IMG/VR virus record: IMGVR_UViG_3300030107_001798
Location: 1 to 54,059 of that record
Length of the DNA: 54,059 nucleotides
Direction: 5' to 3' (one strand)
Source: a virus
Taxonomy: Duplodnaviria; Caudoviricetes
Shown here: positions 1 through 54,059 of the stretch, piece by piece
Numbering within the stretch: the first letter of the stretch is position 1
Layout: every line of letters starts with the position of its first letter
Program-made: the position numbers and the translations under genes
Notes under the pieces: model-generated
Databases searched by the model: none
What the model was told of the DNA's origin: nothing
The model's input: the letters and a program-made list of their open reading frames with translations, nothing else

Positions 1-57
1 ACTCTATGCATTGGGATATTATCTTCCATATTTGCATTAACTTGGGCATTAACTGTG
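1..57. repeat. Terminal direct repeat, copy 1 (identical to 53995-54051)
   Basis: ACTCTATGCATTGGG...CATTAACTGTG matches exactly over 57 bp at both ends, suggesting a circular or terminally redundant genome. Confidence 0.9.
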
Positions 58-75
58 AATAAATAAGGAGTTACA

Positions 76-306
76 ATGAACAAACACTATTTTAAAATAA
101 GTCTTGGTGATAATACACATCGAGAAGCAATAAATACACTTGAAGTGTCAGGCACTTTTGAGTATGCTGTTCAATATATGTCAGGTTATATGCAAGCTTT
201 AAAAGACTTAGGTCATGTACTTGGGCCACATAATAATGTGATTTCTGTTGATGATGTCAGCATGATTCATATTGACTATGTTGACCCTTTAAAAGAATTG
301 GAGTAA
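76..306 (+). CDS. Hypothetical early protein
   Basis: ORF track; AAGGAG SD upstream. Confidence 0.75.
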   Translation: MNKHYFKISLGDNTHREAINTLEVSGTFEYAVQYMSGYMQALKDLGHVLGPHNNVISVDDVSMIHIDYVDPLKELE

Positions 307-309
307 ATA

Positions 310-741
310 ATGAAAAAAGGTAGACTTCGTAAAAATATAGTATGTGTTGATGGTTTTAAATTTAGCGTACAAGCTAGTGAGGGGCATAAGTGTTACCCAC
401 CAGTAAATCAAAACTTAAGAGATGAAGGTACAAATGAATCATTACCTGATTATATTCAAGAAAAATATGGAATTAATGAAGAAGTAATAAATGTACATTA
501 CACTCATCTTGAATGTGGTTTCCCATCTGTTAAAGAAGATTTGCTAATACCTTGGCATGAATGTGCAGATAAAGACGAAAATGGTAACTGGTATATACCA
601 GAGTTTTACCCACCTGGAGATGTTGATTGGAATTGGGTTTATTATGGAGTACCAGCAAGAGTTGTAATGGATGTAATAGTAAAGCATGGTGGTATTGTTA
701 GTGGTAGTTTGCCACCATTATCTTTTAATAAACATAAATAG
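310..741 (+). CDS. Phage hypothetical protein
   Basis: ORF track; motifs CxDGFxxSVQAS, ExGFPS and VIxKHGG recalled from uncharacterised phage proteins. Confidence 0.8.
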   Translation: MKKGRLRKNIVCVDGFKFSVQASEGHKCYPPVNQNLRDEGTNESLPDYIQEKYGINEEVINVHYTHLECGFPSVKEDLLIPWHECADKDENGNWYIPEFYPPGDVDWNWVYYGVPARVVMDVIVKHGGIVSGSLPPLSFNKHK

Positions 742-749
742 GAGTCATC

Positions 750-866
750 ATGGTAAGGTTTATAAATTTATTACACAATGCTTTAATGGTATTATTGTGT
801 AGTTTTCTTTTTGTATCTGTTGTATATGGAGTAGCAACAGTCGTATTTTTATTAGCAATTAACTAG
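750..866 (+). CDS. Small single-TM membrane protein (38 aa)
   Basis: Hand-translated MVRFINLLHNALMVLLCSFLFVSVVYGVATVVFLLAIN; AGGAG SD. Confidence 0.6.
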   Translation: MVRFINLLHNALMVLLCSFLFVSVVYGVATVVFLLAIN

Positions 867-877
867 AGGGGTAAATA

Positions 878-988
878 ATGAGTAAAAATGATTTTGTATA
901 TGGAGATATAGATTCAATGAATCATACATATAAAGTAATTAATAATATTAACAATTCAAGAAAAAAGGAAAAACATGGTAACAATTAA
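878..988 (+). CDS. Small hypothetical protein (36 aa)
   Basis: Hand-translated MSKNDFVYGDID...; GAGGGG SD. Confidence 0.45.
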   Translation: MSKNDFVYGDIDSMNHTYKVINNINNSRKKEKHGNN

Positions 989-1112
989 AGAATTACAAGA
1001 AAGTGTGCCAGACCTTATTGGCAAGATATATATGGAAGGTGCTGTAACTGTGGTAGAGATACCTCATGGTCGCATTAAAATAATGCCAAAGCATCGTAAG
1101 CCTGGTAGATAA
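975..1112 (+). CDS. Small hypothetical protein (45 aa)
   Basis: Hand-translated MVTIKELQESVPDLIGKIY...; AAGGA SD. Confidence 0.55.
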   Translation: MVTIKELQESVPDLIGKIYMEGAVTVVEIPHGRIKIMPKHRKPGR

Positions 1113-1136
1113 AAAGGAGGATTAATAATGTCTAAA

Positions 1137-1260
1137 GCATAGATAGGACAGGTTGCCACCTCATCATAGGTAGAGTGGTCTATGCAAAATTTACGACACA
1201 GGTCGATACCCGCGTCCAACAGTCGGTGAAATCATACATCCGATGAGGTGTAAGACGGGA
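1137..1260 (+). ncRNA. Putative structured RNA with a pseudoknot or alternative helix
   Basis: GCATAGAT 1137-1144 / GTCTATGC 1178-1185; CACCTCATC 1157-1165 / GATGAGGTG 1242-1250; smaller CGAC/GTCG and TCGG/CCGA stems. Confidence 0.5.
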
Positions 1261-1281
1261 CTTTTAAACTTGGAGTTTATA

Positions 1282-1461
1282 ATGACAAAAGATTATATAA
1301 TGTATGATGAAGAGGTTGTTAGAAACCTATCTAAAATGAAAGATTTAATTAATAGTATGAAGACTGCATTTGATTATGTTAGAGGTGACTCTGATGCTAG
1401 ATATATGATGATAGAGACTATTGATAAAGCTATAGAAATAATAAAACAAAAGGAGAAATAA
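1282..1461 (+). CDS. Hypothetical protein (likely start 1282, MTKDYIMY)
   Basis: In frame with ORF 1243..1461; GGAG SD precedes ATG 1282. Confidence 0.7.
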   Translation: MTKDYIMYDEEVVRNLSKMKDLINSMKTAFDYVRGDSDARYMMIETIDKAIEIIKQKEK

Positions 1462-1501
1462 ATTCATTTATCGAATATCAGATACCTTTGGTGGTGGGTA
1501 C

Positions 1502-1717
1502 ATGAAAACACCATATTATGTAATATATATAATTGCAGATGATTATTGGAGAGCTAACGAAATTTTTAAAGAAGAGACTGGATATGACTTTGATTCATCT
1601 ACTTGCGATTGCTGTGGTTCAGACTTCTGGGTAGATGAGATTGATTCTATTAAAGATGATGAAGTACCAGAAAGAAGATTTGGAAAAGATGTAAAAACAT
1701 TAACTATTATAGGATAA
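1502..1717 (+). CDS. Small acidic protein with a CxCC motif
   Basis: ORF track; TCDCCGSDF. Confidence 0.7.
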   Translation: MKTPYYVIYIIADDYWRANEIFKEETGYDFDSSTCDCCGSDFWVDEIDSIKDDEVPERRFGKDVKTLTIIG

Positions 1718-1728
1718 TGTAACAACAT

Positions 1729-1800
1729 AGCCTTTCAGCATGCTACATAAAGGCTTAAGGTTTTTTGCCTAGCGGGTGTTTTTCCACTGATAAAACTTTA
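1729..1800 (+). ncRNA. Two adjacent hairpins (putative structured RNA unit)
   Basis: AGCCTTT 1729-1735 / AAAGGCT 1749-1755; TAAGGTTTT 1756-1764 / AAAACTTTA 1792-1800 (one G-U). Confidence 0.4.
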
Positions 1801-1810
1801 CAAATATTTA

Positions 1811-2002
1811 ATCAAGCCTAACAAGTAAAACCGAAAGGGCTCACAATAATGCTATTGGAGGAAACCTAAGCAAACAATAAAAGTAATACGATGACTATAG
1901 AAACTTGTGTTAACTAGATTGGGCGTATTAATAGCACAATGCATTGCATTGGTGGAAGAGGAGAACTTGTGAGAACTTAGCTCAAAAGGCTAAAGGCTTG
2001 AT
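1811..2002 (+). ncRNA. Putative ~190-nt multi-junction structured RNA
   Basis: Nested helices ATCAAGCCT/AGGCTTGAT, CTCACAA/TTGTGAG, TGCTATT/AATAGCA, AATACG/CGTATT, plus local hairpins CC-GAAA-GG, CAATGC/GCATTG and TTAGC/GCTAA; no ORF in the track. Confidence 0.65.
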
Positions 2003-2007
2003 AATAT

Positions 2008-2078
2008 GGGCACTGTCATCTTATACCCACAACTACAATCTAAGGTATAAAGAGCTCCGCATCCTCTTGGCAGTGCCC
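2008..2078 (+). ncRNA. Stem-closed small RNA element
   Basis: GGGCACTGTC 2008-2017 / GGCAGTGCCC 2069-2078; inner TCTTATACC/GGTATAAAGA. Confidence 0.55.
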
Positions 2079-2101
2079 TAATATTTAATAAGGAGTAATC
2101 A

Positions 2102-2260
2102 ATGAAAGTATATGAATGTTTTTATTGTTATGAAAAAACTGATGAAAAAGGAATGAGAGTTTCTGGTCAGACAAAAATAACAAAAAAGATAATTAAAAAT
2201 TGCAAACCATGTGTAAATACATTTGGAGGTAAACATGGTATGTTAATAATAAAGGAGTAA
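2102..2260 (+). CDS. Small zinc-finger protein (52 aa)
   Basis: Hand-translated MKVYECFYC...CKPC...; AAGGAG SD. Confidence 0.65.
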   Translation: MKVYECFYCYEKTDEKGMRVSGQTKITKKIIKNCKPCVNTFGGKHGMLIIKE

Positions 2261-2263
2261 TAA

Positions 2264-2584
2264 ATGAGTAAAGTATCGAGTATAATTTATGATGAAAATA
2301 TGTTTGATTATTATTCAATTGAACAAATATTCACTAAACAATTAATTGATATTAAAAAAAAATATCAATTATCAAACAAGTTAATGGAAGAATTTAAAAA
2401 TGATTGGTTAGAATATATGCATCCAAGTTGTGGCTGGGATTGGGAAGAACTTGTAGACCATTATTATAATAATATGGATGTGTATGAAGTCTGTTCATGC
2501 GATTTTCTTAGTCCCGAAGAGATAAGTGAACACACAAAAATCAATCTTCAAAAACTAAATGAGATAAATATAAGGAGTAAATAA
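2264..2584 (+). CDS. Hypothetical protein
   Basis: ORF track; SD. Confidence 0.75.
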   Translation: MSKVSSIIYDENMFDYYSIEQIFTKQLIDIKKKYQLSNKLMEEFKNDWLEYMHPSCGWDWEELVDHYYNNMDVYEVCSCDFLSPEEISEHTKINLQKLNEINIRSK

Positions 2585-2823
2585 TGAGCAAACAAAAACT
2601 ATTTCAAAAGCATAAAGATGATATAGAAATAAAGCTTACACAATGCTTAGAAAGAAAGTACAAAGATGAGCAAGTGGAAGCAAAGGCAGTAAATCATGGA
2701 TGGATACAAGCATTAAAATGGGTAAAAGGATATGATAATTTATGTGATGTTCCAGTAATAACTGGAGATAAGGATACAGATGCTTTGTTAGAAGATGAAA
2801 GAATTGCTCAAGAAGGAGTATAA
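2584..2823 (+). CDS. Hypothetical protein
   Basis: ORF track; TAATG stop/start coupling; SD. Confidence 0.75.
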   Translation: MSKQKLFQKHKDDIEIKLTQCLERKYKDEQVEAKAVNHGWIQALKWVKGYDNLCDVPVITGDKDTDALLEDERIAQEGV

Positions 2824-2825
2824 AA

Positions 2826-3302
2826 ATGAAAAGAGAGACACAAAAAAGTAAAGTAAAGAAACATCTTGAGTCTGGTCAATCAATTACACCAATAGATGCA
2901 TTAGAACGATACGGATGCTTTAGGTTAGCTGCTATAATTTGGACATTGAAACATGAAGATGGTATGAATATAAAAACTGAGAATGTTAAGAATAAATATG
3001 GTACTAAGTATGGAAAATATACATTAGTTAATGACTCATGCAAAAAAGAGAATAATATATTTGATGATGAAGACTTAAATAAATTGGAGTTGTTATTAAA
3101 AATATATGGATATGAAAAGTTTGACGTTAAAGATAGTTTAAGTGGAAACAAAAGACTGAGAATTGGATATTGGAAACCTCTTAAGACTGAAGATATAGCA
3201 AAAATTCACGGCCATTGCAACTTAAGGCTAGAAGAAGTAGATTGGGAAGACGATGATTGTGGGACTTTATATTGTTATGAAATAAATCTACCAAGATTAT
3301 AA
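2826..3302 (+). CDS. Winged helix-turn-helix DNA-binding protein (HTH_39-like N-terminus)
   Basis: TQ...HLESG.SITP.DA...YGCFRLAAII..LK pattern. Confidence 0.7.
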   Translation: MKRETQKSKVKKHLESGQSITPIDALERYGCFRLAAIIWTLKHEDGMNIKTENVKNKYGTKYGKYTLVNDSCKKENNIFDDEDLNKLELLLKIYGYEKFDVKDSLSGNKRLRIGYWKPLKTEDIAKIHGHCNLRLEEVDWEDDDCGTLYCYEINLPRL

Positions 3303-3309
3303 ATAATAA

Positions 3310-3401
3310 TTTGGGGTGTAAAAATATTAATAACTAAAAAGGAATGACTTAAAAGTTAAAGATTTTTAGTGTTGGCTTGGCAGGTATGCCATCACCCCAA
3401 A
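3310..3401 (+). ncRNA. Stem-closed structured intergenic RNA
   Basis: TTTGGGGTG 3310-3318 / CACCCCAAA 3393-3401; inner ACTAAAAA/TTTTTAGT and GGCA-GGTA-TGCC. Confidence 0.5.
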
Positions 3402-3420
3402 AAATTAAAAGGAAAGCATT

Positions 3421-3636
3421 ATGATAGCAATTAAAACAACATTTACAGAAAAAGATTATGAATATTTAAAAAATGAAGTATTTTTATATCTTGAAGAATT
3501 AAGAAAATCTGGTGAAACAAATATGTTCGGAGCTGCTAGTTACATAGAAAACGATTTTGAAGTTGATAAAAATATAGCAAGAAGATTTCTATCTGAATGG
3601 ATGAAAACCTATAACAAAAAAGATAAGGAGCAATAA
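3421..3636 (+). CDS. Small phage protein
   Basis: ORF track; YL..LR.SG.TNMFGA motif recalled from phage hypotheticals. Confidence 0.75.
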   Translation: MIAIKTTFTEKDYEYLKNEVFLYLEELRKSGETNMFGAASYIENDFEVDKNIARRFLSEWMKTYNKKDKEQ

Positions 3637-3812
3637 TGAGATATTACTGGGAAGCTTTGTTTAGCACAGAATATTTTCCATATTGGGAATTTACAATGTT
3701 AATGATGATTCTACTTCAATGTAGTATGATATATAGAATGCATAGAATAGAACATAAAATAAATATAAATAATGAGACAATGAATGATGTGTTAGATGAA
3801 TTAATAGATTAA
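3636..3812 (+). CDS. Small predicted membrane protein (58 aa)
   Basis: Hand-translated MRYYWEALFSTEYFPYWEFTMLMMILLQCSMIY...; TAATG coupling and AAGGAG SD. Confidence 0.65.
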   Translation: MRYYWEALFSTEYFPYWEFTMLMMILLQCSMIYRMHRIEHKININNETMNDVLDELID

Positions 3813-3829
3813 AATAAAAGGAGAGAGAC

Positions 3830-4426
3830 ATGGGATTTGATTTAAGTGGCATTAACCCAACAGTAAATAAAGAATTTCCAACAAGATACAATGAAATACT
3901 AAAACAATATGGAAAAGATGGGTATTTAGATTGGAATAAAGAGATACCAGAAAAAGTAAAAAATGAATATTTCCAACTACAAGACGAATATCAATCAAAC
4001 AACCCCGGTGATTACTTTAGAGCAAATGTATGGTGGTGGAGACCATTATGGGATTATGTATGTCATGTATGTGATGATATTCTAATTGAAGAAGATATGG
4101 AAAAAGGCACATACAATGATGGACATGAGATAGATAATGAAAAAGCTTTAGCAATCGCTGATAGACTAAAAACATTACATAAAAATGGAGACATGCTTAA
4201 ACATCAAATAGAAAGAGAAGCTTATCTAAAGGGATTGGATAAAATAGACTGCACAACTTGTAATGGGACTGGACAAAGAAATGATGAATATGTTAAAGGG
4301 GATTGTAATGGATGTAATGGAGAAGGTAAAAGAGAAAGCTGGGAAACAAGTTATCCATTTGAAACAGATTTTGTAATGGACTTTGCAAAATTCTGTGAGC
4401 AATCTGGAGGTTTTAGTATTTGTTAA
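3830..4426 (+). CDS. Phage protein with a DnaJ-type zinc finger
   Basis: CTTCNGTG and CNGCNGEG (two CxxCxGxG repeats); no J-domain seen. Confidence 0.8.
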   Translation: MGFDLSGINPTVNKEFPTRYNEILKQYGKDGYLDWNKEIPEKVKNEYFQLQDEYQSNNPGDYFRANVWWWRPLWDYVCHVCDDILIEEDMEKGTYNDGHEIDNEKALAIADRLKTLHKNGDMLKHQIEREAYLKGLDKIDCTTCNGTGQRNDEYVKGDCNGCNGEGKRESWETSYPFETDFVMDFAKFCEQSGGFSIC

Positions 4427-4430
4427 GAAA

Positions 4431-4502
4431 TGGCCCAACAAGTTACTTTGTTAGTATTTTCAAATATTGACGTGAAATAAAAAAACAACAAAGGTTGGGC
4501 CA
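4431..4502 (+). ncRNA. Long imperfect hairpin (putative small RNA or processing stem)
   Basis: TGGCCCAAC 4431-4439 / GTTGGGCCA 4494-4502; CTTTGTT/AACAAAG; TATTTTCA/TGAAATA. Confidence 0.5.
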
Positions 4503-4524
4503 GAAATTTGCTAACCTGAGCAAG

Positions 4525-4581
4525 GAATATAAGCTGGTAGTTGTGTAAGTCTACCCAGAGCATCAACGCCAGCTATATTTC
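4525..4581 (+). ncRNA. Hairpin element
   Basis: AATATAAGCTGG / CCAGCTATATT with one bulge; inner GGTAG/CTACC. Confidence 0.4.
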
Positions 4582-4583
4582 GA

Positions 4584-4612
4584 TTGACTCTAAACCTTGA
4601 TATTATTAAATT
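4584..4612 (+). promoter_or_regulatory. Sigma70-type promoter for the recombination/replication operon
   Basis: TTGACT-N17-TAAATT, ending 24 bp before ATG 4637. Confidence 0.65.
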
Positions 4613-4636
4613 TACGAAGCATTTAGGGAGAGATAA

Positions 4637-5419
4637 ATGGATATTAAAACCATATATAGTTCCTACCTTAAGCATCAAGATTCATTAAGAGAGAGAGATA
4701 AAAATGTCTTTCATGCGTCTTCTGCAGGTAGTTGCTATAGAAAACAAATGTATTCTTATTATGATTTTCCATCTGATGAAAAAGATGATAAGTCATTTAG
4801 GTTACTAAGACTTGGGACATTAGTACATTCTGATTTAGAAAAAGCAATGTCTATGTATGAAGATAAACTTGCTGATATGCAATTACCAGAAAGTCCTATT
4901 AAAAGAAGTATTCATATTGAAGAAAAAGTAAAATATGAACCATTAGATGTAGTAGGAACATTTGACGCTGGTGAATTAATAAGAAACAGTCATACAAAAG
5001 AAGTTGAATTTAATCTCTATGATTATAAAACAGCAGCTGCATATAAATGGACTACTAAGTTTGGATTAAAGAAAAATAGAGTGGCTGGTAGTGATACCAA
5101 TTACAAACTTCAATTAGGTACTTATGCATTAACAGTAAGACATACATACGAACCAGATAGAATTAATATGTATCTTGTATGGTACAATAAAAATACATCA
5201 CAAATGAGAGAGCAAATTGTCAGCAATGAATGGATAGATAAGGCACTTGAATATTGGGCAGAAATCTATGAAATTAAAGAAGACATGGGTAAAGGATTTC
5301 AAGAAGAGTTAATTCCAGAAATTACTTATGGAGTCCCTGTCGCAGATTGGGAATGTAGGTACTGTCAATATTATAGCATATGTCCAAGTAAATTAGCTGA
5401 TAAAAAACCAAAATACTAA
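4637..5419 (+). CDS. Cas4/AddB-like PD-(D/E)xK exonuclease with Fe-S cysteines
   Basis: GSCYRK, LGTLVH, GTFD...YDYKT, QLGTY and C-terminal CRYCQYYSIC; adjacent to a recombinase. Confidence 0.85.
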   Translation: MDIKTIYSSYLKHQDSLRERDKNVFHASSAGSCYRKQMYSYYDFPSDEKDDKSFRLLRLGTLVHSDLEKAMSMYEDKLADMQLPESPIKRSIHIEEKVKYEPLDVVGTFDAGELIRNSHTKEVEFNLYDYKTAAAYKWTTKFGLKKNRVAGSDTNYKLQLGTYALTVRHTYEPDRINMYLVWYNKNTSQMREQIVSNEWIDKALEYWAEIYEIKEDMGKGFQEELIPEITYGVPVADWECRYCQYYSICPSKLADKKPKY

Positions 5420-5428
5420 GGAGAAATA

Positions 5429-6067
5429 ATGAGCAATAATAATGAAGTAATAGTAGTTGATGAGCAAATGCTACAGGCTACCGATGCAATAAGAGAAGCA
5501 ATAACAAAGAAACATAAGAAAATATCTAGAATAAAAACACCTAAACCATACATTAAAAAGAAAATGGGATTAGATTATGTAGAAATTGGATATATGAGAA
5601 AACTTGCAGATTCACATTTTCCAGGTTGGTCTTGGACAATACAAGATACTGAAGTATTGGGAAGTGAAGCATACGTTGTACATGGCAGGTTAAGATGGTA
5701 TGATGAAGGATTGTGGAGAGAAGGCGATATGGTTGCAGCTCATAGAATACAAAAGAAGCGTGGAACCAATGAATTTGTAGATATAGGTAATGATGTTAAA
5801 TCAGCTAATACTGATTGTATGAAGAAAGCATTACAAATGTATATGAATATTGCAGATGATGTTTATCGAAATCAAGTTGAAGACCTTACATTAGCTGATG
5901 AACAAAAGAATGATATTCTTGTTGTTGCTAGTGAAATAAGCGAAGAAAGAATGGAACAAATACATGGATTAATAAATGACCAAGCAATAAATACTGCAAA
6001 TTACAATTCATCAAAACTAAAACTAGAGAGAGAACTGGAGAAACAAAATGAAAAGTCTAAACAATAA
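5429..6067 (+). CDS. sak: Rad52/Sak-like single-strand annealing recombinase
   Basis: GLDYV...FPGWS...DIGNDVKSANTDCMKKA pattern; flanked by exonuclease and SSB. Confidence 0.75.
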   Translation: MSNNNEVIVVDEQMLQATDAIREAITKKHKKISRIKTPKPYIKKKMGLDYVEIGYMRKLADSHFPGWSWTIQDTEVLGSEAYVVHGRLRWYDEGLWREGDMVAAHRIQKKRGTNEFVDIGNDVKSANTDCMKKALQMYMNIADDVYRNQVEDLTLADEQKNDILVVASEISEERMEQIHGLINDQAINTANYNSSKLKLERELEKQNEKSKQ

Positions 6068-6338
6068 TTATGGAGAAATTCATTCACTTCTTACGCAAGA
6101 AGAATGTTATACAATTGGCACTAACGATGGAAAAGAATTTAGGAGAGTAGTTTATAAAGGAACTAAACTCTTAAATGGAAAGCCTATGATGGTATTTAAA
6201 ACTGAAGACAATAGTAGGTTGACAGTTAATCCATCATTTCACACTTTCACAATAGAAGAACAACCTCTGCCTCAGCCTGAAGATTTAGAGTCTAAGGTAG
6301 ATGTTTACATTAATAATAAAATAAAAAGGGAGAGATAA
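6048..6338 (+). CDS. Hypothetical protein
   Basis: ORF track; GGAG SD. Confidence 0.7.
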   Translation: MKSLNNNYGEIHSLLTQEECYTIGTNDGKEFRRVVYKGTKLLNGKPMMVFKTEDNSRLTVNPSFHTFTIEEQPLPQPEDLESKVDVYINNKIKRER

Positions 6339-6613
6339 TGGGAAAAGTCTCACAAAAAGATACTCAAGACCTCATAGATAGTGGAGTGTTGAGTAAGAAA
6401 GCTCTATCTGCAATGAAAGAAAAAAACTTAGTTGCTAAAAGCAGAACAACTATCAAAAGGTTTATGAAAACCGCTGATGGTAAATTTGTAGAACCTAAGT
6501 TATATTTTCGTGGGTCAACTGGAACAAAACCATCAAAGAAAATGGAAGAGTTCACAGCTGCTTACAATAAATTGCTAGAGAAATACACAACAACTAAAAC
6601 AAACAATAAATAA
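6338..6613 (+). CDS. Small basic hypothetical protein
   Basis: ORF track; Lys-rich; coupled to upstream stop. Confidence 0.75.
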   Translation: MGKVSQKDTQDLIDSGVLSKKALSAMKEKNLVAKSRTTIKRFMKTADGKFVEPKLYFRGSTGTKPSKKMEEFTAAYNKLLEKYTTTKTNNK

Positions 6614-6622
6614 GGAGTAATA

Positions 6623-7249
6623 ATGGCAAAAGCACTAGACGCTGTTTTTGATTCAACAGCAGTAAATAGTTGGTTACCAACTGAAGAAGGAAAGTATCCA
6701 GCTCACATAACATCTTTATCAACTAAAGAAGTTAATACAAGAGCAGGCGAAGCTATTGTTGTCAATATGACATATAAAGTAGCACCAGAAGTTGCAGATT
6801 ACAATCAAGACTTATGGGAAATGGATGGATACAACTATAAGAAAGACTCAAGTGGCGATAGAATCCCTATTATGAATGGAGATGGACAAGCAACTGCGAG
6901 TTGTGAACACTTAAAAGACAGAACTCTATATGATAATGGATTTTGGGTATTCACTGATACTTCATCTGCTAGTAAGAATCAAAGATACTTTGCTTTACTT
7001 GAAAATCTTGGCATCAAATGTGAAGATGATAAAGGTATTAAGAAATTAATGCTAGTCGAAGAAGAAGATGTAATCGGAAAACCTGTTCTTGTTGATTTAA
7101 AAAGGCAAGAATATGTAACTAAGGAAACTAGAGATTTACCAGTTGACCAACAAGAAAAGAGGTCTACGTTTAAAGTAAGTAATTTAGAGCCTTGGGAAGA
7201 TGGAGATATTCTTAGTCAAGAAGAACTTGACGATGATGTTCCATTTTAA
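6623..7249 (+). CDS. ssb: Phage single-stranded DNA-binding protein
   Basis: Acidic C-terminal tail LDDDVPF; position in the recombination module. Confidence 0.7.
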   Translation: MAKALDAVFDSTAVNSWLPTEEGKYPAHITSLSTKEVNTRAGEAIVVNMTYKVAPEVADYNQDLWEMDGYNYKKDSSGDRIPIMNGDGQATASCEHLKDRTLYDNGFWVFTDTSSASKNQRYFALLENLGIKCEDDKGIKKLMLVEEEDVIGKPVLVDLKRQEYVTKETRDLPVDQQEKRSTFKVSNLEPWEDGDILSQEELDDDVPF

Positions 7250-7261
7250 TTAAAAAAGGGT

Positions 7262-7291
7262 TTCCGTTAGTATAGAATAATAGGGTAAATT
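7262..7291 (+). promoter_or_regulatory. Putative promoter
   Basis: TTCCGT-N18-TAAATT; predicted +1 near 7298, the first base of the closing stem. Confidence 0.35.
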
Positions 7292-7364
7292 AGAGACGAG
7301 GGTAGTCAGATATATACATCTCTCTCTCGTCTCTCCCTTCGTATTCTCCCAAGAGACTACCCTC
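7292..7364 (+). ncRNA. Two-state RNA element with a CU-rich anti-Shine-Dalgarno loop
   Basis: GAGGGTAGTC 7298-7307 / GACTACCCTC 7355-7364 competes with AGAGACGAG 7292-7300 / CTCGTCTCT 7326-7334. Confidence 0.6.
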
Positions 7365-7385
7365 AAAATTTCAAAAGGAAGAGAT

Positions 7386-7637
7386 ATGAATCAAGAATCA
7401 AGTGCAGTAATCAAACTAACTAAGTCTGAAATAGAAATGGTTATTAATGCTTTACAACTTACTGAAGATGCGGCTAACCATTTCGATATAGACAATATGT
7501 TTACACATAAAATAAAACACGATTTTATTCAAATAAGAACAGATATAATACAAGGAGAAAAAGAAATTGAAACCAGAAACAAAACAAAAGAAGAAAATAG
7601 GAATGGCCCGCAAGCTTGCGAAAGCTGCGATGATTGA
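7386..7637 (+). CDS. Hypothetical protein
   Basis: ORF track; SD. Confidence 0.65.
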   Translation: MNQESSAVIKLTKSEIEMVINALQLTEDAANHFDIDNMFTHKIKHDFIQIRTDIIQGEKEIETRNKTKEENRNGPQACESCDD

Positions 7638-7866
7638 TAAACCTCTATATAAACCAGCACCAGGTTTTGTTTACTTGCAAGATGTTAGTGTTGGTGAATT
7701 AGTTGAAACAAGTAGTGGGTTAAAAGCCATTGTTGTTGAGCATACAAACTCTGCAACTAAAATGTTGGTATTAAAAGCAGATAATCATCCAGTTGAAGAT
7801 AGAAATTTTTATTTAGGTAAGCAAAGATGGGGAATAGGAACAGAAGTTAAAGTAATAGGAGATTAA
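7567..7866 (+). CDS. Hypothetical protein (TTG start)
   Basis: ORF track; AAGGAG upstream. Confidence 0.65.
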   Translation: MKPETKQKKKIGMARKLAKAAMIDKPLYKPAPGFVYLQDVSVGELVETSSGLKAIVVEHTNSATKMLVLKADNHPVEDRNFYLGKQRWGIGTEVKVIGD

Positions 7867-7867
7867 A

Positions 7868-8077
7868 ATGAAAGAACCAGTAACATCATTAGAGCAAGAA
7901 TTACAAATGAGAATAGATTGGTTAGAAAAAGGATTAAAAGAAATTGTAAATCATTACTCTCATAGCGACATACCAAAAGAGGCTAGGGATATTGCTCAAG
8001 CATACCTTGATGGAGAACCAACAACAGCCGACAGATACAATAGAGGCGATGATGTAGAATATAAATATGGCAAATAA
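7868..8077 (+). CDS. Hypothetical protein
   Basis: ORF track; SD. Confidence 0.7.
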   Translation: MKEPVTSLEQELQMRIDWLEKGLKEIVNHYSHSDIPKEARDIAQAYLDGEPTTADRYNRGDDVEYKYGK

Positions 8078-8327
8078 TAGAGATGTTGTTAAAAAAAGTC
8101 CGTGGGAAACAAAATCTAAAGATGCAAAAAACGCTGATAACAGAATAAAATTTTGTAAGTATTGTAATATGTGTTGGGAAGATGTTCTTTTAAGCAACAC
8201 TGGTAAAGGACAAAACCAAATATATCATTATGTAGATTTTCCTTCCTATGGAAAAGAAAGAAAAATATGTTTTAAATGTAAAGGAGAGAGAAATGGGAAA
8301 AATGTCATGGATAAGTCATTTATGTGA
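8067..8327 (+). CDS. Small zinc-finger protein
   Basis: CKYC ... CFKC. Confidence 0.65.
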   Translation: MANNRDVVKKSPWETKSKDAKNADNRIKFCKYCNMCWEDVLLSNTGKGQNQIYHYVDFPSYGKERKICFKCKGERNGKNVMDKSFM

Positions 8328-8520
8328 AACCAATAACAGAAAACAGCTTATAGAAGAAGTTGGCATTGAATTAGCTGATGGATTTTTAGAAGCTCACAAT
8401 AAAATGAGAGAGAATAGAAACAATCCTGCGTATCATAAATTAAACGAAATTCACGATGAAATGCAGAAGGAGGTTAAGGATGAACAAATGCCCAGCGTGC
8501 GGTTATCATCTAAAAAGTAA
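8293..8520 (+). CDS. Hypothetical protein (likely start MGKMSW)
   Basis: In frame with ORF 8248..8520; AAGGAG SD before ATG 8293. Confidence 0.65.
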   Translation: MGKMSWISHLCETNNRKQLIEEVGIELADGFLEAHNKMRENRNNPAYHKLNEIHDEMQKEVKDEQMPSVRLSSKK

Positions 8521-8854
8521 TCCCAATATAGGGAAAGAGATGAACAAAATACTTAAAGGTCGAAATAAGAGAACTGTAAAAATGCTTAATAAAGTAGCAT
8601 CGTTAATTACTTCGGAAATACCATCAGAAACAAGATATAAATATTATCAATTTCTACATGGTACTAAAGTAATAGAAGACAATGTTATAGAATGGGCTCT
8701 TCAAAGATATTATGAAGGTGAGCATGTTTATCAAGGTAAAGGATTTGCTTATCTTAGAAGTATCGCACAAACTAGAGGTAAAAACATAGAAACAATAAAA
8801 AGAAACGAGAGGGCAAGATTAGGTTCTGTTCCTCCCGTGTATCAAGGAGAATAA
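8480..8854 (+). CDS. Hypothetical protein with a possible DnaD-like C-terminal domain
   Basis: AAGGAGG SD before ATG 8480; N-terminal CPAC; VIEWAL...KGFAYLRSI resembles the DnaD YIxxIL helix. Confidence 0.6.
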   Translation: MNKCPACGYHLKSNPNIGKEMNKILKGRNKRTVKMLNKVASLITSEIPSETRYKYYQFLHGTKVIEDNVIEWALQRYYEGEHVYQGKGFAYLRSIAQTRGKNIETIKRNERARLGSVPPVYQGE

Positions 8855-8855
8855 A

Positions 8856-8999
8856 ATGATAGTTTTTAACATAGCAGAATGGATAATAAATTTTTTAGTA
8901 CTTGGAGTTAGTATCTGTTTTTGGGCTGGAGGGATTTTTATGGTAACAATGCTAGTAACTGTATTAAAAGATTATATAGTAAGTTTTTTTGAAAAATAA
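8856..8999 (+). CDS. Small membrane protein (47 aa)
   Basis: Hand-translated MIVFNIAEWIINFLVLGVSICFWAGGIFMV...; AAGGAG SD. Confidence 0.6.
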   Translation: MIVFNIAEWIINFLVLGVSICFWAGGIFMVTMLVTVLKDYIVSFFEK

Positions 9000-9010
9000 A
9001 GGAGAGTAAA

Positions 9011-9130
9011 ATGCCAAAAAAAACAACCAAAAAGAAAAATATCCCAAACAATTTTAGAGGAAAAGAAGACATATTCTTTAAAAAAATAAGGGATGGATTA
9101 AAGAAATTTTTAGAATCACCATTTAAATAA
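9011..9130 (+). CDS. Small basic protein (39 aa)
   Basis: Hand-translated MPKKTTKKKNIPNNF...; AAGGAG SD. Confidence 0.55.
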   Translation: MPKKTTKKKNIPNNFRGKEDIFFKKIRDGLKKFLESPFK

Positions 9131-9148
9131 CATAAAAAGGAGAGAGAT

Positions 9149-9937
9149 ATGTTACAAAATGCAATGTTTCCAGTAATCGAAATACCAGCTATAGGGAAAA
9201 TGCCTGAAGGATTTAAAGAAAGAGAAAATACTGGTTATAAATTTATAATGAGAGAAGATACAGGCCAAGTTCTTAGTTGCATGACAGATAATTATAGACT
9301 TGTTACAAATAAATCTATCATTGATGCAGCTGAACCAATAATTGATAAGCATGGTGGAGAAGTGAAAGAAGTAAATGTCTTTAGCAATGGAAGGTCGGTT
9401 CATATGAAATGGAATTTTCCTAAACATATGATAAAGATTGGTAAAGATGACGAAATGACACCTGAGATTGTTGTAGGCAATAGTTATGATGGTACTCTTG
9501 GAGTAAACATTATGGCTGGAGCATTTAGATTCATCTGTTTAAATGGTGCTGTTATAGGTATAGTTGCTTCTAGGTACAAGAACAAACATATCAAATCCAA
9601 TATCTCTTTTGATGATTTCGATGAAGTAATCTCAGAGACAATGGATAAAACAAAGTTAATCTTTAAAGAAGAATTTCCTGTTTTACAAGGAACTAATTTT
9701 AAAGATAAACATGTTATTGATTTCTTGCAAATGTTTCCATTACAAGCAAATGAATTAGTCACACAAGCTCTTATAGCAAATAAACCTAAATCATTTTGGG
9801 ATTTATTTAACGTAGGTACTAACGTACTAAGTCATCACATGAATAGAAATGCTCAATCCACTCACAACATTGAAGGAAGATTATATCCTGCAATTAAGAA
9901 GTGGGCTACTAAAGAGGCAAAAGTTGCCATCGCTTGA
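9149..9937 (+). CDS. DUF932/DUF945-family protein
   Basis: MTDNYRLVTN, NSYDG and AFRFICLNG family motifs. Confidence 0.8.
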   Translation: MLQNAMFPVIEIPAIGKMPEGFKERENTGYKFIMREDTGQVLSCMTDNYRLVTNKSIIDAAEPIIDKHGGEVKEVNVFSNGRSVHMKWNFPKHMIKIGKDDEMTPEIVVGNSYDGTLGVNIMAGAFRFICLNGAVIGIVASRYKNKHIKSNISFDDFDEVISETMDKTKLIFKEEFPVLQGTNFKDKHVIDFLQMFPLQANELVTQALIANKPKSFWDLFNVGTNVLSHHMNRNAQSTHNIEGRLYPAIKKWATKEAKVAIA

Positions 9938-10757
9938 TTGGTACGATTGCCCTATTGTTATACCTTATTATGGTGGGAAGTATGAGTTGAGTAAAAGATT
10001 TGTTCCACTCATACCCCCACATGATAGGTATTTCGAGGTCTTTGCTGGAGGTTTATCAATGTTCTTCAGAAAACCAAAGGCTGAATGGAATGTACTAAAC
10101 GATAAAGACAACAACATTGTAAATCTGTATATATGTATAATAGAAAAAACGGATGAGCTCGTAGATATACTAAATTGGTTTCCCAAGTCTCGTAAATTAT
10201 TCTTAGATTTCAAAGAGGAAGTACAAGAAAAACAAGAGATTGAGATTCCAGACCCTATGAGAGCCGCTAAGTATTTTTATTGTATAAGACATAGCTTTAA
10301 TAAACTAATTCATACTCCACTGTCTATGATTAAAGATATGAATAAAAACTGGGAAGAAGAATTTAAATACTCAAGAGAAAAAATAGGAGGTGCTACTATA
10401 GAGAATTTAGACTTTGCAGAATTAGTTGATAGATACAATCCAAGACAAGGAGATTTCTGGTATCTAGACCCACCATACTTTGTTGCTCATGAAAAAGGTA
10501 ACAAGTATTATCAACATAACTTTACTGCCGATGACCATTTAAGGTTAAAAGAAAAGGTAGATAAAATACATAATGATGGTGGAAAGTTTATGGTAAGTTA
10601 TGATGCAGATGAAAGAGTTGCAGATTTGTATAAAGACTATGATGTTAGGACAATAGATTTAAAATACGCAGGTGCAACTGACGAGGCAAAACAAAAAGAG
10701 AGAAAAGAATACTTAATAATAAATTATAAACCTGTTCATCAAGCAAGTTTATTTTAA
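9924..10757 (+). CDS. D12-class N6-adenine DNA methyltransferase (Dam family); likely TTG start at 9924
   Basis: YYGGK, EVFAGG (SAM binding), NDKD and YLDPPY (catalytic). Confidence 0.9.
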   Translation: MPSLDWYDCPIVIPYYGGKYELSKRFVPLIPPHDRYFEVFAGGLSMFFRKPKAEWNVLNDKDNNIVNLYICIIEKTDELVDILNWFPKSRKLFLDFKEEVQEKQEIEIPDPMRAAKYFYCIRHSFNKLIHTPLSMIKDMNKNWEEEFKYSREKIGGATIENLDFAELVDRYNPRQGDFWYLDPPYFVAHEKGNKYYQHNFTADDHLRLKEKVDKIHNDGGKFMVSYDADERVADLYKDYDVRTIDLKYAGATDEAKQKERKEYLIINYKPVHQASLF

Positions 10758-10769
10758 TAAGGAGATAAT

Positions 10770-12083
10770 ATGGCAAAAGAAATAAATGCAGCTCCATCCG
10801 CCTTAGAAGCTGAACAAGCTTTATTAGGTTGTATTTTAGAAGGAGGAGAAAGAGAGCAAGAAATTGCTATGGCTTGGATAAGAGACAATAATGCATTTTA
10901 CACTATAGAAAATAGGCAAATATGGGAGTCAATGGCTGAATTGTATAAAGATGGAATAGAAATAGACTTTGTGACTCTTAGCAATAAAGTAAAAGACATA
11001 CATGGAGAAAGTAAGGCATATTATATAACTGGACTAACAGAGGCTTTAATTAGTATAGCAAATGTTGAAAATTATGCAAGAATAGTATGGGAAAAATACA
11101 TACAGAGAGAGACTGCTAAATCAGCTGAGGCTTTACTTAATGCAAGTTATGAAGATTATAAAGAAGTAGGCAGTATATTAGAAAAACATAGCAAATTAAT
11201 AGACGAATTAAGGCAAATACAACCATCTAAAATTAAAGACATTGAAGTATTAGTTGAAGAGATGAAAGCAACAGTAGAAGAAGATACTAATCTTATACCA
11301 TTTAATCTTGGACATCTTGATACATTTGCAGGTGGAATGACTCGTAAAGAAATTACTGTGTTAGGTGGTAGGCCCGGTCATGGAAAAACAACTCTCGTAA
11401 TAAACATCATTAAAGGGTTAATTGAACAAGGATACAGAGTAATGTTATTTAATCGAGAAATGAGTAATACAGAGATGTTAAAGAAGATGGTGGTAATGGA
11501 ATCACATTCTCTTAAATACGGAGATATAAGACGAAATGACCTATCTGATATTAATAAAGAAGAGTTTGAGCTAGTATCAGAAAGAATAAAAGGGGAATAT
11601 GGAGAGTTTTTTATGTATGACAATGTAAGAAGCCTTGATGATTGTTTAAGGGAAATTGCTAAACATAAGCCAGATGTAGTTATTGATGATTATATTCAAT
11701 TGATACAAGTAGATGGAGTTAAAGAAGGAAGAAGGTTTGAGATTGAAAAGATAATGCAAGAATACAAATGGATATGTAAACAAGAAGATTGTTCAGCAAT
11801 ATTGGTATCTCAATTAAACAGAGAGATTGAAAAGAGATTAGACCCTAGACCTCGTATGAGTGATTATGCAGAATCAGGTGTAATTGAACAAACTGCTGAA
11901 TCGGCAATGTTTGTATTCTATGGACACAACTTTGATAGTGAAAAATTTAATCCATATAAAAGTGAAATTATAGTAGCTAAAAGTAGATATGGTAAAATAG
12001 GGACACACTTAGTTGGATTCAATGGAGGCAGGTGTAAATTCTATATGAACTCAAACATGGCGGAGAAAGACAATATTGCATAA
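10770..12083 (+). CDS. dnaB: Replicative DnaB helicase
   Basis: EAEQALLG N-domain; Walker A GRPGHGKT; DYIQL; SQLNR; ESGVIEQ; KSRYG. Confidence 0.95.
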   Translation: MAKEINAAPSALEAEQALLGCILEGGEREQEIAMAWIRDNNAFYTIENRQIWESMAELYKDGIEIDFVTLSNKVKDIHGESKAYYITGLTEALISIANVENYARIVWEKYIQRETAKSAEALLNASYEDYKEVGSILEKHSKLIDELRQIQPSKIKDIEVLVEEMKATVEEDTNLIPFNLGHLDTFAGGMTRKEITVLGGRPGHGKTTLVINIIKGLIEQGYRVMLFNREMSNTEMLKKMVVMESHSLKYGDIRRNDLSDINKEEFELVSERIKGEYGEFFMYDNVRSLDDCLREIAKHKPDVVIDDYIQLIQVDGVKEGRRFEIEKIMQEYKWICKQEDCSAILVSQLNREIEKRLDPRPRMSDYAESGVIEQTAESAMFVFYGHNFDSEKFNPYKSEIIVAKSRYGKIGTHLVGFNGGRCKFYMNSNMAEKDNIA

Positions 12084-12375
12084 AAGTTGCTTGGGGTGTT
12101 ATTACGAATACCATAGTAAATGCTATTGGTTTAAACTAAAAAATAATAGCACCCCAAAAGAAATACCTAAAGATGTAATAGGAAAAGGATGTAGTAAGTA
12201 TTATAATACATCAATTGGTACATCTAAATCTAAATTGCAACAATTGTTAATAGAAAAATTTGATGGAGAAATTGTCGGAGACAAATACGAACCTCCTTCT
12301 AAACCAATAAAAGAATACAAAAGAAAGTGGGTTAAAAGCCCACATAAGTATTCTCACAGAAAGGATGCACAATGA
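12076..12375 (+). CDS. Cys-containing hypothetical protein
   Basis: ORF track; GGAG SD. Confidence 0.6.
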   Translation: MHKSCLGCYYEYHSKCYWFKLKNNSTPKEIPKDVIGKGCSKYYNTSIGTSKSKLQQLLIEKFDGEIVGDKYEPPSKPIKEYKRKWVKSPHKYSHRKDAQ

Positions 12376-12872
12376 ATAAAACAATAATAGGAATAGACCC
12401 AGGTGCTAGTGGTGCATTATGCTTTACTAATTCAAAAGAAAAAGATATGCATACACACAAATGCCACAAACTAATAAGTGGTAGAAGATTGATTGTTTCA
12501 ATAGCTTTGAATGCATACAAATCTAAAGAAGCAATAGCGTATATAGAAAAAGTTCATGCTATGCCTCACGATGGTAGAAGTTCTTTATTTAAATTTGGAG
12601 TTAATTATGGAGCTTGGTTAGGAATACTTAATTCAATAAAAGGAATAAATAAAATAGTAGAAGTGTCACCACAGAAATGGATGAAATTTTGGGAAAATAA
12701 AATAGGAGAAAAGCTGCCAAAGGTAAAAAAGGATAGAAAGAATAAGCTAAAAGAAATAGCGTCTATCTACACAGATAAACCAGCAACACTTTGGAATGCT
12801 GATGCAGTTTTAATAACAATGTATGGAATGTACACAGAAAAGGAGAGAAACAGTGAACATAAAAAATGTTAA
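12372..12872 (+). CDS. RuvC-like Holliday junction resolvase
   Basis: IIGIDPG, IEKV, FKFG.NYG, VSPQKW and ADAVLI motifs. Confidence 0.85.
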   Translation: MNKTIIGIDPGASGALCFTNSKEKDMHTHKCHKLISGRRLIVSIALNAYKSKEAIAYIEKVHAMPHDGRSSLFKFGVNYGAWLGILNSIKGINKIVEVSPQKWMKFWENKIGEKLPKVKKDRKNKLKEIASIYTDKPATLWNADAVLITMYGMYTEKERNSEHKKC

Positions 12873-13053
12873 TGAATATGAAGTAATTAAAGTATGTTTA
12901 AAGGCTAATTTAGAAATAATAGAAATGTGTCAAGAAAGCAATCATGAAAAGAAAAATTTATTATTATTAACAGTTATAAGTGAATTAAAAAATATGTGTG
13001 AAACAATAATACCAATATTTGAAAATAGAGTTGAAAAAAAATTAAAAAATTAG
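12823..13053 (+). CDS. Hypothetical protein (start may be GTG near 12853)
   Basis: ORF track; AAGGAG before the GTG. Confidence 0.5.
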   Translation: MECTQKRRETVNIKNVNEYEVIKVCLKANLEIIEMCQESNHEKKNLLLLTVISELKNMCETIIPIFENRVEKKLKN

Positions 13054-13090
13054 CATATATCTCTTTATTATTAATTATATCATATGCTAA
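13050..13090. terminator. Inverted repeat where the early and late arms converge
   Basis: TTAGCATAT 13050-13058 / ATATGCTAA 13082-13090. Confidence 0.35.
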
Positions 13091-13104
13091 AAGATGAGGG
13101 CGGG

Positions 13105-15864
13105 TTAAGTTAACTCGCCTTCTTCTAACATTCTCAAACTTCTTTCTATTCCTTGAGGTAGTACTTTTTTACGAACTTTTTTGTATGTTTTTTGTATTTC
13201 TTTTGCTTCTTTAGTGGGGTATAAACCAAGTTCTTGTTGTATTGCCCAACCAATTCTACCTTCATTAATTTGGGGTATATGTCTTTCAATTAATCTTCCA
13301 GCAAAACCATTTAATATCCTTATTGTTTTGCTAAGGTCTGTACTTTGAGTATTTAAATCATATTCTTGCATACCTGTAATAATCGTAAGCAATGAATCTT
13401 CGTCTAAATTTACAACATCCAACATCATTCCTATATCTATTATATCAGATGCTAATGGGCCTCCAAAAGTAGAAAGTATAGGGCCTTTACCATAGAATGC
13501 TTTTTTAATATCCTCATCATCCCCAGTCATAATAGTAGCAAGCTGATTAATTCTATTAGCAGAATCATGCTCTACAAGATTGTTAAAATTTAAACCAGTA
13601 ATTGCAGAAGCTATAACTGGAGCTAAAAAATAAGCAACTGCCATTCTATATGCTTTTTCTAGACCCCTAGCATCCCCATTTGGAATTAAGTTTCCTGCTA
13701 ATACATCTTGTTTAGCTTCTTTTAAAATTTTAACATTTCTTTCAAAAAATTCCATACTATAATGTTGAAATTGGAACATAAATCTACCAATTTTACTTCT
13801 AAAGGCTTTCGATTTTGCATAATCAGCATAATCAAAATGATTAAGAATAACCATATTTTTAGCATAGTTCTGTGCAATTTGTTGTATAGATGTTTCCAAT
13901 TTAGACTCAGAAAAACCTTCACCCCATTCTCTTTTTTTAGTTTCAGCAAACTGAGGATTGTCCTTTAACCATTTATACATCTGAGCAAAACCTATTTTAA
14001 ATGTGTGTTTTCTATTTGAATTTTCTGCTTTTCTATGTAAATAAGATGTTTTAGCTGCTATAGTTGATGTAAAATTTGCAAAATTTTCAAGTCTACTTTT
14101 TTCCCTTATTTCATATTTTCCTTTAGATTCATTCCAAATTCTTAAATTAAACATTGAAGCTGGTTCCATTAATCCAGTTTCTAATAATTGAGGAGAAACT
14201 TCATCAAATAAAAGGCCAGCATCTTTTAATGCACTTTCAACAAATACATTTGAATCAACCTCCACTCCCTTAGAAGTTTTTAATGTCATATTTTTTAATT
14301 GTTGATTCATTGTAGATATTTGAATCGGGCCCCATTCAACATAATCTAATAATCTTTGAGTAAAGTTTCTTGCAGCAGAGCGTGGGTTAACACCAAGCTT
14401 AGATATGAACTCAAAACCCAATAAAGACCTCATTAAAGCCCTAGTTTTGGGACTTATATCAGTATCTCCATTAGATGCTTTATGTAAATCTGTAATGTAA
14501 TCAACTATATTTTGCCCATATCCTTGAGCAGAACCTTTCATTTTGAATATTTTTTCAACACCAGATAAAGACCTAAGGAAGTGAGCATCTGTAAAAGAAG
14601 TAAAGTTAAATCTATTAACATCTGAAATATAGCTATCAACTACATTTAAAAAATGTTTACTATAATTATAATCAGCTTCTTCTGCTATTCCTTTAGCATG
14701 CTCACTAATATCTAATCTAATTTGATTAGCTATTTCAATAACTGTTTTAGGTTTGTCTTTTATATATGGGTTAGCTGCGTTTTGTAAATCATCTAAGTGA
14801 GGCATCATCTTCTGCATAAATGGAGCACTTAAATCTCTTACATAATGTGGAAAATAACCAGCTTTATATTTAGGCATAAGTTGTTCTCTTAGCTTTTCTT
14901 TAACGTCTTTTAATTCTTTTACTGATTTTTCATCACCATTAATCTTCATTCTTTCAATAATAGAATTAATTCTTTGGTCTATTCCACTTTTAAGGGATTT
15001 ATATAGGTCTTGCATCATAACATCATATTGAACAACTGCTTTATATAATTCCGGTCTTTCTTTTAAAGCAACCCCATTTCTATCTTTTACAATATTAGCA
15101 ATTTCTCTATCTGTTAATATAACTCTTGCATTGCCTTTATCAATTTTTTTTAAAAGTTCTTTAGAAGAAGAGTCTCCTTTATTAGCTTTATCTTTTATAA
15201 CATTATATTTAGCTTCTGTAGCTTCTTTTAATCCTCTTTCTACAACATCCATAAAATCACCAAAAGATTTTAATTCACCACTGGTTGTGAGTTTATTTAT
15301 TTCTTTCTGAACCTCAGAAGCTTTAGCATCATCTCCATCATTTATTGCTTTTACTAAGTCATTATCTAGTTTTGTCATTTTCTTTTGAGCAGCCCTGTAT
15401 CCTAATTTTCCGAGCATACTATTTATACCTGCGTCTTTTTGCAATGATGTAATAATTTCTTTAAATCTATTTCTATCTCTTAATTCATTTTTTCTAAAAA
15501 AGAAACTAGAGTTTTGCATATCTTTTAAATATCCACCAATCACAGGGTCTTTAGCTCCATAATGAGATGTTTGATAAAAGTATTGAGCAAATTGACCATC
15601 CAATCTTCCAGACTTTATATTTTGATTTAATGTTTTAAGTGTCTTTTTAAATCCATTAAGCCTTCCCTTAGTAAGTATTTCAGAATTTGTATCGTATTTT
15701 AATGTATCTAATTCAACAAGAAAATCTCTTTCAGCTAATCTAAAAGCAGCTTCATAAGGATTATTCATCTGTTTTCTGCTTAAATTAGATTTAGACCAAT
15801 TGTCTATAGTATCTAATAATTCTTTATAATGTGGATTTACGATATTGCAATTAATTGAAGCCAT
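13105..15864 (-). CDS. Large internal virion (ejection) protein; likely start MASIN at 15864
   Basis: Last gene of the late arm; TAATG coupling; helical, with C-terminal HFDY...QFQHYS and hydrophobic segments. Confidence 0.7.
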   Translation of the reverse strand: MASINCNIVNPHYKELLDTIDNWSKSNLSRKQMNNPYEAAFRLAERDFLVELDTLKYDTNSEILTKGRLNGFKKTLKTLNQNIKSGRLDGQFAQYFYQTSHYGAKDPVIGGYLKDMQNSSFFFRKNELRDRNRFKEIITSLQKDAGINSMLGKLGYRAAQKKMTKLDNDLVKAINDGDDAKASEVQKEINKLTTSGELKSFGDFMDVVERGLKEATEAKYNVIKDKANKGDSSSKELLKKIDKGNARVILTDREIANIVKDRNGVALKERPELYKAVVQYDVMMQDLYKSLKSGIDQRINSIIERMKINGDEKSVKELKDVKEKLREQLMPKYKAGYFPHYVRDLSAPFMQKMMPHLDDLQNAANPYIKDKPKTVIEIANQIRLDISEHAKGIAEEADYNYSKHFLNVVDSYISDVNRFNFTSFTDAHFLRSLSGVEKIFKMKGSAQGYGQNIVDYITDLHKASNGDTDISPKTRALMRSLLGFEFISKLGVNPRSAARNFTQRLLDYVEWGPIQISTMNQQLKNMTLKTSKGVEVDSNVFVESALKDAGLLFDEVSPQLLETGLMEPASMFNLRIWNESKGKYEIREKSRLENFANFTSTIAAKTSYLHRKAENSNRKHTFKIGFAQMYKWLKDNPQFAETKKREWGEGFSESKLETSIQQIAQNYAKNMVILNHFDYADYAKSKAFRSKIGRFMFQFQHYSMEFFERNVKILKEAKQDVLAGNLIPNGDARGLEKAYRMAVAYFLAPVIASAITGLNFNNLVEHDSANRINQLATIMTGDDEDIKKAFYGKGPILSTFGGPLASDIIDIGMMLDVVNLDEDSLLTIITGMQEYDLNTQSTDLSKTIRILNGFAGRLIERHIPQINEGRIGWAIQQELGLYPTKEAKEIQKTYKKVRKKVLPQGIERSLRMLEEGELT

Positions 15865-18800
15865 TACACTGCACACTTTTCTAGTTCAATTAATTCATCT
15901 TTCATTCTACGAAGTCTTTCCTCACTACTTTCGTCTATCGGAAGATTGTTTTTAACATTCTCAACAGATTTGCTTCTTTTATACATTTCTTTTAAACTAT
16001 CCATTCCTTGTTTTCCAGATTTTTCTAAATTAAGATTCTTAAAATAACTACTGCCGCCCATTAACGCATACACTGGATTATTCATTAATTTAGTAGTTAA
16101 TTCTGGTTTTAAATTACCTTGTTTTAACCCTAATCCAATTGTTTTTTGAGCAATATCTCTAATATCAGCATCCATAGAATTTCTAGCGTGGAGATAAGAA
16201 ACTGGATTAAGAATATTATTACTCATCATTAATTCTTGTAAATTACTCATTTGGTCTATATATGTATCAAATTCTTTAGACTTACCAGATGCCTCCATTA
16301 TGTCTTTATAAAAACTAAACAAATGGTCATTAAACAACCCAAAACCGTTTTTAATCCTATCTCCAGTTTTAGTCCATTGAATAGTTCCAAAATCTCCAAA
16401 TCGTTTTTCAAAATCTTTATGGAAAGTAGGAAGTTTAATTGCATCATATATTAATTTTTCTTGGCCTGTTGCTCCAAAAGTGAAAGCATCGCCCAAGTTA
16501 TCAGATACTAATTTTTGCATATCAAATTTTCTATCAAAAAATCTTTGAAATTGAGCTTCAGTAACTTGTATATAGGCTAATGCTGTTTGCGCAAGTGATT
16601 GTACTTCTGGGTCTATAACATCCTCACCAAACAATCTCATTTCTTTTCTAGATGCAAGTTGGGTTAAGAAATTCAAACCTCTTCTATATCTAGATGATGG
16701 GTCATATCCTTCTTTTGCTTCAAATGGAACTGCTATTGGGTTACCATTAAAGACTCCAATTTTGTGTTTATTTACAGATGGCTGCATAAATGCCCACAAA
16801 AATTTTAATCCATGTTTATTAACACCTCTTAACAATAATGCACTTTCTATGTCTTGATATGTATTCATATCTGGAAATCTTTCAAGAAATCTTTGCTGTT
16901 CTGGGCTAAGAGATTGCCTTCCTCCATATTTCATTATTTCACCAAGATTGTTCTGGCTTCCATAAAATAATTTTCTATATTGTTTTATGTCATTTATTTC
17001 TTGCCAAGCTTTTTGCCCTAAACCAAAACTATCATCCCCATTAATAAGTGGCATGAATTTTTTTATTTGTTCCATTGTTGAATAATAAACAGTTCCTTTT
17101 TTCATATTACTTGTATTTACATCAACAAATTCAATTTTTTGCAAATCTTTAGAAGACCATGTTTCAAGGTATTTTTCACCTAACCATTCTTTACCAAGTT
17201 CTTTATGCAATTCTTCTTTTAAATTATTAATTTTATCTATTGCAAGTTGTTTCTTTTGCCAAGTCATTCTCTTATTATATTTTATTTGCATTACTTTTTT
17301 ATTAAGAGATTTTATTAAATCAATTTTTTTATTTATATCCCAAGTAGTTTTCAAAACATTTGATTTTAATATTCTACTAGATGTATCTAATTCTTTATTT
17401 TCCATTCTATTGTCAAAAACAAACTCGTCATACCAATCATTTAAATATTCCCTTGCTTTACCAGTGAGAGTTTCTACTCTTGTTTCTTCAAATAAATTAG
17501 CATCCCATAATTTCCACAATGTTCTTTCAATTGGGGAACCTCTTTTACCTTCTGCAAATCCCCTAGATTGTCTCTCTACTGCATTTGGAAACATTTTATC
17601 ATTGTTTGTTACTTTCCATTTAATTTTACCATCATCACTTACTCTATCTTCCACTCCAAATAAAGAAATAAATTCATTACTATCTTTCCATTTGTCTTTA
17701 TTTGTTATATTTCCATCCTTGTCTTCTGCATAATTTTGATATTTATTTCTTAATCTATAGTATAAAGATTTTCTTAAATTTTGATTAAATTGAAAAAATC
17801 TATTAGATGCTTCCATTACATCTTCATAAGATGTTTTTTTCTGCTCTCCACTTTTTTCGTAAACAGAATCTCCAGTTACTTGTAATAATTTACCATATTC
17901 AGATAACATCTCTTTTACAATTGACATATCTAAAGGGCTTAAATCATCAATTTCTTTAAATGTACCATCATCTGTTTTAGTTAATTTTCTAAAAATTCTT
18001 ACCCTTTGTCCGTTATCAGCTTCTCCTTTTTTAGCAACTTGATTGGTGAAACCTATTTTATCAGAAACATTCATTTCTCTTAAATCTTTAGAACTTTTAG
18101 AATTATCCCAATTAGGAAATAAAAAATCATCTCTCCAAGAATATATATCATTAGATATTTCTTTATTTAAATCACCTTTACCATCTATAATATATTGAGT
18201 TTCGAGAGCAGACCTTTGATAAAAATCTGTATTATCATAATCCATTACAATTTTATAACCAGGCCCTTCATATAATATTTTAGAATTTTCTTCACCTTCC
18301 ATTGATATATCGACTGCCTTTCCAGTTTTAGAATCAACAGCTACTGATTGTCCTAAGTTTCCTAAGTAATTTAACATTCTGGGAACTTTTTGAACTAATC
18401 CTATAGATGATTTATATAGCTCTAATGCGGCTGACATTTCTTCAACTTTATCATTTTCCATTGTTGTATTTTGATTCCAATTAAATCCAGACGTTTTCAT
18501 TAAAGCTGTTGGGTCTACTCCCTGAACCCAGAATTGAGAAGTTCTTTGAATATGGTCATACATATTTTTTCTTTCAGCGAAAAAGTAATCTGCTTTATCC
18601 GCATCATAATCACCTTCAAAAACATTAACAACGTCTAGACTATTTACCATCATGGAATTTCCATATGTTTCATCTAAAAATCCTTTTAATCCCATCAATG
18701 TTAAATCGTTTGGCCTTGTTCTTGGATTTCTTCTAACAATAATACCAACTTGAAGATTAGGTCTATTGTTTTCAACACCCAATGTTTGTACTAATTCATG

Positions 18801-21800
18801 TAAATTACCTAAACTAATATCTATATCAAGATTAACACCAAAATCTTCTTTTAATTCTTTAAATATTTCTTCTGGTGTATATACTTTTGAATCTTCGACA
18901 ATTCTTAATTCATACCCCTTGCTAATTAAAGCAGCTACTTTCATATCAGCTTCAAAAGCAGGAAGCATTACTTCTCCCCTACTTTTCATAACTCCATCAT
19001 TGTCTACTAATGTTGCTCTTAATCTGGCATCTGGATGAGAAAGTGCAATAGGAGCCTGTATTAAAGAAGATTGACCTCCGTATCTTTCTGAATCTTCATG
19101 ATTAAATTGATTACTAACAGACCTTTTATTATTAATAAGTGGGTCTATATACGCACCATATATTTTATTTTTAACTATATTTTCACTATAGCTCATTGGA
19201 TTTGCATCTCTAGTAAGCCCAGCAAAAAAATTCATTCCATTTAAATGATTTAGTGATTCGGTTCCATCTACCATAGAAACAAGAGCGTCATCTCCAAATT
19301 GATTTCTTATCCATTTTCTCGTTGAGATAGGGTCTTTAATTTGTTGTTGAGCGTTTCTAAGGGACTCCGATAAAGGCCTTTCTATTTCATCTGCAAAATA
19401 CTTAGCAGATTCATCGTTATTTGCATAATTCATATCTGCGTGAGACCTTTTACCAGTCGGAAGAATAACATCTTTTTCAGGCTTAACTCCAATAGATTGA
19501 AGGCTTATTCTTCTTAATTGTTTTGTATTTGTTTTGTATTTGTTTAAGTCTTTCCATTCAGCGTCATCTATCATAGAACCTTCAATTAGGTTCATTGCTT
19601 TAGCTCCACTTGCAGATAATATAACATCTACATTTTTATTTTCTCTTTTTCCAAAAAAACCATCTAAATCTTTTGAGTAAACAAATAAAGTTTTACCCAT
19701 TAGCAATGGAGAATCTATTCCACCAGAAGCAATAACTGGTTTAATTGGATTAGTAGAATCTGGGCTATGCCCCATCATAGTGTGAAGATATTTCATCATA
19801 TCTTTACTTATATATGCTATACTATCAAAAGAAGATACATCTTTATGAGCATCTCCTATAATATTATCAAGGTCAATATCTATATTATTATCTTTTATAT
19901 ATTTATTAACTTCTTCTCTTACATCTGCATTTTTATCGTTCCAAACTACAACTCCAAATTCACCTCTTCTTAATCTATTTCTTAATACTTCTGCAGTTTC
20001 TTTATCTCCAATAGCTCTATAAGAATCAGCGACGTCTAATATAAATTCTTTATCATATGTAACGAATTTTTTTGTATCGTATAACTTTGTTCTTCCAAAT
20101 AATTTTTCAGTATTTAATTTGCCATTCATAAAATCAGCAAACAAAGCATCTCCATCGCTACCAACTAACATATCAGACAACATTAATCTTCTTAAAGCAG
20201 CTATATAATCCACCTCTGAGGCAAGTCTTTTATTGTCATCAGCTTCTTTTAAAGATTTTTGTATATCTTCAATTATATTTTTTTGTCTTTGGTTTAAAGG
20301 GCTTTCTTCTGATGTGTATAAATCTGCAAATTCATCAAACTTTGCTTTTATTTTTGGAAGGTCTGCATTTTTAATCGCTATAGGGCTAAGATTAGGAGCT
20401 AACCTCATAACAGCCATTCCTCTTTCACCGTTCTCACCAGTTAAATATTCACCATCTATTTGTTGAGCAAATCCCATTTCAGCATTAAACTCGTCTCTCA
20501 GTTTGTCTATTATTTTTATTTGCTTTTCTGGTAAATTATTATTTTTACCAAAAATATTTATTCTTCTTCTTTGTACTCTCCTACCATCATCATTATAAAT
20601 GTATTGTGTTATATATGGGTCTATATTCATGTATTTAATGTCAAGACCATCAAACAAAATATCCATTCTAGTGGTTTGTTTTACTTCTTTACCCTTTGTT
20701 AATCTTCCATTTTTCCATTCTACAGTTTCAACTTTTGCTTGATTTAATCTTCCACCTACTAATCCAATAAAATCAGCAATCATAGAAGGTTTCATTATAT
20801 TTTTTCTTGACTTAGGTAAATCTGAAAACTTTACCCAATCTGTTTTAGCTAAATTTTTAACATACAATCTATCAAATATTCCATCTAAGGATTCTACTTT
20901 TGTAACTTTCCTACCTTCCCAATCATCAAATATTAATTGATTAAACACTTCTTCTTGTTTTTTAGGTTCTGTTTGTTTTTTACCATCTATTCTATATCTA
21001 TCAAAAAATTCTTGAAGAGTAATTGTTTTTACATAATCACCCTCACCAGAATCAAGCATTTCTCTGTCTCTTGAATTCTTTTCTAATGTTTCATATATTC
21101 TTTCAGCATATTCTGGAGTGACCCCATATTGATTAATTTTTTTTGTCATTTTTAAAGCAACAATATCATTAAATTGCTCTAAGTTTATTTCAAATTTAGT
21201 TTCATTTTCTTTAAGACTTATTACTTCAAACTCATTTAACCATTTAAGCATTCTTGTTTCAGATTCAGGCCCACCTTCTTCTAATAATCTTCCTATTTGG
21301 TCTTGAAGCTTAGCAGAGCCAGGAATATTAGATTCTCCTAGAATATTTACAAACTCCATTAATGTTGCTTTAGCAGAGTTGCCAAAATTAGGGTCAGAAC
21401 CAAAAGGAAGTCCTTTATTTGGTTTTAAAGAGTCACTCATTATTTTTAACATTTCCATATCTGTAACCATAACTTTATCAGCAGATAAAGAAACTAATCC
21501 TTTGGAATTTTTTTGGATTTCCCTAACTCTTGAATTGTATTCTACAATATCAGATTCAGAAACACCACTTACCAATTCAGAGCCTTCATTTAATATTTTT
21601 TCATCTATTAATTTTAAAGTAAAACCAGATGTTTTTTTACCAGTCACGTCAACACCAACTGAAGCCATACCTAATCCAGATAAAGCCATTATCCCATCGA
21701 CATCACCTATAGTAAGGTCTGTTCCCTCAATCTTATCCCTAATAGCAAAATCAACAATGTGTTTATGCATCCACATGGGCATTTTAGATTCATTATAACC

Positions 21801-24530
21801 CAATTCATTAAGTTTATTTCTTAATATGTCAATTTTAGAACCATCTACAGTTACATTAGTATTAGTTCTATCATAATTACCAGTTATGGATTGTATAGAA
21901 AGAACTCTTCCTAAGAATCTTTTTCTTTCAGCATCTTTTTCTGGGTCTCCAGAATCTTTTATTCTAATTTGGTCTACACTTTCAACAAGTAATGGACTTG
22001 CTAACCCTTTTTCATAACTCATTAAACCAGAATTTTCAAGGTGCCTAATTAATTCATTTCTTTCACCAAACTCTGGTTTAAATATATCAGTAATTCCTCG
22101 AGCAGTTCTTATAGCATGATTTCTTAAAACAACAAACCTATAGTCATTAAAATTATCTGCAAATCCAAATTTAGAAGACATAGAACTATTATCTGGAAAC
22201 ATTCTATCCATTTGACTTTCTTCAAAAGATATACGTTCATGTATTTTCTTTATGCTACTTAATTCTTTTAATATAACTGTATTTTTATCTGGAGCTTCAT
22301 TTGTTTTTACTTGAGCAAGTTCTTCTGATATATATATAATTGAATTTAATCCATCAACGCTTCTATATAGAGCATTAACAGCTTCTTGACCTTCTAGTCC
22401 CAACCAATCTATTTTACCTTCTCTAGCTAATTTAATTATTTCTTCGTCTATTGTAACATGTTGAGGAACTTTTAATTTAGAAACCTTACCATCTGCTTCT
22501 TCAATAATGCCAAGTTCTTCTATATTTTTTACTGATGAAATTATATTTGGAAAATTTTGTTCAAATTCTTCTGTCATTTTCAATGATTGCGTGTCAAGCA
22601 TTTTTTCAACGGAATTAATATTGTCTAGATTAACATCTGGATTTATTTTATTAAAAGCATCTACAATTTTTTTAGCTGATTCTGTTGATATGCCGTCAAG
22701 GGGTTTTTGATATGCTCTCATTCCCCTTAACCATCCATATATTTGTTCAAACGACCTACTTTTATTTTGTGGTAATCCAACACTTAATTCGGTATCTGGA
22801 AGAGGAGTATCCACCGCTACATAATCATCCGATATAACTCCTTCGGATATAGCAGTGTCAATAACGTCTAAATTTATTTTATCATGAAGAGGATTTCTAA
22901 ATCGATTTTCAGGTTGCATCAATGAAGGTATTTGACTTAATTGGTCAGGTTTAAATCCTAATAATGCAAGATTTTCCCTTATTTGTATCATTTTATTATC
23001 GCTTAAATCAAACTTACTTGGATTTGTTCTTCTTTGTATATAAGCGCCAATTAAAAAATGTGGAAGTATATCATTAGCAAAATCCATATCCATATCATTT
23101 GCATACATCTGATAAAATGATTGAGAATTAAATAATAAACCGCCTAACATCATTCTAGGCCATACTTTAAAAACATTCTGGGCTTCTTCTTTCGTTGCCC
23201 ATTTCATTATTTCTCTTCCCCATTTTTTTCTTTGACCTTCAAGAAAAGACCTCATAGCCCCAGCTGCATCATCCTTTCCAAATTTCTTTTGAAACTCAGA
23301 AAGAGTTCTTGATGAACCAAATTCAGCTCCCACATAATCACCCATAGAATCTAATCTAACATCTTTAGTTTTTCCCTTATATGTAATTTTAACTGTGGCG
23401 TCTTCTCCATTATTTTTTAAAGATTGTCCTATATATCTAGAGACACTTGCTAATTCACGTTCTCCCAGTTTCGTATATGGACTTTTACCAGTAAAAGCTG
23501 CTTTTGCTCCAATTTTAAAATCTTTAAACCAAGAAGATGCTTTACCTCTTGGGTTTAAGAAAGATAAAGATGAGAAAGCTATACCATTAGCAACTCCCCA
23601 CAATGGAGCTGTCCAATCATATTCATGGTCTTCTATTGTACTTACACCTTCAAATACTGCATCTATCATTGAAAAAACCATTACATCATTAGCTGCGTGA
23701 CCAGCGAATCTTGCTAATTTTGTATCACCCCACCTAGCCATTGCCAATCCTTGAAAATCTTGGATAGGTCTTTTAAAAACATTAAAACCACCAGCTACGT
23801 CATCAGCTAAAAACATATTCCTAATAGCATCAGCTTCATCTTTATTTTTAATAATTCCGTTTTTTATACCCAATTCAATGTATTCATCTCTATATCTAGC
23901 AACCGCTTCACCAAATTTTTCACCTTGTAAAGTTTTATCTATTTGAGCTTCTTGAACAAGCCTTTTATATCCAGAAGTAGTTTGATTTATTGCTTTCCTG
24001 CTTAGACCTCCAGCTTCACCAGCTTCCCTCATTCCTTTTATTACAGTAGAAGCTCCTTGTTTTTGAACAAACTTAGGGGCTAAAGCTGATGCAACTTTCT
24101 GACTTGCTTTTAATCCTATTTTCATAGGAGCTCCACCAACAAACCCTGCAAATCCACCAACTGCTCCAAGCCATTTTGCTAATGGGTCTTCAAAATCTAG
24201 GTATTCTTCTTCCTCTACAAAAGCACCTGGTAATCCGAATAAAGCGCTATCAGTAAAAGACCACAATCCAACTCCCAAAGCATTTGCTAAACTAGTATCA
24301 GATGATTGTTTAGTATCAGATTCAAACCAATCTGGCAACGCACTTTCGCCAACTGAAGAAAGCATATTTTGTTCGGGTTGGTTAATATTTTGCGTTGGTA
24401 AATTTGATGTTAAAGCAGGTGATTGTGAAAAGTTATATTTATCTAAAACTTTTGAAATTTCATCAGAACTAACAGATTTTCCTCTTCTGGCTAATTCTTG
24501 TTGAATTTGTAATGTAAGATTGTCAGCCAC
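15864..24530 (-). CDS. 2888-aa internal virion protein with a two-barrel RNA polymerase core (putative virion RNAP)
   Basis: IIVRRNPRTRPND (~aa 1930-1942) followed by FEGDYDADK (D1974/D1976/D1978, nt 18597-18611); upstream FDSIAYIS, IKPV, GKTLF and SGAK. Confidence 0.8.
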   Translation of the reverse strand: MADNLTLQIQQELARRGKSVSSDEISKVLDKYNFSQSPALTSNLPTQNINQPEQNMLSSVGESALPDWFESDTKQSSDTSLANALGVGLWSFTDSALFGLPGAFVEEEEYLDFEDPLAKWLGAVGGFAGFVGGAPMKIGLKASQKVASALAPKFVQKQGASTVIKGMREAGEAGGLSRKAINQTTSGYKRLVQEAQIDKTLQGEKFGEAVARYRDEYIELGIKNGIIKNKDEADAIRNMFLADDVAGGFNVFKRPIQDFQGLAMARWGDTKLARFAGHAANDVMVFSMIDAVFEGVSTIEDHEYDWTAPLWGVANGIAFSSLSFLNPRGKASSWFKDFKIGAKAAFTGKSPYTKLGERELASVSRYIGQSLKNNGEDATVKITYKGKTKDVRLDSMGDYVGAEFGSSRTLSEFQKKFGKDDAAGAMRSFLEGQRKKWGREIMKWATKEEAQNVFKVWPRMMLGGLLFNSQSFYQMYANDMDMDFANDILPHFLIGAYIQRRTNPSKFDLSDNKMIQIRENLALLGFKPDQLSQIPSLMQPENRFRNPLHDKINLDVIDTAISEGVISDDYVAVDTPLPDTELSVGLPQNKSRSFEQIYGWLRGMRAYQKPLDGISTESAKKIVDAFNKINPDVNLDNINSVEKMLDTQSLKMTEEFEQNFPNIISSVKNIEELGIIEEADGKVSKLKVPQHVTIDEEIIKLAREGKIDWLGLEGQEAVNALYRSVDGLNSIIYISEELAQVKTNEAPDKNTVILKELSSIKKIHERISFEESQMDRMFPDNSSMSSKFGFADNFNDYRFVVLRNHAIRTARGITDIFKPEFGERNELIRHLENSGLMSYEKGLASPLLVESVDQIRIKDSGDPEKDAERKRFLGRVLSIQSITGNYDRTNTNVTVDGSKIDILRNKLNELGYNESKMPMWMHKHIVDFAIRDKIEGTDLTIGDVDGIMALSGLGMASVGVDVTGKKTSGFTLKLIDEKILNEGSELVSGVSESDIVEYNSRVREIQKNSKGLVSLSADKVMVTDMEMLKIMSDSLKPNKGLPFGSDPNFGNSAKATLMEFVNILGESNIPGSAKLQDQIGRLLEEGGPESETRMLKWLNEFEVISLKENETKFEINLEQFNDIVALKMTKKINQYGVTPEYAERIYETLEKNSRDREMLDSGEGDYVKTITLQEFFDRYRIDGKKQTEPKKQEEVFNQLIFDDWEGRKVTKVESLDGIFDRLYVKNLAKTDWVKFSDLPKSRKNIMKPSMIADFIGLVGGRLNQAKVETVEWKNGRLTKGKEVKQTTRMDILFDGLDIKYMNIDPYITQYIYNDDGRRVQRRRINIFGKNNNLPEKQIKIIDKLRDEFNAEMGFAQQIDGEYLTGENGERGMAVMRLAPNLSPIAIKNADLPKIKAKFDEFADLYTSEESPLNQRQKNIIEDIQKSLKEADDNKRLASEVDYIAALRRLMLSDMLVGSDGDALFADFMNGKLNTEKLFGRTKLYDTKKFVTYDKEFILDVADSYRAIGDKETAEVLRNRLRRGEFGVVVWNDKNADVREEVNKYIKDNNIDIDLDNIIGDAHKDVSSFDSIAYISKDMMKYLHTMMGHSPDSTNPIKPVIASGGIDSPLLMGKTLFVYSKDLDGFFGKRENKNVDVILSASGAKAMNLIEGSMIDDAEWKDLNKYKTNTKQLRRISLQSIGVKPEKDVILPTGKRSHADMNYANNDESAKYFADEIERPLSESLRNAQQQIKDPISTRKWIRNQFGDDALVSMVDGTESLNHLNGMNFFAGLTRDANPMSYSENIVKNKIYGAYIDPLINNKRSVSNQFNHEDSERYGGQSSLIQAPIALSHPDARLRATLVDNDGVMKSRGEVMLPAFEADMKVAALISKGYELRIVEDSKVYTPEEIFKELKEDFGVNLDIDISLGNLHELVQTLGVENNRPNLQVGIIVRRNPRTRPNDLTLMGLKGFLDETYGNSMMVNSLDVVNVFEGDYDADKADYFFAERKNMYDHIQRTSQFWVQGVDPTALMKTSGFNWNQNTTMENDKVEEMSAALELYKSSIGLVQKVPRMLNYLGNLGQSVAVDSKTGKAVDISMEGEENSKILYEGPGYKIVMDYDNTDFYQRSALETQYIIDGKGDLNKEISNDIYSWRDDFLFPNWDNSKSSKDLREMNVSDKIGFTNQVAKKGEADNGQRVRIFRKLTKTDDGTFKEIDDLSPLDMSIVKEMLSEYGKLLQVTGDSVYEKSGEQKKTSYEDVMEASNRFFQFNQNLRKSLYYRLRNKYQNYAEDKDGNITNKDKWKDSNEFISLFGVEDRVSDDGKIKWKVTNNDKMFPNAVERQSRGFAEGKRGSPIERTLWKLWDANLFEETRVETLTGKAREYLNDWYDEFVFDNRMENKELDTSSRILKSNVLKTTWDINKKIDLIKSLNKKVMQIKYNKRMTWQKKQLAIDKINNLKEELHKELGKEWLGEKYLETWSSKDLQKIEFVDVNTSNMKKGTVYYSTMEQIKKFMPLINGDDSFGLGQKAWQEINDIKQYRKLFYGSQNNLGEIMKYGGRQSLSPEQQRFLERFPDMNTYQDIESALLLRGVNKHGLKFLWAFMQPSVNKHKIGVFNGNPIAVPFEAKEGYDPSSRYRRGLNFLTQLASRKEMRLFGEDVIDPEVQSLAQTALAYIQVTEAQFQRFFDRKFDMQKLVSDNLGDAFTFGATGQEKLIYDAIKLPTFHKDFEKRFGDFGTIQWTKTGDRIKNGFGLFNDHLFSFYKDIMEASGKSKEFDTYIDQMSNLQELMMSNNILNPVSYLHARNSMDADIRDIAQKTIGLGLKQGNLKPELTTKLMNNPVYALMGGSSYFKNLNLEKSGKQGMDSLKEMYKRSKSVENVKNNLPIDESSEERLRRMKDELIELEKCAV

Positions 24531-24532
24531 TC

Positions 24533-25798
24533 TTATGGAGATAATAGGTTTCGTTGTCTTTCAAGCTCTCTTATTGCTTGTTTTACTTTAACAATTTGCT
24601 CAGATTTACTTCCTCTTAATTGAGAATATATATTAGAACCGGGGTTAGCTGCCCTTTCACCATACCAGCTTAATCTTTTATATGCTCTATTTTCAAAAGA
24701 TGGAGAACCTGGCTCTGAATATCTTTCGTCTAATTGATTTTCCAATGAATTAAAGTTTTTTGAAGCTTCCAATATTTTTTTTGCATCTCCAATTTTTCTA
24801 AAATATTTCAATCTCTTAAGAGCTATTTCTCTATCTTCTTGAATTTCTTCATAATTATCTAAAATTTCTTGCCTTTCTTTCACTAAAGAATCTAAAGATT
24901 CTTGTAAATTTAATTGTTTTTGTGTGAGAAAAGATAACTTACCCCCAAGCTCTTCTCTTTCTTTTTCAGTTAAAACATCTTTTGAATCTTCTAAAATTTC
25001 TTCAACTGGTTTTGGGTCATATCCTTTTTTATAAATTCTTTCTCCGCTAATTTCTGCAGTTGGTTCTTCAGTTTCTTTTTCAATTAAATCAGCAATAGAA
25101 TTAATATCAGGTTTTAATTCTTTATCTTTTTGAGATTGAAATTCTTTAGCAACATCTTTGGAAAACATTCCAAAACCGCTTTGTATTTTTGTATCACCTC
25201 TAGCAAATTGAAATTGCTCTTTTAATATATCAGATTGATTTTGTAATGATTGCTTAGCTTGTTTACCAACTTGCCTCAACATTGATAAATTAGAAATTTT
25301 ATTAAAAGCGCCTAATAAATTTTTATCAGAATCGGTTCCTTTATAACCAGGTGCGTACATAGACTCAACTTTATTTGCAAGATTAACAATAGATGACGGG
25401 TCTTGAGTATTTTTATACTCCCACAATGCAGAAGCAATATCATTAGCATTTGCATCATTAAATTTTGCTTTAACGCCACCTATTTTATTTGATTTTAAAA
25501 TACTAACAACGGAAGCTAACTCATCTTGAGCTTCATCAGCATCTTTTATACCAGTAGGTACTATGTTAAGGACAGATTGTAATCCAGAATTTTTTATAAA
25601 ATTATTTGCTACGTTTAATTGAAGTTGCTTATTGGCGTTTCCAAGAACTTCCATTTGAATGCCAAATTCTTTAACTTGTGCAGCTCTTTTTTGCATACCA
25701 AATTGCATAAAAGCAAGAGCTTCTTGAACATCAGCCCTTTTACTTTGAATATTGTAATCTATTAATCTTTCTAATGCTTGTAATGCGTTTTGAGCCAT
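24533..25798 (-). CDS. Internal virion protein (coiled coil)
   Basis: Position between tail genes and the giant gene; helical composition. Confidence 0.6.
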   Translation of the reverse strand: MAQNALQALERLIDYNIQSKRADVQEALAFMQFGMQKRAAQVKEFGIQMEVLGNANKQLQLNVANNFIKNSGLQSVLNIVPTGIKDADEAQDELASVVSILKSNKIGGVKAKFNDANANDIASALWEYKNTQDPSSIVNLANKVESMYAPGYKGTDSDKNLLGAFNKISNLSMLRQVGKQAKQSLQNQSDILKEQFQFARGDTKIQSGFGMFSKDVAKEFQSQKDKELKPDINSIADLIEKETEEPTAEISGERIYKKGYDPKPVEEILEDSKDVLTEKEREELGGKLSFLTQKQLNLQESLDSLVKERQEILDNYEEIQEDREIALKRLKYFRKIGDAKKILEASKNFNSLENQLDERYSEPGSPSFENRAYKRLSWYGERAANPGSNIYSQLRGSKSEQIVKVKQAIRELERQRNLLSP

Positions 25799-26530
25799 TT
25801 AGAATATTCCTAAAAATTTTCTTTTTGATTGAGTTTTTGCAAGCTTTCTTTCAGATTCTAATCTATCTCTTTCAGCTTTTATTCTTGATTTTTCTTCTTC
25901 ATACATTCCACTAATCTCGCCTAAAGCTTTCCCATATTGACCCATCATTCCTTCTTCTGCATAATCAAAAGATTCTCTTATGTCTGAAGTTGCCTCGTCT
26001 TGAATTTCTTCTACCTGACCAGAATAAGCAAATCCAGTCTTACTAGATACTTTTTCAGTTTGCTCTAAAACAGATTGTAATTTTTTACCTGTAACTTCAG
26101 ATACTTGACCAAGCTCCCTTTCAGCTTCTTGAGTAATTAATTGTCTTTGAGCTCCTACTGATTCAGCTAATTTTACTTCAGATTCATCTAGAGCTGTTTT
26201 TTGCTTATCAATTAGTTTCATTTGGTCTCTAGCTTGGTCTCTTTGGGATTTAGTTCCTTTATATCCTTGATATAACGATAAACCAGCTTGTACTCCCATT
26301 AAAGCTAATTGAACCCATTTTTCTTCTTTTCCAGTAATTGGATTAATAGTTCCAGAGCCAATTAAATCAACTAACTTTTCACCACGCTGTCCATACATAT
26401 CCATTAATGATTTTTCTTGAGGATTAACATGCCAAAGTTCACCTTTACCGGGCCCTGTTTTTGTTGTTCGATACATTTCAGTATCGCCAAATCTTCCGTA
26501 TTTAGATAAATGTTTTTCTGCTATACTCAT
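25799..26530 (-). CDS. Internal virion/pilot protein; likely start MSIAEK at 26530
   Basis: GRFGDT...HVNPQE...GTINPITG motif, then a hydrophobic Gly/Ala helix and coiled coil. Confidence 0.7.
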   Translation of the reverse strand: MSIAEKHLSKYGRFGDTEMYRTTKTGPGKGELWHVNPQEKSLMDMYGQRGEKLVDLIGSGTINPITGKEEKWVQLALMGVQAGLSLYQGYKGTKSQRDQARDQMKLIDKQKTALDESEVKLAESVGAQRQLITQEAERELGQVSEVTGKKLQSVLEQTEKVSSKTGFAYSGQVEEIQDEATSDIRESFDYAEEGMMGQYGKALGEISGMYEEEKSRIKAERDRLESERKLAKTQSKRKFLGIF

Positions 26531-27078
26531 TATTGTAAAGCTTCCCAAGCTGATTGACTCATATCTCCACCTAAATGAAACTTATTTAACAAATCTTGAT
26601 ACTTGCTCCTATTTTGTAATGCGCTTTCATAAGAAACAATAGAAGCTTCTTCAAACATTGAATCAGTTGACATATCTTCATATTGAAAAAGATTAGACTG
26701 GATAGGAATATTGCGAGCAGAAATAGTAGATTCCCCAAAAGTCGCTTCCCCGACACCAGCTGATAATTTAGCAGTTTCCCAAATTCTTTGACCTTTAGTA
26801 AGTTCTAATCCTTCTTTATTTGTCATATCTCCTTTAACACCTTCTATTGTTTTTATATCACTTGCAGTACCTTGATAAGCGCCATAAGCTTTTGAAGCTA
26901 TATTTATAGCAGTTGATAGAGTGTCTATTTTTTGATTAAATTGATATAATTCTTCTTCTGCTATAAGAGATGAATATTTTTTTTTAGTATCAAAAGAAGC
27001 AACATCATACATACTTCCTTTATATTCGCCTTTTGACCTTCCTGCTGATACTGCTGCTGAGAATAAACTGTCTGCCAT
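26530..27078 (-). CDS. Putative internal virion protein
   Basis: ORF track; position. Confidence 0.6.
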   Translation of the reverse strand: MADSLFSAAVSAGRSKGEYKGSMYDVASFDTKKKYSSLIAEEELYQFNQKIDTLSTAINIASKAYGAYQGTASDIKTIEGVKGDMTNKEGLELTKGQRIWETAKLSAGVGEATFGESTISARNIPIQSNLFQYEDMSTDSMFEEASIVSYESALQNRSKYQDLLNKFHLGGDMSQSAWEALQ

Positions 27079-27101
27079 AATATTATATACTTTTACTATT
27101 T

Positions 27102-27130
27102 AATTTAATTAACATATGTTTTCTATCCAA
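27102..27130 (-). promoter_or_regulatory. Putative promoter for the internal virion protein genes
   Basis: Minus strand TTGGAT-N17-TAAATT; palindrome AACATATGTT 27111-27120 in the spacer. Confidence 0.55.
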
Positions 27131-27135
27131 TAACA

Positions 27136-28323
27136 TTATGATGTGTGAGCGCTTTCCGAAACATCAAAGCTTGCAGTCTCTCCAAATGGTTGAAATGAAA
27201 CATTTATTTGAGGTTTTATGTTTGAAGCGTCAGAATTATTAGTTTGTTGAGTAGCTCCGCTAGAAGCTTGATAATTACTACCACGGAGTCCAATATCAAT
27301 AACCAAATCCCAAAAAGTAGTAACATGAGCTGAGTTTGAACTATTTATTGAATATATTTTTCTATAATCAGCATGGCCTGGTAATTGATTATTAGAATGG
27401 CTATCAAAAACTAAACGATGTTTCCCATAAATCTTAATTGTATCTACAGGCGAATAATATGTATTACCATCTGCAGCGCTTATAGTCCCATCCGCATCTT
27501 GAGTCTCACCAGCTGATGTAGCTGCTCCTGTTGAAATTTTTTCAAAACCAGAACCACCATGCCCTAACTGAGCATATGATTCCATCCCTAAATCAGTGCC
27601 TAAAGTATCTTTATCATCATATATACCATTAGACAAAACATATTCATTAGTAACACCGGCTGCAGTAGCGGTATTAAAAGTTGGATTGTTTATACCAGAT
27701 GTCATAACATATGTTTGTCGATGTATAGGTCTACTTTTCCAAAAATTAGGTCTACTAGATTGATATAACCCATGACCAGAGGCATTATTAATTCTTGATA
27801 ACAAATGATATTTTACAAAATGAGAACAATAATCACCATATGGATTAGCACCAGAATTATCATTTAAAGTTTTCCAAGTAGCGGTTGCATCACTTCCAAC
27901 AGAAGTGCTTGTGTCATCTTCCCATTTTCCACCACTAGTTGCAAAGTTTCCTGCTTGTAGCTCAGATAATGTATCATAAGTGGTAGTGGGACTACTTGGC
28001 TGAGCAATACCACCACTTAAACTCATTCCGCCAGCAACATGAAAAACAAAACAATCATAATCTGCAAAACTATGTTTCATTCCCTCACGGCCCCTATCTT
28101 GAAAGGATGTAAATGCACTGCCGTTTTCAGAAAAAGAATTTGAATATTTAATTTCATTTGCAACTGTATGGTCGTTGCATTGTTGTATAAAATCATCTTG
28201 ATTATCATTGTCTTCATGATTAATAACATTAACATACAATAATCCAGATATTAATCTTCTATCTGGTATTTTTATATACCTAAGTTCTTTAAAAACTCTT
28301 TGGTTGTTTGTGTTAGAGGCCAT
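27136..28323 (-). CDS. Putative tail-associated protein
   Basis: Ser/Thr/Gly/Asn-rich; lies in the tail module. Confidence 0.55.
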   Translation of the reverse strand: MASNTNNQRVFKELRYIKIPDRRLISGLLYVNVINHEDNDNQDDFIQQCNDHTVANEIKYSNSFSENGSAFTSFQDRGREGMKHSFADYDCFVFHVAGGMSLSGGIAQPSSPTTTYDTLSELQAGNFATSGGKWEDDTSTSVGSDATATWKTLNDNSGANPYGDYCSHFVKYHLLSRINNASGHGLYQSSRPNFWKSRPIHRQTYVMTSGINNPTFNTATAAGVTNEYVLSNGIYDDKDTLGTDLGMESYAQLGHGGSGFEKISTGAATSAGETQDADGTISAADGNTYYSPVDTIKIYGKHRLVFDSHSNNQLPGHADYRKIYSINSSNSAHVTTFWDLVIDIGLRGSNYQASSGATQQTNNSDASNIKPQINVSFQPFGETASFDVSESAHTS

Positions 28324-28325
28324 AA

Positions 28326-29945
28326 TTAACTCGGATATGTTTCATGCGTTGTTGACTCTTCAAAATAAGAGATAATAGAATGATTTTCTTGAAAATCTGC
28401 CTGCCCACTTGTTAGATGATATTTACTTGCTTTATTATTTATTTTATAATTATTAAAATTGCTTTGATTATATATATTAATATTTACATACCCATCTGAA
28501 TGTGCTTTTATTACTTCTCTTGTAGAGGCTTTAGCTATAAAACTTCCACCAGCGTCAATAGTAATATCACTACTACCATCTATTGTAAAAGCACCATCAA
28601 CATCAAGTTCTGGAGCATCTTCTAAATTAAATATAAATTCAGCCGTACCAGCTCCATCAGTTAGTGAAATATCTTTGCCAGCAGCATCTAAAACAATATC
28701 ACCAGACGAATCTAAAGTAATTGTAGTCCCGTCTAATTCCATTGTTCCATCAGCAGTTAATGTCATATTGCCATTTGCCCCATCATCATCTACAGTTGTT
28801 ATGCTTAATCGACCATTAGGAGATGCGGCTATAGTGACAGTGTCATCTGTAGAAGGGGTCATTACTATTGAATCATCAGTAATAACTGTAGTGCCTATTG
28901 TAAAATCTGTAGTTGCATCTATTGTAGTCCCTACAATTGTACCAGCAGAAACGGCTCCTATTGCAGTAAAATCGCCAGCAGCTTGACTATTTGCACCTAT
29001 AACAGTCCCATCTATAGCTCCGCTGTCTATATCCACCTTAGATATATCAACTTCACCTGAACCATTAGGAGTGATTGCAATGTTTCCATTTGCTCCATCT
29101 GTAATTGTAATTACACCAGTTGTTGAATTACCAGTTTGCAAAGTTACATCATAATCACCATTAGATTGAAATATCCCAGCGCCACTACCAGCACCAGCAG
29201 ATACAATTCCATTTATTAAAACTGTTCCATTTGTAGAATTAGTAATAGTTTCATCATTTTCAAGTATTAATCCATCTGAGCCTGTAATATCAATAGATGT
29301 GCTGGCAGTTATTGTAGTAAAAGCACCTGAAGTAGCTGAGTTAGCTCCTATAGTAGTTCCATCAATAGCACCTGAATCAATATTAACATTTGTCATAGCG
29401 TTAGAGCCAAAATCAGAAACTGCATCTATATCTAATGCTTTATGAAATTGCATTTTTTCACCGCTGTTAGTAGTAGTAAATGTTAAGTAAGCCGCATTAG
29501 CTTCTTCTATTATTAAAGCACTTGCTTGATTATCTGGAATTTTTATTGAGTTTTCACCTGCAACAGTGAATGTTAATGCTCCATCACCGCCTCCAAGACT
29601 TAAATCCCCAGTCATAGCTCTAGTTCCATCAACAAGTAAATATTGGGTATGGTCATCATCAGTCAAACTAGTTAAATCTCCATGACTCGTTACTCCAGTT
29701 CCAGCACTAGAAGAAGAGCTCCTTCCACCTCCAGTAATAACTCTTAATGGAGGCATTACACCAGAAGATGATATAGCAGTCCAAGAATTATTTTCTTTTA
29801 AATATTGAACAGTCCCAGCTCCTTCTACTTTTCTATATGCAATATCTCCATTAAATCCATCGCTATCTGAAGGTTTTCCAATACCATAAGTTGGTTGTTG
29901 TGCTTTTTGATGCAATAATTTTCTTTCTTTTTTAGTTAATGCCAT
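28326..29945 (-). CDS. Tail fibre/needle-like protein
   Basis: Repeated IDSGAIDGTxIGANS; DDDHTQYL; Thr/Gly-rich beta repeats. Confidence 0.7.
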   Translation of the reverse strand: MALTKKERKLLHQKAQQPTYGIGKPSDSDGFNGDIAYRKVEGAGTVQYLKENNSWTAISSSGVMPPLRVITGGGRSSSSSAGTGVTSHGDLTSLTDDDHTQYLLVDGTRAMTGDLSLGGGDGALTFTVAGENSIKIPDNQASALIIEEANAAYLTFTTTNSGEKMQFHKALDIDAVSDFGSNAMTNVNIDSGAIDGTTIGANSATSGAFTTITASTSIDITGSDGLILENDETITNSTNGTVLINGIVSAGAGSGAGIFQSNGDYDVTLQTGNSTTGVITITDGANGNIAITPNGSGEVDISKVDIDSGAIDGTVIGANSQAAGDFTAIGAVSAGTIVGTTIDATTDFTIGTTVITDDSIVMTPSTDDTVTIAASPNGRLSITTVDDDGANGNMTLTADGTMELDGTTITLDSSGDIVLDAAGKDISLTDGAGTAEFIFNLEDAPELDVDGAFTIDGSSDITIDAGGSFIAKASTREVIKAHSDGYVNINIYNQSNFNNYKINNKASKYHLTSGQADFQENHSIISYFEESTTHETYPS

Positions 29946-32900
29946 TATCTTATACTTTTCATCCTATAAACAATACAAATATCATTAATTTCAAAATCAG
30001 AATCAACAGTTCCATCCATATGTATTTGAAAACTATATATATTATTTGCGACAGAAGATGTTGCTGGTTTTAATTCAGCATGAGACCATAATGTAAGGTC
30101 TGTTTTATCAAGTAGTGGAGTAGGGTCAGCACTTCCAGTCGGAGTTCCGTCTGAATTTGTCCCATTAAAATTATATAATGTATCAGTATCGCCATTTTTA
30201 CTATATCTTACATTTAGACTGTCAGCGTCTCCTTTATATGAAATTCTTACTTTATAAACTTTTTTTCTTACTCCCGGTTCTCCAAAATCAATATCTTTTG
30301 TTTGATACACAAAATTAGTACTTGCAGTAGCTGAGGGGTTCCATTTTTTAATAACGGAATCAGTATTTGTTAAATATATTAAATCTTCATTTCTTAATGT
30401 AAAATTAGTCATGTTTGTGTCAACGGCTATTCTACCACTTCCCTTCATCCAAGCTCTTAATACAAAATCATATATAAAAACATCTTTATTTTCATTTTTA
30501 ATTAATAATTGTCTTTTCTTTGGTATATACCCTATATGAGCAGAAGACATATCCGTATCATCAGAACTACCATCTTCTCCATCTGTAATAAATGCTTCCC
30601 AGTCAGATTCATTTATCAACTTTAATCCATCTTTTTCTAAAAGATTATTTACAGTTCTACCATCATAAAAATAAACACCAAAAGAATTAAACCATGCAAT
30701 TCCATAATCTGTTTTTACAACATGATAATTTTTAGAGCATCCTTTATTTCTAAATGTGTCTTCTAAAAAATCTACATTTTCAGATATATTTATTATATAT
30801 AAACTGTTTTCTTTAAATTGCAAAATCCTATCTGCAAAAGCTTCAAGTTTTACAATACTTTCGCCATCATTAATTGTTACATCAATAGCATTAAGGTCTT
30901 CTGGAAATACATCAAATTTATTTACCACACTTTTTACAATTCTATCTGGATAAGTTTTTGAATCTGGTCTTTTTATATTTCCTATATAAACTCTTCTTCC
31001 ATGAACAACTGATGTTTTATATTTTGCAGTTATATAGCTTATTTCATTACTATAACCATTAATGTTTTTATATGTATCTACAGTATTAGCAGAGTCTGGA
31101 AGTATTTTTTTTACAATAGATGTATTAATTAAAACAGGAGCATCTGCGTTTGATGTGTTTGTTAAATCATATGCAAAAGTTTCGGATTCTGGAAACCATT
31201 TAAATCCTTTATTTACAAAATCTACTTCACCAATTAAAAAATGATTATCGTTTGTTGTTAGTTTATAATATATTCTTGAACCAGTTATTCTTTTGTTCAT
31301 TTCATATTTTTGAAAAGTAACACCTATTTTATAATTACTACTATCACTTGCATTAGTGTTTACCCAATCTTGTTTTATACTAGCAACTTTAGAACTTCCA
31401 ACATAATCAGAAATAACTCTAGTTTGACCACCTCCAGAACCAGAAGTTATATTAATTACTTGCCCATTGTAGTAATCATCACCAACAGAAGAATCACTTG
31501 CTAAAGTTATAGTGCCAGAAGCTCCAGCTTGAGCATTTCCAGTTACTAAAGTATCATCACTCCCACCTAAAGTTACTGCACTGCCTCCTTTAGAAGTCGC
31601 TAATTTAAAATCATTAGTAGTAATATCACGAACATAGTAAAGAGTCCCATCTGATATTCCAGTCGCCCTTTTTATACCCTCTAATTTCACAACATCTCCA
31701 TCAACTAATCCATGTGCATCGGAAATTATTTTATCATCACTAACATCTATTCCAGCTCCATTTGTAAAAACTCTTGAAGAAAACGGATTTACATATAAAT
31801 CAAACCTAAATAAAATAGGAGAGCCTACTATATTAATTTCAATCCCAGTATAAGCACTTCCTTCCGCTTCGAATTTTTTTAATAAAGATTCTTGCTTTGA
31901 TTTATCATATAAATAACTATGCCAAAAAGTATAATTACCTGCTCCAAATCCATCTAGCCTTGTTTGGGAAACCACCGGGCCGCTAGTCCAGCAAGTTGGA
32001 GCGGCAGTTCCAGTGTTGCCATCTTTTTGTACCATTACTACACGCCATTTTTGAAAAGTATCTCCAAAACTAGCAGTTTGCTTTGCAATATTTAAAGTAG
32101 AACATGAAAGAACGTTCCAAGTTTGCCCACCAACTAATTCATCAGCTCCAAAATCATATTGAATAAAAGTTGTACCTGCAGATTCTTCATAAAGAAGAAT
32201 TGATATATAATCAATCCTTTCATATTCAGCATCAATAAACCAAATTCCAATAACAAATGAATTAGATTCGTCAATCACAAAAGTACGGCCACCATCATCT
32301 CCAAATGTGCAACTTTCTTGACTAGATGCTCCTGTTATTAAATTGTTTATATCACCAAAAAGAGGAATTGGATTTGTAGTATTTTCTGCTTTAGTGCAAT
32401 TAGTTGCAACATTCCAATTAGTTGCAGTTAATTCAAGAGCTTGGCTATATTGCACTCCAACCCTTAAATTAACAGAAGCAGAGTCTAATAATTCTATTTC
32501 ACCACCCCCATTACTTCCATTAGCATATGTTCCTATGATTTCAGAATCAGAAGAATTTAATCCATCCCCACTTCCAGTAGCAGCATCAGAACCAGCGAAA
32601 GGAGTTGTTATAAAAACATTTCCATCCGTAGGTTTTTCTATACTTGAGTTTGTATCGTGCCAACCAATAGTTCCAGAATTGGAATTAAGAGAACTAAATT
32701 TTGCATCTTCTACATAACCAAAAAATCTTGAATCTCTACTTAAATTTTTATCTGCAACTCTTAAAGCTCCATCAACAGAATGATAAATAGGAGAAATATT
32801 ACCTGTATTTATTAAATCAGAACTAAAAGTATCACTTGATATACCAGCGCTATCTATACCATCAATCTTATGGTCATCATAATTATAAACAAAAATAAGA

Positions 32901-33154
32901 GATTCATCGGATGCAGTCCCATCTAATCTCCTATCTGAATTCATCACAAAGAGACCTTGATTTGGTTTAATAACTAAAGAATGATTTAAAGTTGTATCCG
33001 AATCATCAGATGAACCTAATAAAGTTAACCTACCAATTTTGTCAATATTAGCATCTATTAATGAAGGTGATTGGTTTTCTTTAATGTCTCTAGGGTCAGA
33101 ATTAGAATTTATACCACCGTGAAATTCTTCAATTTTATATGTTCTCTTAGGCAT
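29945..33154 (-). CDS. Tail tubular/stabilisation protein (P22 gp10 or T7 gp12-like)
   Basis: N-terminal FHGGIN...PRDI; C-terminal TKDIDFGEP..RK; size and position. Confidence 0.7.
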   Translation of the reverse strand: MPKRTYKIEEFHGGINSNSDPRDIKENQSPSLIDANIDKIGRLTLLGSSDDSDTTLNHSLVIKPNQGLFVMNSDRRLDGTASDESLIFVYNYDDHKIDGIDSAGISSDTFSSDLINTGNISPIYHSVDGALRVADKNLSRDSRFFGYVEDAKFSSLNSNSGTIGWHDTNSSIEKPTDGNVFITTPFAGSDAATGSGDGLNSSDSEIIGTYANGSNGGGEIELLDSASVNLRVGVQYSQALELTATNWNVATNCTKAENTTNPIPLFGDINNLITGASSQESCTFGDDGGRTFVIDESNSFVIGIWFIDAEYERIDYISILLYEESAGTTFIQYDFGADELVGGQTWNVLSCSTLNIAKQTASFGDTFQKWRVVMVQKDGNTGTAAPTCWTSGPVVSQTRLDGFGAGNYTFWHSYLYDKSKQESLLKKFEAEGSAYTGIEINIVGSPILFRFDLYVNPFSSRVFTNGAGIDVSDDKIISDAHGLVDGDVVKLEGIKRATGISDGTLYYVRDITTNDFKLATSKGGSAVTLGGSDDTLVTGNAQAGASGTITLASDSSVGDDYYNGQVINITSGSGGGQTRVISDYVGSSKVASIKQDWVNTNASDSSNYKIGVTFQKYEMNKRITGSRIYYKLTTNDNHFLIGEVDFVNKGFKWFPESETFAYDLTNTSNADAPVLINTSIVKKILPDSANTVDTYKNINGYSNEISYITAKYKTSVVHGRRVYIGNIKRPDSKTYPDRIVKSVVNKFDVFPEDLNAIDVTINDGESIVKLEAFADRILQFKENSLYIINISENVDFLEDTFRNKGCSKNYHVVKTDYGIAWFNSFGVYFYDGRTVNNLLEKDGLKLINESDWEAFITDGEDGSSDDTDMSSAHIGYIPKKRQLLIKNENKDVFIYDFVLRAWMKGSGRIAVDTNMTNFTLRNEDLIYLTNTDSVIKKWNPSATASTNFVYQTKDIDFGEPGVRKKVYKVRISYKGDADSLNVRYSKNGDTDTLYNFNGTNSDGTPTGSADPTPLLDKTDLTLWSHAELKPATSSVANNIYSFQIHMDGTVDSDFEINDICIVYRMKSIR

Positions 33155-33371
33155 TTCCTTCTTCGTATTCCATATCTTCTATAATAAGATTTTGAGAATG
33201 TTCTGGTAATTCACAAACAGAACAATCATCTTCTGTAAAGTCATATTCAGAATTTTCATCGTGGTCAAATACATCCATTCTTAATCCACCTTCAACAGAT
33301 GTAATTCTACCACCTAAAGCCGCTTGTGCTTTTTGATATTTTAATTCATTTTGTTCTTCTGGACTTGGCAT
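33147..33371 (-). CDS. Small acidic hypothetical protein (likely start MPSPEEQ)
   Basis: In frame with ORF 33147..33449; GAGG SD before ATG 33371. Confidence 0.65.
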   Translation of the reverse strand: MPSPEEQNELKYQKAQAALGGRITSVEGGLRMDVFDHDENSEYDFTEDDCSVCELPEHSQNLIIEDMEYEEGNA

Positions 33372-33537
33372 ACTTACCTCTTTTCTTTTTTTTATGACGT
33401 TCCCAAACTGGGTGCGGTGTACCCTTATCTGGTCATATATGGTAAGCATCTTTATCTTTTAAAAGATGGTATCTTCCTGCTATTGCATTGGAATCTCTTT
33501 CATTATGACCAAATAAATCTATATTATTTTTACCCAT
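33346..33537 (-). pseudogene. Small ORF interrupted by an in-frame TGA (pseudogene, recoding or sequence error)
   Basis: MGKNNIDLFGH...AYHI-[TGA 33433-33435]-PDKGTPHPVWERHKKKKRGKYAKSRRTK; TAATG-coupled to the upstream gene. Confidence 0.4.
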
Positions 33538-33878
33538 TAATATGGTGTAGCCTTAGGTCTTTTTATTTTTTTAGATGGCTTTTGTAATTTAGAAATTCTT
33601 TTAAAACGATTTTTCATTCTAACATTTTTAGATTCAGCCATATCCCAACCTATTTTATCTTGTTCTTGTTTTGAAGACGTTCCAGCTTTTTGAGGTTTAG
33701 CAGGCTTTTTGTAATTCTTACAAGCAGCTGCGCTTGTATATCCTAGCTTTTTCCAATCTTTGTCACATTTTGTTTTACTTGGCATATTATGTTTCCTTCT
33801 TCCACCACCTGTTTTTAATTTACTTCCTTTGCCTGTGTCGGGTGAAGATACATCAGACATTCCTATTACGTCAGCCAT
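33537..33878 (-). CDS. Lys-rich hypothetical protein
   Basis: ORF track; coupled on both sides. Confidence 0.7.
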   Translation of the reverse strand: MADVIGMSDVSSPDTGKGSKLKTGGGRRKHNMPSKTKCDKDWKKLGYTSAAACKNYKKPAKPQKAGTSSKQEQDKIGWDMAESKNVRMKNRFKRISKLQKPSKKIKRPKATPY

Positions 33879-34027
33879 TATAATCCCATTCTACCCATTA
33901 CTTTGTCTACTTTTTCTTTTAATGATTCTACTTCTTCTAATAGATAAGTAATAGCTTCTTGGCACTCGACTAATTCTTTAGAAACTTTAGGAGCTTTTTT
34001 AACTACTTTCTTTTTAGCCTCAGGCAT
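33878..34027 (-). CDS. Small protein (likely start MPEAKKK)
   Basis: In frame with ORF 33878..34072; TAATG coupling. Confidence 0.65.
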   Translation of the reverse strand: MPEAKKKVVKKAPKVSKELVECQEAITYLLEEVESLKEKVDKVMGRMGL

Positions 34028-34203
34028 TATATACCCAATTTTTTCAAGAGAACGCCCTTGATAATTTTCCAAAGAGCCTCAAGAATAGCTTTTTCTGTTT
34101 TTTCACTTATGATTGGAATATCAACGGCTTTATTAATTTCGTCAATAATCTCATCTTTTGTTGAGTCAGCTAATAACTCATCTGCTATCATTTTCATTAA
34201 CAT
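34027..34203 (-). CDS. Small hypothetical protein (58 aa)
   Basis: Hand-translated MLMKMIADELLADSTKDEIIDEINKAVDIPIISEKTEKAIL...; AAGGA SD. Confidence 0.7.
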   Translation of the reverse strand: MLMKMIADELLADSTKDEIIDEINKAVDIPIISEKTEKAILEALWKIIKGVLLKKLGI

Positions 34204-34204
34204 A

Positions 34205-34351
34205 TTATTTTTCCTTTATCTTTTTTGTTTTCAAATATAAATAATAAATTTGTATCGCAAACATAATACACATAAGTAAACCAGATATTAAATCTGTCCA
34301 ATAAACAAATCCTAAACTTGTGCTTAATCCTGTTACTTTTAGACTATCCAT
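34205..34351 (-). CDS. Small holin-like membrane protein (48 aa)
   Basis: Hand-translated MDSLKVTGLSTSLGFVYWTDLISGLLMCIMFAIQIYYLYLKTKKIKEK; hydrophobic with a basic tail. Confidence 0.6.
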   Translation of the reverse strand: MDSLKVTGLSTSLGFVYWTDLISGLLMCIMFAIQIYYLYLKTKKIKEK

Positions 34352-34590
34352 TAATTTACACTCTGTGATTGTTTTACAGCTCCTTGGCCTGGGTTAAAAT
34401 AACTAATTGTTTGAGATTCTTGTTGTTGATTAATCATCATTTTAGAATACAATAAATCTAAATGCCTTACTAACATTCCCACTTCTGGCATATGAAGAAC
34501 TAAATTAATTTGAGCTTGTTTAGGTTCTTCTTTTTTCTCAACAGGCTTTTGTTTATATTGATTGTTATATATATCTGCTAAACTACTCAT
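34351..34590 (-). CDS. Hypothetical protein
   Basis: ORF track; coupled. Confidence 0.65.
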   Translation of the reverse strand: MSSLADIYNNQYKQKPVEKKEEPKQAQINLVLHMPEVGMLVRHLDLLYSKMMINQQQESQTISYFNPGQGAVKQSQSVN

Positions 34591-34865
34591 TTTCTCAACC
34601 TATCTAATTCCTTTTCTAAATAATCAATTCTTTGATTTTGTTTAATATCAGCTGGAATCTCTGCATTCTGGTTAGCTTTAGCATCTTCCTCCATTCTACC
34701 AATATGTTCTTCATTGATGCTTACTTGATATTCCAAAAAAGATATTCGTGAATTTAACTCACCGTAGCCCCAAACCATAGCACCAATTAATGCTATCGCT
34801 TGAAATAACATTGGCAATGAAATATTAAGACTGCTTGAGTCTGATATAGGTTTAGTGTCTGCCAT
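34587..34865 (-). CDS. TM plus coiled-coil protein (lysis cluster)
   Basis: ISLPMLFQAIALIGAMVWGY helix followed by a coiled coil. Confidence 0.65.
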   Translation of the reverse strand: MADTKPISDSSSLNISLPMLFQAIALIGAMVWGYGELNSRISFLEYQVSINEEHIGRMEEDAKANQNAEIPADIKQNQRIDYLEKELDRLRK

Positions 34866-35169
34866 TTATTCTGCTCATCGAACCTTTTAATTCAGATACT
34901 TGGTTATCTAAATCGTTAATTTCTTTTGTAATAGCATCGAACTTTCTATCTAATTTATCATCGCTAGTGTTCCATCTACCTATTAACTTAATAATCATTC
35001 CTTCCATATTTTCAAGTGTTTCAGATTGCCCTTTATTTTCAATTTTTAAATTCTCTAAAGCTTCTTGTTGCGCTTCACTTTTCTTTGATAATGACATAAC
35101 TAAATAGACAAACATAACACCTACTACACCTATCATTCCCGCTTCGCCATATAATGCCATAAAATCCAT
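34852..35169 (-). CDS. Holin-like TM plus coiled-coil protein
   Basis: YGEAGMIGVVGVMFVYLV helix and coiled coil; BhlA-like architecture. Confidence 0.6.
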   Translation of the reverse strand: MDFMALYGEAGMIGVVGVMFVYLVMSLSKKSEAQQEALENLKIENKGQSETLENMEGMIIKLIGRWNTSDDKLDRKFDAITKEINDLDNQVSELKGSMSRINGRH

Positions 35170-35495
35170 TATTTATTACCTCTTTTATTTTTACCCCAAC
35201 TTAGAGGATTAATATTAAATTCTTTTTCATAAAACTTTACTTTTTCAGCTAATTCTTCTCGCTCAATCCTTTCTTCCACAATATGTTTATTAAGTAAATC
35301 ACCAATTTGTTCATTCGCAGTAGTTATTTTATTTTCCAACGATTTAATACGACTTTCAATTTGCCAATAACCATAAACCAAAGCCCCGACAAGAACACAT
35401 CCTTGAGCAAGCCATTTAAGATTAATAGAAACAATGGCGTTGTCGTCAAGAACAGTAGCCCTATAACTCCTAGCGGTATCTGGCTTTCCATTCAT
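35169..35495 (-). CDS. TM plus coiled-coil protein, apparent paralog of 34587..34865
   Basis: INLKWLAQGCVLVGALVYGYWQIESRI..LE aligns with ISLPMLFQAIALIGAMVWGYGELNSRI..LE. Confidence 0.65.
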   Translation of the reverse strand: MNGKPDTARSYRATVLDDNAIVSINLKWLAQGCVLVGALVYGYWQIESRIKSLENKITTANEQIGDLLNKHIVEERIEREELAEKVKFYEKEFNINPLSWGKNKRGNK

Positions 35496-35725
35496 TTAAT
35501 CCTAACGTCTTCCCATTGTCCATGTAAAAAACACCAATTATCACCGTGCCTAACTTTATCAGCATACCAATGATTAGTTGAATCATGAGCAACAATTTCT
35601 ACATAAACAGTATTTTCTGTAGTATCAGATGGTGTTAATTCATGCCCAGCAACGCTCCAACCTGGGCTACAATTAATATGGACAAATGTATTTAACAGGA
35701 AAATTATTACTTGTATTAGTTTCAT
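35492..35725 (-). CDS. Putative small lipoprotein or exported protein
   Basis: MK plus hydrophobic leader with Cys at position 20. Confidence 0.55.
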   Translation of the reverse strand: MKLIQVIIFLLNTFVHINCSPGWSVAGHELTPSDTTENTVYVEIVAHDSTNHWYADKVRHGDNWCFLHGQWEDVRIK

Positions 35726-35825
35726 ATTTAGTCTTGTTTTTAATTATAATATATTTACGAACTGCTCCTCCTAAGTCATAATCGTTTGGGTATTTTTTAA
35801 CTAATTTTAAAATTTTTTTCTTCAT
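35673..35825 (-). CDS. Small basic hypothetical protein (50 aa)
   Basis: Hand-translated MKKKILKLVKKYPNDYDLGGAVRKY...; fills the gap between two genes. Confidence 0.5.
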   Translation of the reverse strand: MKKKILKLVKKYPNDYDLGGAVRKYIIIKNKTKYETNTSNNFPVKYICPY

Positions 35826-35826
35826 A

Positions 35827-36276
35827 TTAAACTTTTAAATGCTTAGATACTTCTTGAGAACCACTTATTTGAGGCACTATTCTTGATAATAGTTCTGATT
35901 TAGTCTCACTAGAACCATAAGATATTCCACGTTTATCATAGAAATCTTTTATTTCTGCTTTAGTGTTTGAATCTGTAGGATAATCAGATTGAGAAGTTGC
36001 TACCCCATTAATAATATGATGTTTTCCTATTATTAACCTGCCATGCCCATTATCATATTTTTTTGCACATTCATCTACATAGAACTCTTCAATTGTTTTA
36101 AAGCTATTGCTTTTTTTAACAATTTCCCCATCAACATCTACGAAATATGTATAAGATGAAGGATAAGTCAAGGTTTCAGTAGAACCATCTGGATAAGTTT
36201 TTGTGCGAGTTGCACCTGGCGTTGTATTTCTATGAATCCTAATTCGATAACCTTGACTAGACCTTCTTACAATCAT
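35827..36276 (-). CDS. Protein with a C-terminal SAP/HeH-like motif
   Basis: TKAEIKDFYDKRGISYGSSETKSELL. Confidence 0.65.
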   Translation of the reverse strand: MIVRRSSQGYRIRIHRNTTPGATRTKTYPDGSTETLTYPSSYTYFVDVDGEIVKKSNSFKTIEEFYVDECAKKYDNGHGRLIIGKHHIINGVATSQSDYPTDSNTKAEIKDFYDKRGISYGSSETKSELLSRIVPQISGSQEVSKHLKV

Positions 36277-36542
36277 GCTTCTACTTCTGCCTCTTCAGGT
36301 TCTAAAGCCTTTTTAAGCTCTGCAAAACCTTTTTGAAACTTCTCTACAAATACTTTTTCACATTCAACTAATTGTTGTCGCATGAAAGCATTTGTATTCA
36401 GCTTGTTTTGTATGTCCCTTACATGGTCTTGGTCTAATGCAACTTGACCTGCAAGTTTTTTTTGTGAATCAGTCATATCATCGATAAAAAAGTCTTCTCC
36501 ATCGAGTTTCAAGACTGGCTTTTCTTTTTTGTCTTTAGCCAT
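36273..36542 (-). CDS. Small coiled-coil protein after the tail fibre (possible fibre chaperone)
   Basis: ORF track; AAGGAG SD; position. Confidence 0.65.
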   Translation of the reverse strand: MAKDKKEKPVLKLDGEDFFIDDMTDSQKKLAGQVALDQDHVRDIQNKLNTNAFMRQQLVECEKVFVEKFQKGFAELKKALEPEEAEVEA

Positions 36543-36559
36543 TATTGACTCCTTGTTAG

Positions 36560-39169
36560 TTAAAGTTTCTTTTCTAATTCTTCTACTTTCGCAGATAATT
36601 CTTGAACTGCTCTGACAAGATACATATTTAAATCATGTGGCGTAAACTGTAAAACATCTTTTAGTAATACTTCTTTTTCTTCTTCTACATCACCTACGCC
36701 TTCAACAATAATTTTTTCAAGATTCCCAGCTATATTAACAGCGTCAGGAAATACCTCTTTATATTCCTGAGCTATGAATGAATTATATTTTTTTGAAGAG
36801 CTTAACTCTGGATGTAGTTCAAGATATTCATCTGTATAATTAAAAGAAACAGGTCGTAATTTATTTATTTTATCAAGCCCATTTTCAATAGTCTGAATAT
36901 TGGTTTTGATTCTTTCATCAGATGTATTTGTCCAAGCTGTTCCTGTACTTAATCCAGCCGTACCAGTAACATCTAGTTTGTGCGAACCCCCAGGGGTCAT
37001 TGCAATCCCTAAATTACCAGAAGAATCAATACGGAGAGCTTCGCCAGTTCCATTAGTCCTCATTGTCAAATGGTCGCCATTATTATTATATCCTATTATA
37101 CCTCTATCACTATCAGCTGTATCACCAAAAATAATTTGTGCTTGACCATTTGTTCCAGTTGTAATAGCAAAAGTTGCTCCATCACCAGCTGCGCTTGAAT
37201 TACTTAATACCATTCCTATTTCGCTACTAACATAGCTTGGAACAGCAGATGGAGTATCCATTGCAATGTTTAATTTTCCTGTTGGAGAAGTTGTACCAAT
37301 TCCGACCCCACCTGATTTTAAAATCATTGTAGTGTTTAAATTACCACCATTCATTGTCCTAAAATGCAGTTCTCCATCTTCCGAGGTATCAGCTACATCT
37401 ATCGCTCTACCATAAATTGTTGCATACTCTGTTTCTTCAGGCGTACCAGCGTTATTCATCAACTTAAATCTTAAAGTACCAGTAATATCATTATTGGTTG
37501 CTGCACCAGTATTAACAAATACCACTTGGGGACTATTTACATTATCACCTGTGTTTTCTAATTTAATTACTGGCTTACCTTCAGCAGATGATTTTATGTG
37601 CAATAATTCATCTGGAGCTGTTTCGCCAATCCCAATATTACCTCCACCATCTATTGTCATTGGATTTAAGACAGTACCGCTTGAATTTTCTGTATAAAAC
37701 TCAATATTACCATCATGATGTTGATTCTTAATTTGTAAATTATTGTATTTACATAATATTACTTGGTTATCGCTTCCACCAGTACCTTCGGAATAAATAC
37801 GATAATTACTATCACCAATATAAAGCTGACCTTTAACTTCAGTTGTTCCACCAGAATGAATCCTCAGTCTTTCAGCAGGTGTTCCAGATGCTGATGTGTA
37901 AAAAAGAAGGTCTCCATCAGATGTTCCAGAGCCAGTTTTAGTTTCAAGATATACTAAGTCATCTTGGCTACCAGCTCTATTACCCATATATAACCTTGCC
38001 ACAGCAGTACTTCCACTATCAGTATGTCCTATGATTTCCACAGAACCTATATCTTCTGAATTACCACCAAGAACAGTTAGTGCCATTGCAGTAGAGTTAT
38101 AGTTAGGTGATGATGTTCCTATACCGACATTACCAGTGTCTGTAATCCTCATCTTCTCTGTTCTATTGCCATCTAAAACTGTCATAAAGTTCATATATGT
38201 ATGGCGATTACCACTTGAGTTACCCCATTCTGTTACTCCAGCTCCTATTGAACCCATATCTGCTATGCTTGTGCCACTATGATATTTAGACCAAAGAATT
38301 TCACCAATCGTACTTGCTGAAGTATCATCATCTGCATCTAATATTTGAAGATAAGCTGTTTGCGCTCCGTCTGCTCCGTCTTGTGAAAGTGATAATAATT
38401 TTTGAGGTGCATTAGTACCTATTCCGACATTGCCATCTTCATTAATTCTTATTCTTTCTCCAAGACCATCTGAATTGCGAGTTTTAAAAACTATATCGCC
38501 ATAATTATTAGCACTTCCTCGTTCTCCAAAAATAGCCGCATAATAATTAGCATGGTCATTATAAAATTGTATTTCAGCCGCATCTTGCCCGTCACTACCT
38601 CTAGCTGCTTTTAACATTAATATAGCAGAATTACTTGTGCCTCCAGTTTCATCTATTGAAATACTACCAGTAACATGAAGTTTATTAGCAGGAGATATAG
38701 TGCCAATCCCAACATCTCCATCTCCCATAACAGTTACTAAATCTGTACCAAGATTTCCAATTTGAAAAACTGTCTCATCGCTTCCTAATGCTGCGTGACT
38801 TGTTCCATTTTTCCTTGAACCTCTTATTTCTACAGCGGGAACTGCATCTGTTGGGTTAGTCGAGCCAATAGTACCATACATTTGAATACCAATACCAGCC
38901 GCATCGTCAGACATTCCCCTAATTAAAATTCCACCATTAGTGCCATGTAATTGCTCTATCGAACCATAAGCATTGGTTAAACCAAGCCCTGTCATTCCAT
39001 GAGCAACATTACTATCAAGATACATTACATTTCCATATATTGCTTCATCATATGAATATGTATTGCTACCAGGATTTACAGTTAAATCACCTGTAATGGT
39101 AACATCTCCAGATATTGTACCACCTGAAGATATTGCATTTGCTGTTGTTGATATAATGCTACTTTTCAT
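36560..39169 (-). CDS. Tail fibre with a C-terminal peptidase S74 intramolecular chaperone
   Basis: Repeated GNVGIGT motifs; TSDERIKTNI...LRPVSFNY...IAQE...AVQELS. Confidence 0.9.
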   Translation of the reverse strand: MKSSIISTTANAISSGGTISGDVTITGDLTVNPGSNTYSYDEAIYGNVMYLDSNVAHGMTGLGLTNAYGSIEQLHGTNGGILIRGMSDDAAGIGIQMYGTIGSTNPTDAVPAVEIRGSRKNGTSHAALGSDETVFQIGNLGTDLVTVMGDGDVGIGTISPANKLHVTGSISIDETGGTSNSAILMLKAARGSDGQDAAEIQFYNDHANYYAAIFGERGSANNYGDIVFKTRNSDGLGERIRINEDGNVGIGTNAPQKLLSLSQDGADGAQTAYLQILDADDDTSASTIGEILWSKYHSGTSIADMGSIGAGVTEWGNSSGNRHTYMNFMTVLDGNRTEKMRITDTGNVGIGTSSPNYNSTAMALTVLGGNSEDIGSVEIIGHTDSGSTAVARLYMGNRAGSQDDLVYLETKTGSGTSDGDLLFYTSASGTPAERLRIHSGGTTEVKGQLYIGDSNYRIYSEGTGGSDNQVILCKYNNLQIKNQHHDGNIEFYTENSSGTVLNPMTIDGGGNIGIGETAPDELLHIKSSAEGKPVIKLENTGDNVNSPQVVFVNTGAATNNDITGTLRFKLMNNAGTPEETEYATIYGRAIDVADTSEDGELHFRTMNGGNLNTTMILKSGGVGIGTTSPTGKLNIAMDTPSAVPSYVSSEIGMVLSNSSAAGDGATFAITTGTNGQAQIIFGDTADSDRGIIGYNNNGDHLTMRTNGTGEALRIDSSGNLGIAMTPGGSHKLDVTGTAGLSTGTAWTNTSDERIKTNIQTIENGLDKINKLRPVSFNYTDEYLELHPELSSSKKYNSFIAQEYKEVFPDAVNIAGNLEKIIVEGVGDVEEEKEVLLKDVLQFTPHDLNMYLVRAVQELSAKVEELEKKL

Positions 39170-39495
39170 GATAATACCATCCTAACTGAACAATCAGAAG
39201 TTTTACGTTCTAACCAAAGATATATAGTATCGCCTAATCCTCTAGGGATTTTTAATGAGTATATAGTATCTCCGCCCATTAAATAAAATGCATTAGCTGG
39301 GGCTAAAGCATCTGCGCTAGAATCTGTAAAATCAAAATATAAATCCTCATCAGTCATTATGTGAACTGTATGATAAGATGATACATCAACTGATTCTGCT
39401 GAACTACCAACAGTGTTTACGGATTGAAGTGACCAAACAGCAGCTGAATCTGCATTTAAAGATTCGTGAGCTCTGAATTTTTGTAGATTTGCCAT
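39166..39495 (-). CDS. Small virion structural protein
   Basis: ORF track; AAGGAG SD; position. Confidence 0.6.
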   Translation of the reverse strand: MANLQKFRAHESLNADSAAVWSLQSVNTVGSSAESVDVSSYHTVHIMTDEDLYFDFTDSSADALAPANAFYLMGGDTIYSLKIPRGLGDTIYLWLERKTSDCSVRMVLS

Positions 39496-39559
39496 ATAAT
39501 CTCCTTTATTTGTTTAGTTGTCTTGCGAGGCGAGATGTCTCCTTATACAACTTAAATTT

Positions 39560-40252
39560 TTATTTTACTGCGAAAGGCCCGGCTGGAAACGTGACTGATA
39601 TGTTCCTTTTGTTACTTTCGTTGTCGCCTAATTTACTATAAAACTCTTTCATAAAATATTCTTTTTTATCCATTTCACCATTTCTTTCTGCTAACATTGC
39701 TTTGCAATAATCTAAAACTGCAAGACAAAGCATTTTATTAAGGTTAATATGGGATGTGGAATCTGGAGAAGAAACTTCTTTTGGGATTTGTGTAATAGAA
39801 ATTCTTTCGCTTGCTGTTTCAGCTGTAAATGTACCAGTTGCAAGTGTTAAGGTTCCTGCGCTTGCGCTTCCAGAAAGAGTATAATCACCATCATTGCTAG
39901 CAGAACCTCTTATTCTTATTTTATCTCCGTCTGCAAAATCACCTAATCCAGAAGCAGTATCAGTTATAGTATCTGAACCACCTCCTCCATCTACAAAAGC
40001 GATTCCAGTTCCACTTGCATATGCAGTTGTTGTTTCTAATGCTTCAGTTACAAATGGTTCACTAACTCTTGTATATTCTATTCTTAATCCTTCAGAAATA
40101 TCTTCATCTGGATACATTAATTCTTTATCGTAAGATTGAAATACTCCAGATTGAGTGATTCTTTGAGTGCTAGAACCACCTTGCATCTTGTATATAAGAA
40201 TTTCCCTACCTCTTAAATAATAAAACCATTCTCTATCGACATATGAACTCAT
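39560..40252 (-). CDS. Putative head-tail connector protein
   Basis: Position; C-terminal LAVLDYCKA...YF helix; central beta insertion. Confidence 0.55.
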   Translation of the reverse strand: MSSYVDREWFYYLRGREILIYKMQGGSSTQRITQSGVFQSYDKELMYPDEDISEGLRIEYTRVSEPFVTEALETTTAYASGTGIAFVDGGGGSDTITDTASGLGDFADGDKIRIRGSASNDGDYTLSGSASAGTLTLATGTFTAETASERISITQIPKEVSSPDSTSHINLNKMLCLAVLDYCKAMLAERNGEMDKKEYFMKEFYSKLGDNESNKRNISVTFPAGPFAVK

Positions 40253-40539
40253 GGCGAAATATCCTCTGCTAAGTAATGTGGTTGTGAAGTAAGTCTGCGA
40301 ATCTTTTTAAACTTACTATCACTTGTATCTTTTATTGATATGTTTTCTATAGAAACTAAATCAGATGGAAGTATATATATATTATCTTCACTTCCAACAG
40401 ATTTTATTAAATCCCTTTTAGCAACTTCAACTTTTTCTTTTGTATTACTTTGTATTAAGTGAATAGCATCTTTTACCCAAGCTTGAACAAGAGTTTCTTC
40501 CTTAATTCCAAGCCTTTCCATTACTTCTAAAACAGTCAT
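40249..40539 (-). CDS. Putative neck protein
   Basis: MTVLEVMERL...YILPSDLVSI resembles adaptor N-termini. Confidence 0.5.
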   Translation of the reverse strand: MTVLEVMERLGIKEETLVQAWVKDAIHLIQSNTKEKVEVAKRDLIKSVGSEDNIYILPSDLVSIENISIKDTSDSKFKKIRRLTSQPHYLAEDISP

Positions 40540-41036
40540 TAATCTACCACCAAATATTCTACAGCCAAATGACCAGCACTTGTATTGTTGCTACCATCTG
40601 TATCTACTGTTCTTACATGAAGGCCAGTGCAATCCAGTCCAGCATTATCATCTTTAAACACAAGACATTCACCAGCGTCTAAAACAGAAATAAGAGTACT
40701 CCCAACCATTACTTTTAAAGATTTGCTTAAAGAAGCTCCTAGAGCAGTTGCAGAACTATATGTATATCCAGTGTTTTTTAAAAATACAAAAGTAGCTGAA
40801 CTTTCTGAGCTTATATCTGTTGTGTCAGCTGAGTCTATTGCTTCACGATAGTTTACCGTTGCGTTTAAATATCCTTGATTATCAGCAGTCCCAGCATAAC
40901 TAGCACAAGTAGCTGTACCGCTGCCTCCTAATGATTTATTTACTTCACTTGCTATTACATAAATTGTACCAGAATTTTCATTTGTTAATTCTTCTTGTGG
41001 GGTACAACTTACTGAGTATGTTACTTTGTCAGCCAT
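40539..41036 (-). CDS. Virion structural protein
   Basis: ORF track; Ser/Thr/Ala-rich. Confidence 0.6.
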   Translation of the reverse strand: MADKVTYSVSCTPQEELTNENSGTIYVIASEVNKSLGGSGTATCASYAGTADNQGYLNATVNYREAIDSADTTDISSESSATFVFLKNTGYTYSSATALGASLSKSLKVMVGSTLISVLDAGECLVFKDDNAGLDCTGLHVRTVDTDGSNNTSAGHLAVEYLVVD

Positions 41037-41039
41037 TTA

Positions 41040-42434
41040 TTATCTCCTTTGAGATGTTTGCGCAGCTATTGTAGCTGATATTACTTGAGAATGATTTTGT
41101 ATATATTGTTGTATTTCAGATTGAGCCCATTTATAATACTTATCCGATTCTCTTTCGTAATGTTGTATGTTTTGAACTTCATTTAATTTTTTATTAACAG
41201 TCACCTGATAATCTTGTAATTCTTGAGAATACTTTTGAAGACTTTGAGCATCTGCAGAATCTTCTAATTGAGCATTCTGAATAGATATTTGTAATTCAAC
41301 TTGATATTTTGCATTATCTTTATTGAATTGATTTAATTCATTTTGAATGTCAGAATTATATTTTTGCAATTTTAAACTATTTTCTTGTTGCCATTCCTGT
41401 ACTTGATTTGAATTATTTTGTATAATACTATTTACTTCTGATTGATAAGATTGTATTTCTGAATTATATTGATTAACCAATGATGAATCACCAGTATTTG
41501 CTTGTTGAGCATCTTGCAAAGCAATTTGCAACTTTGCTTGATATTCTGTGTTTTCTTTTGCAAAGTTAGATTGTGATTCACTTAATTTAGCTTGATACTC
41601 TCCAACTTGTGCTTGTATAGCCGCAACTCTTGAAGAAAGCATTTCTGAATCTTCTTCAGTTGTTATCCAATTTTCTACATCCGACCAATTAGGAGATTGC
41701 ATTACTGGAGGAGTATAAGTAGGAGCAGTTGCTAATTTATTTGTGTCAACTTCAGCCCCACCAGTAGAAGATGTACTTGCATTTATAACTGGAACAACTG
41801 GCTTTGATGGCAAAGTCCAATCTAATGTAGGAAATGTAGTTAATGATAAAGTTGGTTTTATGTAAGAAGGGGCAGTTTCTGTAAAGCTAACAGAATTACT
41901 AGATAGAGATGGCGCAACTGGAGGCAATATTGAACTCCAAGATGGTAAATTATCAGCAGCTAATCTAGAAAATTCTTTTGATGTTGTATAGTTAATTACT
42001 GCATTTCTTAAATCAGAATCATCATCTAATTTAGAATAATCTATATACATCACATAAATTTTGTATGTACTATCTGGGTCTGGTTTAACAATTATCCTAT
42101 TTGCATCAGCTATATAGTATTTAGGAAAAACACTTGTTGCCTTTTTTAAACTTGAACTATTATCAATAAATCCTCTATCTTCAGCCGATACTTGTTCAGC
42201 TGCGTAAGCATCTCTTCTAACTGATATAATATTATCTGTCCCCACTGGAAGAGTTACTTGTTGAGGGTCGTTATCTCCACCATGCGAAGAGGGAACGGTC
42301 TCAGAAGAAGCCCATTTTAATAAATCTTTAGGAATACTAGAAACTACATATCTCTGTGCGTCTTCTACGCTATTTGCAGTAGGAGTATTTCCTGTGTTTG
42401 CTAAAACCGTTGCTTGTATATCTGTTATTGCCAT
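41040..42434 (-). CDS. Structural protein with a Pro-rich linker and duplicated Gln-rich coiled coil
   Basis: ENTEYQAKLQIALQDAQ...QYNSEIQSYQSEVN recurs as DNAKYQVELQISIQNAQ...KYSQELQDYQVTVN. Confidence 0.65.
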   Translation of the reverse strand: MAITDIQATVLANTGNTPTANSVEDAQRYVVSSIPKDLLKWASSETVPSSHGGDNDPQQVTLPVGTDNIISVRRDAYAAEQVSAEDRGFIDNSSSLKKATSVFPKYYIADANRIIVKPDPDSTYKIYVMYIDYSKLDDDSDLRNAVINYTTSKEFSRLAADNLPSWSSILPPVAPSLSSNSVSFTETAPSYIKPTLSLTTFPTLDWTLPSKPVVPVINASTSSTGGAEVDTNKLATAPTYTPPVMQSPNWSDVENWITTEEDSEMLSSRVAAIQAQVGEYQAKLSESQSNFAKENTEYQAKLQIALQDAQQANTGDSSLVNQYNSEIQSYQSEVNSIIQNNSNQVQEWQQENSLKLQKYNSDIQNELNQFNKDNAKYQVELQISIQNAQLEDSADAQSLQKYSQELQDYQVTVNKKLNEVQNIQHYERESDKYYKWAQSEIQQYIQNHSQVISATIAAQTSQRR

Positions 42435-42450
42435 ATAATTTTTAGTTTAT

Positions 42451-42476
42451 GTGTAGGGGGCCGAAGCCCCCCACAC
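42451..42476 (-). terminator. GC-rich cUUCGg hairpin after the capsid genes
   Basis: Minus strand GTGTGGGGGGC-TTCG-GCCCCCTACAC; no U-tract follows. Confidence 0.6.
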
Positions 42477-42518
42477 TAGTTTATCTTTATATCGTGTTAT
42501 TACCTCACGAACTTCAGA

Positions 42519-43043
42519 TTATAATGGGTCGTTAGAATCAGTTGGAGGTGATGTATTAGCAGAAGCTGTTCCTACTGCCCATCCATCTTGGTCGTTCGTA
42601 GTTCCACGAACATACCATTTTCCACCAGCTGCGAAGATGTGAACTTGGTCTCCAGCTGCTCCTTTAGAAGCTGCTAAAGTAAGTTGGTCATGCGAACTTC
42701 CATTAAAGTCAATACCGACATCATTAGTACCTTCTAATGAATCAATACTTCCAATAAAAAAGTCCTTACCATCTTCAGCGTCAATGTCAAAATCACCAGT
42801 ACCATTAGCAGCAGTTAGGAGGAATGTATATTCCAATCCATCACTATCTGCTGATGCTAAGCTAGGGAGACTGCAAGCAGCTGCTCCATTAACTCCACCA
42901 CTGATTACAACAGTAATACCACTATCTTGAGGTGCTAAGCTTAAAGCAGTGGCTCCGTCATTCATAATGACTTTACCAGAAGCTCTTTTTATTTGCTTAG
43001 CGTGTTTATTCAGACCATATAGAGGGGGTATGTTTTTAGCCAT
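42519..43043 (-). CDS. Putative capsid decoration protein
   Basis: Directly after the major capsid gene; DSG...LP...GLEYTF beta-rich pattern. Confidence 0.6.
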   Translation of the reverse strand: MAKNIPPLYGLNKHAKQIKRASGKVIMNDGATALSLAPQDSGITVVISGGVNGAAACSLPSLASADSDGLEYTFLLTAANGTGDFDIDAEDGKDFFIGSIDSLEGTNDVGIDFNGSSHDQLTLAASKGAAGDQVHIFAAGGKWYVRGTTNDQDGWAVGTASANTSPPTDSNDPL

Positions 43044-43053
43044 GATTTACCTC

Positions 43054-44583
43054 CTATTTCCAGACCGCGTGTGCTTCGGGCATTTCCCATTGCATACCGG
43101 CCTCGGTTTGAATTAAGTCAACCCTTCGGTCAACACCACTATTCTCTAGAGTTTGAACTCCAACATAAACTGCAGTATCGCGATTTAAGCCATTACCGAC
43201 CAATGGTCTGTATTTGACATATTTCATATTTACTCCAACTATGCTTACATGAGTTCCGTCAAGGTGAACATTACGAGCCATATTCATTACACCATAAGGA
43301 GTATGAAATTGTGTAATATCTACACCGAAAACGTTTTTCTTGTTTCCAATAGAGAAGTCAGCTCTAGCCATTGAACTAGCAAGAGTTCCAACATCTTTCA
43401 TGTTCTGACTAAAGTATCCACTTAATTTATGCATCCAATTATATACTTCAGTTGAACACATAAATAATGTAGCAGCTGCATTATTGTATCTTGGGTCAAG
43501 AAAACTACTCATATCATCAAGAAAATCATCTTGAGACTTGGATGTACTCCAAGAGAATACGTTTCCATAATTAAGAGCAAAGTCAACCGCTCCTTGAGTG
43601 TATTGTACACCATCAATAGATGCTTGAGAGCCAAACAATAATGATGTTTCAATATCCCATTTATGTTCGATTAACTTTTCTCTCCAGATTCTTGCAAACT
43701 CATTAGGTTCATACTTCAAAACAGTTGCACGAGTTGTGTTGTCCATTGCCATTGAAGTTTTGAAGATTTGAGTTAGCCCAAAACCTGTGGAGAAAGGTTG
43801 GTCTTTCCAAGTTTCTGGATAACCAGTTCCTTGTCCGTGAGCTGAACCAATAACGTAGGTTCTTTTTGCTTCAAGAGAAGAATGAATAGATTCGTCATAT
43901 ACTTGAGTATCTACATCATCGCTTGACCATCCAGCTAAATAATTCGCACCAGAAACAGTTGGAACACGAACAACTGAACAATCCAATTGTACACATTCAC
44001 GACTATCTTTAGTCAAATTATCAGTAACTGCATCAACTTTACAAATTAAATGGTCAGCTACAGCTCCACCACCATCAGTTGATGATAAAGGAACTTTAAT
44101 TACTTGGCCCGGTAAGAAAAAATCAGGCCTTGTTCCAGAAGCTCCAACTGCGATTGCATTTGTTGATTGACCATAAACATTCTGAATATTTCCAGAAGAT
44201 TTATAATCTGTTGCCATATATAACTTAACAGTATCTCCAGTTGACATTGAAGTTGGAGCGGCTCCATCGTTGTATGCTACTAAATCAGCATCACCGCCTG
44301 TTCCACCAACAACTTGTGTATTGTCGTTTTCAATCCATCCAGTTACATATGCATATCTTTTATGATATGACGGACGACGCTCAGTGAATTTAAATTCTGG
44401 GTCATCCGTAGGTTTTTTAGCAACTTTAGTTACAAATCGGAAAAAAGGGTCTTGCGCTATTGATAGTTCAGAAACCCTGTCTCCAAAATTGTATTTTCTT
44501 CTAAGGTCACCAGTATCTTTGCTAGTACCATCAGACCAACTTTGTACGTCTGAATATGTACCTAGACTAAATACGTCTGCCAT
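43054..44583 (-). CDS. Major capsid protein
   Basis: Follows portal and scaffold; TQIFKTS, EHKWDIETSLLFG and TEAGMQW...AHAV patterns. Confidence 0.85.
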   Translation of the reverse strand: MADVFSLGTYSDVQSWSDGTSKDTGDLRRKYNFGDRVSELSIAQDPFFRFVTKVAKKPTDDPEFKFTERRPSYHKRYAYVTGWIENDNTQVVGGTGGDADLVAYNDGAAPTSMSTGDTVKLYMATDYKSSGNIQNVYGQSTNAIAVGASGTRPDFFLPGQVIKVPLSSTDGGGAVADHLICKVDAVTDNLTKDSRECVQLDCSVVRVPTVSGANYLAGWSSDDVDTQVYDESIHSSLEAKRTYVIGSAHGQGTGYPETWKDQPFSTGFGLTQIFKTSMAMDNTTRATVLKYEPNEFARIWREKLIEHKWDIETSLLFGSQASIDGVQYTQGAVDFALNYGNVFSWSTSKSQDDFLDDMSSFLDPRYNNAAATLFMCSTEVYNWMHKLSGYFSQNMKDVGTLASSMARADFSIGNKKNVFGVDITQFHTPYGVMNMARNVHLDGTHVSIVGVNMKYVKYRPLVGNGLNRDTAVYVGVQTLENSGVDRRVDLIQTEAGMQWEMPEAHAVWK

Positions 44584-44625
44584 TTGTTTACCTCATAATT
44601 AAGGGTTAATGGCTTTTAATATTAC

Positions 44626-45498
44626 TTAAATACCAAAAGCCTTTTCAAGTTCATTGGTCGAACCCAAAATGGCATCAAAGACTGAATCGTCTGGAGACTG
44701 TTCTGTTTGAGTACTTCCTTGCGTTGCAAGTGTACCCGGTTGTTGCTGAACTTCTTTCATTTTGTTCTGCAATTCTTGTCTTGCATTGTCAGCTATTTTT
44801 CCATCCCTGTTTTTACGATTCATTAGATAATAAATATCATCAAGTTCAAGAGATTTAGATTTCGCAAATTCTACAAATTTAGACCATTGTTCGTCATTCA
44901 TTTCATGCTTTTGACGAAAATTAGTTTCTTTTGCCAGTTTTTGATTTTCTTGCTTTTGCCCTTGTAAAGCACTATTCAACCTTCTTTGGACTACTCCATC
45001 AATGGTTGCTCCTAGCACTCTAGCTGAATCAGATTCAGGTTTTTGGAAAGCTTCATCTGCATCAAAGACAAAGTCTTCATCCAAATTCAACTTTTCAGTC
45101 ATCGTTTGTGGGGTTTGACCACCACCCTCAAAATAATTTCTCACATGAGTAATTAAATTAGGGTCTTCTCGCATAGCGTCAAGAATCGGCATATAAGGCT
45201 CTAGCTCGTTAAGCTTTCCATTTAGCCTTTTAGCTTCTCTACTTGAATCACTATACCTTTTTTGTAAAGTATCCATATCATTATTGGATTCTTCTACCTG
45301 AACTTCTGCATTAGGGCTCGACTGCGTGTTACCGCTTTGTTCCGAGGTTGGTTGCGAAGGTTCTTCTAATATTCCACCATTGACTTGGTTATCCAATGCT
45401 TCAAAAAAATCATCAGATGTTGCACTCATTTCAACAACGGAATCTTGTACGCTTGTACTTTCGGGGGCTTCAACAGCGTTACCTACTTGTTCTGACAT
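44626..45498 (-). CDS. Capsid scaffolding protein
   Basis: Acidic N-terminus; KRYSDSSREAKRL coiled coil; lies between portal and capsid. Confidence 0.75.
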   Translation of the reverse strand: MSEQVGNAVEAPESTSVQDSVVEMSATSDDFFEALDNQVNGGILEEPSQPTSEQSGNTQSSPNAEVQVEESNNDMDTLQKRYSDSSREAKRLNGKLNELEPYMPILDAMREDPNLITHVRNYFEGGGQTPQTMTEKLNLDEDFVFDADEAFQKPESDSARVLGATIDGVVQRRLNSALQGQKQENQKLAKETNFRQKHEMNDEQWSKFVEFAKSKSLELDDIYYLMNRKNRDGKIADNARQELQNKMKEVQQQPGTLATQGSTQTEQSPDDSVFDAILGSTNELEKAFGI

Positions 45499-45524
45499 AC
45501 TATCTCCTATTTTAGAGTTTTGTT

Positions 45525-45554
45525 AATTTAATAGATATTTTATCTAATGTTCAA
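45525..45554 (-). promoter_or_regulatory. Putative scaffold/capsid promoter with an operator-like inverted repeat
   Basis: Minus strand TTGAAC-N18-TAAATT; TAGATA-N3-TATCTA at 45532-45546. Confidence 0.55.
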
Positions 45555-45560
45555 GTTGTA

Positions 45561-47825
45561 TTATTGCTCATTTTCAGCGACATCTTGTTTTGCAGATTGC
45601 ATATCCATTTTCATTTGTTCTTTCATTTTATCAAACTCGACTTTCAACATACCTCTTAGAAGTTTTTGCTGAGCTTCAGTTTGTAAAACATCTTTTCGTA
45701 TTTCATTAGATGCATCACCAACTTTCATTTTAATACCGGCTTGCACTAATTGTCTTTGCAATGTTTCTATAGTTCCATCTTTATCTTTCATAGCCTCTTC
45801 CATAGATTGTACTTGACCCTGTAATTGAGAGTAAACAGATTTTCTTTCAACAATTTGTTTTTTGTTTCTTATATCTGTTTCAGCTATCATAGCTATGTCA
45901 TCAATTAGGCCCGCTTGGAACCATTTAAAATATTCTTCTAATAATGCCCATCTATTTACTGGCATCGTTGCTCCCGCTACAATTCTTACATCAAATCTTG
46001 CACTTGCATAATCTTTATATTTACCAATTACATCTCCATAATCATTATATAATTGAATATTAATTCTTACTTCTTTTTCTTGTTCTTGTGGAGATTGACC
46101 AGCTTCAGGCTGAACAATTCTAAAAACTTTTTCTATTGTATAATGTGATTGAGCCCTCATTTGAAAACATCTACCTAAATGCTCTAAAGCAGGTTCCACA
46201 ACGCTTCCCATCCAAGCTTTTAGTCTTCTAGTTCCAAATTCATCATTTGCAAGTAATCCCCTATATGTTTCAGCTTGGTCTTGAGCAAATCCCATCATTG
46301 CAGATGGAACGCCACTTATATATTCTGCATCTGCTTTACCTTCTTGGACTACGGAATAAAAAGCATTATTAATTGGAGCTGGCATAATAGGAGTTGGAGT
46401 TGCAAATCCTTGTCTGTATTTTAACAACGCACCAGGAGCTGATGAGTATTTTTCCCATTCTTCTTCTGGAACAGCTCCTTCTTCATACATCCACCTAAGA
46501 TTGGAAGCTAGATTTGCATTATGTAACATTATTTGATGAGCTTTATTAATTTCCTGTTGCTTTCCTATCAATGGAGTAACTGCACTCATTGGATACGGAG
46601 TTCCTGTGTACATATAAGGAACTGGAATTATTGGATATTCTTGAATAGGTAATGTATATTCATATAAAAATACATCATCACCAGCGCTACAAGTTTGAAT
46701 AATTCTGTTTTCATAAAACTTTATTGCATCTAATATATTTTTCTTTACTTCTGGGCTTTTTTCTAATATCCTATAATCCTTTTCACTCATTATTTGTTGT
46801 TTAACAACAGTAGCGGCGTCTTGAGCCTCAGACATTAATTGCATTTCTTTTTCTTTAATAGCTTGAGCTGCCATTTCTTGAGATTTTTTAATCTCTAACT
46901 GAGCTCTTTCTGGAATAATATCACCAGCTTGAACAGCTTGTTCAATTTGCATTTGTTTTTCTATTAACCCAACTTCAACTTCTTGTTGAAAATCTGCTAA
47001 TTGTTTTTGAACTTCTTCTTTTATATTGTCTAATTCGGCTGGCGAAGGTTGAACTCTTATATATACATTGTAATAAGCAAATTTCTTTTTATGATAAGTT
47101 TCATAGTATGGGATAATATCTTCATCTTCAGCTTCTAAACTTATTCCCATTGTAATATCGTCAGGTTGTATTGTTTCCCCTAAATCAATATCTCTTTCTG
47201 AGTAAGAAACTATATTATTTGCACTTGCCTTTATTTTTTTAATTTTAGCGGCGTGCTCTGGAATCATATTAATAAGACGACTTCTTGATATATTTTTCCT
47301 AATTGTTATAAAATTAGCATCTCTAAATAAAAAATCTCTACTAGAAGGGTCAACATATACATCATACGGGTCAAGTCTATTAAATCTTACTTCACCAGCT
47401 CCTCTATCTGAATCTTTATCTACATCTACAAGAAAATAACCAATTCCTTTTGTAAGAGCATCTAAAGCAACTTGACTATATAAAGATTTACCATTAGATA
47501 AATACCAACAATAATCTGCAATATCTGAATGAACTTGAGCCGTATCTACATCATCTCCAGTTGCTCCAACTGCTTTCCATTTAGGGTCATTAGCAGTTAC
47601 AAAGTATTTCATTATTTCTATTATAGGAGTAACCCTATTAATAGTAAATGTTGGCATACCCGATTCTTCTAATGCATCTTTTTCTTCTTTGGTTAATTGC
47701 TCGTTAAGGTAAAAATCATATCCCTTTTGAGAAAGAGTTTGCCATCTTTGTCTATGAGAATTATTTGCCCTATCCCATAATTGTTTATTTATTTGGGCTT
47801 TTGTTTTTTTAGTTGTTCTCGCCAT
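45561..47825 (-). CDS. Portal protein (P22-like)
   Basis: DFY..EQ, PTFTINR, VYVDP, QQEINK and ISGV; C-terminal coiled coil; 754 aa. Confidence 0.9.
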   Translation of the reverse strand: MARTTKKTKAQINKQLWDRANNSHRQRWQTLSQKGYDFYLNEQLTKEEKDALEESGMPTFTINRVTPIIEIMKYFVTANDPKWKAVGATGDDVDTAQVHSDIADYCWYLSNGKSLYSQVALDALTKGIGYFLVDVDKDSDRGAGEVRFNRLDPYDVYVDPSSRDFLFRDANFITIRKNISRSRLINMIPEHAAKIKKIKASANNIVSYSERDIDLGETIQPDDITMGISLEAEDEDIIPYYETYHKKKFAYYNVYIRVQPSPAELDNIKEEVQKQLADFQQEVEVGLIEKQMQIEQAVQAGDIIPERAQLEIKKSQEMAAQAIKEKEMQLMSEAQDAATVVKQQIMSEKDYRILEKSPEVKKNILDAIKFYENRIIQTCSAGDDVFLYEYTLPIQEYPIIPVPYMYTGTPYPMSAVTPLIGKQQEINKAHQIMLHNANLASNLRWMYEEGAVPEEEWEKYSSAPGALLKYRQGFATPTPIMPAPINNAFYSVVQEGKADAEYISGVPSAMMGFAQDQAETYRGLLANDEFGTRRLKAWMGSVVEPALEHLGRCFQMRAQSHYTIEKVFRIVQPEAGQSPQEQEKEVRINIQLYNDYGDVIGKYKDYASARFDVRIVAGATMPVNRWALLEEYFKWFQAGLIDDIAMIAETDIRNKKQIVERKSVYSQLQGQVQSMEEAMKDKDGTIETLQRQLVQAGIKMKVGDASNEIRKDVLQTEAQQKLLRGMLKVEFDKMKEQMKMDMQSAKQDVAENEQ

Positions 47826-48089
47826 TTATTTTTTCATTTTTAAAGCAAATGTAGTTTTACAACGTTTTTTTTCTGTATTTGTTTTTGCATTTTTCATGCA
47901 ATTTATTAATGATTCAGATGAGCTTCTTTTGCTTTCTTTTTTTCTTTTTAATTCTCGAGACTTTTGTTCTTTTTTAGAAGATGCATATTCTTTTCGCATT
48001 TTAGGAGTCGTTTTTCCCATTCTTTTTAAAACTTCATAGGTGTCTTCAATCTGACCAACAAAAGGTGGTTTGATTTTTTTCTTTGCCAA
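47826..48089 (-). CDS. Lys-rich hypothetical protein (TTG start)
   Basis: ORF track; AAGGA SD. Confidence 0.55.
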   Translation of the reverse strand: MAKKKIKPPFVGQIEDTYEVLKRMGKTTPKMRKEYASSKKEQKSRELKRKKESKRSSSESLINCMKNAKTNTEKKRCKTTFALKMKK

Positions 48090-48091
48090 AA

Positions 48092-48472
48092 TTAATCCTT
48101 TATTTCTACATGAACTAAGTCATCGAATTTGTTATCATTTATATCCCCATCGGAATCCCAATCTCCACCCCAACGGATATTTACACCCATTGCCTTACCT
48201 AGGCCTCTCAACATTCCACCCATATAATGAAACATTTCTCTATCTTCCCAATCTATCGGGTAAGGAGCGAGGTCAACAGCTTTTCCTTCTATGTGTTTGG
48301 AATACTTGGTTTTCGTTTTCCCTTGCGCTAATAATTCCTGCTGCCGCTCCTTACTCCGTAATCCTTCAATTATTGTAACATCCATTATCTTTATTAGCTC
48401 ATTAAGAACATTAACTAATCTTGCATCAACGCCTTTAAGACGTTCCTTACTTCTTCTTCCAAATTTATACAT
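48092..48472 (-). CDS. Endolysin, peptidase M15 (L-Ala-D-Glu peptidase type)
   Basis: EGLRS.ERQ, SKH..GKAVD, WGGDW and HVE zinc-ligand motifs. Confidence 0.9.
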   Translation of the reverse strand: MYKFGRRSKERLKGVDARLVNVLNELIKIMDVTIIEGLRSKERQQELLAQGKTKTKYSKHIEGKAVDLAPYPIDWEDREMFHYMGGMLRGLGKAMGVNIRWGGDWDSDGDINDNKFDDLVHVEIKD

Positions 48473-48942
48473 TATTTTTTAACCGGCATTGGCCCTACAA
48501 AGTTTTTACTAGGTCTTTTTTTCTCTGTTGGTTTATCTGATTTTTTTGCACAACTGTAAGAACGTCCTTGCCAAGTGAAAGTAGAACCAGCTCCTTTGCC
48601 TGCGCAATTTGATTTAAAAGCCGACCTAAAGGAGCCAGCTGATTTTGATTCTTTTTTATACTTTGGATAGACACCAGCTTTTGTAAGCTTAGAACCTTTA
48701 TCTGCTAGGTCTTTTGCTTTTACTTTGGATTTAACACCCATTGCTTTTTTCTTAGCAGCTACAGTTTTCTTAGCTCCAGACTTACCGCCCTCTTTCATAC
48801 CTTCTACTGTTTTTATTTTACCACCAACTTTTTTAAGCATTTTTCTGCGACGGGCTCTTTCCCTTCCTGCTTTAGTTAGTTTTTCGCCTAGAACCCACTT
48901 GTCCTCAGCCATTCTTTTTTTTCTTCTCTTTAATAAAGCCAT
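48472..48942 (-). CDS. Very Lys-rich protein
   Basis: ORF track; GGAG SD; FRSAF...FTWQGRSYS motif. Confidence 0.7.
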   Translation of the reverse strand: MALLKRRKKRMAEDKWVLGEKLTKAGRERARRRKMLKKVGGKIKTVEGMKEGGKSGAKKTVAAKKKAMGVKSKVKAKDLADKGSKLTKAGVYPKYKKESKSAGSFRSAFKSNCAGKGAGSTFTWQGRSYSCAKKSDKPTEKKRPSKNFVGPMPVKK

Positions 48943-48951
48943 TATTGTCTC

Positions 48952-50520
48952 CTATGCAATTAACCAATTTTTTGCTTTTCTTTTAGGTTTGAACCATCTT
49001 TTCTTTTCTTTATCTTTTTTCATATTTGGTGGAAAAGCGTGTATTTGTGAATAATAAAGGCTCTCAATTGTGTCATCGTGAGCCATTTTCGGGCCGAAAG
49101 TAAGGATTTCGTTGATTAAATCAAACATATTTTTGCGTAAATGCACTGTTCCGGTACTAAAACGAGCAGAAAGTCCACTATAAATGCGATTTCTTTTCTG
49201 TGTTCCACCTGGTTTCTCTGGAATTACTGCAATATCGTACTTATTTAACCTTCTTCTTTCATCATTTAGGGCCTGAAATATACTTCTATTCATTGCAACG
49301 TCCTCAACAGTAGATGATAAACAGTTATATTTCTGGTGCAATTCTAGGATTATATCCACAACTCCTTTCTTTCCAAGTATTTCTCCTGTCTCTGGATTCT
49401 TAGAACCTATGGTTGGAACACTTCTATGTCTTTCATATTCTAATACATATAATTCATTATTAGTATCAATTGCAATTACAGTTATTACTGAAAAATCACT
49501 ATGCTTTGTATCAATATCTGTAGCTGGGTCGCACCCTATAAATGTATTAACAGGTATATCGTTTCCATCTTTTACAATATAATTAACTCCATCTTCGTGT
49601 TTATAGTATCCATCCCAATATCTAATATGCTCTCTTCTCCATATTGCATCTTCTTCACTCATAACCTCCATCATATATTCTTGAAAGAATTTTTGAGGTT
49701 GACCTGAATCTTCGTAAAACTTTTTCTTTTCTTTTATTTTTGAGATTGGAAAAAACGATTCCCATAGAGGAGTAGTTTCATCCAATAAAGCTTTATAAGT
49801 GATAACTTTCCATGAAAATTCTTTTTTATCTTTCTTAGCTTTTGCATGATTGTTAATAAGGTTGTTAATAAAACTATCATAATGCACGGGAGTACCATTG
49901 ACACGGAGACGACCAGTATGAGGCTCAATAGCTGGATAAACAACAGCCGTGACAAGATTTGCATTTTTATCCCTGGCTTCTTTTGTAATCGTATTCGCTT
50001 CATGTTCAAAGTCGTCAAGTACGATAAGGTCATATCGTTTATGGAGCTTAGCTCCTCCTCTAATCCCTGCGACATTGCTTTTAGAAATGAGTTTACATCC
50101 ATTTGAAACCTCTATATCTTCCTCAGTCCATTTTTTTCCTTTTAATGGCCCGAAATAATATTTTATTCTATCGTTAAATTCAAGATGATGCTTGATATAA
50201 TCCATATTACCCACACTTAATTTTTGTGTAGCTGATACCCAAGCATAAAATAAAAAGTTGTCTTTCGATGCAAATACAAAGTCTTTTACTATTGAGGCTT
50301 TAGTAAGAACAGTTTTTCCATGACCTCTAGGGATAATGATTGCAGTTTGTTTTACATTTTTATCATCTATTGCATCTGCAATTTCGTAATGGAAGAAAGG
50401 AGTCTCGCTTCGCATAAAATCATCTGGAAGGAATAGTTTACCAAATGATATAAGGTCTTTATATGCTAATTGTAAAGCTTCTTCAGCTTTGCTTATGTTC
50501 TGGCTGTTTATGTTTGCCAT
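48952..50520 (-). CDS. terL: Terminase large subunit
   Basis: Walker A PRGHGKT; Walker B LIVLDDFE; GTP coupling motif; FFQEY; nuclease GCDPA...HDD. Confidence 0.95.
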   Translation of the reverse strand: MANINSQNISKAEEALQLAYKDLISFGKLFLPDDFMRSETPFFHYEIADAIDDKNVKQTAIIIPRGHGKTVLTKASIVKDFVFASKDNFLFYAWVSATQKLSVGNMDYIKHHLEFNDRIKYYFGPLKGKKWTEEDIEVSNGCKLISKSNVAGIRGGAKLHKRYDLIVLDDFEHEANTITKEARDKNANLVTAVVYPAIEPHTGRLRVNGTPVHYDSFINNLINNHAKAKKDKKEFSWKVITYKALLDETTPLWESFFPISKIKEKKKFYEDSGQPQKFFQEYMMEVMSEEDAIWRREHIRYWDGYYKHEDGVNYIVKDGNDIPVNTFIGCDPATDIDTKHSDFSVITVIAIDTNNELYVLEYERHRSVPTIGSKNPETGEILGKKGVVDIILELHQKYNCLSSTVEDVAMNRSIFQALNDERRRLNKYDIAVIPEKPGGTQKRNRIYSGLSARFSTGTVHLRKNMFDLINEILTFGPKMAHDDTIESLYYSQIHAFPPNMKKDKEKKRWFKPKRKAKNWLIA

Positions 50521-50698
50521 CTAAAAACTCTTTGAATTTATCTACATTTTCTTGCATTTCAATATAGTCATTAAATACAACTTCAAATCTTCTCAATCTT
50601 TCAGATATAAAATACACAGCTTTTTCAATATCTTCTATTTTTCTTCTTAAGTCATGCTTCGTTAATGATTTTCTTTGCTTCACTATAACTCTCTCCAT
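50483..50698 (-). CDS. Hypothetical protein (start may be GTG at 50683)
   Basis: ORF track; GGAG SD before the GTG. Confidence 0.6.
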   Translation of the reverse strand: MERVIVKQRKSLTKHDLRRKIEDIEKAVYFISERLRRFEVVFNDYIEMQENVDKFKEFLDGKHKQPEHKQS

Positions 50699-50804
50699 TT
50701 ATACATTTTAAAAATCTTTTGACAATCCTACTGTCTTTCCCTTGATTTCTATTTAGCAATAAAATTACTTGGCTTCTAATTATTGATTCTTGCTTTTCAC
50801 TCAT
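50652..50804 (-). CDS. Small hypothetical protein (50 aa)
   Basis: Hand-translated MSEKQESIIRSQVILLLNRNQGKDSRIVKRFLKC...; fills the gap. Confidence 0.45.
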   Translation of the reverse strand: MSEKQESIIRSQVILLLNRNQGKDSRIVKRFLKCINGESYSEAKKIINEA

Positions 50805-50958
50805 TACTATCTTTTAATACCCAATTCATCATAATGCAATATCTTTTTGCATCGACTTTATCTTTTGCCCAAAATTTGTACCCATCAACAGCTTCAAATC
50901 TTTTATAGTTGTGTTTAATATGATATGCTTGTTTTTTTCTTTTAACATTCTTCGTCAT
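50797..50958 (-). CDS. Small basic protein (likely start MTKNVK)
   Basis: In frame with ORF 50797..51021; AAGG SD. Confidence 0.55.
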   Translation of the reverse strand: MTKNVKRKKQAYHIKHNYKRFEAVDGYKFWAKDKVDAKRYCIMMNWVLKDSNE

Positions 50959-51352
50959 TTTGAATACCTTTTCTTTTAAAGGCTTTTTTCTTTCCACCAT
51001 GATATTCATACGCATGTCCATTTATTTTTAACAAATCATTCAAACTAAAAGCTTCATCCTTAATAAATATTTCACCAAGAACTCTTCCGTATTTACCAGT
51101 GCCATAAGATTTTAATGTAAAATTACCATTATCTGATATTTCTAACATTTCTTTAGTATAGGCTTTTGCTTCTAATCCCTTTTTCTTTTCTTCTTTGTCT
51201 TTGGTTCTAGATTCCCAAGTATCCACACCAACAAATCTAATTCTTTTTTTTACAAAAGTATCAAACCCTAAATCTATTAGAGCATCGCAAGTATCACCAT
51301 CGACAACTCTTACTAATTTAGCATTATATATAAATTTATCAAGTTTTTTCAT
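50942..51352 (-). CDS. Staphylococcal nuclease (thermonuclease)-like protein
   Basis: RVVDGDT, RIRFVGVDTWE, GKYGRVLG and GHA motifs. Confidence 0.9.
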   Translation of the reverse strand: MKKLDKFIYNAKLVRVVDGDTCDALIDLGFDTFVKKRIRFVGVDTWESRTKDKEEKKKGLEAKAYTKEMLEISDNGNFTLKSYGTGKYGRVLGEIFIKDEAFSLNDLLKINGHAYEYHGGKKKAFKRKGIQNDEEC

Positions 51353-52415
51353 TCTTTAATTTAGCATAATCTTTTCTAAGATATGTTAAATATTCAGCTC
51401 CCTTTTCTGGGTTGAATATTGTAGTGATTAATCTACTATCATCATCATCGTATCTAGGGTCAATAATAGTAACTGGGCAATTGAATATATTTTTATCATC
51501 TAATCCAAGTTTATCTGCGTAACTATCCATTATTTTAAAAGAAGCTACTTGCAATGCATGAGATATAAGGCCATTAGCTGGATTTTTTATTACTTGGTAA
51601 CCAGATACATGAGTATGCCCACAAGTAAGAATGTTATCAGCCCATCCAGTTTGAGCTGCTCTTGCAACTCCATGAGCTGTATTCCATATACTATTTCCTT
51701 TAAAAGTATGTCTTGCATTTATAGTAATTGTTTTTCCATTTGGAAATACTAATTGCATCCGAGCTCCCCACTTTTCATATAATCCTTTATGGTCTCGCAT
51801 AATAAAATCAAGAGGGTCTCCATCTCCAGACCATACATCATGATTTCCAGCTACTAAATACAACCAGTTTAATTTATTCACAAAATATTCAGTAAGTCTC
51901 CAAGACTCTTTTGCAGATGTTGATTGTTGTCCGTATAAATAAGATAGTCTTCCTATCCAATTGTTTTGAATATCACCAAGATTACCAGCAAACATTCCTT
52001 TTGTTTTATTAATAATTGACATATAATGAAGAATTTGAGATATATCTGTTCCATCATCATCAACATGAGGGTCTCCAAAGTGAGCAATTCCAATAGGCCC
52101 GTCAACTTTTATTTCTATCTTTACAAGTTTTTTACTTTTTTTAGATATTGCTTTTTGTTTGTATTGTTTTTGTCTATGCTCTATTAATTCTTCTATTGGT
52201 ATATGGTCTGGGTCAATATTTTGTACTTTAAACTCACTTTCTTCTAGTATTGTAGGTCTTACAGTTTTTCTTCCACAGGCTTTACAAATCCATTGTTGTT
52301 TTTTAGTATTTGCCCTATATAAAAATCCAGATTTATGAACCGACCTTGAGCCGCAATGTGGACAACCTATTACATTCCCATCGGCATCTTTTCGGATGTC
52401 GTCTCCTATACTCAT
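51339..52415 (-). CDS. Calcineurin-like metallophosphoesterase with an N-terminal zinc ribbon
   Basis: CPHC...CKAC; GDPH, GD, GNHD, RH and GHTH motifs. Confidence 0.85.
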   Translation of the reverse strand: MSIGDDIRKDADGNVIGCPHCGSRSVHKSGFLYRANTKKQQWICKACGRKTVRPTILEESEFKVQNIDPDHIPIEELIEHRQKQYKQKAISKKSKKLVKIEIKVDGPIGIAHFGDPHVDDDGTDISQILHYMSIINKTKGMFAGNLGDIQNNWIGRLSYLYGQQSTSAKESWRLTEYFVNKLNWLYLVAGNHDVWSGDGDPLDFIMRDHKGLYEKWGARMQLVFPNGKTITINARHTFKGNSIWNTAHGVARAAQTGWADNILTCGHTHVSGYQVIKNPANGLISHALQVASFKIMDSYADKLGLDDKNIFNCPVTIIDPRYDDDDSRLITTIFNPEKGAEYLTYLRKDYAKLKNEKT

Positions 52416-52431
52416 TTTATACCCCCTTTAT

Positions 52432-53217
52432 TTATTCCTCGGATTTAATTTCTTTATTGCTTTCTGGTAATTCTCTTGATGCACCTTCTAATTGTTCTGG
52501 TGAGAACCCTTGAAATACTCCTAATAAACCCATTTCTTTTTGCTTAATTGTATTTCCAGATGTTCCCACAATTTTACCTAATTCTTTTGTTGATTGTAAA
52601 ATAATGTTATCATCCTCACTAAAATCTGCAAGATTTTTCAATTTACTTAGGATATACTCATGGTCTATACCTAGACCTTTCGCCACATCAAGTACTGATT
52701 TCTCTATTTCTTTCATTACTCTTTCCTGTTTTAATAGTATGGTTGCTTTTTTTCTTGCTTTTTGGTCTGACATTTCTGAGTATGCTCTTTTATACGCATC
52801 TACGGCTCCCATACCCGTTACTACATTTACTGCAAATTCTTTTTCTTTATTTGTAGCTTTCTTTCTTTTATGAACTCTATCAGAAGTATTCTTTATGTTA
52901 GTGGAGAATGTATATCTGTTGGGATGATTATCAAAGTCCGTATCCATTTTAACATTTTCTCTATTTAAGAAGCTACCCACAACAGTCCTTACCCATCCTT
53001 TTGCAAATTTATAATTTTTCCTATCAGAGTGATGACTTACGTCTTTTGATACTTTTAATAATTGTACTATTCTATCATCGTCAGAATATACCCAGTCTTT
53101 TTCATCCGCTTTTCTCCAATCTGGATGAACTACTGTATTAGGATGGTCTTTTTGAAACTCATCTAAGTCTTCATAGACGTAATGAGAAACTCCTTTTATG
53201 AGTCTTTTTTCAGCCAA
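52432..53217 (-). CDS. terS: Terminase small subunit with an N-terminal extension
   Basis: TNKEKEFA...G..AVDAYKRAY...KKATILL HTH pattern; start of the late arm. Confidence 0.7.
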   Translation of the reverse strand: MAEKRLIKGVSHYVYEDLDEFQKDHPNTVVHPDWRKADEKDWVYSDDDRIVQLLKVSKDVSHHSDRKNYKFAKGWVRTVVGSFLNRENVKMDTDFDNHPNRYTFSTNIKNTSDRVHKRKKATNKEKEFAVNVVTGMGAVDAYKRAYSEMSDQKARKKATILLKQERVMKEIEKSVLDVAKGLGIDHEYILSKLKNLADFSEDDNIILQSTKELGKIVGTSGNTIKQKEMGLLGVFQGFSPEQLEGASRELPESNKEIKSEE

Positions 53218-53420
53218 ACTCTCTTCTCTTTTTTTAATTCTCTAATTTGCATTACTAGATTATCAATTAATTCGGAAACATTTTTATGCACCATAAATAT
53301 ATTACCATCTATTTCTAAAGGTAACATTTTGTCTGACAAATTTTGCAATACATCCTCTTGGGCTTTTTGAGGGAGGTCAGATAATTCTTCTATAAAGTCG
53401 GCCATATTTTTCTTATACAT
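53196..53420 (-). CDS. Small hypothetical protein, first late gene
   Basis: ORF track. Confidence 0.65.
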   Translation of the reverse strand: MYKKNMADFIEELSDLPQKAQEDVLQNLSDKMLPLEIDGNIFMVHKNVSELIDNLVMQIRELKKEKRVWLKKDS

Positions 53421-53448
53421 TTATTTTTCCCTGCCCTACCACCCTATA

Positions 53449-53476
53449 AATTTAAGGTCATAGTCAATTAAAACAA
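53449..53476 (-). promoter_or_regulatory. Putative late-arm promoter
   Basis: Minus strand TTGTTT-N16-TAAATT upstream of the first late gene. Confidence 0.4.
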
Positions 53477-53588
53477 AGTCATTTTGCCCAAGTTATTTAG
53501 AAAAAAAATTGTAGGATTTTGATGCTTAACCTTTTTACCCCATATACCCCCTATAAGGGGGATTTCGCAAAGCGATTTTACGTTATAA

Positions 53589-53617
53589 TTCATTTTATAA
53601 ATATTATATGATATAAT
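53589..53617 (+). promoter_or_regulatory. Sigma70-type promoter with extended -10
   Basis: TTCATT-N17-TATAAT with TG at 53609-53610. Confidence 0.6.
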
Positions 53618-53640
53618 TAATAACTAATAAGGAGTCAAAT

Positions 53641-53895
53641 ATGACATGGGAAGAGCTGAAAGCACGGGCTAATAAAGTCATCGTTAAGCTACTTGATGAC
53701 CATGAGAGAGCGCCAGTTAGAGGTTCATACAATAGATTGCTTGGGAAGTATACCACTGACCAAAGAACTGTTGTTAAGGCTGCTACTAATCAGATTAAGC
53801 TTATTAACCAAATAGGTCAAATGCTTTATCAGAAAGATGTAGTATCATTCGATGATGAAGAGCCTAAGCTACCTAAGATGACCATTAACGATTAA
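53641..53895 (+). CDS. First early-arm gene, hypothetical
   Basis: ORF track; AAGGAG SD; own promoter and terminator. Confidence 0.75.
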   Translation: MTWEELKARANKVIVKLLDDHERAPVRGSYNRLLGKYTTDQRTVVKAATNQIKLINQIGQMLYQKDVVSFDDEEPKLPKMTIND

Positions 53896-53916
53896 GGGGT
53901 TTCATTACCCCTTTTT
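53894..53916 (+). terminator. Intrinsic terminator
   Basis: AAGGGGT-TTCATT-ACCCCTT followed by a T-run. Confidence 0.75.
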
Positions 53917-53994
53917 CAACCACTTGTTTGTACTGTTTGTGCGAATAAGAGCCTAAGTTGGTGCAATATGAGCAAGAGCATCCACCGAAGTCAC

Positions 53995-54051
53995 ACTCTA
54001 TGCATTGGGATATTATCTTCCATATTTGCATTAACTTGGGCATTAACTGTG
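53995..54051. repeat. Terminal direct repeat, copy 2
   Basis: Identical to 1-57, followed by 8 non-matching bases. Confidence 0.9.
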
Positions 54052-54059
54052 TATTAAAT

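Follow-up and report, generated by a model that had tools for sequence, protein, structure and literature searches.

At least three of the structured units that lie between the early genes of an uncultivated marine phage (positions 1811-2002, 2008-2078 and 3310-3401) are predicted free-standing RNA families with no counterpart in Rfam 15. The sequence, IMGVR_UViG_3300030107_001798, positions 1-54,059 (Duplodnaviria; Caudoviricetes), represents a phage of roughly 54 kb and was analysed over its whole length, here called the window, together with at least 66 related viral contigs. Its early (+) arm contains eight stem-closed units in gaps between genes, from 1137 to 7364 (Table 1), each lying downstream of a stop codon and ahead of the following ribosome-binding site or unit. 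The original prediction treated all eight as one set, released as stable small RNAs with different loops. Genuine + strand structures, closed at their ends and separated by AU-rich sequence, were indeed found, and units 3, 4 and 5 and the 7298/7364 helix covary, but the eight units do not form one class. The set appears to be mixed, because unit 8 looks cis-acting, unit 7 is a plain hairpin adjoining a promoter, and units 1 and 2 lack a significant fold or adequate homologues. We give an even chance to the reading that the early arm combines free-standing RNA modules (class 1), cut out as small RNAs, with cis-acting boundary elements (class 2). Class 1 would comprise units 3, 4 and 5 and probably unit 6, as single-copy, non-coding and self-folding modules.

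Table 1. Stem-closed units and adjoining elements of the early arm, in window coordinates
Feature	Position	Strand	Closing stem	Description
Unit 1	1137-1185	+	8 bp contiguous, 1 G-U	Closed stem
7-bp hairpin	1729-1755	+		Directly after stop of ORF 1502-1717; six-U run 5 nt further on; MFE decomposition of the gap, this sequence only
Unit 2	1756-1800	+	9 pairs, 1 G-C only	AU-rich closed stem
Unit 3	1811-2002	+	9 bp contiguous	192-nt branched RNA
Unit 4	2008-2078	+	11 bp contiguous (P1), 1 G-U	71-nt three-way junction
Unit 5	3310-3401	+	9 bp contiguous	92-nt three-way junction; conserved junction UAAAAAUAUUAA, long variable P2, small P3 hairpin
Unit 6	4431-4502	+	9 bp contiguous	72 nt
Unit 7	4525-4581	+		Interrupted hairpin of ~23 bp; ends 2 nt before the -35 box
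Candidate sigma-70-like promoter	4584-4612	+		TTGACT-17-TAAATT, before Cas4-like exonuclease gene (4637-5419); consensus scan
TAAATT box	7286-7291	+		Candidate -10 element; helix B lies 6 nt downstream
Helix A	7293-7333	+		7293-7300 with 7326-7333; GAG (7298-7300) common to helix B
Unit 8, helix B	7298-7364	+	10 bp contiguous	7298-7307 with 7355-7364; small hairpin and invariant CU-rich tract (7320-7339) inside

All eight terminal stems were present in the sequence as predicted, as were the six 3′ flank motifs, and the reported absence of terminator U-tracts was confirmed by a scan of the window, which gave no intrinsic terminator-like site on the + strand in these gaps. Closed stems of at least 8 bp numbered 8 in 1,017 nt of gaps, compared with 3.44 +/- 1.98 in shuffled sequence (~2.3-fold; 10 of 300 shuffles had 8 or more), and occurred at 7.9 per kb in gaps versus 3.0 per kb in coding DNA. 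The + strand fold z-scores of units 1 to 8 were -0.67, -0.77, -3.05, -3.92, -3.53, -3.78, -4.20 and -1.89. Gap units had a mean z of -2.72, with 5 of 10 at z ≤ -3, versus a mean of -2.0 and 6 of 31 at z ≤ -3 for stem-closed stretches picked likewise within genes (Mann-Whitney p = 0.088). Units 1 and 2 had no significant fold, and the z-scores did not separate the gap units from closed stretches within genes. Taken from one sequence, the stems and their AU-rich flanks are only weak evidence. The proposed preference of G-U pairs for the + strand was upheld in the alignments (near-invariant U-G pairs, and 34/34 and 16/16 matches of models R1 and R2 on the gene strand), whereas single-sequence energies were neutral, the + strand being better for 4 units and the - strand for 3.

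The expected covariation was found in relatives: compensatory changes, the general mark of a structured non-coding RNA, exceeded controls in units 3, 4 and 5 and helix B, and were not found in units 1 and 2. The 24 distinct homologues of unit 4, each folded alone, all folded alike. Model R1, representing this unit, gave 34 matches in 67 sources, all on the + strand, and 35 matches in 78 pattern loci. In the alignment 95.4% of cells were paired and 15 of the 24 pairs changed on both sides; none of 500 shuffles matched this, and slid controls reached at most 3 pairs. The loops of P2 (CACAACUACAAU) and P3 (CUCCGCAUC) were both invariant. In divergent members all three helices had been replaced and only the two loops kept, which argues that the loops are the functional surface; no target for them was found within the phage itself. 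Unit lengths ranged from 67 to 86 nt by increments not divisible by three, and the stems varied around constant loops, indicating that the units are non-coding. The 25 distinct copies were distributed over 17 upstream and 18 downstream context clusters.

Model R2, representing unit 5, gave 16 matches, 15 of them distinct. Here 94.2% of alignment cells were paired, 13 of 23 pairs changed on both sides, some U-G pairs were near-invariant, and on four of five measures none of 500 shuffles was equal. The 15 copies fell into 10 upstream and 9 downstream context clusters, and the gene MKVYECFYC..., which follows unit 4 in the window, follows unit 5 in five relatives. This shared downstream gene, together with the many context clusters, argues that units 4 and 5 are autonomous modules. 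Homologues of unit 3 were found in L072 (96%), L011 (89%, with a 17-nt insertion) and L008:3051-3289 (72%), and RNAalifold detected compensatory changes in 13 of 37 pairs among the four sequences; by eye, three pairs of the closing helix differ in L008 with pairing retained. Units 3, 4 and 5 are all on the gene strand, single-copy and variously neighboured. Unit 6, with a z-score of -5.02 on the - strand, had three distinct homologues (75-79% identity), each directly 5′ of a unit-4 copy, among which the sole change in the closing helix was from C to U, giving G-U. It is conserved and probably belongs with the free-standing modules.

The units differ in sequence, as had been noted; no repeat family joins them, R1 and R2 match once per locus, and a repeated cassette of the PeSL, REP or MITE kind was rejected. 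The search for a known Rfam family was negative: at the gathering threshold Rfam 15 had no match in the window or in 13 loci (142,547 bases), and the 8 matches that E-value mode gave for positions 1000-7600 (E 0.34-9.3) all scored far short of that threshold. The predicted families of units 3, 4 and 5 are new relative to Rfam 15. ARAGORN found no tRNA or tRNA-like genes in the window or in 47 related loci. These comparisons establish the fold, strand, conservation, modularity and absence from Rfam of the structures.

Unit 8 is part of a larger element, 7293-7364, found at 47 places (36 distinct), always between the same two genes and before the same downstream gene family, and with a competing helix. 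Helix A was paired in 97.2% of cells, with 3 of 8 pairs changing on both sides among 36 sequences (rows L041, L042 and L048 were out of register and scored as unpaired). Helix B was paired in 99.7% of cells, with 4 of 10 pairs changing on both sides (25 cells), and has many G-U pairs that fit a + strand RNA only. The TAA-TT of the adjacent box (TAAWTT) was invariant in 36/36 distinct sequences; TTG-type hexamers were seen by eye 18 nt upstream of it in two distant sequence types, and the -35 is weak in the window's type. The fixed gene pair, invariant box and competing, covarying helix give unit 8 the look of a cis-acting leader. Fixed position and alternative pairings, as in cis-regulatory leaders, were found for 7293-7364 only and not for units 4 and 5. 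The element may be a leader in which two helices compete next to the candidate -10 box; in a transcript initiated there only helix B could form, as a 5′-terminal stem. Unit 7 had only near-identical homologues (L015/L017), and in distant relatives its place is taken by another long hairpin, which has G-U pairs and shows compensatory changes (by eye). The 3′ part of the gap, with the candidate promoter, was conserved in ~50 of 66 loci, and the same boxes occur in distant loci; we infer that it functions as a promoter. Unit 7 could be a 3′-end hairpin abutting an internal promoter and acting in cis at a transcription-unit boundary.

In relatives as many as six such units, free of ORFs, follow one another in tandem with short AU-rich linkers in between. 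One array (L026:3973-4589) has six consecutive closed units and no + strand ATG ORF of at least 25 aa; a similar one (L011:1941-2920) is preceded by a canonical terminator, which suggests that arrays may have their own promoters. Such arrays, lacking ORFs, would suit the processing of a precursor into small RNAs better than they would the control of particular genes. The word RNWUU occurred in 6 of the 8 3′ flanks in the window versus 16-18.5% of 10-nt background windows, a count that is biased since the units were first chosen partly for their AU-rich motif. Among distinct flanks of model-defined copies it was present in 10/18 5′ and 9/21 3′ flanks of the unit-4 family and in 6/12 3′ flanks of the unit-5 family, a modest enrichment, ~2.5-fold over background, among related, non-independent sequences. 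It was missing 5′ of unit 5 (0/13 in this related set), which counts against linker cutting. Over 253 folded units the flanks were 75-85% A+T, versus 68% in the background, with no sharp consensus. Among unit-4 homologues, 8 of the 21 distinct 3′ flanks had runs of at least four U directly after the GC-rich closing helix, so that the 3′ ends of some copies could arise by termination, which would make these copies primary transcripts instead of products of cleavage.

The proposed release of small RNAs by linker cutting is plausible. The modules would be transcribed by host RNA polymerase, either along with the early genes or in arrays without ORFs. A supposed host endonuclease of the RNase E/G type, recognising RN↓WUU in single-stranded AU-rich sequence, would then cut the 3-9-nt linkers. 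The closing helix of 9-12 bp, formed from a module's own two ends, would shield the new ends from exonucleases, and stable small RNAs would build up. The invariant unit-4 hairpin loops CACAACUACA and CUCCGCAU would bind a partner, probably host-derived, and each family would be specific to this phage clade. Transcription, cleavage, stability and trans action are what we infer for the units. A bolder proposal, which we hold only tentatively and think rather unlikely, is that this clade of marine phages encodes 'RNA operons', in which many unrelated self-folding small RNAs stand in tandem over as much as ~1 kb without an ORF. The arrays would be built like those of tRNAs, from end-paired units and short AU-rich linkers but with no tRNA, and modules would pass between phages as genes do. 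Processing would yield a set of trans-acting RNAs, with invariant loops that bind host factors, for host takeover or for countering host defences.

It is possible, though we doubt it, that all the units work solely in cis, inside the long early mRNAs, as intercistronic stabilisers or insulators, processing sites for RNase III or other enzymes, shields of untranslated stretches against Rho or translational couplers, and yield no functional small RNA. Their placement after stop codons and before the next ribosome-binding site or unit agrees with this, as does the lack of a canonical terminator at any unit in the window; 7293-7364 and unit 7 already look cis-acting, and the ~23 bp of unit 7 are as expected of an RNase III site. 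However, conservation in unit 4 is concentrated in two loops with the helices free to vary, and an element that served only for stability or cleavage would not require such loops. Control of a single gene hardly accounts for six different consecutive units lacking any ORF, the form of units 4 and 5 is retained before many different genes, and at 9-12 bp the closing helices would be short substrates for RNase III. The original prediction had offered RNase III-type stems as the simpler alternative, and this suits unit 7 alone, with its interrupted hairpin of ~23 bp, whereas units 3, 4 and 5 are multi-branched, with short closing helices and loop-centred conservation.

Chance pairing in AT-rich spacers could apply only to units 1 and 2 and possibly unit 6, and we consider it improbable even there. 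As many as 45 of 200 shuffles folded as well as unit 1 and 41 of 200 as well as unit 2, closed stems with low z-scores also arise inside genes at the rates given above, and homologues are few or none. Unit 1 has one distinct homologue (L059/L021), and more stringent blastn gave none; against chance, this homologue retains the stem through a change from A to G that gives G-U. The one partial homologue of unit 2 (L019) does not retain all outer pairs (by eye). Units 1 and 2 are unproven; for units 3, 4, 5 and 8 chance is ruled out by covariation. Elements acting as DNA, such as miniature inverted repeats, signals for replication or packaging, or recombination boundaries like the PeSLs of T4, are very improbable: terminal inverted repeats with AT-rich flanks, the shuffling of units among relatives and TAATAT on both sides of unit 4 (by eye) would suit them, but DNA repeats do not require covarying internal helices with fixed loops, G-U pairs become C-A mismatches on the opposite strand, there is one copy per genome and no repeat family, and no consistent duplication of a target site was seen.

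The reading of the early arm as free-standing modules plus cis-acting boundary elements can be set beside several known systems. In the T7 early region RNase III cleavage leaves protective hairpins, and an RNase III site is a single irregular hairpin that spans about two turns of double-stranded RNA. Both phages have stems between the cistrons of an early operon that is, or here would be, host-transcribed; units 3, 4 and 5 differ in that they branch, have loops of conserved sequence and close with helices of 9-12 bp, and only unit 7 is a single long hairpin. The phi29 packaging RNA is an early-region three-way junction whose two ends pair in a closing helix and which has two functional loops. 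Unit 4 shares the junction, closing helix and pair of loops; it differs in that no Rfam match was found here and that its two loops show, by eye, no mutual complementarity. T4 RNAC and RNAD are processed from a precursor that they have in common with tandem tRNAs. The units here resemble them and phage tRNA arrays as predicted small end-paired RNAs in tandem, and differ in being neither cloverleaves nor beside tRNA genes. Section 29 of PMC3014915 places RNAC and RNAD in the tRNA region, with roles unknown.

Small RNAs matured by RNase E are described in PMC5222698 (motif RN↓WUU in section 10) as cut from a precursor at this single-stranded motif, leaving a stable structured RNA. The linkers here are modestly enriched for the same word; RNase E-matured small RNAs end in a U-tailed terminator hairpin and associate with Hfq, whereas the window units have no U-tract. 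In T4-type phages (PMC2839356 and PMC4122927), PeSL cassettes pair a stem-loop with an early promoter where modules meet in an early region that is variable. Unit 7 with its candidate promoter has this layout; PeSLs are similar cassettes repeated in one genome, whereas the units here are mutually unrelated and single-copy. The main text of PMC10690425 deals with computationally predicted structured RNAs of viruses and phages, and the words 'tandem' and 'array' do not occur in it. The motifs described there are, like those reported here, absent from Rfam and of unknown function, conserved and intergenic, and found by comparison of uncultivated viral contigs.

All eight terminal stems of the original prediction, and its six flank motifs, were present where it had placed them, in five non-coding gaps (see table). 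Closed stems of at least 8 bp numbered eight in the 1,017 nt of gaps against 3.44 +/- 1.98 in shuffled sequence (10 of 300 shuffles reached eight), a rate of 7.9 per kb compared with 3.0 per kb in coding DNA. When folding was scored against shuffles, five units gave z values between -3.05 and -4.20, and units 1, 2 and 8 gave -0.67, -0.77 and -1.89. Selecting end-paired stretches inflates z: 31 such stretches inside genes had a mean of -2.0, with six at or below -3, and the 10 in gaps had a mean of -2.72, with five at or below -3 (genes versus gaps, p = 0.088). Folding scores did not separate gap stretches from gene stretches. Folding energies of single sequences chose neither strand, and on the single sequence alone the stems are not compelling.

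Coordinates of the units, the gaps that hold them and associated features
Feature	Position	Strand	Source
Non-coding gaps holding the eight units (five)	1113-1281, 1718-2101, 3303-3420, 4427-4636, 7250-7385		
Unit 1	1137-1185	+	
Unit 2	1756-1800	+	
Unit 3	1811-2002	+	
Unit 4	2008-2078	+	
Unit 5	3310-3401	+	
Unit 6	4431-4502	+	
Unit 7	4525-4581	+	
Unit 8	7298-7364	+	
Promoter TTGACT-17-TAAATT	4584-4612		
Cas4-like exonuclease	4637-5419	+	
Helix A	7293-7300 with 7326-7333		
Helix B	7298-7307 with 7355-7364		
CU-rich tract	7320-7339		

Two further end-paired stretches lie beyond the predicted range, at 9040-9095 and 12086-12241: a 56-nt unit, resembled by three copies in other loci, and a long-range hairpin of 13 bp downstream of DnaB. 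A terminator-like site lies on the - strand at 12327-12343. Neither the window nor any of 47 related loci yielded a tRNA with ARAGORN. The proposed search of Rfam 15 gave no match at the gathering score in the window and 13 related loci, and a permissive search returned noise only.

The window is the whole IMG/VR virus record, 54,059 bp at about 30% G+C. Its ends (1-63 and 53995-54057) repeat 63 bp at 97% identity, so the contig is probably terminally redundant or forms a closed circle. Genes on the + strand span 76 to approximately 12,870 and comprise small early ORFs together with replication and recombination genes, among them the exonuclease, a Rad52-like protein (weak match), a methyltransferase and DnaB helicase. 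The remainder forms a structural block on the - strand that includes terminase, portal and SU10-type capsid; a 2,888-aa ORF and its 923-aa and 1,069-aa neighbours (15864-24530, - strand) have no Pfam match. Among 30 ORFs scanned with Pfam and PHROGs, neither an RNA-handling or RNA-processing protein nor a phage RNA polymerase was recognised. A blastn search of 1000-7600 against 50,697 phage records gave no DNA match, and TerL is less than 25% identical to the isolates listed. The phage belongs to an uncultivated lineage, and these comparisons pointed to no host. Relatives were retrieved with the exonuclease protein, yielding 66 viral loci at 33-94% identity, and every gap has parts that recur among them.

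A pattern search located unit 4 in the window and in 32 loci. The copies comprise 24 distinct sequences, 67-86 nt long, each of which formed the same three-way junction when folded singly. A covariance model built from six of these sequences (R1) matched 34 places in 67 sources, once per locus and always on the + strand. In the R1 alignment, which favours the structure because it was fitted to the model, 15 of 24 pairs differ in both partners and 95.4% of cells pair; none of 500 shuffles reached the observed values, and slid controls gave at most three such pairs. The covariation sought for the original prediction is present in unit 4. In the most divergent copies all three helices are replaced and only the loops CACAACUACA and CUCCGCAU are kept. 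Scanning viral contigs for the two loop motifs gave 97 stretches, with 35 R1 matches among 78 new loci searched. The loop pattern also occurred in at least 120 stretches of bacterial genomes, which we take as chance given an estimated 500 or so chance matches; among the matches listed, R1 applied to 80 bacterial loci gave none at E <=0.01 (best 0.044). A hammerhead-like core was ruled out, as the junction bases are not conserved.

Targets for the loops were looked for within the phage, where complements of the unit-4 loops did not exceed shuffled expectation (11/100 and 14/100 shuffles reached the count). The 5′ arm of unit 7 (4535-4545) is complementary to the unit-4 P2 loop at 10 of 11 positions; this pairing was dropped, being not above chance and with unit-7 copies found in loci that have no unit 4. 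The two invariant loops offer a direct handle for finding a binding partner.

Eleven homologues of unit 5 align, and RNAalifold predicted a three-way junction with 10 of 23 pairs compensated. Its covariance model, R2, recovered 16 copies (15 distinct), with changes to both partners in 13 of 23 pairs and with 94.2% of cells paired; none of 500 shuffles matched on four measures, and 110 of 500 matched on a fifth. A wider scan yielded 56 pattern stretches, and 14 of 55 sources searched passed R2, nearly all in the same clade; few contigs were gained. For unit 3 there are three homologues. In the distant copy L008:3051-3289, double changes keep 13 of 37 predicted pairs, and the closing helix is spelled differently from that of unit 3 and is still complementary. 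With four sequences, this is suggestive but not strong evidence for a covarying structure. For unit 6 three distinct homologues were found, and apart from one G-U their closing helix shows no informative change; unit 7 has near-identical copies only.

Units 1 and 2, with one distinct homologue and one partial homologue respectively, are unproven as RNA elements. A mini-ORF at 1129-1143 (ATG, three more codons, stop) has a strong ribosome-binding site in front of it and overlaps the 5′ arm of unit 1; it was dropped, as the homologous stretch in two related loci (L059/L021) lacks it. Outside the eight units, a GC-richer block at 1204-1285, just 5′ of the ORF at 1282-1461 and 82-92% conserved in three relatives (L010, L052, L053), is a further candidate structured leader.

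The element at 7293-7364 occurs in 47 places as 36 distinct sequences (alignment A9), with the same gene family always downstream. Its helix B, the predicted closing stem of unit 8, also covaries: 4 of 10 pairs are compensated and 99.7% of cells are paired, with many G-U pairs. A second stem, helix A, is 97.2% paired with 3 of 8 pairs compensated. Because both helices use the same GAG, either they are alternatives or they cross. TAAATT lies six bases upstream of this GAG; its TAA-TT is invariant in 36/36 sequences, and the well-conserved promoter downstream of unit 7 has this hexamer as its -10. If TAAATT is a -10 box, transcripts initiated there would have their 5′ ends near 7298, and helix B, as a 5′-terminal stem, would be the only one of the two open to them; read-through transcripts would be able to form helix A. 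As a testable case, the element would let the origin of a transcript (read-through versus an internal start) decide which of two folds forms. The invariant CU-rich tract is complementary, by eye, to the phage's purine-rich ribosome-binding sites (repeat family D4), and we speculate that it could affect translation. An outer helix C of 8-9 bp is present in 12 of 15 rows of one distant sequence type (at most 3/200 shuffles match). For the type to which the window belongs it consists of AAGGG/CCCUU only, no better than chance (139-195 of 200 shuffles do as well), and it was rejected there. A loose promoter regular expression was uninformative in this AT-rich genome.

Units 4 and 5 recur in varied surroundings. 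The 25 distinct unit-4 copies have 17 upstream and 18 downstream contexts, and the 15 unit-5 copies 10 and 9, in counts inflated by divergence because the clustering threshold was strict. Several pairs of copies have one flank in common and the other different, and the gene downstream of unit 4 in the window is downstream of unit 5 in five relatives. In four loci (L020, L021, L025 and L059) a unit-6 homologue is linked to unit 4 by GAAGUUUAC or GAACUUUAC. Relative L026 carries six closed units of 63-217 nt in a row, joined by linkers of 3-9 nt, within about 0.6 kb (3973-4589) that contains no + strand ATG ORF of at least 25 aa. A similar ORF-free run of consecutive closed units occupies about 1 kb of L011 (1941-2920). 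That array starts downstream of a canonical terminator (GC stem plus U-tract), and has an internal direct repeat visible as a repeated peptide in a - strand frame. The window itself has a strongly hydrophobic 38-aa small ORF with its own ribosome-binding site at 750-866, and a similar ORF precedes the L026 array. Grouping of 350 folded gap domains (133 groups) was unfit for counts, since it splits true families and takes in small ORFs.

The flanks of the units are A+T-enriched without a sharp consensus, and those of unit 4 are recognisable (5′ AAnUUUAY, 3′ UAUYWUUU). The RNase E word RN|WUU (PMC5222698) occurs in 6 of the 8 named 3′ flanks against a background of 16-18.5%, in a set chosen with the motif in view. 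It is found in 43-56% of distinct unit-4 flanks and unit-5 3′ flanks, which are related sequences, and in none of 13 unit-5 5′ flanks. Runs of at least four U are present in 8 of 21 distinct unit-4 3′ flanks, so termination instead of processing is a live alternative for some copies.

The set is thus heterogeneous: units 3, 4 and 5 are autonomous non-coding RNA modules, as perhaps is unit 6, and units 7 and 8 belong to transcription-unit boundaries. The model of the original prediction, in which an early transcript would be cut at AU-rich linkers to release small RNAs, offers the best available account of the autonomous modules: end-paired units, AU-rich single-stranded linkers and ORF-free arrays all fit it. 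At least three RNA families that comparison supports strongly are absent from the reference RNA library, and are so far confined to one uncultivated marine phage lineage. A 2023 survey predicted more than ten thousand structured RNAs in viral contigs (PMC10690425), and the unit families may already be among its unnamed candidates.

Much less is known of the RNAs that phages encode than of their proteins, and these families take the form of exchangeable modules and arrays within the part of the genome that is expressed earliest in infection. Should they be released as stable RNAs, they would make a compact model for the way in which phages assemble and exchange genes for non-coding RNA. The RNase III sites of T7 are among the closest analogues, without fitting as a family. 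Likewise without a fit as a family, the closest analogues also include RNAC and RNAD of the T4 tRNA cluster (PMC3014915), RNase E-matured small RNAs (PMC5222698) and the PeSL cassettes.

What the first reader, a model, noticed from the sequence alone, without database searches (positions are those of the whole stretch)
1811..2002. ~190-nt multi-junction noncoding RNA of no family I recognise
Seen: four nested long-range helices, 1811-1819/1994-2002, 1840-1846/1967-1973, 1850-1856/1930-1936 and 1885-1890/1924-1929, the last two with abutting 3-prime strands. Local hairpins include a CC-GAAA-GG GNRA tetraloop (1831-1838), 1937-1951 and 1977-1993. All helices are mutually compatible. Inference: this is typical of a folded functional RNA such as a ribozyme, protein sponge or anti-defence decoy.
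Basis: partly seen in the sequence, partly recalled or inferred. Interest (0 to 1): 0.75.

Follow-up and report, generated by a model that had tools for sequence, protein, structure and literature searches.

The report
New structured RNA in marine phages
A stretch of about 190 bases between two early genes of an uncultured marine phage folds into a conserved multi-helix RNA that matches no known RNA family; its job is unknown, and it sits as a movable cassette among other small structured RNAs.

Summary
All four long-range helices and the three hairpins are perfect Watson-Crick pairings at the stated coordinates. The 192-nt stretch folds better than all 200 shuffles, z -3.05.

I found 9 further distinct homologues, in two sequence types plus one natural chimera. 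On a model-fitted alignment, 97.6% of 456 cells pair and 14 of 50 pairs change on both sides. Slid registers give 29-42% paired.

Covariation supports P1, the GNRA hairpin, P3 and the 1937-1951 hairpin.

Forty G.U pairs make it a + strand RNA. No Rfam family matches.

It is a sporadic cassette, present in 2 of 66 related loci and also in a second phage lineage. It lies next to a widely conserved three-way-junction RNA (2008-2078), other structured modules and, in one relative, a tRNA-Tyr gene.

The best reading is a stand-alone stable phage RNA of unknown role. No test here bears on a ribozyme, sponge or decoy role.

The parts
1811..2002 (+). Whole structured RNA, 192 nt, window type ('W')
   Evidence: Fold z -3.05. 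Homologues in 9 further distinct sequences begin and end at the same terminal helix while the flanks differ. Model R2 matches all 10 end to end.
1811..1819 (+). P1 5' strand; pairs with 1994-2002
   Evidence: 9 bp; 100% of cells paired; 3 of 9 pairs change on both sides (UA to CG, and CG to UA twice).
1994..2002 (+). P1 3' strand
   Evidence: As for the 5' strand. In L137 a tRNA-Tyr gene starts 7 nt after this end.
1831..1838 (+). P1a: 2-bp stem with a GAAA tetraloop
   Evidence: CC/GG in 5 sequences and CU/AG in 5; the loop GAAA is invariant.
1840..1846 (+).
   Evidence: 7 bp in 5 of 5 window-type sequences, with an A-to-G change giving G.U in 4. It is 4 of 7 in L142. The second type uses a different 3' partner directly after P6. 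RNAalifold does not predict it across types.
1850..1856 (+). P3 5' strand; pairs with 1930-1936
   Evidence: 3 pairs change on both sides between types (GCUAUU/AAUAGC against GAUACG/CGUAUC); 100% paired.
1857..1874 (+). Conserved, largely unpaired block GGAG(G/U)(A/G)AACCUAAGCAAA inside P3; only GC at 1870-1871 forms a 2-bp pairing, whose partner is ambiguous (1923-1924, or 1925-1926 by RNAalifold)
   Evidence: Nearly invariant across both types. Not part of any covarying helix.
1875..1878 (+). P4b 5' strand; pairs with 1918-1921
   Evidence: CAAU/AUUG against CUUU/A(A/G)AG: 2 pairs change on both sides; one C.A in L135.
1884..1912 (+). P5 hairpin: stem 1884-1891/1905-1912, 13-nt loop 1892-1904 holding the invariant GACUAUAGAAAC with the palindrome CUAUAG
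Evidence: 70 of 70 cells in my table pair. One search counts 1 pair changed on both sides and 4 changed on one side; in my table a second pair also goes A-U to G-C. There are many G.U pairs.
1937..1951 (+).
   Evidence: CAAUGC/GCAUUG against CAUUAC/GU(A/G)AUG: 2 pairs change on both sides. The second type carries a 26-nt insert in the loop, and L011 a 17-nt insert.
1977..1993 (+).
   Evidence: Present and invariant in the 6 sequences with a window-type 3' end. The second type has a longer, different structure here.
2008..2078 (+). Neighbouring conserved three-way-junction RNA: P1 2008-2018/2068-2078, P2 2021-2027/2044-2050 (loop holds CACAACUACAAU), P3 2051-2054/2064-2067 (loop CUCCGCAUC), then a U-rich tail
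   Evidence: z -4.39. 38 instances and 25 distinct sequences. 25 of 25 fold to the same topology with different helix letters. P1 covaries at 3 pairs.
1729..1755 (+). Hairpin AGCCUUU...AAAGGCU after the upstream ORF, with a T-run at 1761-1766
   Evidence: Read. A comparable hairpin AGCCGCU...AGCGGCU follows the upstream ORF in L009. The scan did not call it a terminator.

Best explanation
Window 1811-2002 is a gene for a discrete, stably folded noncoding RNA read from the + strand. It is made during early transcription of an uncultured marine tailed phage.

Shown: a 9-bp terminal helix (P1) closes a multi-branch core. The core holds a 2-bp GAAA-capped hairpin. It also holds a helix P2 that encloses a long arm (P3, a conserved internal loop, P4b, then P5 with a 13-nt loop) and a variable hairpin P6. 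A last hairpin, P7, abuts the 3' strand of P1. The helices vary by compensatory change while several unpaired blocks are invariant.

Inferred: the RNA is cut out of, or ends within, the early transcript at the foot of P1. Its neighbours in the same slot (the three-way-junction RNA, other stem-closed modules, a tRNA) would be released in the same way. It then acts in trans through its invariant single-stranded blocks, most likely by binding a protein or by pairing with a second copy through the palindromic loop CUAUAG.

It is an accessory cassette exchanged between phages, which fits a host-takeover or counter-defence role better than a core function. The biochemical role itself is not shown.
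For: Structure:
- The fold is better than 200 of 200 shuffles, z -3.05. Homologues give z -3.16, -2.50 and -2.02.
- On alignment A7 (10 distinct sequences), 97.6% of 456 cells pair and 14 of 50 pairs change on both sides. The covariation score is 0.331 against 0.160 in shuffles, and 0 of 500 shuffles reach it. Partners slid by 1-3 columns give 28.8-42.5% paired and 1-2 such pairs.
- RNAalifold on the same alignment independently recovers P1, P1a, P3, P4b, P5 and P6; 12 of its 39 pairs are compensatory.
- My coordinate-based table gives 333 of 334 cells canonical.

Strand and RNA nature:
- 40 of those cells are G.U. Read on the minus strand, the same helices drop to 294 of 334.
- Differences between the types include 1-, 2- and 17-nt indels, so the stretch is not coding.

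Autonomy:
- The same RNA lies in different surroundings. It is followed by the three-way junction (window, L011, L068, L008), by a tRNA-Tyr gene 7 nt downstream on the same strand (L137), or by unrelated sequence (L118, L142).
- It is always co-oriented with the flanking ORFs.
- The flanks diverge (59-68% identity) while the RNA is 96-97% identical among window-type copies. The exonuclease gene 2.6 kb away is 80% identical.

A weak hint of expression: one contig of a metatranscriptome library equals window 1810-1963 with no differences.
Against: No transcript ends, level or strand were measured. The RNA-library record is an assembled contig, the tool warns that DNA can be present in such a library, and the contig's end may be an assembly branch point.

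Only 10 distinct sequences are known, and they fall into two types plus a chimera. Most compensatory pairs therefore trace to one deep split. Alignment A7 was fitted to my structure, and I chose the helices after seeing the sequences.

The consensus scan found no terminator, and promoter-like sites were no more frequent than in shuffles (7 against 6.4). In L142 the RNA starts 10 nt after a stop codon, so it may be only a domain of an mRNA.

No protein gene co-occurs specifically with it. Nothing tested bears on protein binding or dimer formation.
Confidence: 0.45

Rival explanations
1. A cis-acting domain of the early polycistronic mRNA. It would be a processing, stabilising or antitermination element that works only on the transcript that carries it, together with the adjacent three-way junction and its U-rich tail.
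For: It is always co-oriented with the flanking early ORFs and lies between them. In L142 it starts 10 nt after a stop codon, leaving no room for its own promoter. No promoter or terminator signal of its own was found. It sits 5 nt upstream of a conserved stem followed by a U-rich tail and a ribosome-binding site.
Against: The downstream partner differs between contexts: a three-way junction, a tRNA, or unrelated sequence. 64 of 66 related loci, scanned over up to 7 kb either side of the exonuclease gene where the contig allows, lack it, and at least 29 of these still have the three-way junction. Invariant unpaired blocks inside a closed multi-helix fold are more than a processing hairpin needs.
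Confidence: 0.2
2. A mobile catalytic RNA: an intron-like or self-cleaving cassette that inserts into, and removes itself from, the RNA-gene slot.
For: L009 shows an 'empty site' (CTCTAGAATTATGGGCATTG). L011 and L068 have the 192-209-nt element exactly between ...AATTATG and GGGCATTG, with AATT(T)ATG on both sides. The element is far more conserved than its flanks and occurs in two phage lineages whose large terminases are 28-29% identical. Its size, its GNRA loop and its conserved unpaired core resemble those of small ribozymes.
Against: No group I intron or self-cleaving ribozyme family of Rfam matches, even at E up to 10. All covarying helices are nested, the two ends pair with each other, and no P3/P7-type pseudoknot was seen. 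The flanking repeats are not consistent in the other contexts, so homologous recombination in AT-rich flanks explains the insertion equally well.
Confidence: 0.12
3. A DNA-level element: a miniature inverted-repeat transposable element, a recombination hotspot or an origin, whose inverted repeats only look like RNA helices.
For: The terminal 9-bp inverted repeat changes in concert at both ends, as transposon ends would. The distribution is cassette-like, there is a natural chimera (L142), and a 20-nt sequence is inserted in L011 and repeated 380 nt upstream.
Against: 40 G.U pairs exist only on the + strand, and the minus-strand reading loses 39 pairs. Six internal helices covary. No transposase or consistent target duplication is present.
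Confidence: 0.05
4. A riboswitch aptamer that controls the downstream terminator-like three-way junction.
For: A P1-closed multi-helix fold with invariant junction and loop nucleotides lies directly upstream of a stem followed by a U-rich tail and a ribosome-binding site.
Against: I saw no alternative pairing between the P1 3' strand and the junction's stem on reading the sequence. The junction occurs without the RNA in at least 29 related loci. The RNA occurs without the junction in L118 and L142, and with a tRNA between them in L137. The downstream genes differ.
Confidence: 0.03

Closest known systems
Large orphan structured RNAs of phages and prophages found beside tRNA genes (GOLLD, ROOL)
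   Same: Phage-borne; multi-helix fold with covarying stems and invariant unpaired blocks; no known function; one relative has a tRNA gene 7 nt away. A self-complementary loop could allow self-association. Those RNAs are reported to form RNA-only assemblies; I saw only the start of the abstract of 10.1101/2024.12.08.627333 in the listing, and the rest is recalled.
   Different: This RNA is three to four times smaller (192-239 nt). Neither family's Rfam model matches. Self-association is only a guess here.
Candidate structured RNAs predicted from IMG/VR intergenic regions (Fremin, Bhatt and Kyrpides 2023, PMC10690425)
   Same: The same kind of source data, the same kind of evidence (covariation) and unnamed candidates of unknown function. 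I read the abstract and section 2.1.
   Different: Their candidates are 29-151 nt long, so the whole 192-nt RNA cannot be one of them. A sub-domain, or the 71-nt neighbouring junction, could be listed in supplements that I could not open.
Group I self-splicing introns of phages
   Same: Size range; phage setting; a GNRA tetraloop; a conserved core with variable periphery; presence and absence at an otherwise identical site.
   Different: No match to the Rfam group I model. The termini pair with each other. Only nested helices are found, and it does not interrupt a recognisable gene.
phi29-type packaging RNA (pRNA)
   Same: A phage RNA of comparable size with paired termini, a central junction and loops that could pair between copies (the properties of pRNA are recalled).
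   Different: No Rfam match. This phage has large and small terminase subunits and a portal of the usual kind. The RNA is absent from most relatives, so it cannot be an essential packaging part.
Stable small RNAs encoded in the tRNA gene region of phage T4 (recalled, not looked up)
   Same: Small stable RNAs of unknown role encoded next to tRNA genes and matured from a common precursor. The slot here holds several stem-closed modules and, in L137, a tRNA.
   Different: No sequence relation was tested or is known. Processing from a common precursor is only inferred here.

Membership tests
Any Rfam 15 family (4227 models) | Score at or above the family's gathering threshold, or at least a suggestive E-value | tested here: not met
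   0 matches at gathering score in the whole window and in 12 related loci apart from the tRNA of L137. At E up to 10 there were only unrelated weak hits, none in 1800-2095.
Group I intron | Match to the covariance model of the conserved core | tested here: not met
   No hit even at E up to 10 on the window type and the second type.
Group I intron | P3/P7 pseudoknot with a P4-P6 domain; termini not paired to each other | tested here: not met
   All covarying helices are nested, and the 5' and 3' ends form a 9-bp covarying helix. A hidden pseudoknot cannot be excluded with these tools.
Group I intron | Interrupts a gene and restores it by splicing | tested here: inconclusive
   Empty site in L009 against filled sites in L011 and L068. 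The site lies between RNA modules, not inside a recognisable gene. Splicing is not testable here.
Riboswitch | Aptamer whose P1 competes with an expression platform upstream of a consistent class of genes | tested here: not met
   I saw no competing pairing on reading the sequence. The downstream context varies: junction, tRNA, or unrelated sequence.
tRNA / tmRNA | Cloverleaf, or a tRNA-like domain with a tag reading frame | tested here: not met
   ARAGORN finds no gene in the window or in 39 of the 40 related loci scanned; the exception is the separate tRNA-Tyr of L137.
Miniature inverted-repeat transposable element | Terminal inverted repeats with target-site duplications of fixed length, and no single-strand asymmetry | tested here: not met
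   Terminal repeats are present. The flanking repeats are inconsistent between contexts. G.U pairing is strongly asymmetric between strands.
phi29-type pRNA | Essential packaging RNA of phages with protein-primed genomes | tested here: not met
   No Rfam match. The phage has large and small terminase subunits. 64 of 66 related loci lack the RNA.
Self-cleaving ribozyme (any class) | Site-specific self-scission | not testable with these tools
   Only the Rfam models of known classes could be tried, and none matches.

The most novel reading that the evidence does not exclude
The element is a new kind of self-contained RNA device that moves between unrelated marine phages as a cassette. It would be either a previously unseen ribozyme or an RNA-only decoy or sponge that assembles through its palindromic loop. 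It would belong to a phage 'RNA island' in which several orphan structured RNAs are shuffled around one conserved three-way-junction RNA.
Probability: 0.12. Interest if true: 0.85.

Novelty: new member of a known kind. Interest (0 to 1): 0.55.

Why it matters
Structured RNAs of 200 nt with invariant unpaired blocks are rare, and most of those studied turned out to be ribozymes, riboswitches or scaffolds of RNA-protein machines. This one is found only in uncultured marine phages. It is better conserved than the neighbouring protein genes and is exchanged between phage lineages. It also shares one intergenic slot with at least three other structured RNA families and a tRNA.

That points to an RNA-based accessory tool kit in the early region of these phages. 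If its role is host takeover or counter-defence, it would add an RNA class to a field dominated by proteins. Even without a known function, the family and its neighbours are ready-made targets for probing, cleavage assays and structure work.

Tried and rejected
Homologue searches that found nothing:
- The small flanking ORFs 1502-1714 and 2264-2581 have no relatives in viral contigs.
- blastn of 1700-2110 against cultured phages found no match. The large terminase is under 25% identical to that of any cultured phage.
- Block patterns in viral contigs returned only the same contigs plus chance hits in coding DNA.
- The genome contigs pattern for the RNA gave 0 hits.
- Model R1 aligned the 3' ends of the second type wrongly, because its MAFFT seed was wrong. 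I replaced it with R2 for the pair counts. R1 found no further homologue in 64 related loci, best E 0.6.

Sequencing runs:
- In the RNA library X6 I saw no contig over 1400-1806 or 1992-2500. The tool says a part without cover is no finding, so I draw nothing from it.
- DNA runs X3 and X5 hold exact contigs of the cassette only. This fits strain-variable flanks, and it also means the contig end at 1810 in X6 may be an assembly branch point.

Ideas dropped:
- A T7-type promoter. The resemblance of 1882-1902 is recalled, but only the 3' part is conserved. I did not see the motif repeated at intergenic sites in the complement scan. No RNA polymerase family was found in the proteins scanned, and the 922-aa protein hit nothing. 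The 2888-aa ORF was not scanned.
- A GAAA tetraloop receptor. 1865-1870 reads like one half of the classic receptor (recalled), but the partner half is absent and the second type changes it.
- An RNase P-like or tmRNA-like core. There is no Rfam or ARAGORN support.
- A small RNA with phage targets. Only scattered 9-11-nt complements were found; I did not compute a chance expectation and saw no pattern at gene starts.
- A partner protein gene. No gene is shared only by RNA-bearing contigs.
- Local hairpins CUC...GAG and CUGCC...GGCAG that compete with P3. One compensatory change supports them, but they are broken in L118 and L135, and P3 is better supported.

Other: the search of earlier findings was not open.

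Full report
**Observation.** They are 1811-1819/1994-2002 (9 bp), 1840-1846/1967-1973 (7 bp), 1850-1856/1930-1936 (7 bp) and 1885-1890/1924-1929 (6 bp). The hairpins 1831-1838 (CC-GAAA-GG), 1937-1951 and 1977-1993 are also there. RNAfold of 1811-2002 gives -44.5 kcal/mol against -33.5 (sd 3.6) for 200 dinucleotide shuffles, z -3.05, and none folds as well. The reverse strand scores alike, z -3.14, so stability alone does not give the strand. It replaces P4 with 1875-1878/1918-1921 plus a hairpin 1884-1891/1905-1912. The whole intergenic region 1718-2101 is not unusually stable, z -0.99.

**Setting.** The window is a viral record of 54,059 bases, estimated 96% complete, with about 32% G+C. It encodes large and small terminase subunits, a portal, an SU10-type capsid protein and tail fibres on the minus strand. 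On the plus strand it has an early/replication block with a Cas4-like exonuclease, a weak Rad52-like match, a DnaB-type helicase and a methyltransferase. No cultured phage is close: the large terminase is under 25% identical to any. The element lies in the 384-nt gap between ORF 1502-1717 and ORF 2102-2260, both on the plus strand. The window has no tRNA and no Rfam match.

**Homologues.** The small flanking ORFs gave no relatives. The exonuclease gene gave 66 related loci. A different, downstream stretch (about 2005-2090) matched 31 loci. Exact-pattern scans of conserved blocks added L068 and L118 from viral contigs. They added L135, L137, L139, L142, L143 and L144 from metagenome contigs. 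The remaining rows were chance matches, mostly in coding DNA. This leaves 10 distinct sequences:
- five of the window's type (192 nt, or 209 in L011);
- four of a second type (238-239 nt);
- one natural chimera, L142, with the second type's 5' two-thirds and the window type's 3' end.

A covariance model found no further copy in 64 related loci, best E 0.6. The species-representative genomes gave no pattern match.

**Structure from comparison.** My table by coordinates shows the following.
- P1: AUCAAGCCU/AGGCUUGAU against ACCAAGUUU/AAACUUGGU, three pairs changed on both sides.
- GNRA hairpin: CC/GG against CU/AG.
- P3: GCUAUU/AAUAGC against GAUACG/CGUAUC, three pairs changed.
- P4b: CAAU/AUUG against CUUU/AAAG, two pairs changed.
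- P5: 70 of 70 cells paired, with A-U to G-C changes and many G.U pairs.
- P6: CAAUGC/GCAUUG against CAUUAC/GUAAUG, two pairs changed.

Overall 333 of 334 cells are canonical and 12 of 34 pairs change on both sides. Slid registers give 30-42% paired and 0-2 such pairs.

A first model (R1) built on a MAFFT seed misplaced the 3' ends of the second type. I rebuilt it (R2) from six sequences, and it aligned all ten end to end. On that alignment the tool counts 97.6% of 456 cells paired. Fourteen of 50 pairs change on both sides. The covariation score is 0.331 against 0.160 in shuffles, reached by 0 of 500. Slid controls give 28.8-42.5% paired with 1-2 pairs. RNAalifold on the same alignment predicts P1, P1a, P3, P4b, an extended P5 and P6 on its own, with 12 of 39 pairs compensatory. 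It does not predict P2 or P7.

Three caveats apply. The alignment was fitted to my structure. I chose the helices after seeing the data. The sequences form only two types plus a chimera, so most double changes go back to one split.

P1, the GNRA hairpin, P3 and 1937-1951 are supported by compensatory change. P7 (1977-1993) is invariant in the six sequences that have it, and the second type has a longer, different structure there. P2 (1840-1846/1967-1973) is perfect or has one G.U in 5 of 5 window-type sequences, but only 4 of 7 in L142. The second type pairs the same 5' segment with a stretch directly after P6, at the same topological place. P4 (1885-1890/1924-1929) stays pairable through one-sided changes. 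It never changes on both sides, has a G.A mismatch in 5 of 10 sequences, and crosses P4b. P4b and P5 use the same 5' strand and do covary. I take P4b+P5 as the native pairing and cannot exclude a switch.

**Strand, coding and ends.** Forty cells are G.U on the plus strand. Read on the minus strand, the same helices fall to 294 of 334. The types differ by indels of 1, 2 and 17 nt, so the stretch is not coding. The RNA lies on the strand of the flanking ORFs in every context. In L137 a tRNA-Tyr(GTA) gene starts 7 nt after the last base of P1 on the same strand. The flanks outside P1 are 59-68% identical where the RNA is 96-97% identical among window-type copies, so P1 marks the ends of the conserved unit. 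One contig from a metatranscriptome library equals 1810-1963 exactly. The tool warns that this does not prove transcription, and the contig end may be an assembly branch point. I count it as a weak hint only.

**Cassette behaviour.** L009 reads CTCTAGAATTATGGGCATTG where L011 and L068 carry the whole RNA between ...AATTATG and GGGCATTG. Only 2 of the 66 related loci have the RNA. L118 and L142 belong to another lineage: their large terminases are 72% identical to each other and 28-29% to the window's. L142 is a recombinant between the two RNA types. L011 has a 17-nt insert after P6; it creates a 20-nt stretch (L011 4642-4661) that also stands at L011 4263-4282, and L144, otherwise almost the same, lacks the insert.

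**Neighbours.**
- Five bases downstream lies a three-way junction (2008-2078, z -4.39) with invariant loops CACAACUACAAU and CUCCGCAUC and a U-rich tail. It has 38 instances and 25 distinct sequences. All 25 fold to the same topology with different helix letters, and its closing stem covaries at three pairs.
- A 109-nt four-way-junction module occurs in 7 loci, with 3 compensatory pairs counted on the 6 of them I aligned.
- A 177-nt module occurs in L032, L005 and L007, upstream of the junction in L032 and downstream of it in L005.
- A very stable hairpin occurs in L068, z -6.13.
- A 121-nt module occurs in L011 and L144.

None of these matches Rfam.

**Known families.** Rfam gives nothing at gathering score or at E up to 10 on either type. 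That covers group I introns, the known self-cleaving ribozymes, RNase P, tmRNA, 6S, SRP, Y RNA, pRNA, GOLLD and ROOL. A group I reading fails on topology as well (nested helices, paired termini). A riboswitch reading fails on context. A transposable-element reading fails on the strand asymmetry.

Three literature searches found no description of this RNA. The survey of IMG/VR intergenic regions (PMC10690425; abstract and section 2.1 read) reports candidates of 29-151 nt. The whole RNA is therefore not among them. A sub-domain or the junction might be, but I could not open the supplements.

**Mechanism.** Shown: a plus-strand RNA fold maintained by selection, with invariant unpaired blocks. These are UAACAAGUAAAAC, the 1857-1874 block, the P5 loop GACUAUAGAAAC, and AG(G/C)AGAACU. 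Also shown is a cassette-like, sporadic distribution in an RNA-rich slot of the early region. Inferred: it is released as a discrete stable RNA bounded by P1 and acts in trans through those blocks, by binding a protein or a second copy (the P5 loop holds the palindrome CUAUAG), in an accessory role. I give this reading 0.45. The rivals are a cis-acting mRNA domain (0.2), a mobile catalytic RNA (0.12), a DNA-level element (0.05) and a riboswitch (0.03).

**Verdict.** It is sound as an observation and open as to function. Its setting is notable, but it rests on few sequences.

Noticed in passing
window 2008-2078 (+): A conserved three-way-junction RNA with invariant loops CACAACUACAAU and CUCCGCAUC and a U-rich tail. 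It is found in at least 31 of 66 related loci, with 25 distinct sequences that all fold the same way and a covarying closing stem. It has no Rfam match and is more widespread than the finding itself.
   Followed up: partly
L011 4469-4483; L118, just downstream of its RNA copy (minus strand of the locus; coordinates not worked out): A small hairpin GGGA-CUCCGCA-UCCC carries the same loop motif as arm P3 of the three-way junction, standing alone. A similar GGAACUCCGC followed by a T-run lies upstream of the RNA in L118.
   Followed up: no
L027 4984-5092; also L020, L021, L025, L052, L053, L059: A 109-nt four-way-junction module lies upstream of the three-way junction (z -2.31). RNAalifold finds 32 pairs, 3 of them compensatory. 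It has no Rfam match in L020 and L021. Its 3' end also appears upstream of the RNA in L137.
   Followed up: partly
L032 690-866; L005 4848-5024; L007 3762-3910: A 177-nt module (z -2.41) lies upstream of the three-way junction in L032 but downstream of it in L005. The modules are therefore shuffled around the junction.
   Followed up: partly
L068 519-606; L011 4806-4926 (also L144): Further stem-closed modules lie after the three-way junction: a 13-bp-closed hairpin with a U-run (z -6.13) in L068, and a 121-nt module (z -1.94) in L011.
   Followed up: partly
L137 940-1019 (-): A tRNA-Tyr(GTA) gene lies between the structured RNA (7 nt upstream of it) and the three-way junction, all on one strand.
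   Followed up: yes
L142 7427-7640: A natural chimera of the two RNA types, with the switch near AGCAGAACU.
   Followed up: yes
L011 4642-4661 and 4263-4282: A 20-nt sequence that contains a mini-hairpin occurs twice. In the RNA copy, 17 of its letters are an insert after P6, and L144, otherwise nearly identical, lacks that insert.
   Followed up: partly
window 1892-1904: The invariant P5 loop contains the 6-nt palindrome CUAUAG, which could let two copies pair loop to loop.
   Followed up: no
window 15864-24530 (-) and 13105-15876 (-): A 2888-aa ORF and an adjacent 923-aa ORF. The 923-aa protein matches no PHROG or Pfam family at the thresholds used. The 2888-aa ORF was not searched.
   Followed up: partly
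window 1729-1766: A hairpin AGCCUUU...AAAGGCU followed five bases later by a T-run sits after the upstream ORF. L009 has a comparable hairpin with different stem letters. It may be a terminator that the consensus scan missed.
   Followed up: no

Follow-up and report, generated by a model that had tools for sequence, protein, structure and literature searches.

An uncultured marine podophage family with genomes of approximately 50-56 kb and a GC content of approximately 31%, represented here by a near-complete genome, probably delivers its own RNA polymerase (RNAP) into the cell, as in the crAss/N4 strategy. The window, that is the whole stretch of DNA analysed, equals the entire record IMGVR_UViG_3300030107_001798 (54,059 bp) and encodes a giant protein of 2,888 aa, called P0001 in the following, whose central part is predicted to fold as a single-chain two-barrel RNAP of the crAss/QDE-1 type. 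We regard the phage as a new lineage in which a known strategy is used. To our knowledge, work on two-barrel virion RNAPs has concerned a single crAss-like phage and a single Thermus phage, and these enzymes have been treated as a signature of Crassvirales. This polymerase type now appears in a phage of half the size, with a head and packaging module of another lineage and expression signals that differ from those in Bacteroidota phages. This would extend the strategy to further hosts and lineages and provide a smaller model for the packaging, ejection and early-gene targeting of such enzymes. Equally, it may bear on the proposed descent of eukaryotic RNAi polymerases from phage enzymes of the two-barrel type.

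CheckV estimates the completeness of the record at 96%, and a direct repeat is present at both genome ends (1-63 and 53995-54057, 97% identity), of which 57 nt are exact, the second copy ending 8 nt short of the contig end; the contig ends are classed as 'linear' in IMG/VR. Terminal repeat and completeness estimate together therefore indicate a near-complete or closed genome. That the genome comprises only 54 kb, as the earlier note had remarked, agrees equally with the 78 RNAP-bearing relatives, all of which are at most 56,056 bp long. The family as a whole consists of 107 IMG/VR contigs with a GC content of 27-37%, none larger than about 56 kb, and relatives of the large terminase subunit (TerL) of the window occur on at least 585 IMG/VR contigs, the best 80 of which are 86-100% identical. 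The family is common, purely metagenomic and marine, being contained in marine metagenome sequencing runs (two studies with a share of at least 0.23) and with Tara-labelled entries among the homologues of P0001. A published description of the family was not found in the literature searched, which covered full texts, and relatives might be contained in the supplementary lists of crAss-like or 'sister' contigs that accompany PMC13558084 and PMC11502894. Rfam gave no match in the window at E<=0.1, and tRNA genes number zero in the window as well as in 101 related loci.

The late genes are located on the minus strand:

48952-50520, minus strand: TerL (phrog_38, 3.3e-73)
45561-47825, minus strand: P22-like portal (Pfam P22_portal 7.9e-45; phrog_156 9.9e-50)
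43054-44583, minus strand: SU10-like major capsid protein, MCP (Pfam SU10_MCP, E 1.2e-14)
36560-39169, minus strand: tail fibre of 869 aa (PHROG tail-fibre families, E 3.5e-35)
24533-33154, minus strand: six ORFs (421, 249, 182, 395, 539 and 1,069 aa) separating the tail genes from the RNAP gene, putative tail or internal (ejected) proteins
15864-24530, minus strand: giant ORF of P0001, 2,888 aa, GTG start coupled to the stop codon of the preceding gene
17475-20183, minus strand: predicted RNAP catalytic core, residues ~1450-2352, with two double-psi beta-barrels, connector and bridge-helix/trigger-loop region in the AlphaFold2 model
18597-18611, minus strand: DYDAD (D1974, D1976, D1978), candidate Mg-binding DxDxD motif, conserved context NVFEGDYDADKADYFF
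13105-15876, minus strand: 923-aa protein without family match, closing the late arm where phi14:2 has g065

The P0001 gene is thus found in the late arm downstream of the TerL, portal, MCP and tail genes, with one more gene to follow before the strand switch, a location equivalent to that in phi14:2 (g066, then g065) and in the N4-like phage MIF8. The limits of the segment 15864-47825 given in the earlier note are correct, marking where the RNAP gene ends and where the portal gene starts. No informative families were found for the six ORFs at 24533-33154, which form the most divergent block among relatives with 0-57% identity where TerL is 90-93% identical. The product of g065 in phi14:2 is annotated as 'RNA polymerase associated protein', and the identity of the 923-aa protein to its relatives tracks that of the RNAP (89% with 76%, 60% with 46% and 32% with 27%); this protein is likely a partner of the RNAP or co-ejected with it.

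P0001 consists of a helical N-terminal region of ~1,400 aa, the central predicted two-barrel RNAP and a C-terminal region of ~400 aa without assigned function, an architecture kept in all full-length representatives. A total of 136 cluster representatives (50% clustering) were recovered at E<=1e-3, and the 80 homologues of full-length type, 2,400-3,080 aa in size, are all metagenomic. DYDAD is unchanged in 26 of 26 aligned homologues, and likewise invariant are R1934, P1936, T1938, R1939, P1940 and D1942 upstream of it and K1597, P1598, G1612, K1613, T1614 and K1644 in the region of the first barrel. On the sequence level, P0001 had no match in PHROG and Pfam (Pfam RdRP at E<=0.1 included), none among PDB sequences by phmmer or by hmmsearch with a 26-sequence profile and none by tblastn against 50,697 phage records; equally, hhalign was negative against gp66 of phi14:2 (probability 0.3%) and, with the family profile, against the virion RNAP of MIF8 (probability 0.4%). 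Because no sequence method ties P0001 to an RNAP family, the assignment rests on the predicted structure and one motif.

The core, modelled by AlphaFold2 as residues 1450-2500 of P0001 (pLDDT 79.9, pTM 0.75), gave 17 Foldseek matches in the PDB at E<=0.001, headed by 6vr4_A, which is gp66 of phi14:2 (E 7.2e-11), and followed by QDE-1 (7e-7), RDR2 and multisubunit beta'-type chains. In BFVD, 33 matches at E<=0.001 were obtained, mostly proteins of crAss-like phages (E 1e-12 to 1e-10), and the nearest ESM Atlas cluster with a Pfam family was RdRP PF05183 (score 0.78), to be taken as a lead only. By VIA, the core model aligned with 6vr4 over 600 residues (Z 10.5), model residues 1-903 lying on chain residues 874-1815, a portion of gp66 containing the connector, the DFDID motif, the bridge helix and the trigger loop. 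Thermus phage RNAPs reached Z 10.5-11.6, and RDR2 (Z 15.9) and QDE-1 (Z 15.2) were aligned over 420-490 residues with both barrels, whereby these eukaryotic RNA-dependent enzymes outscore gp66 in the VIA Z-score. These comparisons of a predicted fold support a core of the single-chain two-barrel type, and the proposal of the earlier note that a 54-kb phage carries such an enzyme is upheld by the match to 6vr4_A together with the 26 of 26 conservation of DYDAD. The N-terminal model had a pLDDT of 74.8, and as the N-terminal 1,000 aa match nothing in the PDB at E<=0.001, the N-terminal part of gp66 included, homology with the crass enzyme is limited to the core.

P0001 thereby resembles gp66 (6VR4) in being a predicted single-chain two-barrel RNAP with a DxDxD motif without glycine, DYDAD in P0001 and DFDID in gp66 (1361-DFDID-1365), and in the placement of the RNAP inside a giant protein whose gene ends the structural arm, with one more large protein to follow. 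It differs in size (2,888 aa versus 2,180 aa), in lacking similarity on the sequence level and in an N-terminal 1,000 aa without counterpart. QDE-1 and plant RDR2 share with the modelled core the highest VIA Z-scores (15-16), but are cellular eukaryotic enzymes of RNA silencing without the N-terminal ~1,400-aa and C-terminal ~400-aa extensions of P0001.

The genes presumed to be served by the polymerase lie on the plus strand:

53641-54059, plus strand: start of the early arm, first gene 53641-53895 (84 aa) with AAGGAG upstream
53421-53640: divergent control region
76-13053, plus strand: early/replication arm, with genes of an HTH protein and a DUF932 protein in addition to those below; Shine-Dalgarno (SD) sequence ahead of 22 of 28 genes of the arm
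4637-5419, plus strand: PD-(D/E)XK nuclease
5429-6067, plus strand: Rad52-like protein
9849-10757, plus strand: DNA methyltransferase
10770-12083, plus strand: DnaB-like helicase
12372-12872, plus strand: Holliday-junction resolvase

Hypervariability among relatives marks the region from roughly 53700 to 4500. PolA and PolB were not found in six frames of the window, with the controls detected, and neither a primase nor a DNA polymerase was recognised in the genome; the six-frame search for a T7-like RNAP (PF00940) gave no match in the window, with its control equally matching nowhere. According to the mechanism that we propose, P0001 would be synthesised late, would be taken into the particle as an internal or ejection protein, would enter the host together with the DNA and would transcribe the opposite arm, starting from the hypervariable early genes beside the divergent control region, upon which the host RNAP would probably read the middle and late genes. 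An analysis of k-mer enrichment in the intergenic DNA of the plus arm for an early-promoter motif recovered only duplicates of the terminal repeat and SD-like words.

A polymerase that is real but not delivered by the virion, being instead an intracellular enzyme of late expression that acts either as a non-virion RNAP on late genes, like gp64 of P23-45, or as a primer-making or RNA-templated enzyme, is rather unlikely. The location of the gene in the late arm would suit such an enzyme, as would the failure to find primase and DNA polymerase genes and the VIA ranking, in which QDE-1, RDR2 and the non-virion Thermus RNAPs (8f5m and 8f72, Z 11.2-11.6) score at or above gp66. On the other hand, the fusion of 2,888 aa, with its ~1,400 additional N-terminal residues and its place closing the structural arm, has the layout of known virion RNAPs (g066 of phi14:2, gp64 of MIF8), and such fusions have been noted for crAss-like and N4-like phages; the known non-virion two-barrel enzymes are small (chains of ~590 aa in 8f5m and 8f72), and both Foldseek and BFVD rank virion enzymes of crAss-like phages first.

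Delivery by the virion is the reading followed below, and translation of the phage would proceed by canonical SD pairing. With SD sequences scored as GGAG, GAGG or AGGA at -18 to -4, 37 of 64 gene starts (58%) versus 97 of 1,359 internal ATGs (7%) were preceded by a site (Fisher p 9e-24), and family-wide the counts were 407 of 1,018 starts versus 2,945 of 37,939 internal positions. Among control phages, the Pelagibacter phage HTVC134P (30/52, 58%) and the Erwinia phage MIF8 (10/13) were rich in SD sites, with 4/44 in phi14:2 and 2/21 in crAss001 (9-10%). The description of most genes as SD-led in the earlier note holds for the early arm (22/28) and fails for the late arm (15/36, about 42%), with the overall frequency far above chance. 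The TTG-type -35 plus -10 promoters described there fared less well, as such sites are not above chance genome-wide (64 in 1-16000 versus 87.5 +/- 7.9 in shuffles); the higher density of TTGnnn-N16-18-TAnnnT in intergenic DNA (2.2 per kb versus 1.3 per kb on the coding strand overall) and the four sites with TTG-N17-19-TTAAATT in common weakly suggest promoters of the sigma70 type. Enrichment of TAnnTTTG was not observed (0.82 versus 0.81 per kb).

Canonical SD translation makes an SD-using, low-GC pelagic bacterium, SAR11-like or otherwise outside Bacteroidota, the most likely host. By tblastn, the tail fibre has relatives of 25-27% identity in 46 phage records (Synechococcus 19, Pelagibacter 6, Roseobacter 5, Cyanophage 5 and others); the hosts of these phages, cyanobacteria, SAR11 and roseobacters among them, all lie outside Bacteroidota. 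SD use and tail-fibre relatives thus point indirectly to a host probably outside Bacteroidota. A scan of 185,579 GTDB species genomes with the RNAP profile gave 133 pattern matches and 0 relatives, and relatives of the DnaB-like helicase provided no informative host lead. The names of the homologue clusters are all 'hypothetical' except for two MAG labels, Pacearchaeota and Pseudomonadota, which were taken as binning artefacts and discarded as host leads.

The lineage of the phage was assessed by its head and packaging genes. SU10_MCP is the only match of the MCP, which does not match Crass_capsid (PF23898) at E<=0.1, versus 8.4e-200 for the MCP of phi14:2 as positive control. TerL belongs to phrog_38, whereas phrog_6681 was the best family of the TerLs in 6 of 6 cases on the crAss side (including phi17:2 and an epsilon-group phage); the best cultured matches, less than 25% identical, are those of N4-like phages, Zobellviridae and CAM-P21. 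In a maximum-likelihood tree of TerL, one of the checks suggested in the earlier note, 8 crAss-side rows are split at 100/100 from the other 10, the window among them, in a narrow sampling of 18 rows picked from BLAST hit lists. The portal falls into phrog_156/P22_portal and that of phi14:2, as single control, into phrog_6547 without a Pfam match, with crass portals also being annotated as P22-like on the fold level. In tblastn, 0 window proteins matched the late arm of phi14:2 (60 kb) at E<0.05. As its head and packaging module is unrelated to Crassvirales by sequence families, the phage represents a distinct lineage which has polymerase type and general gene order alone in common with this order, and the separate lineage supposed in the earlier note, nested in no Crassvirales family, is supported. 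Crassvirales genomes span ~90-190 kb (size taken from reviews) and carry their own PolA or PolB replication module, versus 54 kb at 96% completeness with PolA/PolB not found and SD-led genes in the window; the Crassvirales trait that it does possess is a large, presumably virion-borne protein with a modelled two-barrel RNAP and DxDxD motif.

That the phage is a deeply branching representative of Crassvirales or of a flavobacterial sister group, with a reduced genome and still infecting marine Bacteroidota, is accordingly very unlikely. In common with Crassvirales it has the polymerase type and the order of TerL, portal, MCP, tail, large proteins, RNAP and last large protein; furthermore, metallophosphatase-like and PD-(D/E)XK genes occur, both on the crass core-gene list, and the low GC resembles that of marine crass clades (34%). 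Against these likenesses stand the missing Crass_capsid match, the TerL family and its 100/100 split, the lack of any match to 60 kb of phi14:2, SD use at 58% versus 9-10% in two Bacteroidota crassviruses, and the absence of tail-fibre relatives from Flavobacteria phages.

That the two-barrel region is an inactive structural relic and P0001 only an ejection or internal scaffold protein, as its lack of a sequence-level match to RNAP families might suggest, is hardly credible, since the invariance of the three aspartates and about 30 more core residues across homologues only 21-67% identical overall, together with the conserved architecture, indicates purifying selection on the active site.

The distinct lineage shares further features with phages that have a virion RNAP. 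As in Schitoviridae, the giant RNAP gene ends the late arm and abuts the convergent replication arm, N4-like phages are among the closest cultured TerLs (24%, phrog_38), and the strategy of injecting the polymerase, described for N4-like phages, would be the same. The N4-type enzyme, however, is a T7-like single-subunit RNAP whereas the core of P0001 is predicted to be two-barrel, and N4-like genomes are ~72-80 kb in size. Of 60 window proteins compared with MIF8 (45 kb), TerL alone matches at E<0.03 (24%, E 2e-17), portal and MCP do not. Membership in Schitoviridae was rejected, the core being modelled as two-barrel and not T7-like (hhalign 0.4%) and portal and MCP having no match in MIF8. 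The Thermus enzymes gp96 and gp64 of P23-45 and gp62 of P74-26 are equally two-barrel single-chain phage RNAPs (VIA Z 10.5-11.6), and the principle of fusing the RNAP to a large ejected protein, seen in gp96, would be shared; P23-45 differs as a siphovirus with a thermophile host, the enzyme being fused to the tape measure protein.

Tentatively, the giant RNAP protein and its 923-aa partner might travel as a mobile cassette among podophage backbones that are unrelated to each other, and the family might have brought the crAss strategy to oligotrophic hosts with SD usage, for example SAR11. If this were the case, the two-barrel virion RNAP would represent an ancient solution independent of lineage rather than a hallmark of crassviruses. 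In fact, genomes with TerL 90-93% identical carry RNAPs that are just 27-30% identical.

On its predicted structure, the central third of P0001, the 2,888-aa product of the ORF at 15864-24530 on the minus strand, is a two-barrel RNA polymerase with the crass virion enzymes as its closest characterised relatives, as the earlier note had proposed. Searches of PHROGs, Pfam and PDB sequences, including one with a family profile, gave no match to P0001, and each of its 80 homologues of the same architecture is metagenomic. Among 1.84 billion cluster representatives, phmmer retrieved 136 matches at E<=1e-3, with all full-length matches spanning 2,700-3,050 aa and the core at unchanged position. Invariant columns in an alignment of 26 sequences (21-67% identical to the window protein) are concentrated in residues 1480-2180 and comprise the three aspartates of a DYDAD motif (D1974, D1976, D1978), K1597, K1613 and K1644, and an RxPxTRPxD block that precedes the motif by 35 residues. 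An AlphaFold2 model of residues 1450-2500, built with 30 sequences (pLDDT 79.9, pTM 0.75), has as its top Foldseek match in the PDB gp66, the virion RNAP of the crAss-like Cellulophaga phage phi14:2 (6vr4_A, E 7.2e-11), behind which rank QDE-1 (at best 7e-7), plant RDR2 and large subunits from multisubunit RNAPs. VIA-align gave Z scores of 15.9 for RDR2, 15.2 for QDE-1, 11.6 and 11.2 for small Thermus phage RNAPs and 10.5 for P23-45 gp96 as well as for gp66, the latter aligning over the greatest length (600 residues, model 1-903 on chain 874-1815). Within this aligned stretch lie the connector (1095-1238), DFDID (1361-1365), bridge helix (1529-1559) and trigger loop (1598-1636), as located in gp66 by passages of the phi14:2 paper. 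In BFVD, the two best matches are unnamed viral proteins (E 4.6e-59 and 9e-35), followed by a series of uncultured crAss-like phage proteins (E 1e-12 to 1e-8). The matches from these three comparisons lead to the polymerase assignment. The N-terminal 1,000 residues were modelled as mainly helical (pLDDT 74.8), and this model found no match in the PDB including gp66 (best E 0.064).

The genome is essentially whole, as indicated by 96% completeness (CheckV) and a near-terminal direct repeat (1-63 and 53995-54057; 97% over 63 nt, exact over 57 nt), and the small size pointed out earlier is that of the entire record of 54,059 bp. The second repeat copy ends 8 nt before the contig end, and the 8 differing bases that follow probably explain why IMG/VR classes the ends as linear. 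GC content is approximately 0.32, no tRNA was found in the window and the genes are arranged in two arms.

Gene arms of the window, late-arm genes in order from the first
53641 through the contig junction to 13053, plus strand, early arm: HTH protein, PD-(D/E)XK nuclease, Rad52-like protein, DUF932 protein, DNA methyltransferase, DnaB-like helicase, Holliday-junction resolvase
53420 down to 13105, minus strand, late arm:
1, minus: TerS (family search)
2, minus: metallophosphatase-like exonuclease (family search)
3, minus: endonuclease (family search)
4, minus: TerL (phrog_38)
5, 48092-48472, minus: M15 endolysin
6, minus: P22-like portal (P22_portal / phrog_156)
7, minus: 290-aa gene
8, minus: SU10-like MCP (Pfam SU10_MCP)
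9, minus: small structural genes
10, minus: tail fibre
11, minus: six unassigned ORFs, the largest of 1,069 aa
12, 15864-24530, minus: 2,888-aa ORF (P0001)
13, last, minus: 923-aa ORF

PolA and PolB are absent from every frame of the window, with controls positive in 10 and 6 of 14 reference genomes. The DnaB-like helicase is accompanied in the window by neither a DNA polymerase nor a recognisable primase, and the two-barrel polymerase is a conceivable source of replication primers. Two adjacent small proteins of 92 and 105 aa (34587-35169, minus strand), each with one N-terminal hydrophobic segment, could be lysis proteins of the holin or spanin-like type; the endolysin gene is distant from theirs.

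By every marker examined (MCP, portal, TerL and proteome), the window phage is, as judged from sequence, not a crassvirus, which bears out the separate lineage suggested previously. Its MCP matches Pfam SU10_MCP (1.2e-14) and gives no match to Crass_capsid at E<=0.1, the phi14:2 MCP control scoring 8.4e-200; its portal belongs to P22_portal / phrog_156 and that of phi14:2 to phrog_6547. The window TerL falls into phrog_38, as do 5/5 of its best cultured matches (two N4-like or N4-related phages, two Zobellviridae and Campylobacter phage CAM-P21), and phrog_6681 is the best family for 6/6 crAss-side TerLs (phi14:2, crAss001, ProJPt-Bp1, Fpv3, phi17:2 and the epsilon-group csAssE-Sib). By tblastn, the window TerL matches 438 phage records, none reaching 60% identity and the best 30 of the 438 lying at 23-25%; phages infecting Pseudomonas, Ralstonia and Vibrio rank first. 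For the phi14:2 TerL there are 130 matching records, among which crAss-like, Bacteroides, Flavobacterium and Cellulophaga phages rank first. In a maximum-likelihood TerL tree (18 sequences, 585 columns, LG+C20+F+G4), narrowly sampled from these two match lists, the window is not nested on the crAss side, as a 100/100 branch separates its clade from the 8 crAss-side rows; this clade has its own long branch (1.13) and no supported sister (58/66 with Zobellviridae). Of the marine contigs that geNomad assigns to Crassvirales, 93% belong, according to a marine-virome paper, to Pachyviridae and Pervagoviridae, sister families from flavobacterial phages, and the phi17:2-type TerL, from the neighbourhood of these families, is found on the crAss side of the tree. 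Among 60 window proteins, none matches 60 kb of phi14:2, including its whole late arm, at E<0.05, and TerL alone matches 45 kb of the N4-like Erwinia phage MIF8. Gene order is common to the window and phi14:2, including one more large gene between the RNAP and the strand switch, but is not diagnostic, since N4-like phages have nearly the same late-arm layout. The TerL of the 125-kb cyanophage Leptolyngbya phage Lbo-JY46 (GenBank PP438436.1) matches that of phi14:2 (26.5% identity, E 5e-19), so that crAss-type packaging genes, as judged by TerL, are not confined to Bacteroidota phages.

Relatives of the window TerL are found in at least 585 IMG/VR contigs (the best 80 at 86-100% identity) and those of the RNAP in 107 contigs, with none of the 78 kept exceeding 56,056 bp. 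Contigs with both genes are strongly mosaic: where TerL is 90-93% identical, the RNAP is 76, 27, 30 or 29% identical, the neighbouring 923-aa protein, following the RNAP, 89, 32, 32 and 33%, and the replication genes 50-85%. The block of putative ejected proteins is either exchanged as a cassette or much faster in its evolution than the other genes. When 13105-29945 is compared with the related loci L047/L152, L054/L142, L065/L137 and L045/L083, the RNAP, its 923-aa neighbour and the adjoining large ORFs are 27-35% identical or unmatched.

Shine-Dalgarno (SD)-led starts, defined by GGAG, GAGG or AGGA 4-18 nt upstream, make up 37/64 in the window versus 97/1,359 internal ATGs; the claim that most genes are SD-led holds overall and for the early arm (22/28), but not for the late arm (15/36). 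Equally scored were phi14:2 (host Cellulophaga, 4/44; internal-ATG background 83/1,025), crAss001 (Bacteroides, 2/21), Pelagibacter phage HTVC134P (SAR11, GC 0.337, 30/52) and MIF8 (Erwinia, 10/13). With a cruder ORF caller, 407/1,018 starts versus 2,945/37,939 controls are SD-led in 78 related loci (GC 0.27-0.37, median 0.31), the early arm again being richer. As Bacteroidetes ribosomes do not use SD pairing according to a passage of PMC7797042, this signal argues for a host outside that phylum. Weakly consistent with such a host are the 46 phage relatives of the tail fibre (25-27% identity), which infect Synechococcus, Pelagibacter, roseobacters, Prochlorococcus, a methylophilale and a few soil or enteric bacteria and include no Flavobacteria phages. 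The habitat of the phage is marine; no direct host link came from a scan of GTDB genomes with the RNAP profile or from the search for tRNAs in the window and related loci, which found none. The TTG-type -35 plus -10 promoters postulated earlier found little backing, as sigma70-like sites are rarer than in shuffles (64 vs 87.5). Intergenic DNA of the window shows no enrichment of TAnnTTTG, the Bacteroidota -7 word, and has four sites with TTG-N17-19-TTAAATT in common. A TAAATT-like word upstream of one operon, kept in 13/13 relatives, hints at a host-type -10 element.

The phi14:2 paper describes gp66 as part of the virion: once inside the cell, it transcribes early genes, and the host RNAP reads the middle and late ones. 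By analogy with gp66 and with N4, an equal model for an injected polymerase, P0001 would be synthesised late in infection, packaged into the virion, ejected together with the phage DNA and then employed in transcribing the plus arm. Gene position, the giant fusion architecture, the finding of no other phage RNAP and the hypervariable small early genes adjoining the divergent control region support this role; the main rival is a non-virion role of the polymerase. Full-text literature searches found no published description of such a phage family, and neither did passages from the papers on phi14:2 and P23-45, from a Crassvirales review or from two papers on marine viromes. While enzyme and strategy are known, the phage lineage which carries them, with a different host signal, is undescribed.

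The first approximately 4.8 kb of the early arm (~53700-54059 and 1-4500), to which very few of 80 close relatives align, has the look of a hypervariable region for host takeover and contains long non-coding parts (742-1242 and 1718-2101); the stretch at 4.5-7.5 kb and the packaging genes, in contrast, are well conserved. Upstream of the gene at 7386-7637, a conserved intergenic element (7285-7361, plus strand), with a conserved GTAAATT in front of it and an SD and the start codon behind it, harbours two crossing helices, a candidate H-type pseudoknot (H1, 7293-7300 with 7326-7333; H2, 7301-7307 with 7355-7361). In 13 sequences, 193/193 cells pair, which is reached by 0/500 shuffles, 5/15 pairs change on both sides (3/500 shuffles) and slid controls pair at 38-62%; G-U pairs make the element plus-strand-specific. 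The element has no match in Rfam and probably acts as a regulatory RNA in the 5'-UTR. Furthermore, the early-arm intergenic stretches 3303-3420 and 4427-4636 (plus strand) fold much more stably than their mononucleotide shuffles (z -3.8 and -3.5), each with a G+C-rich stem of 8-9 bp closing a long A+T-rich loop.
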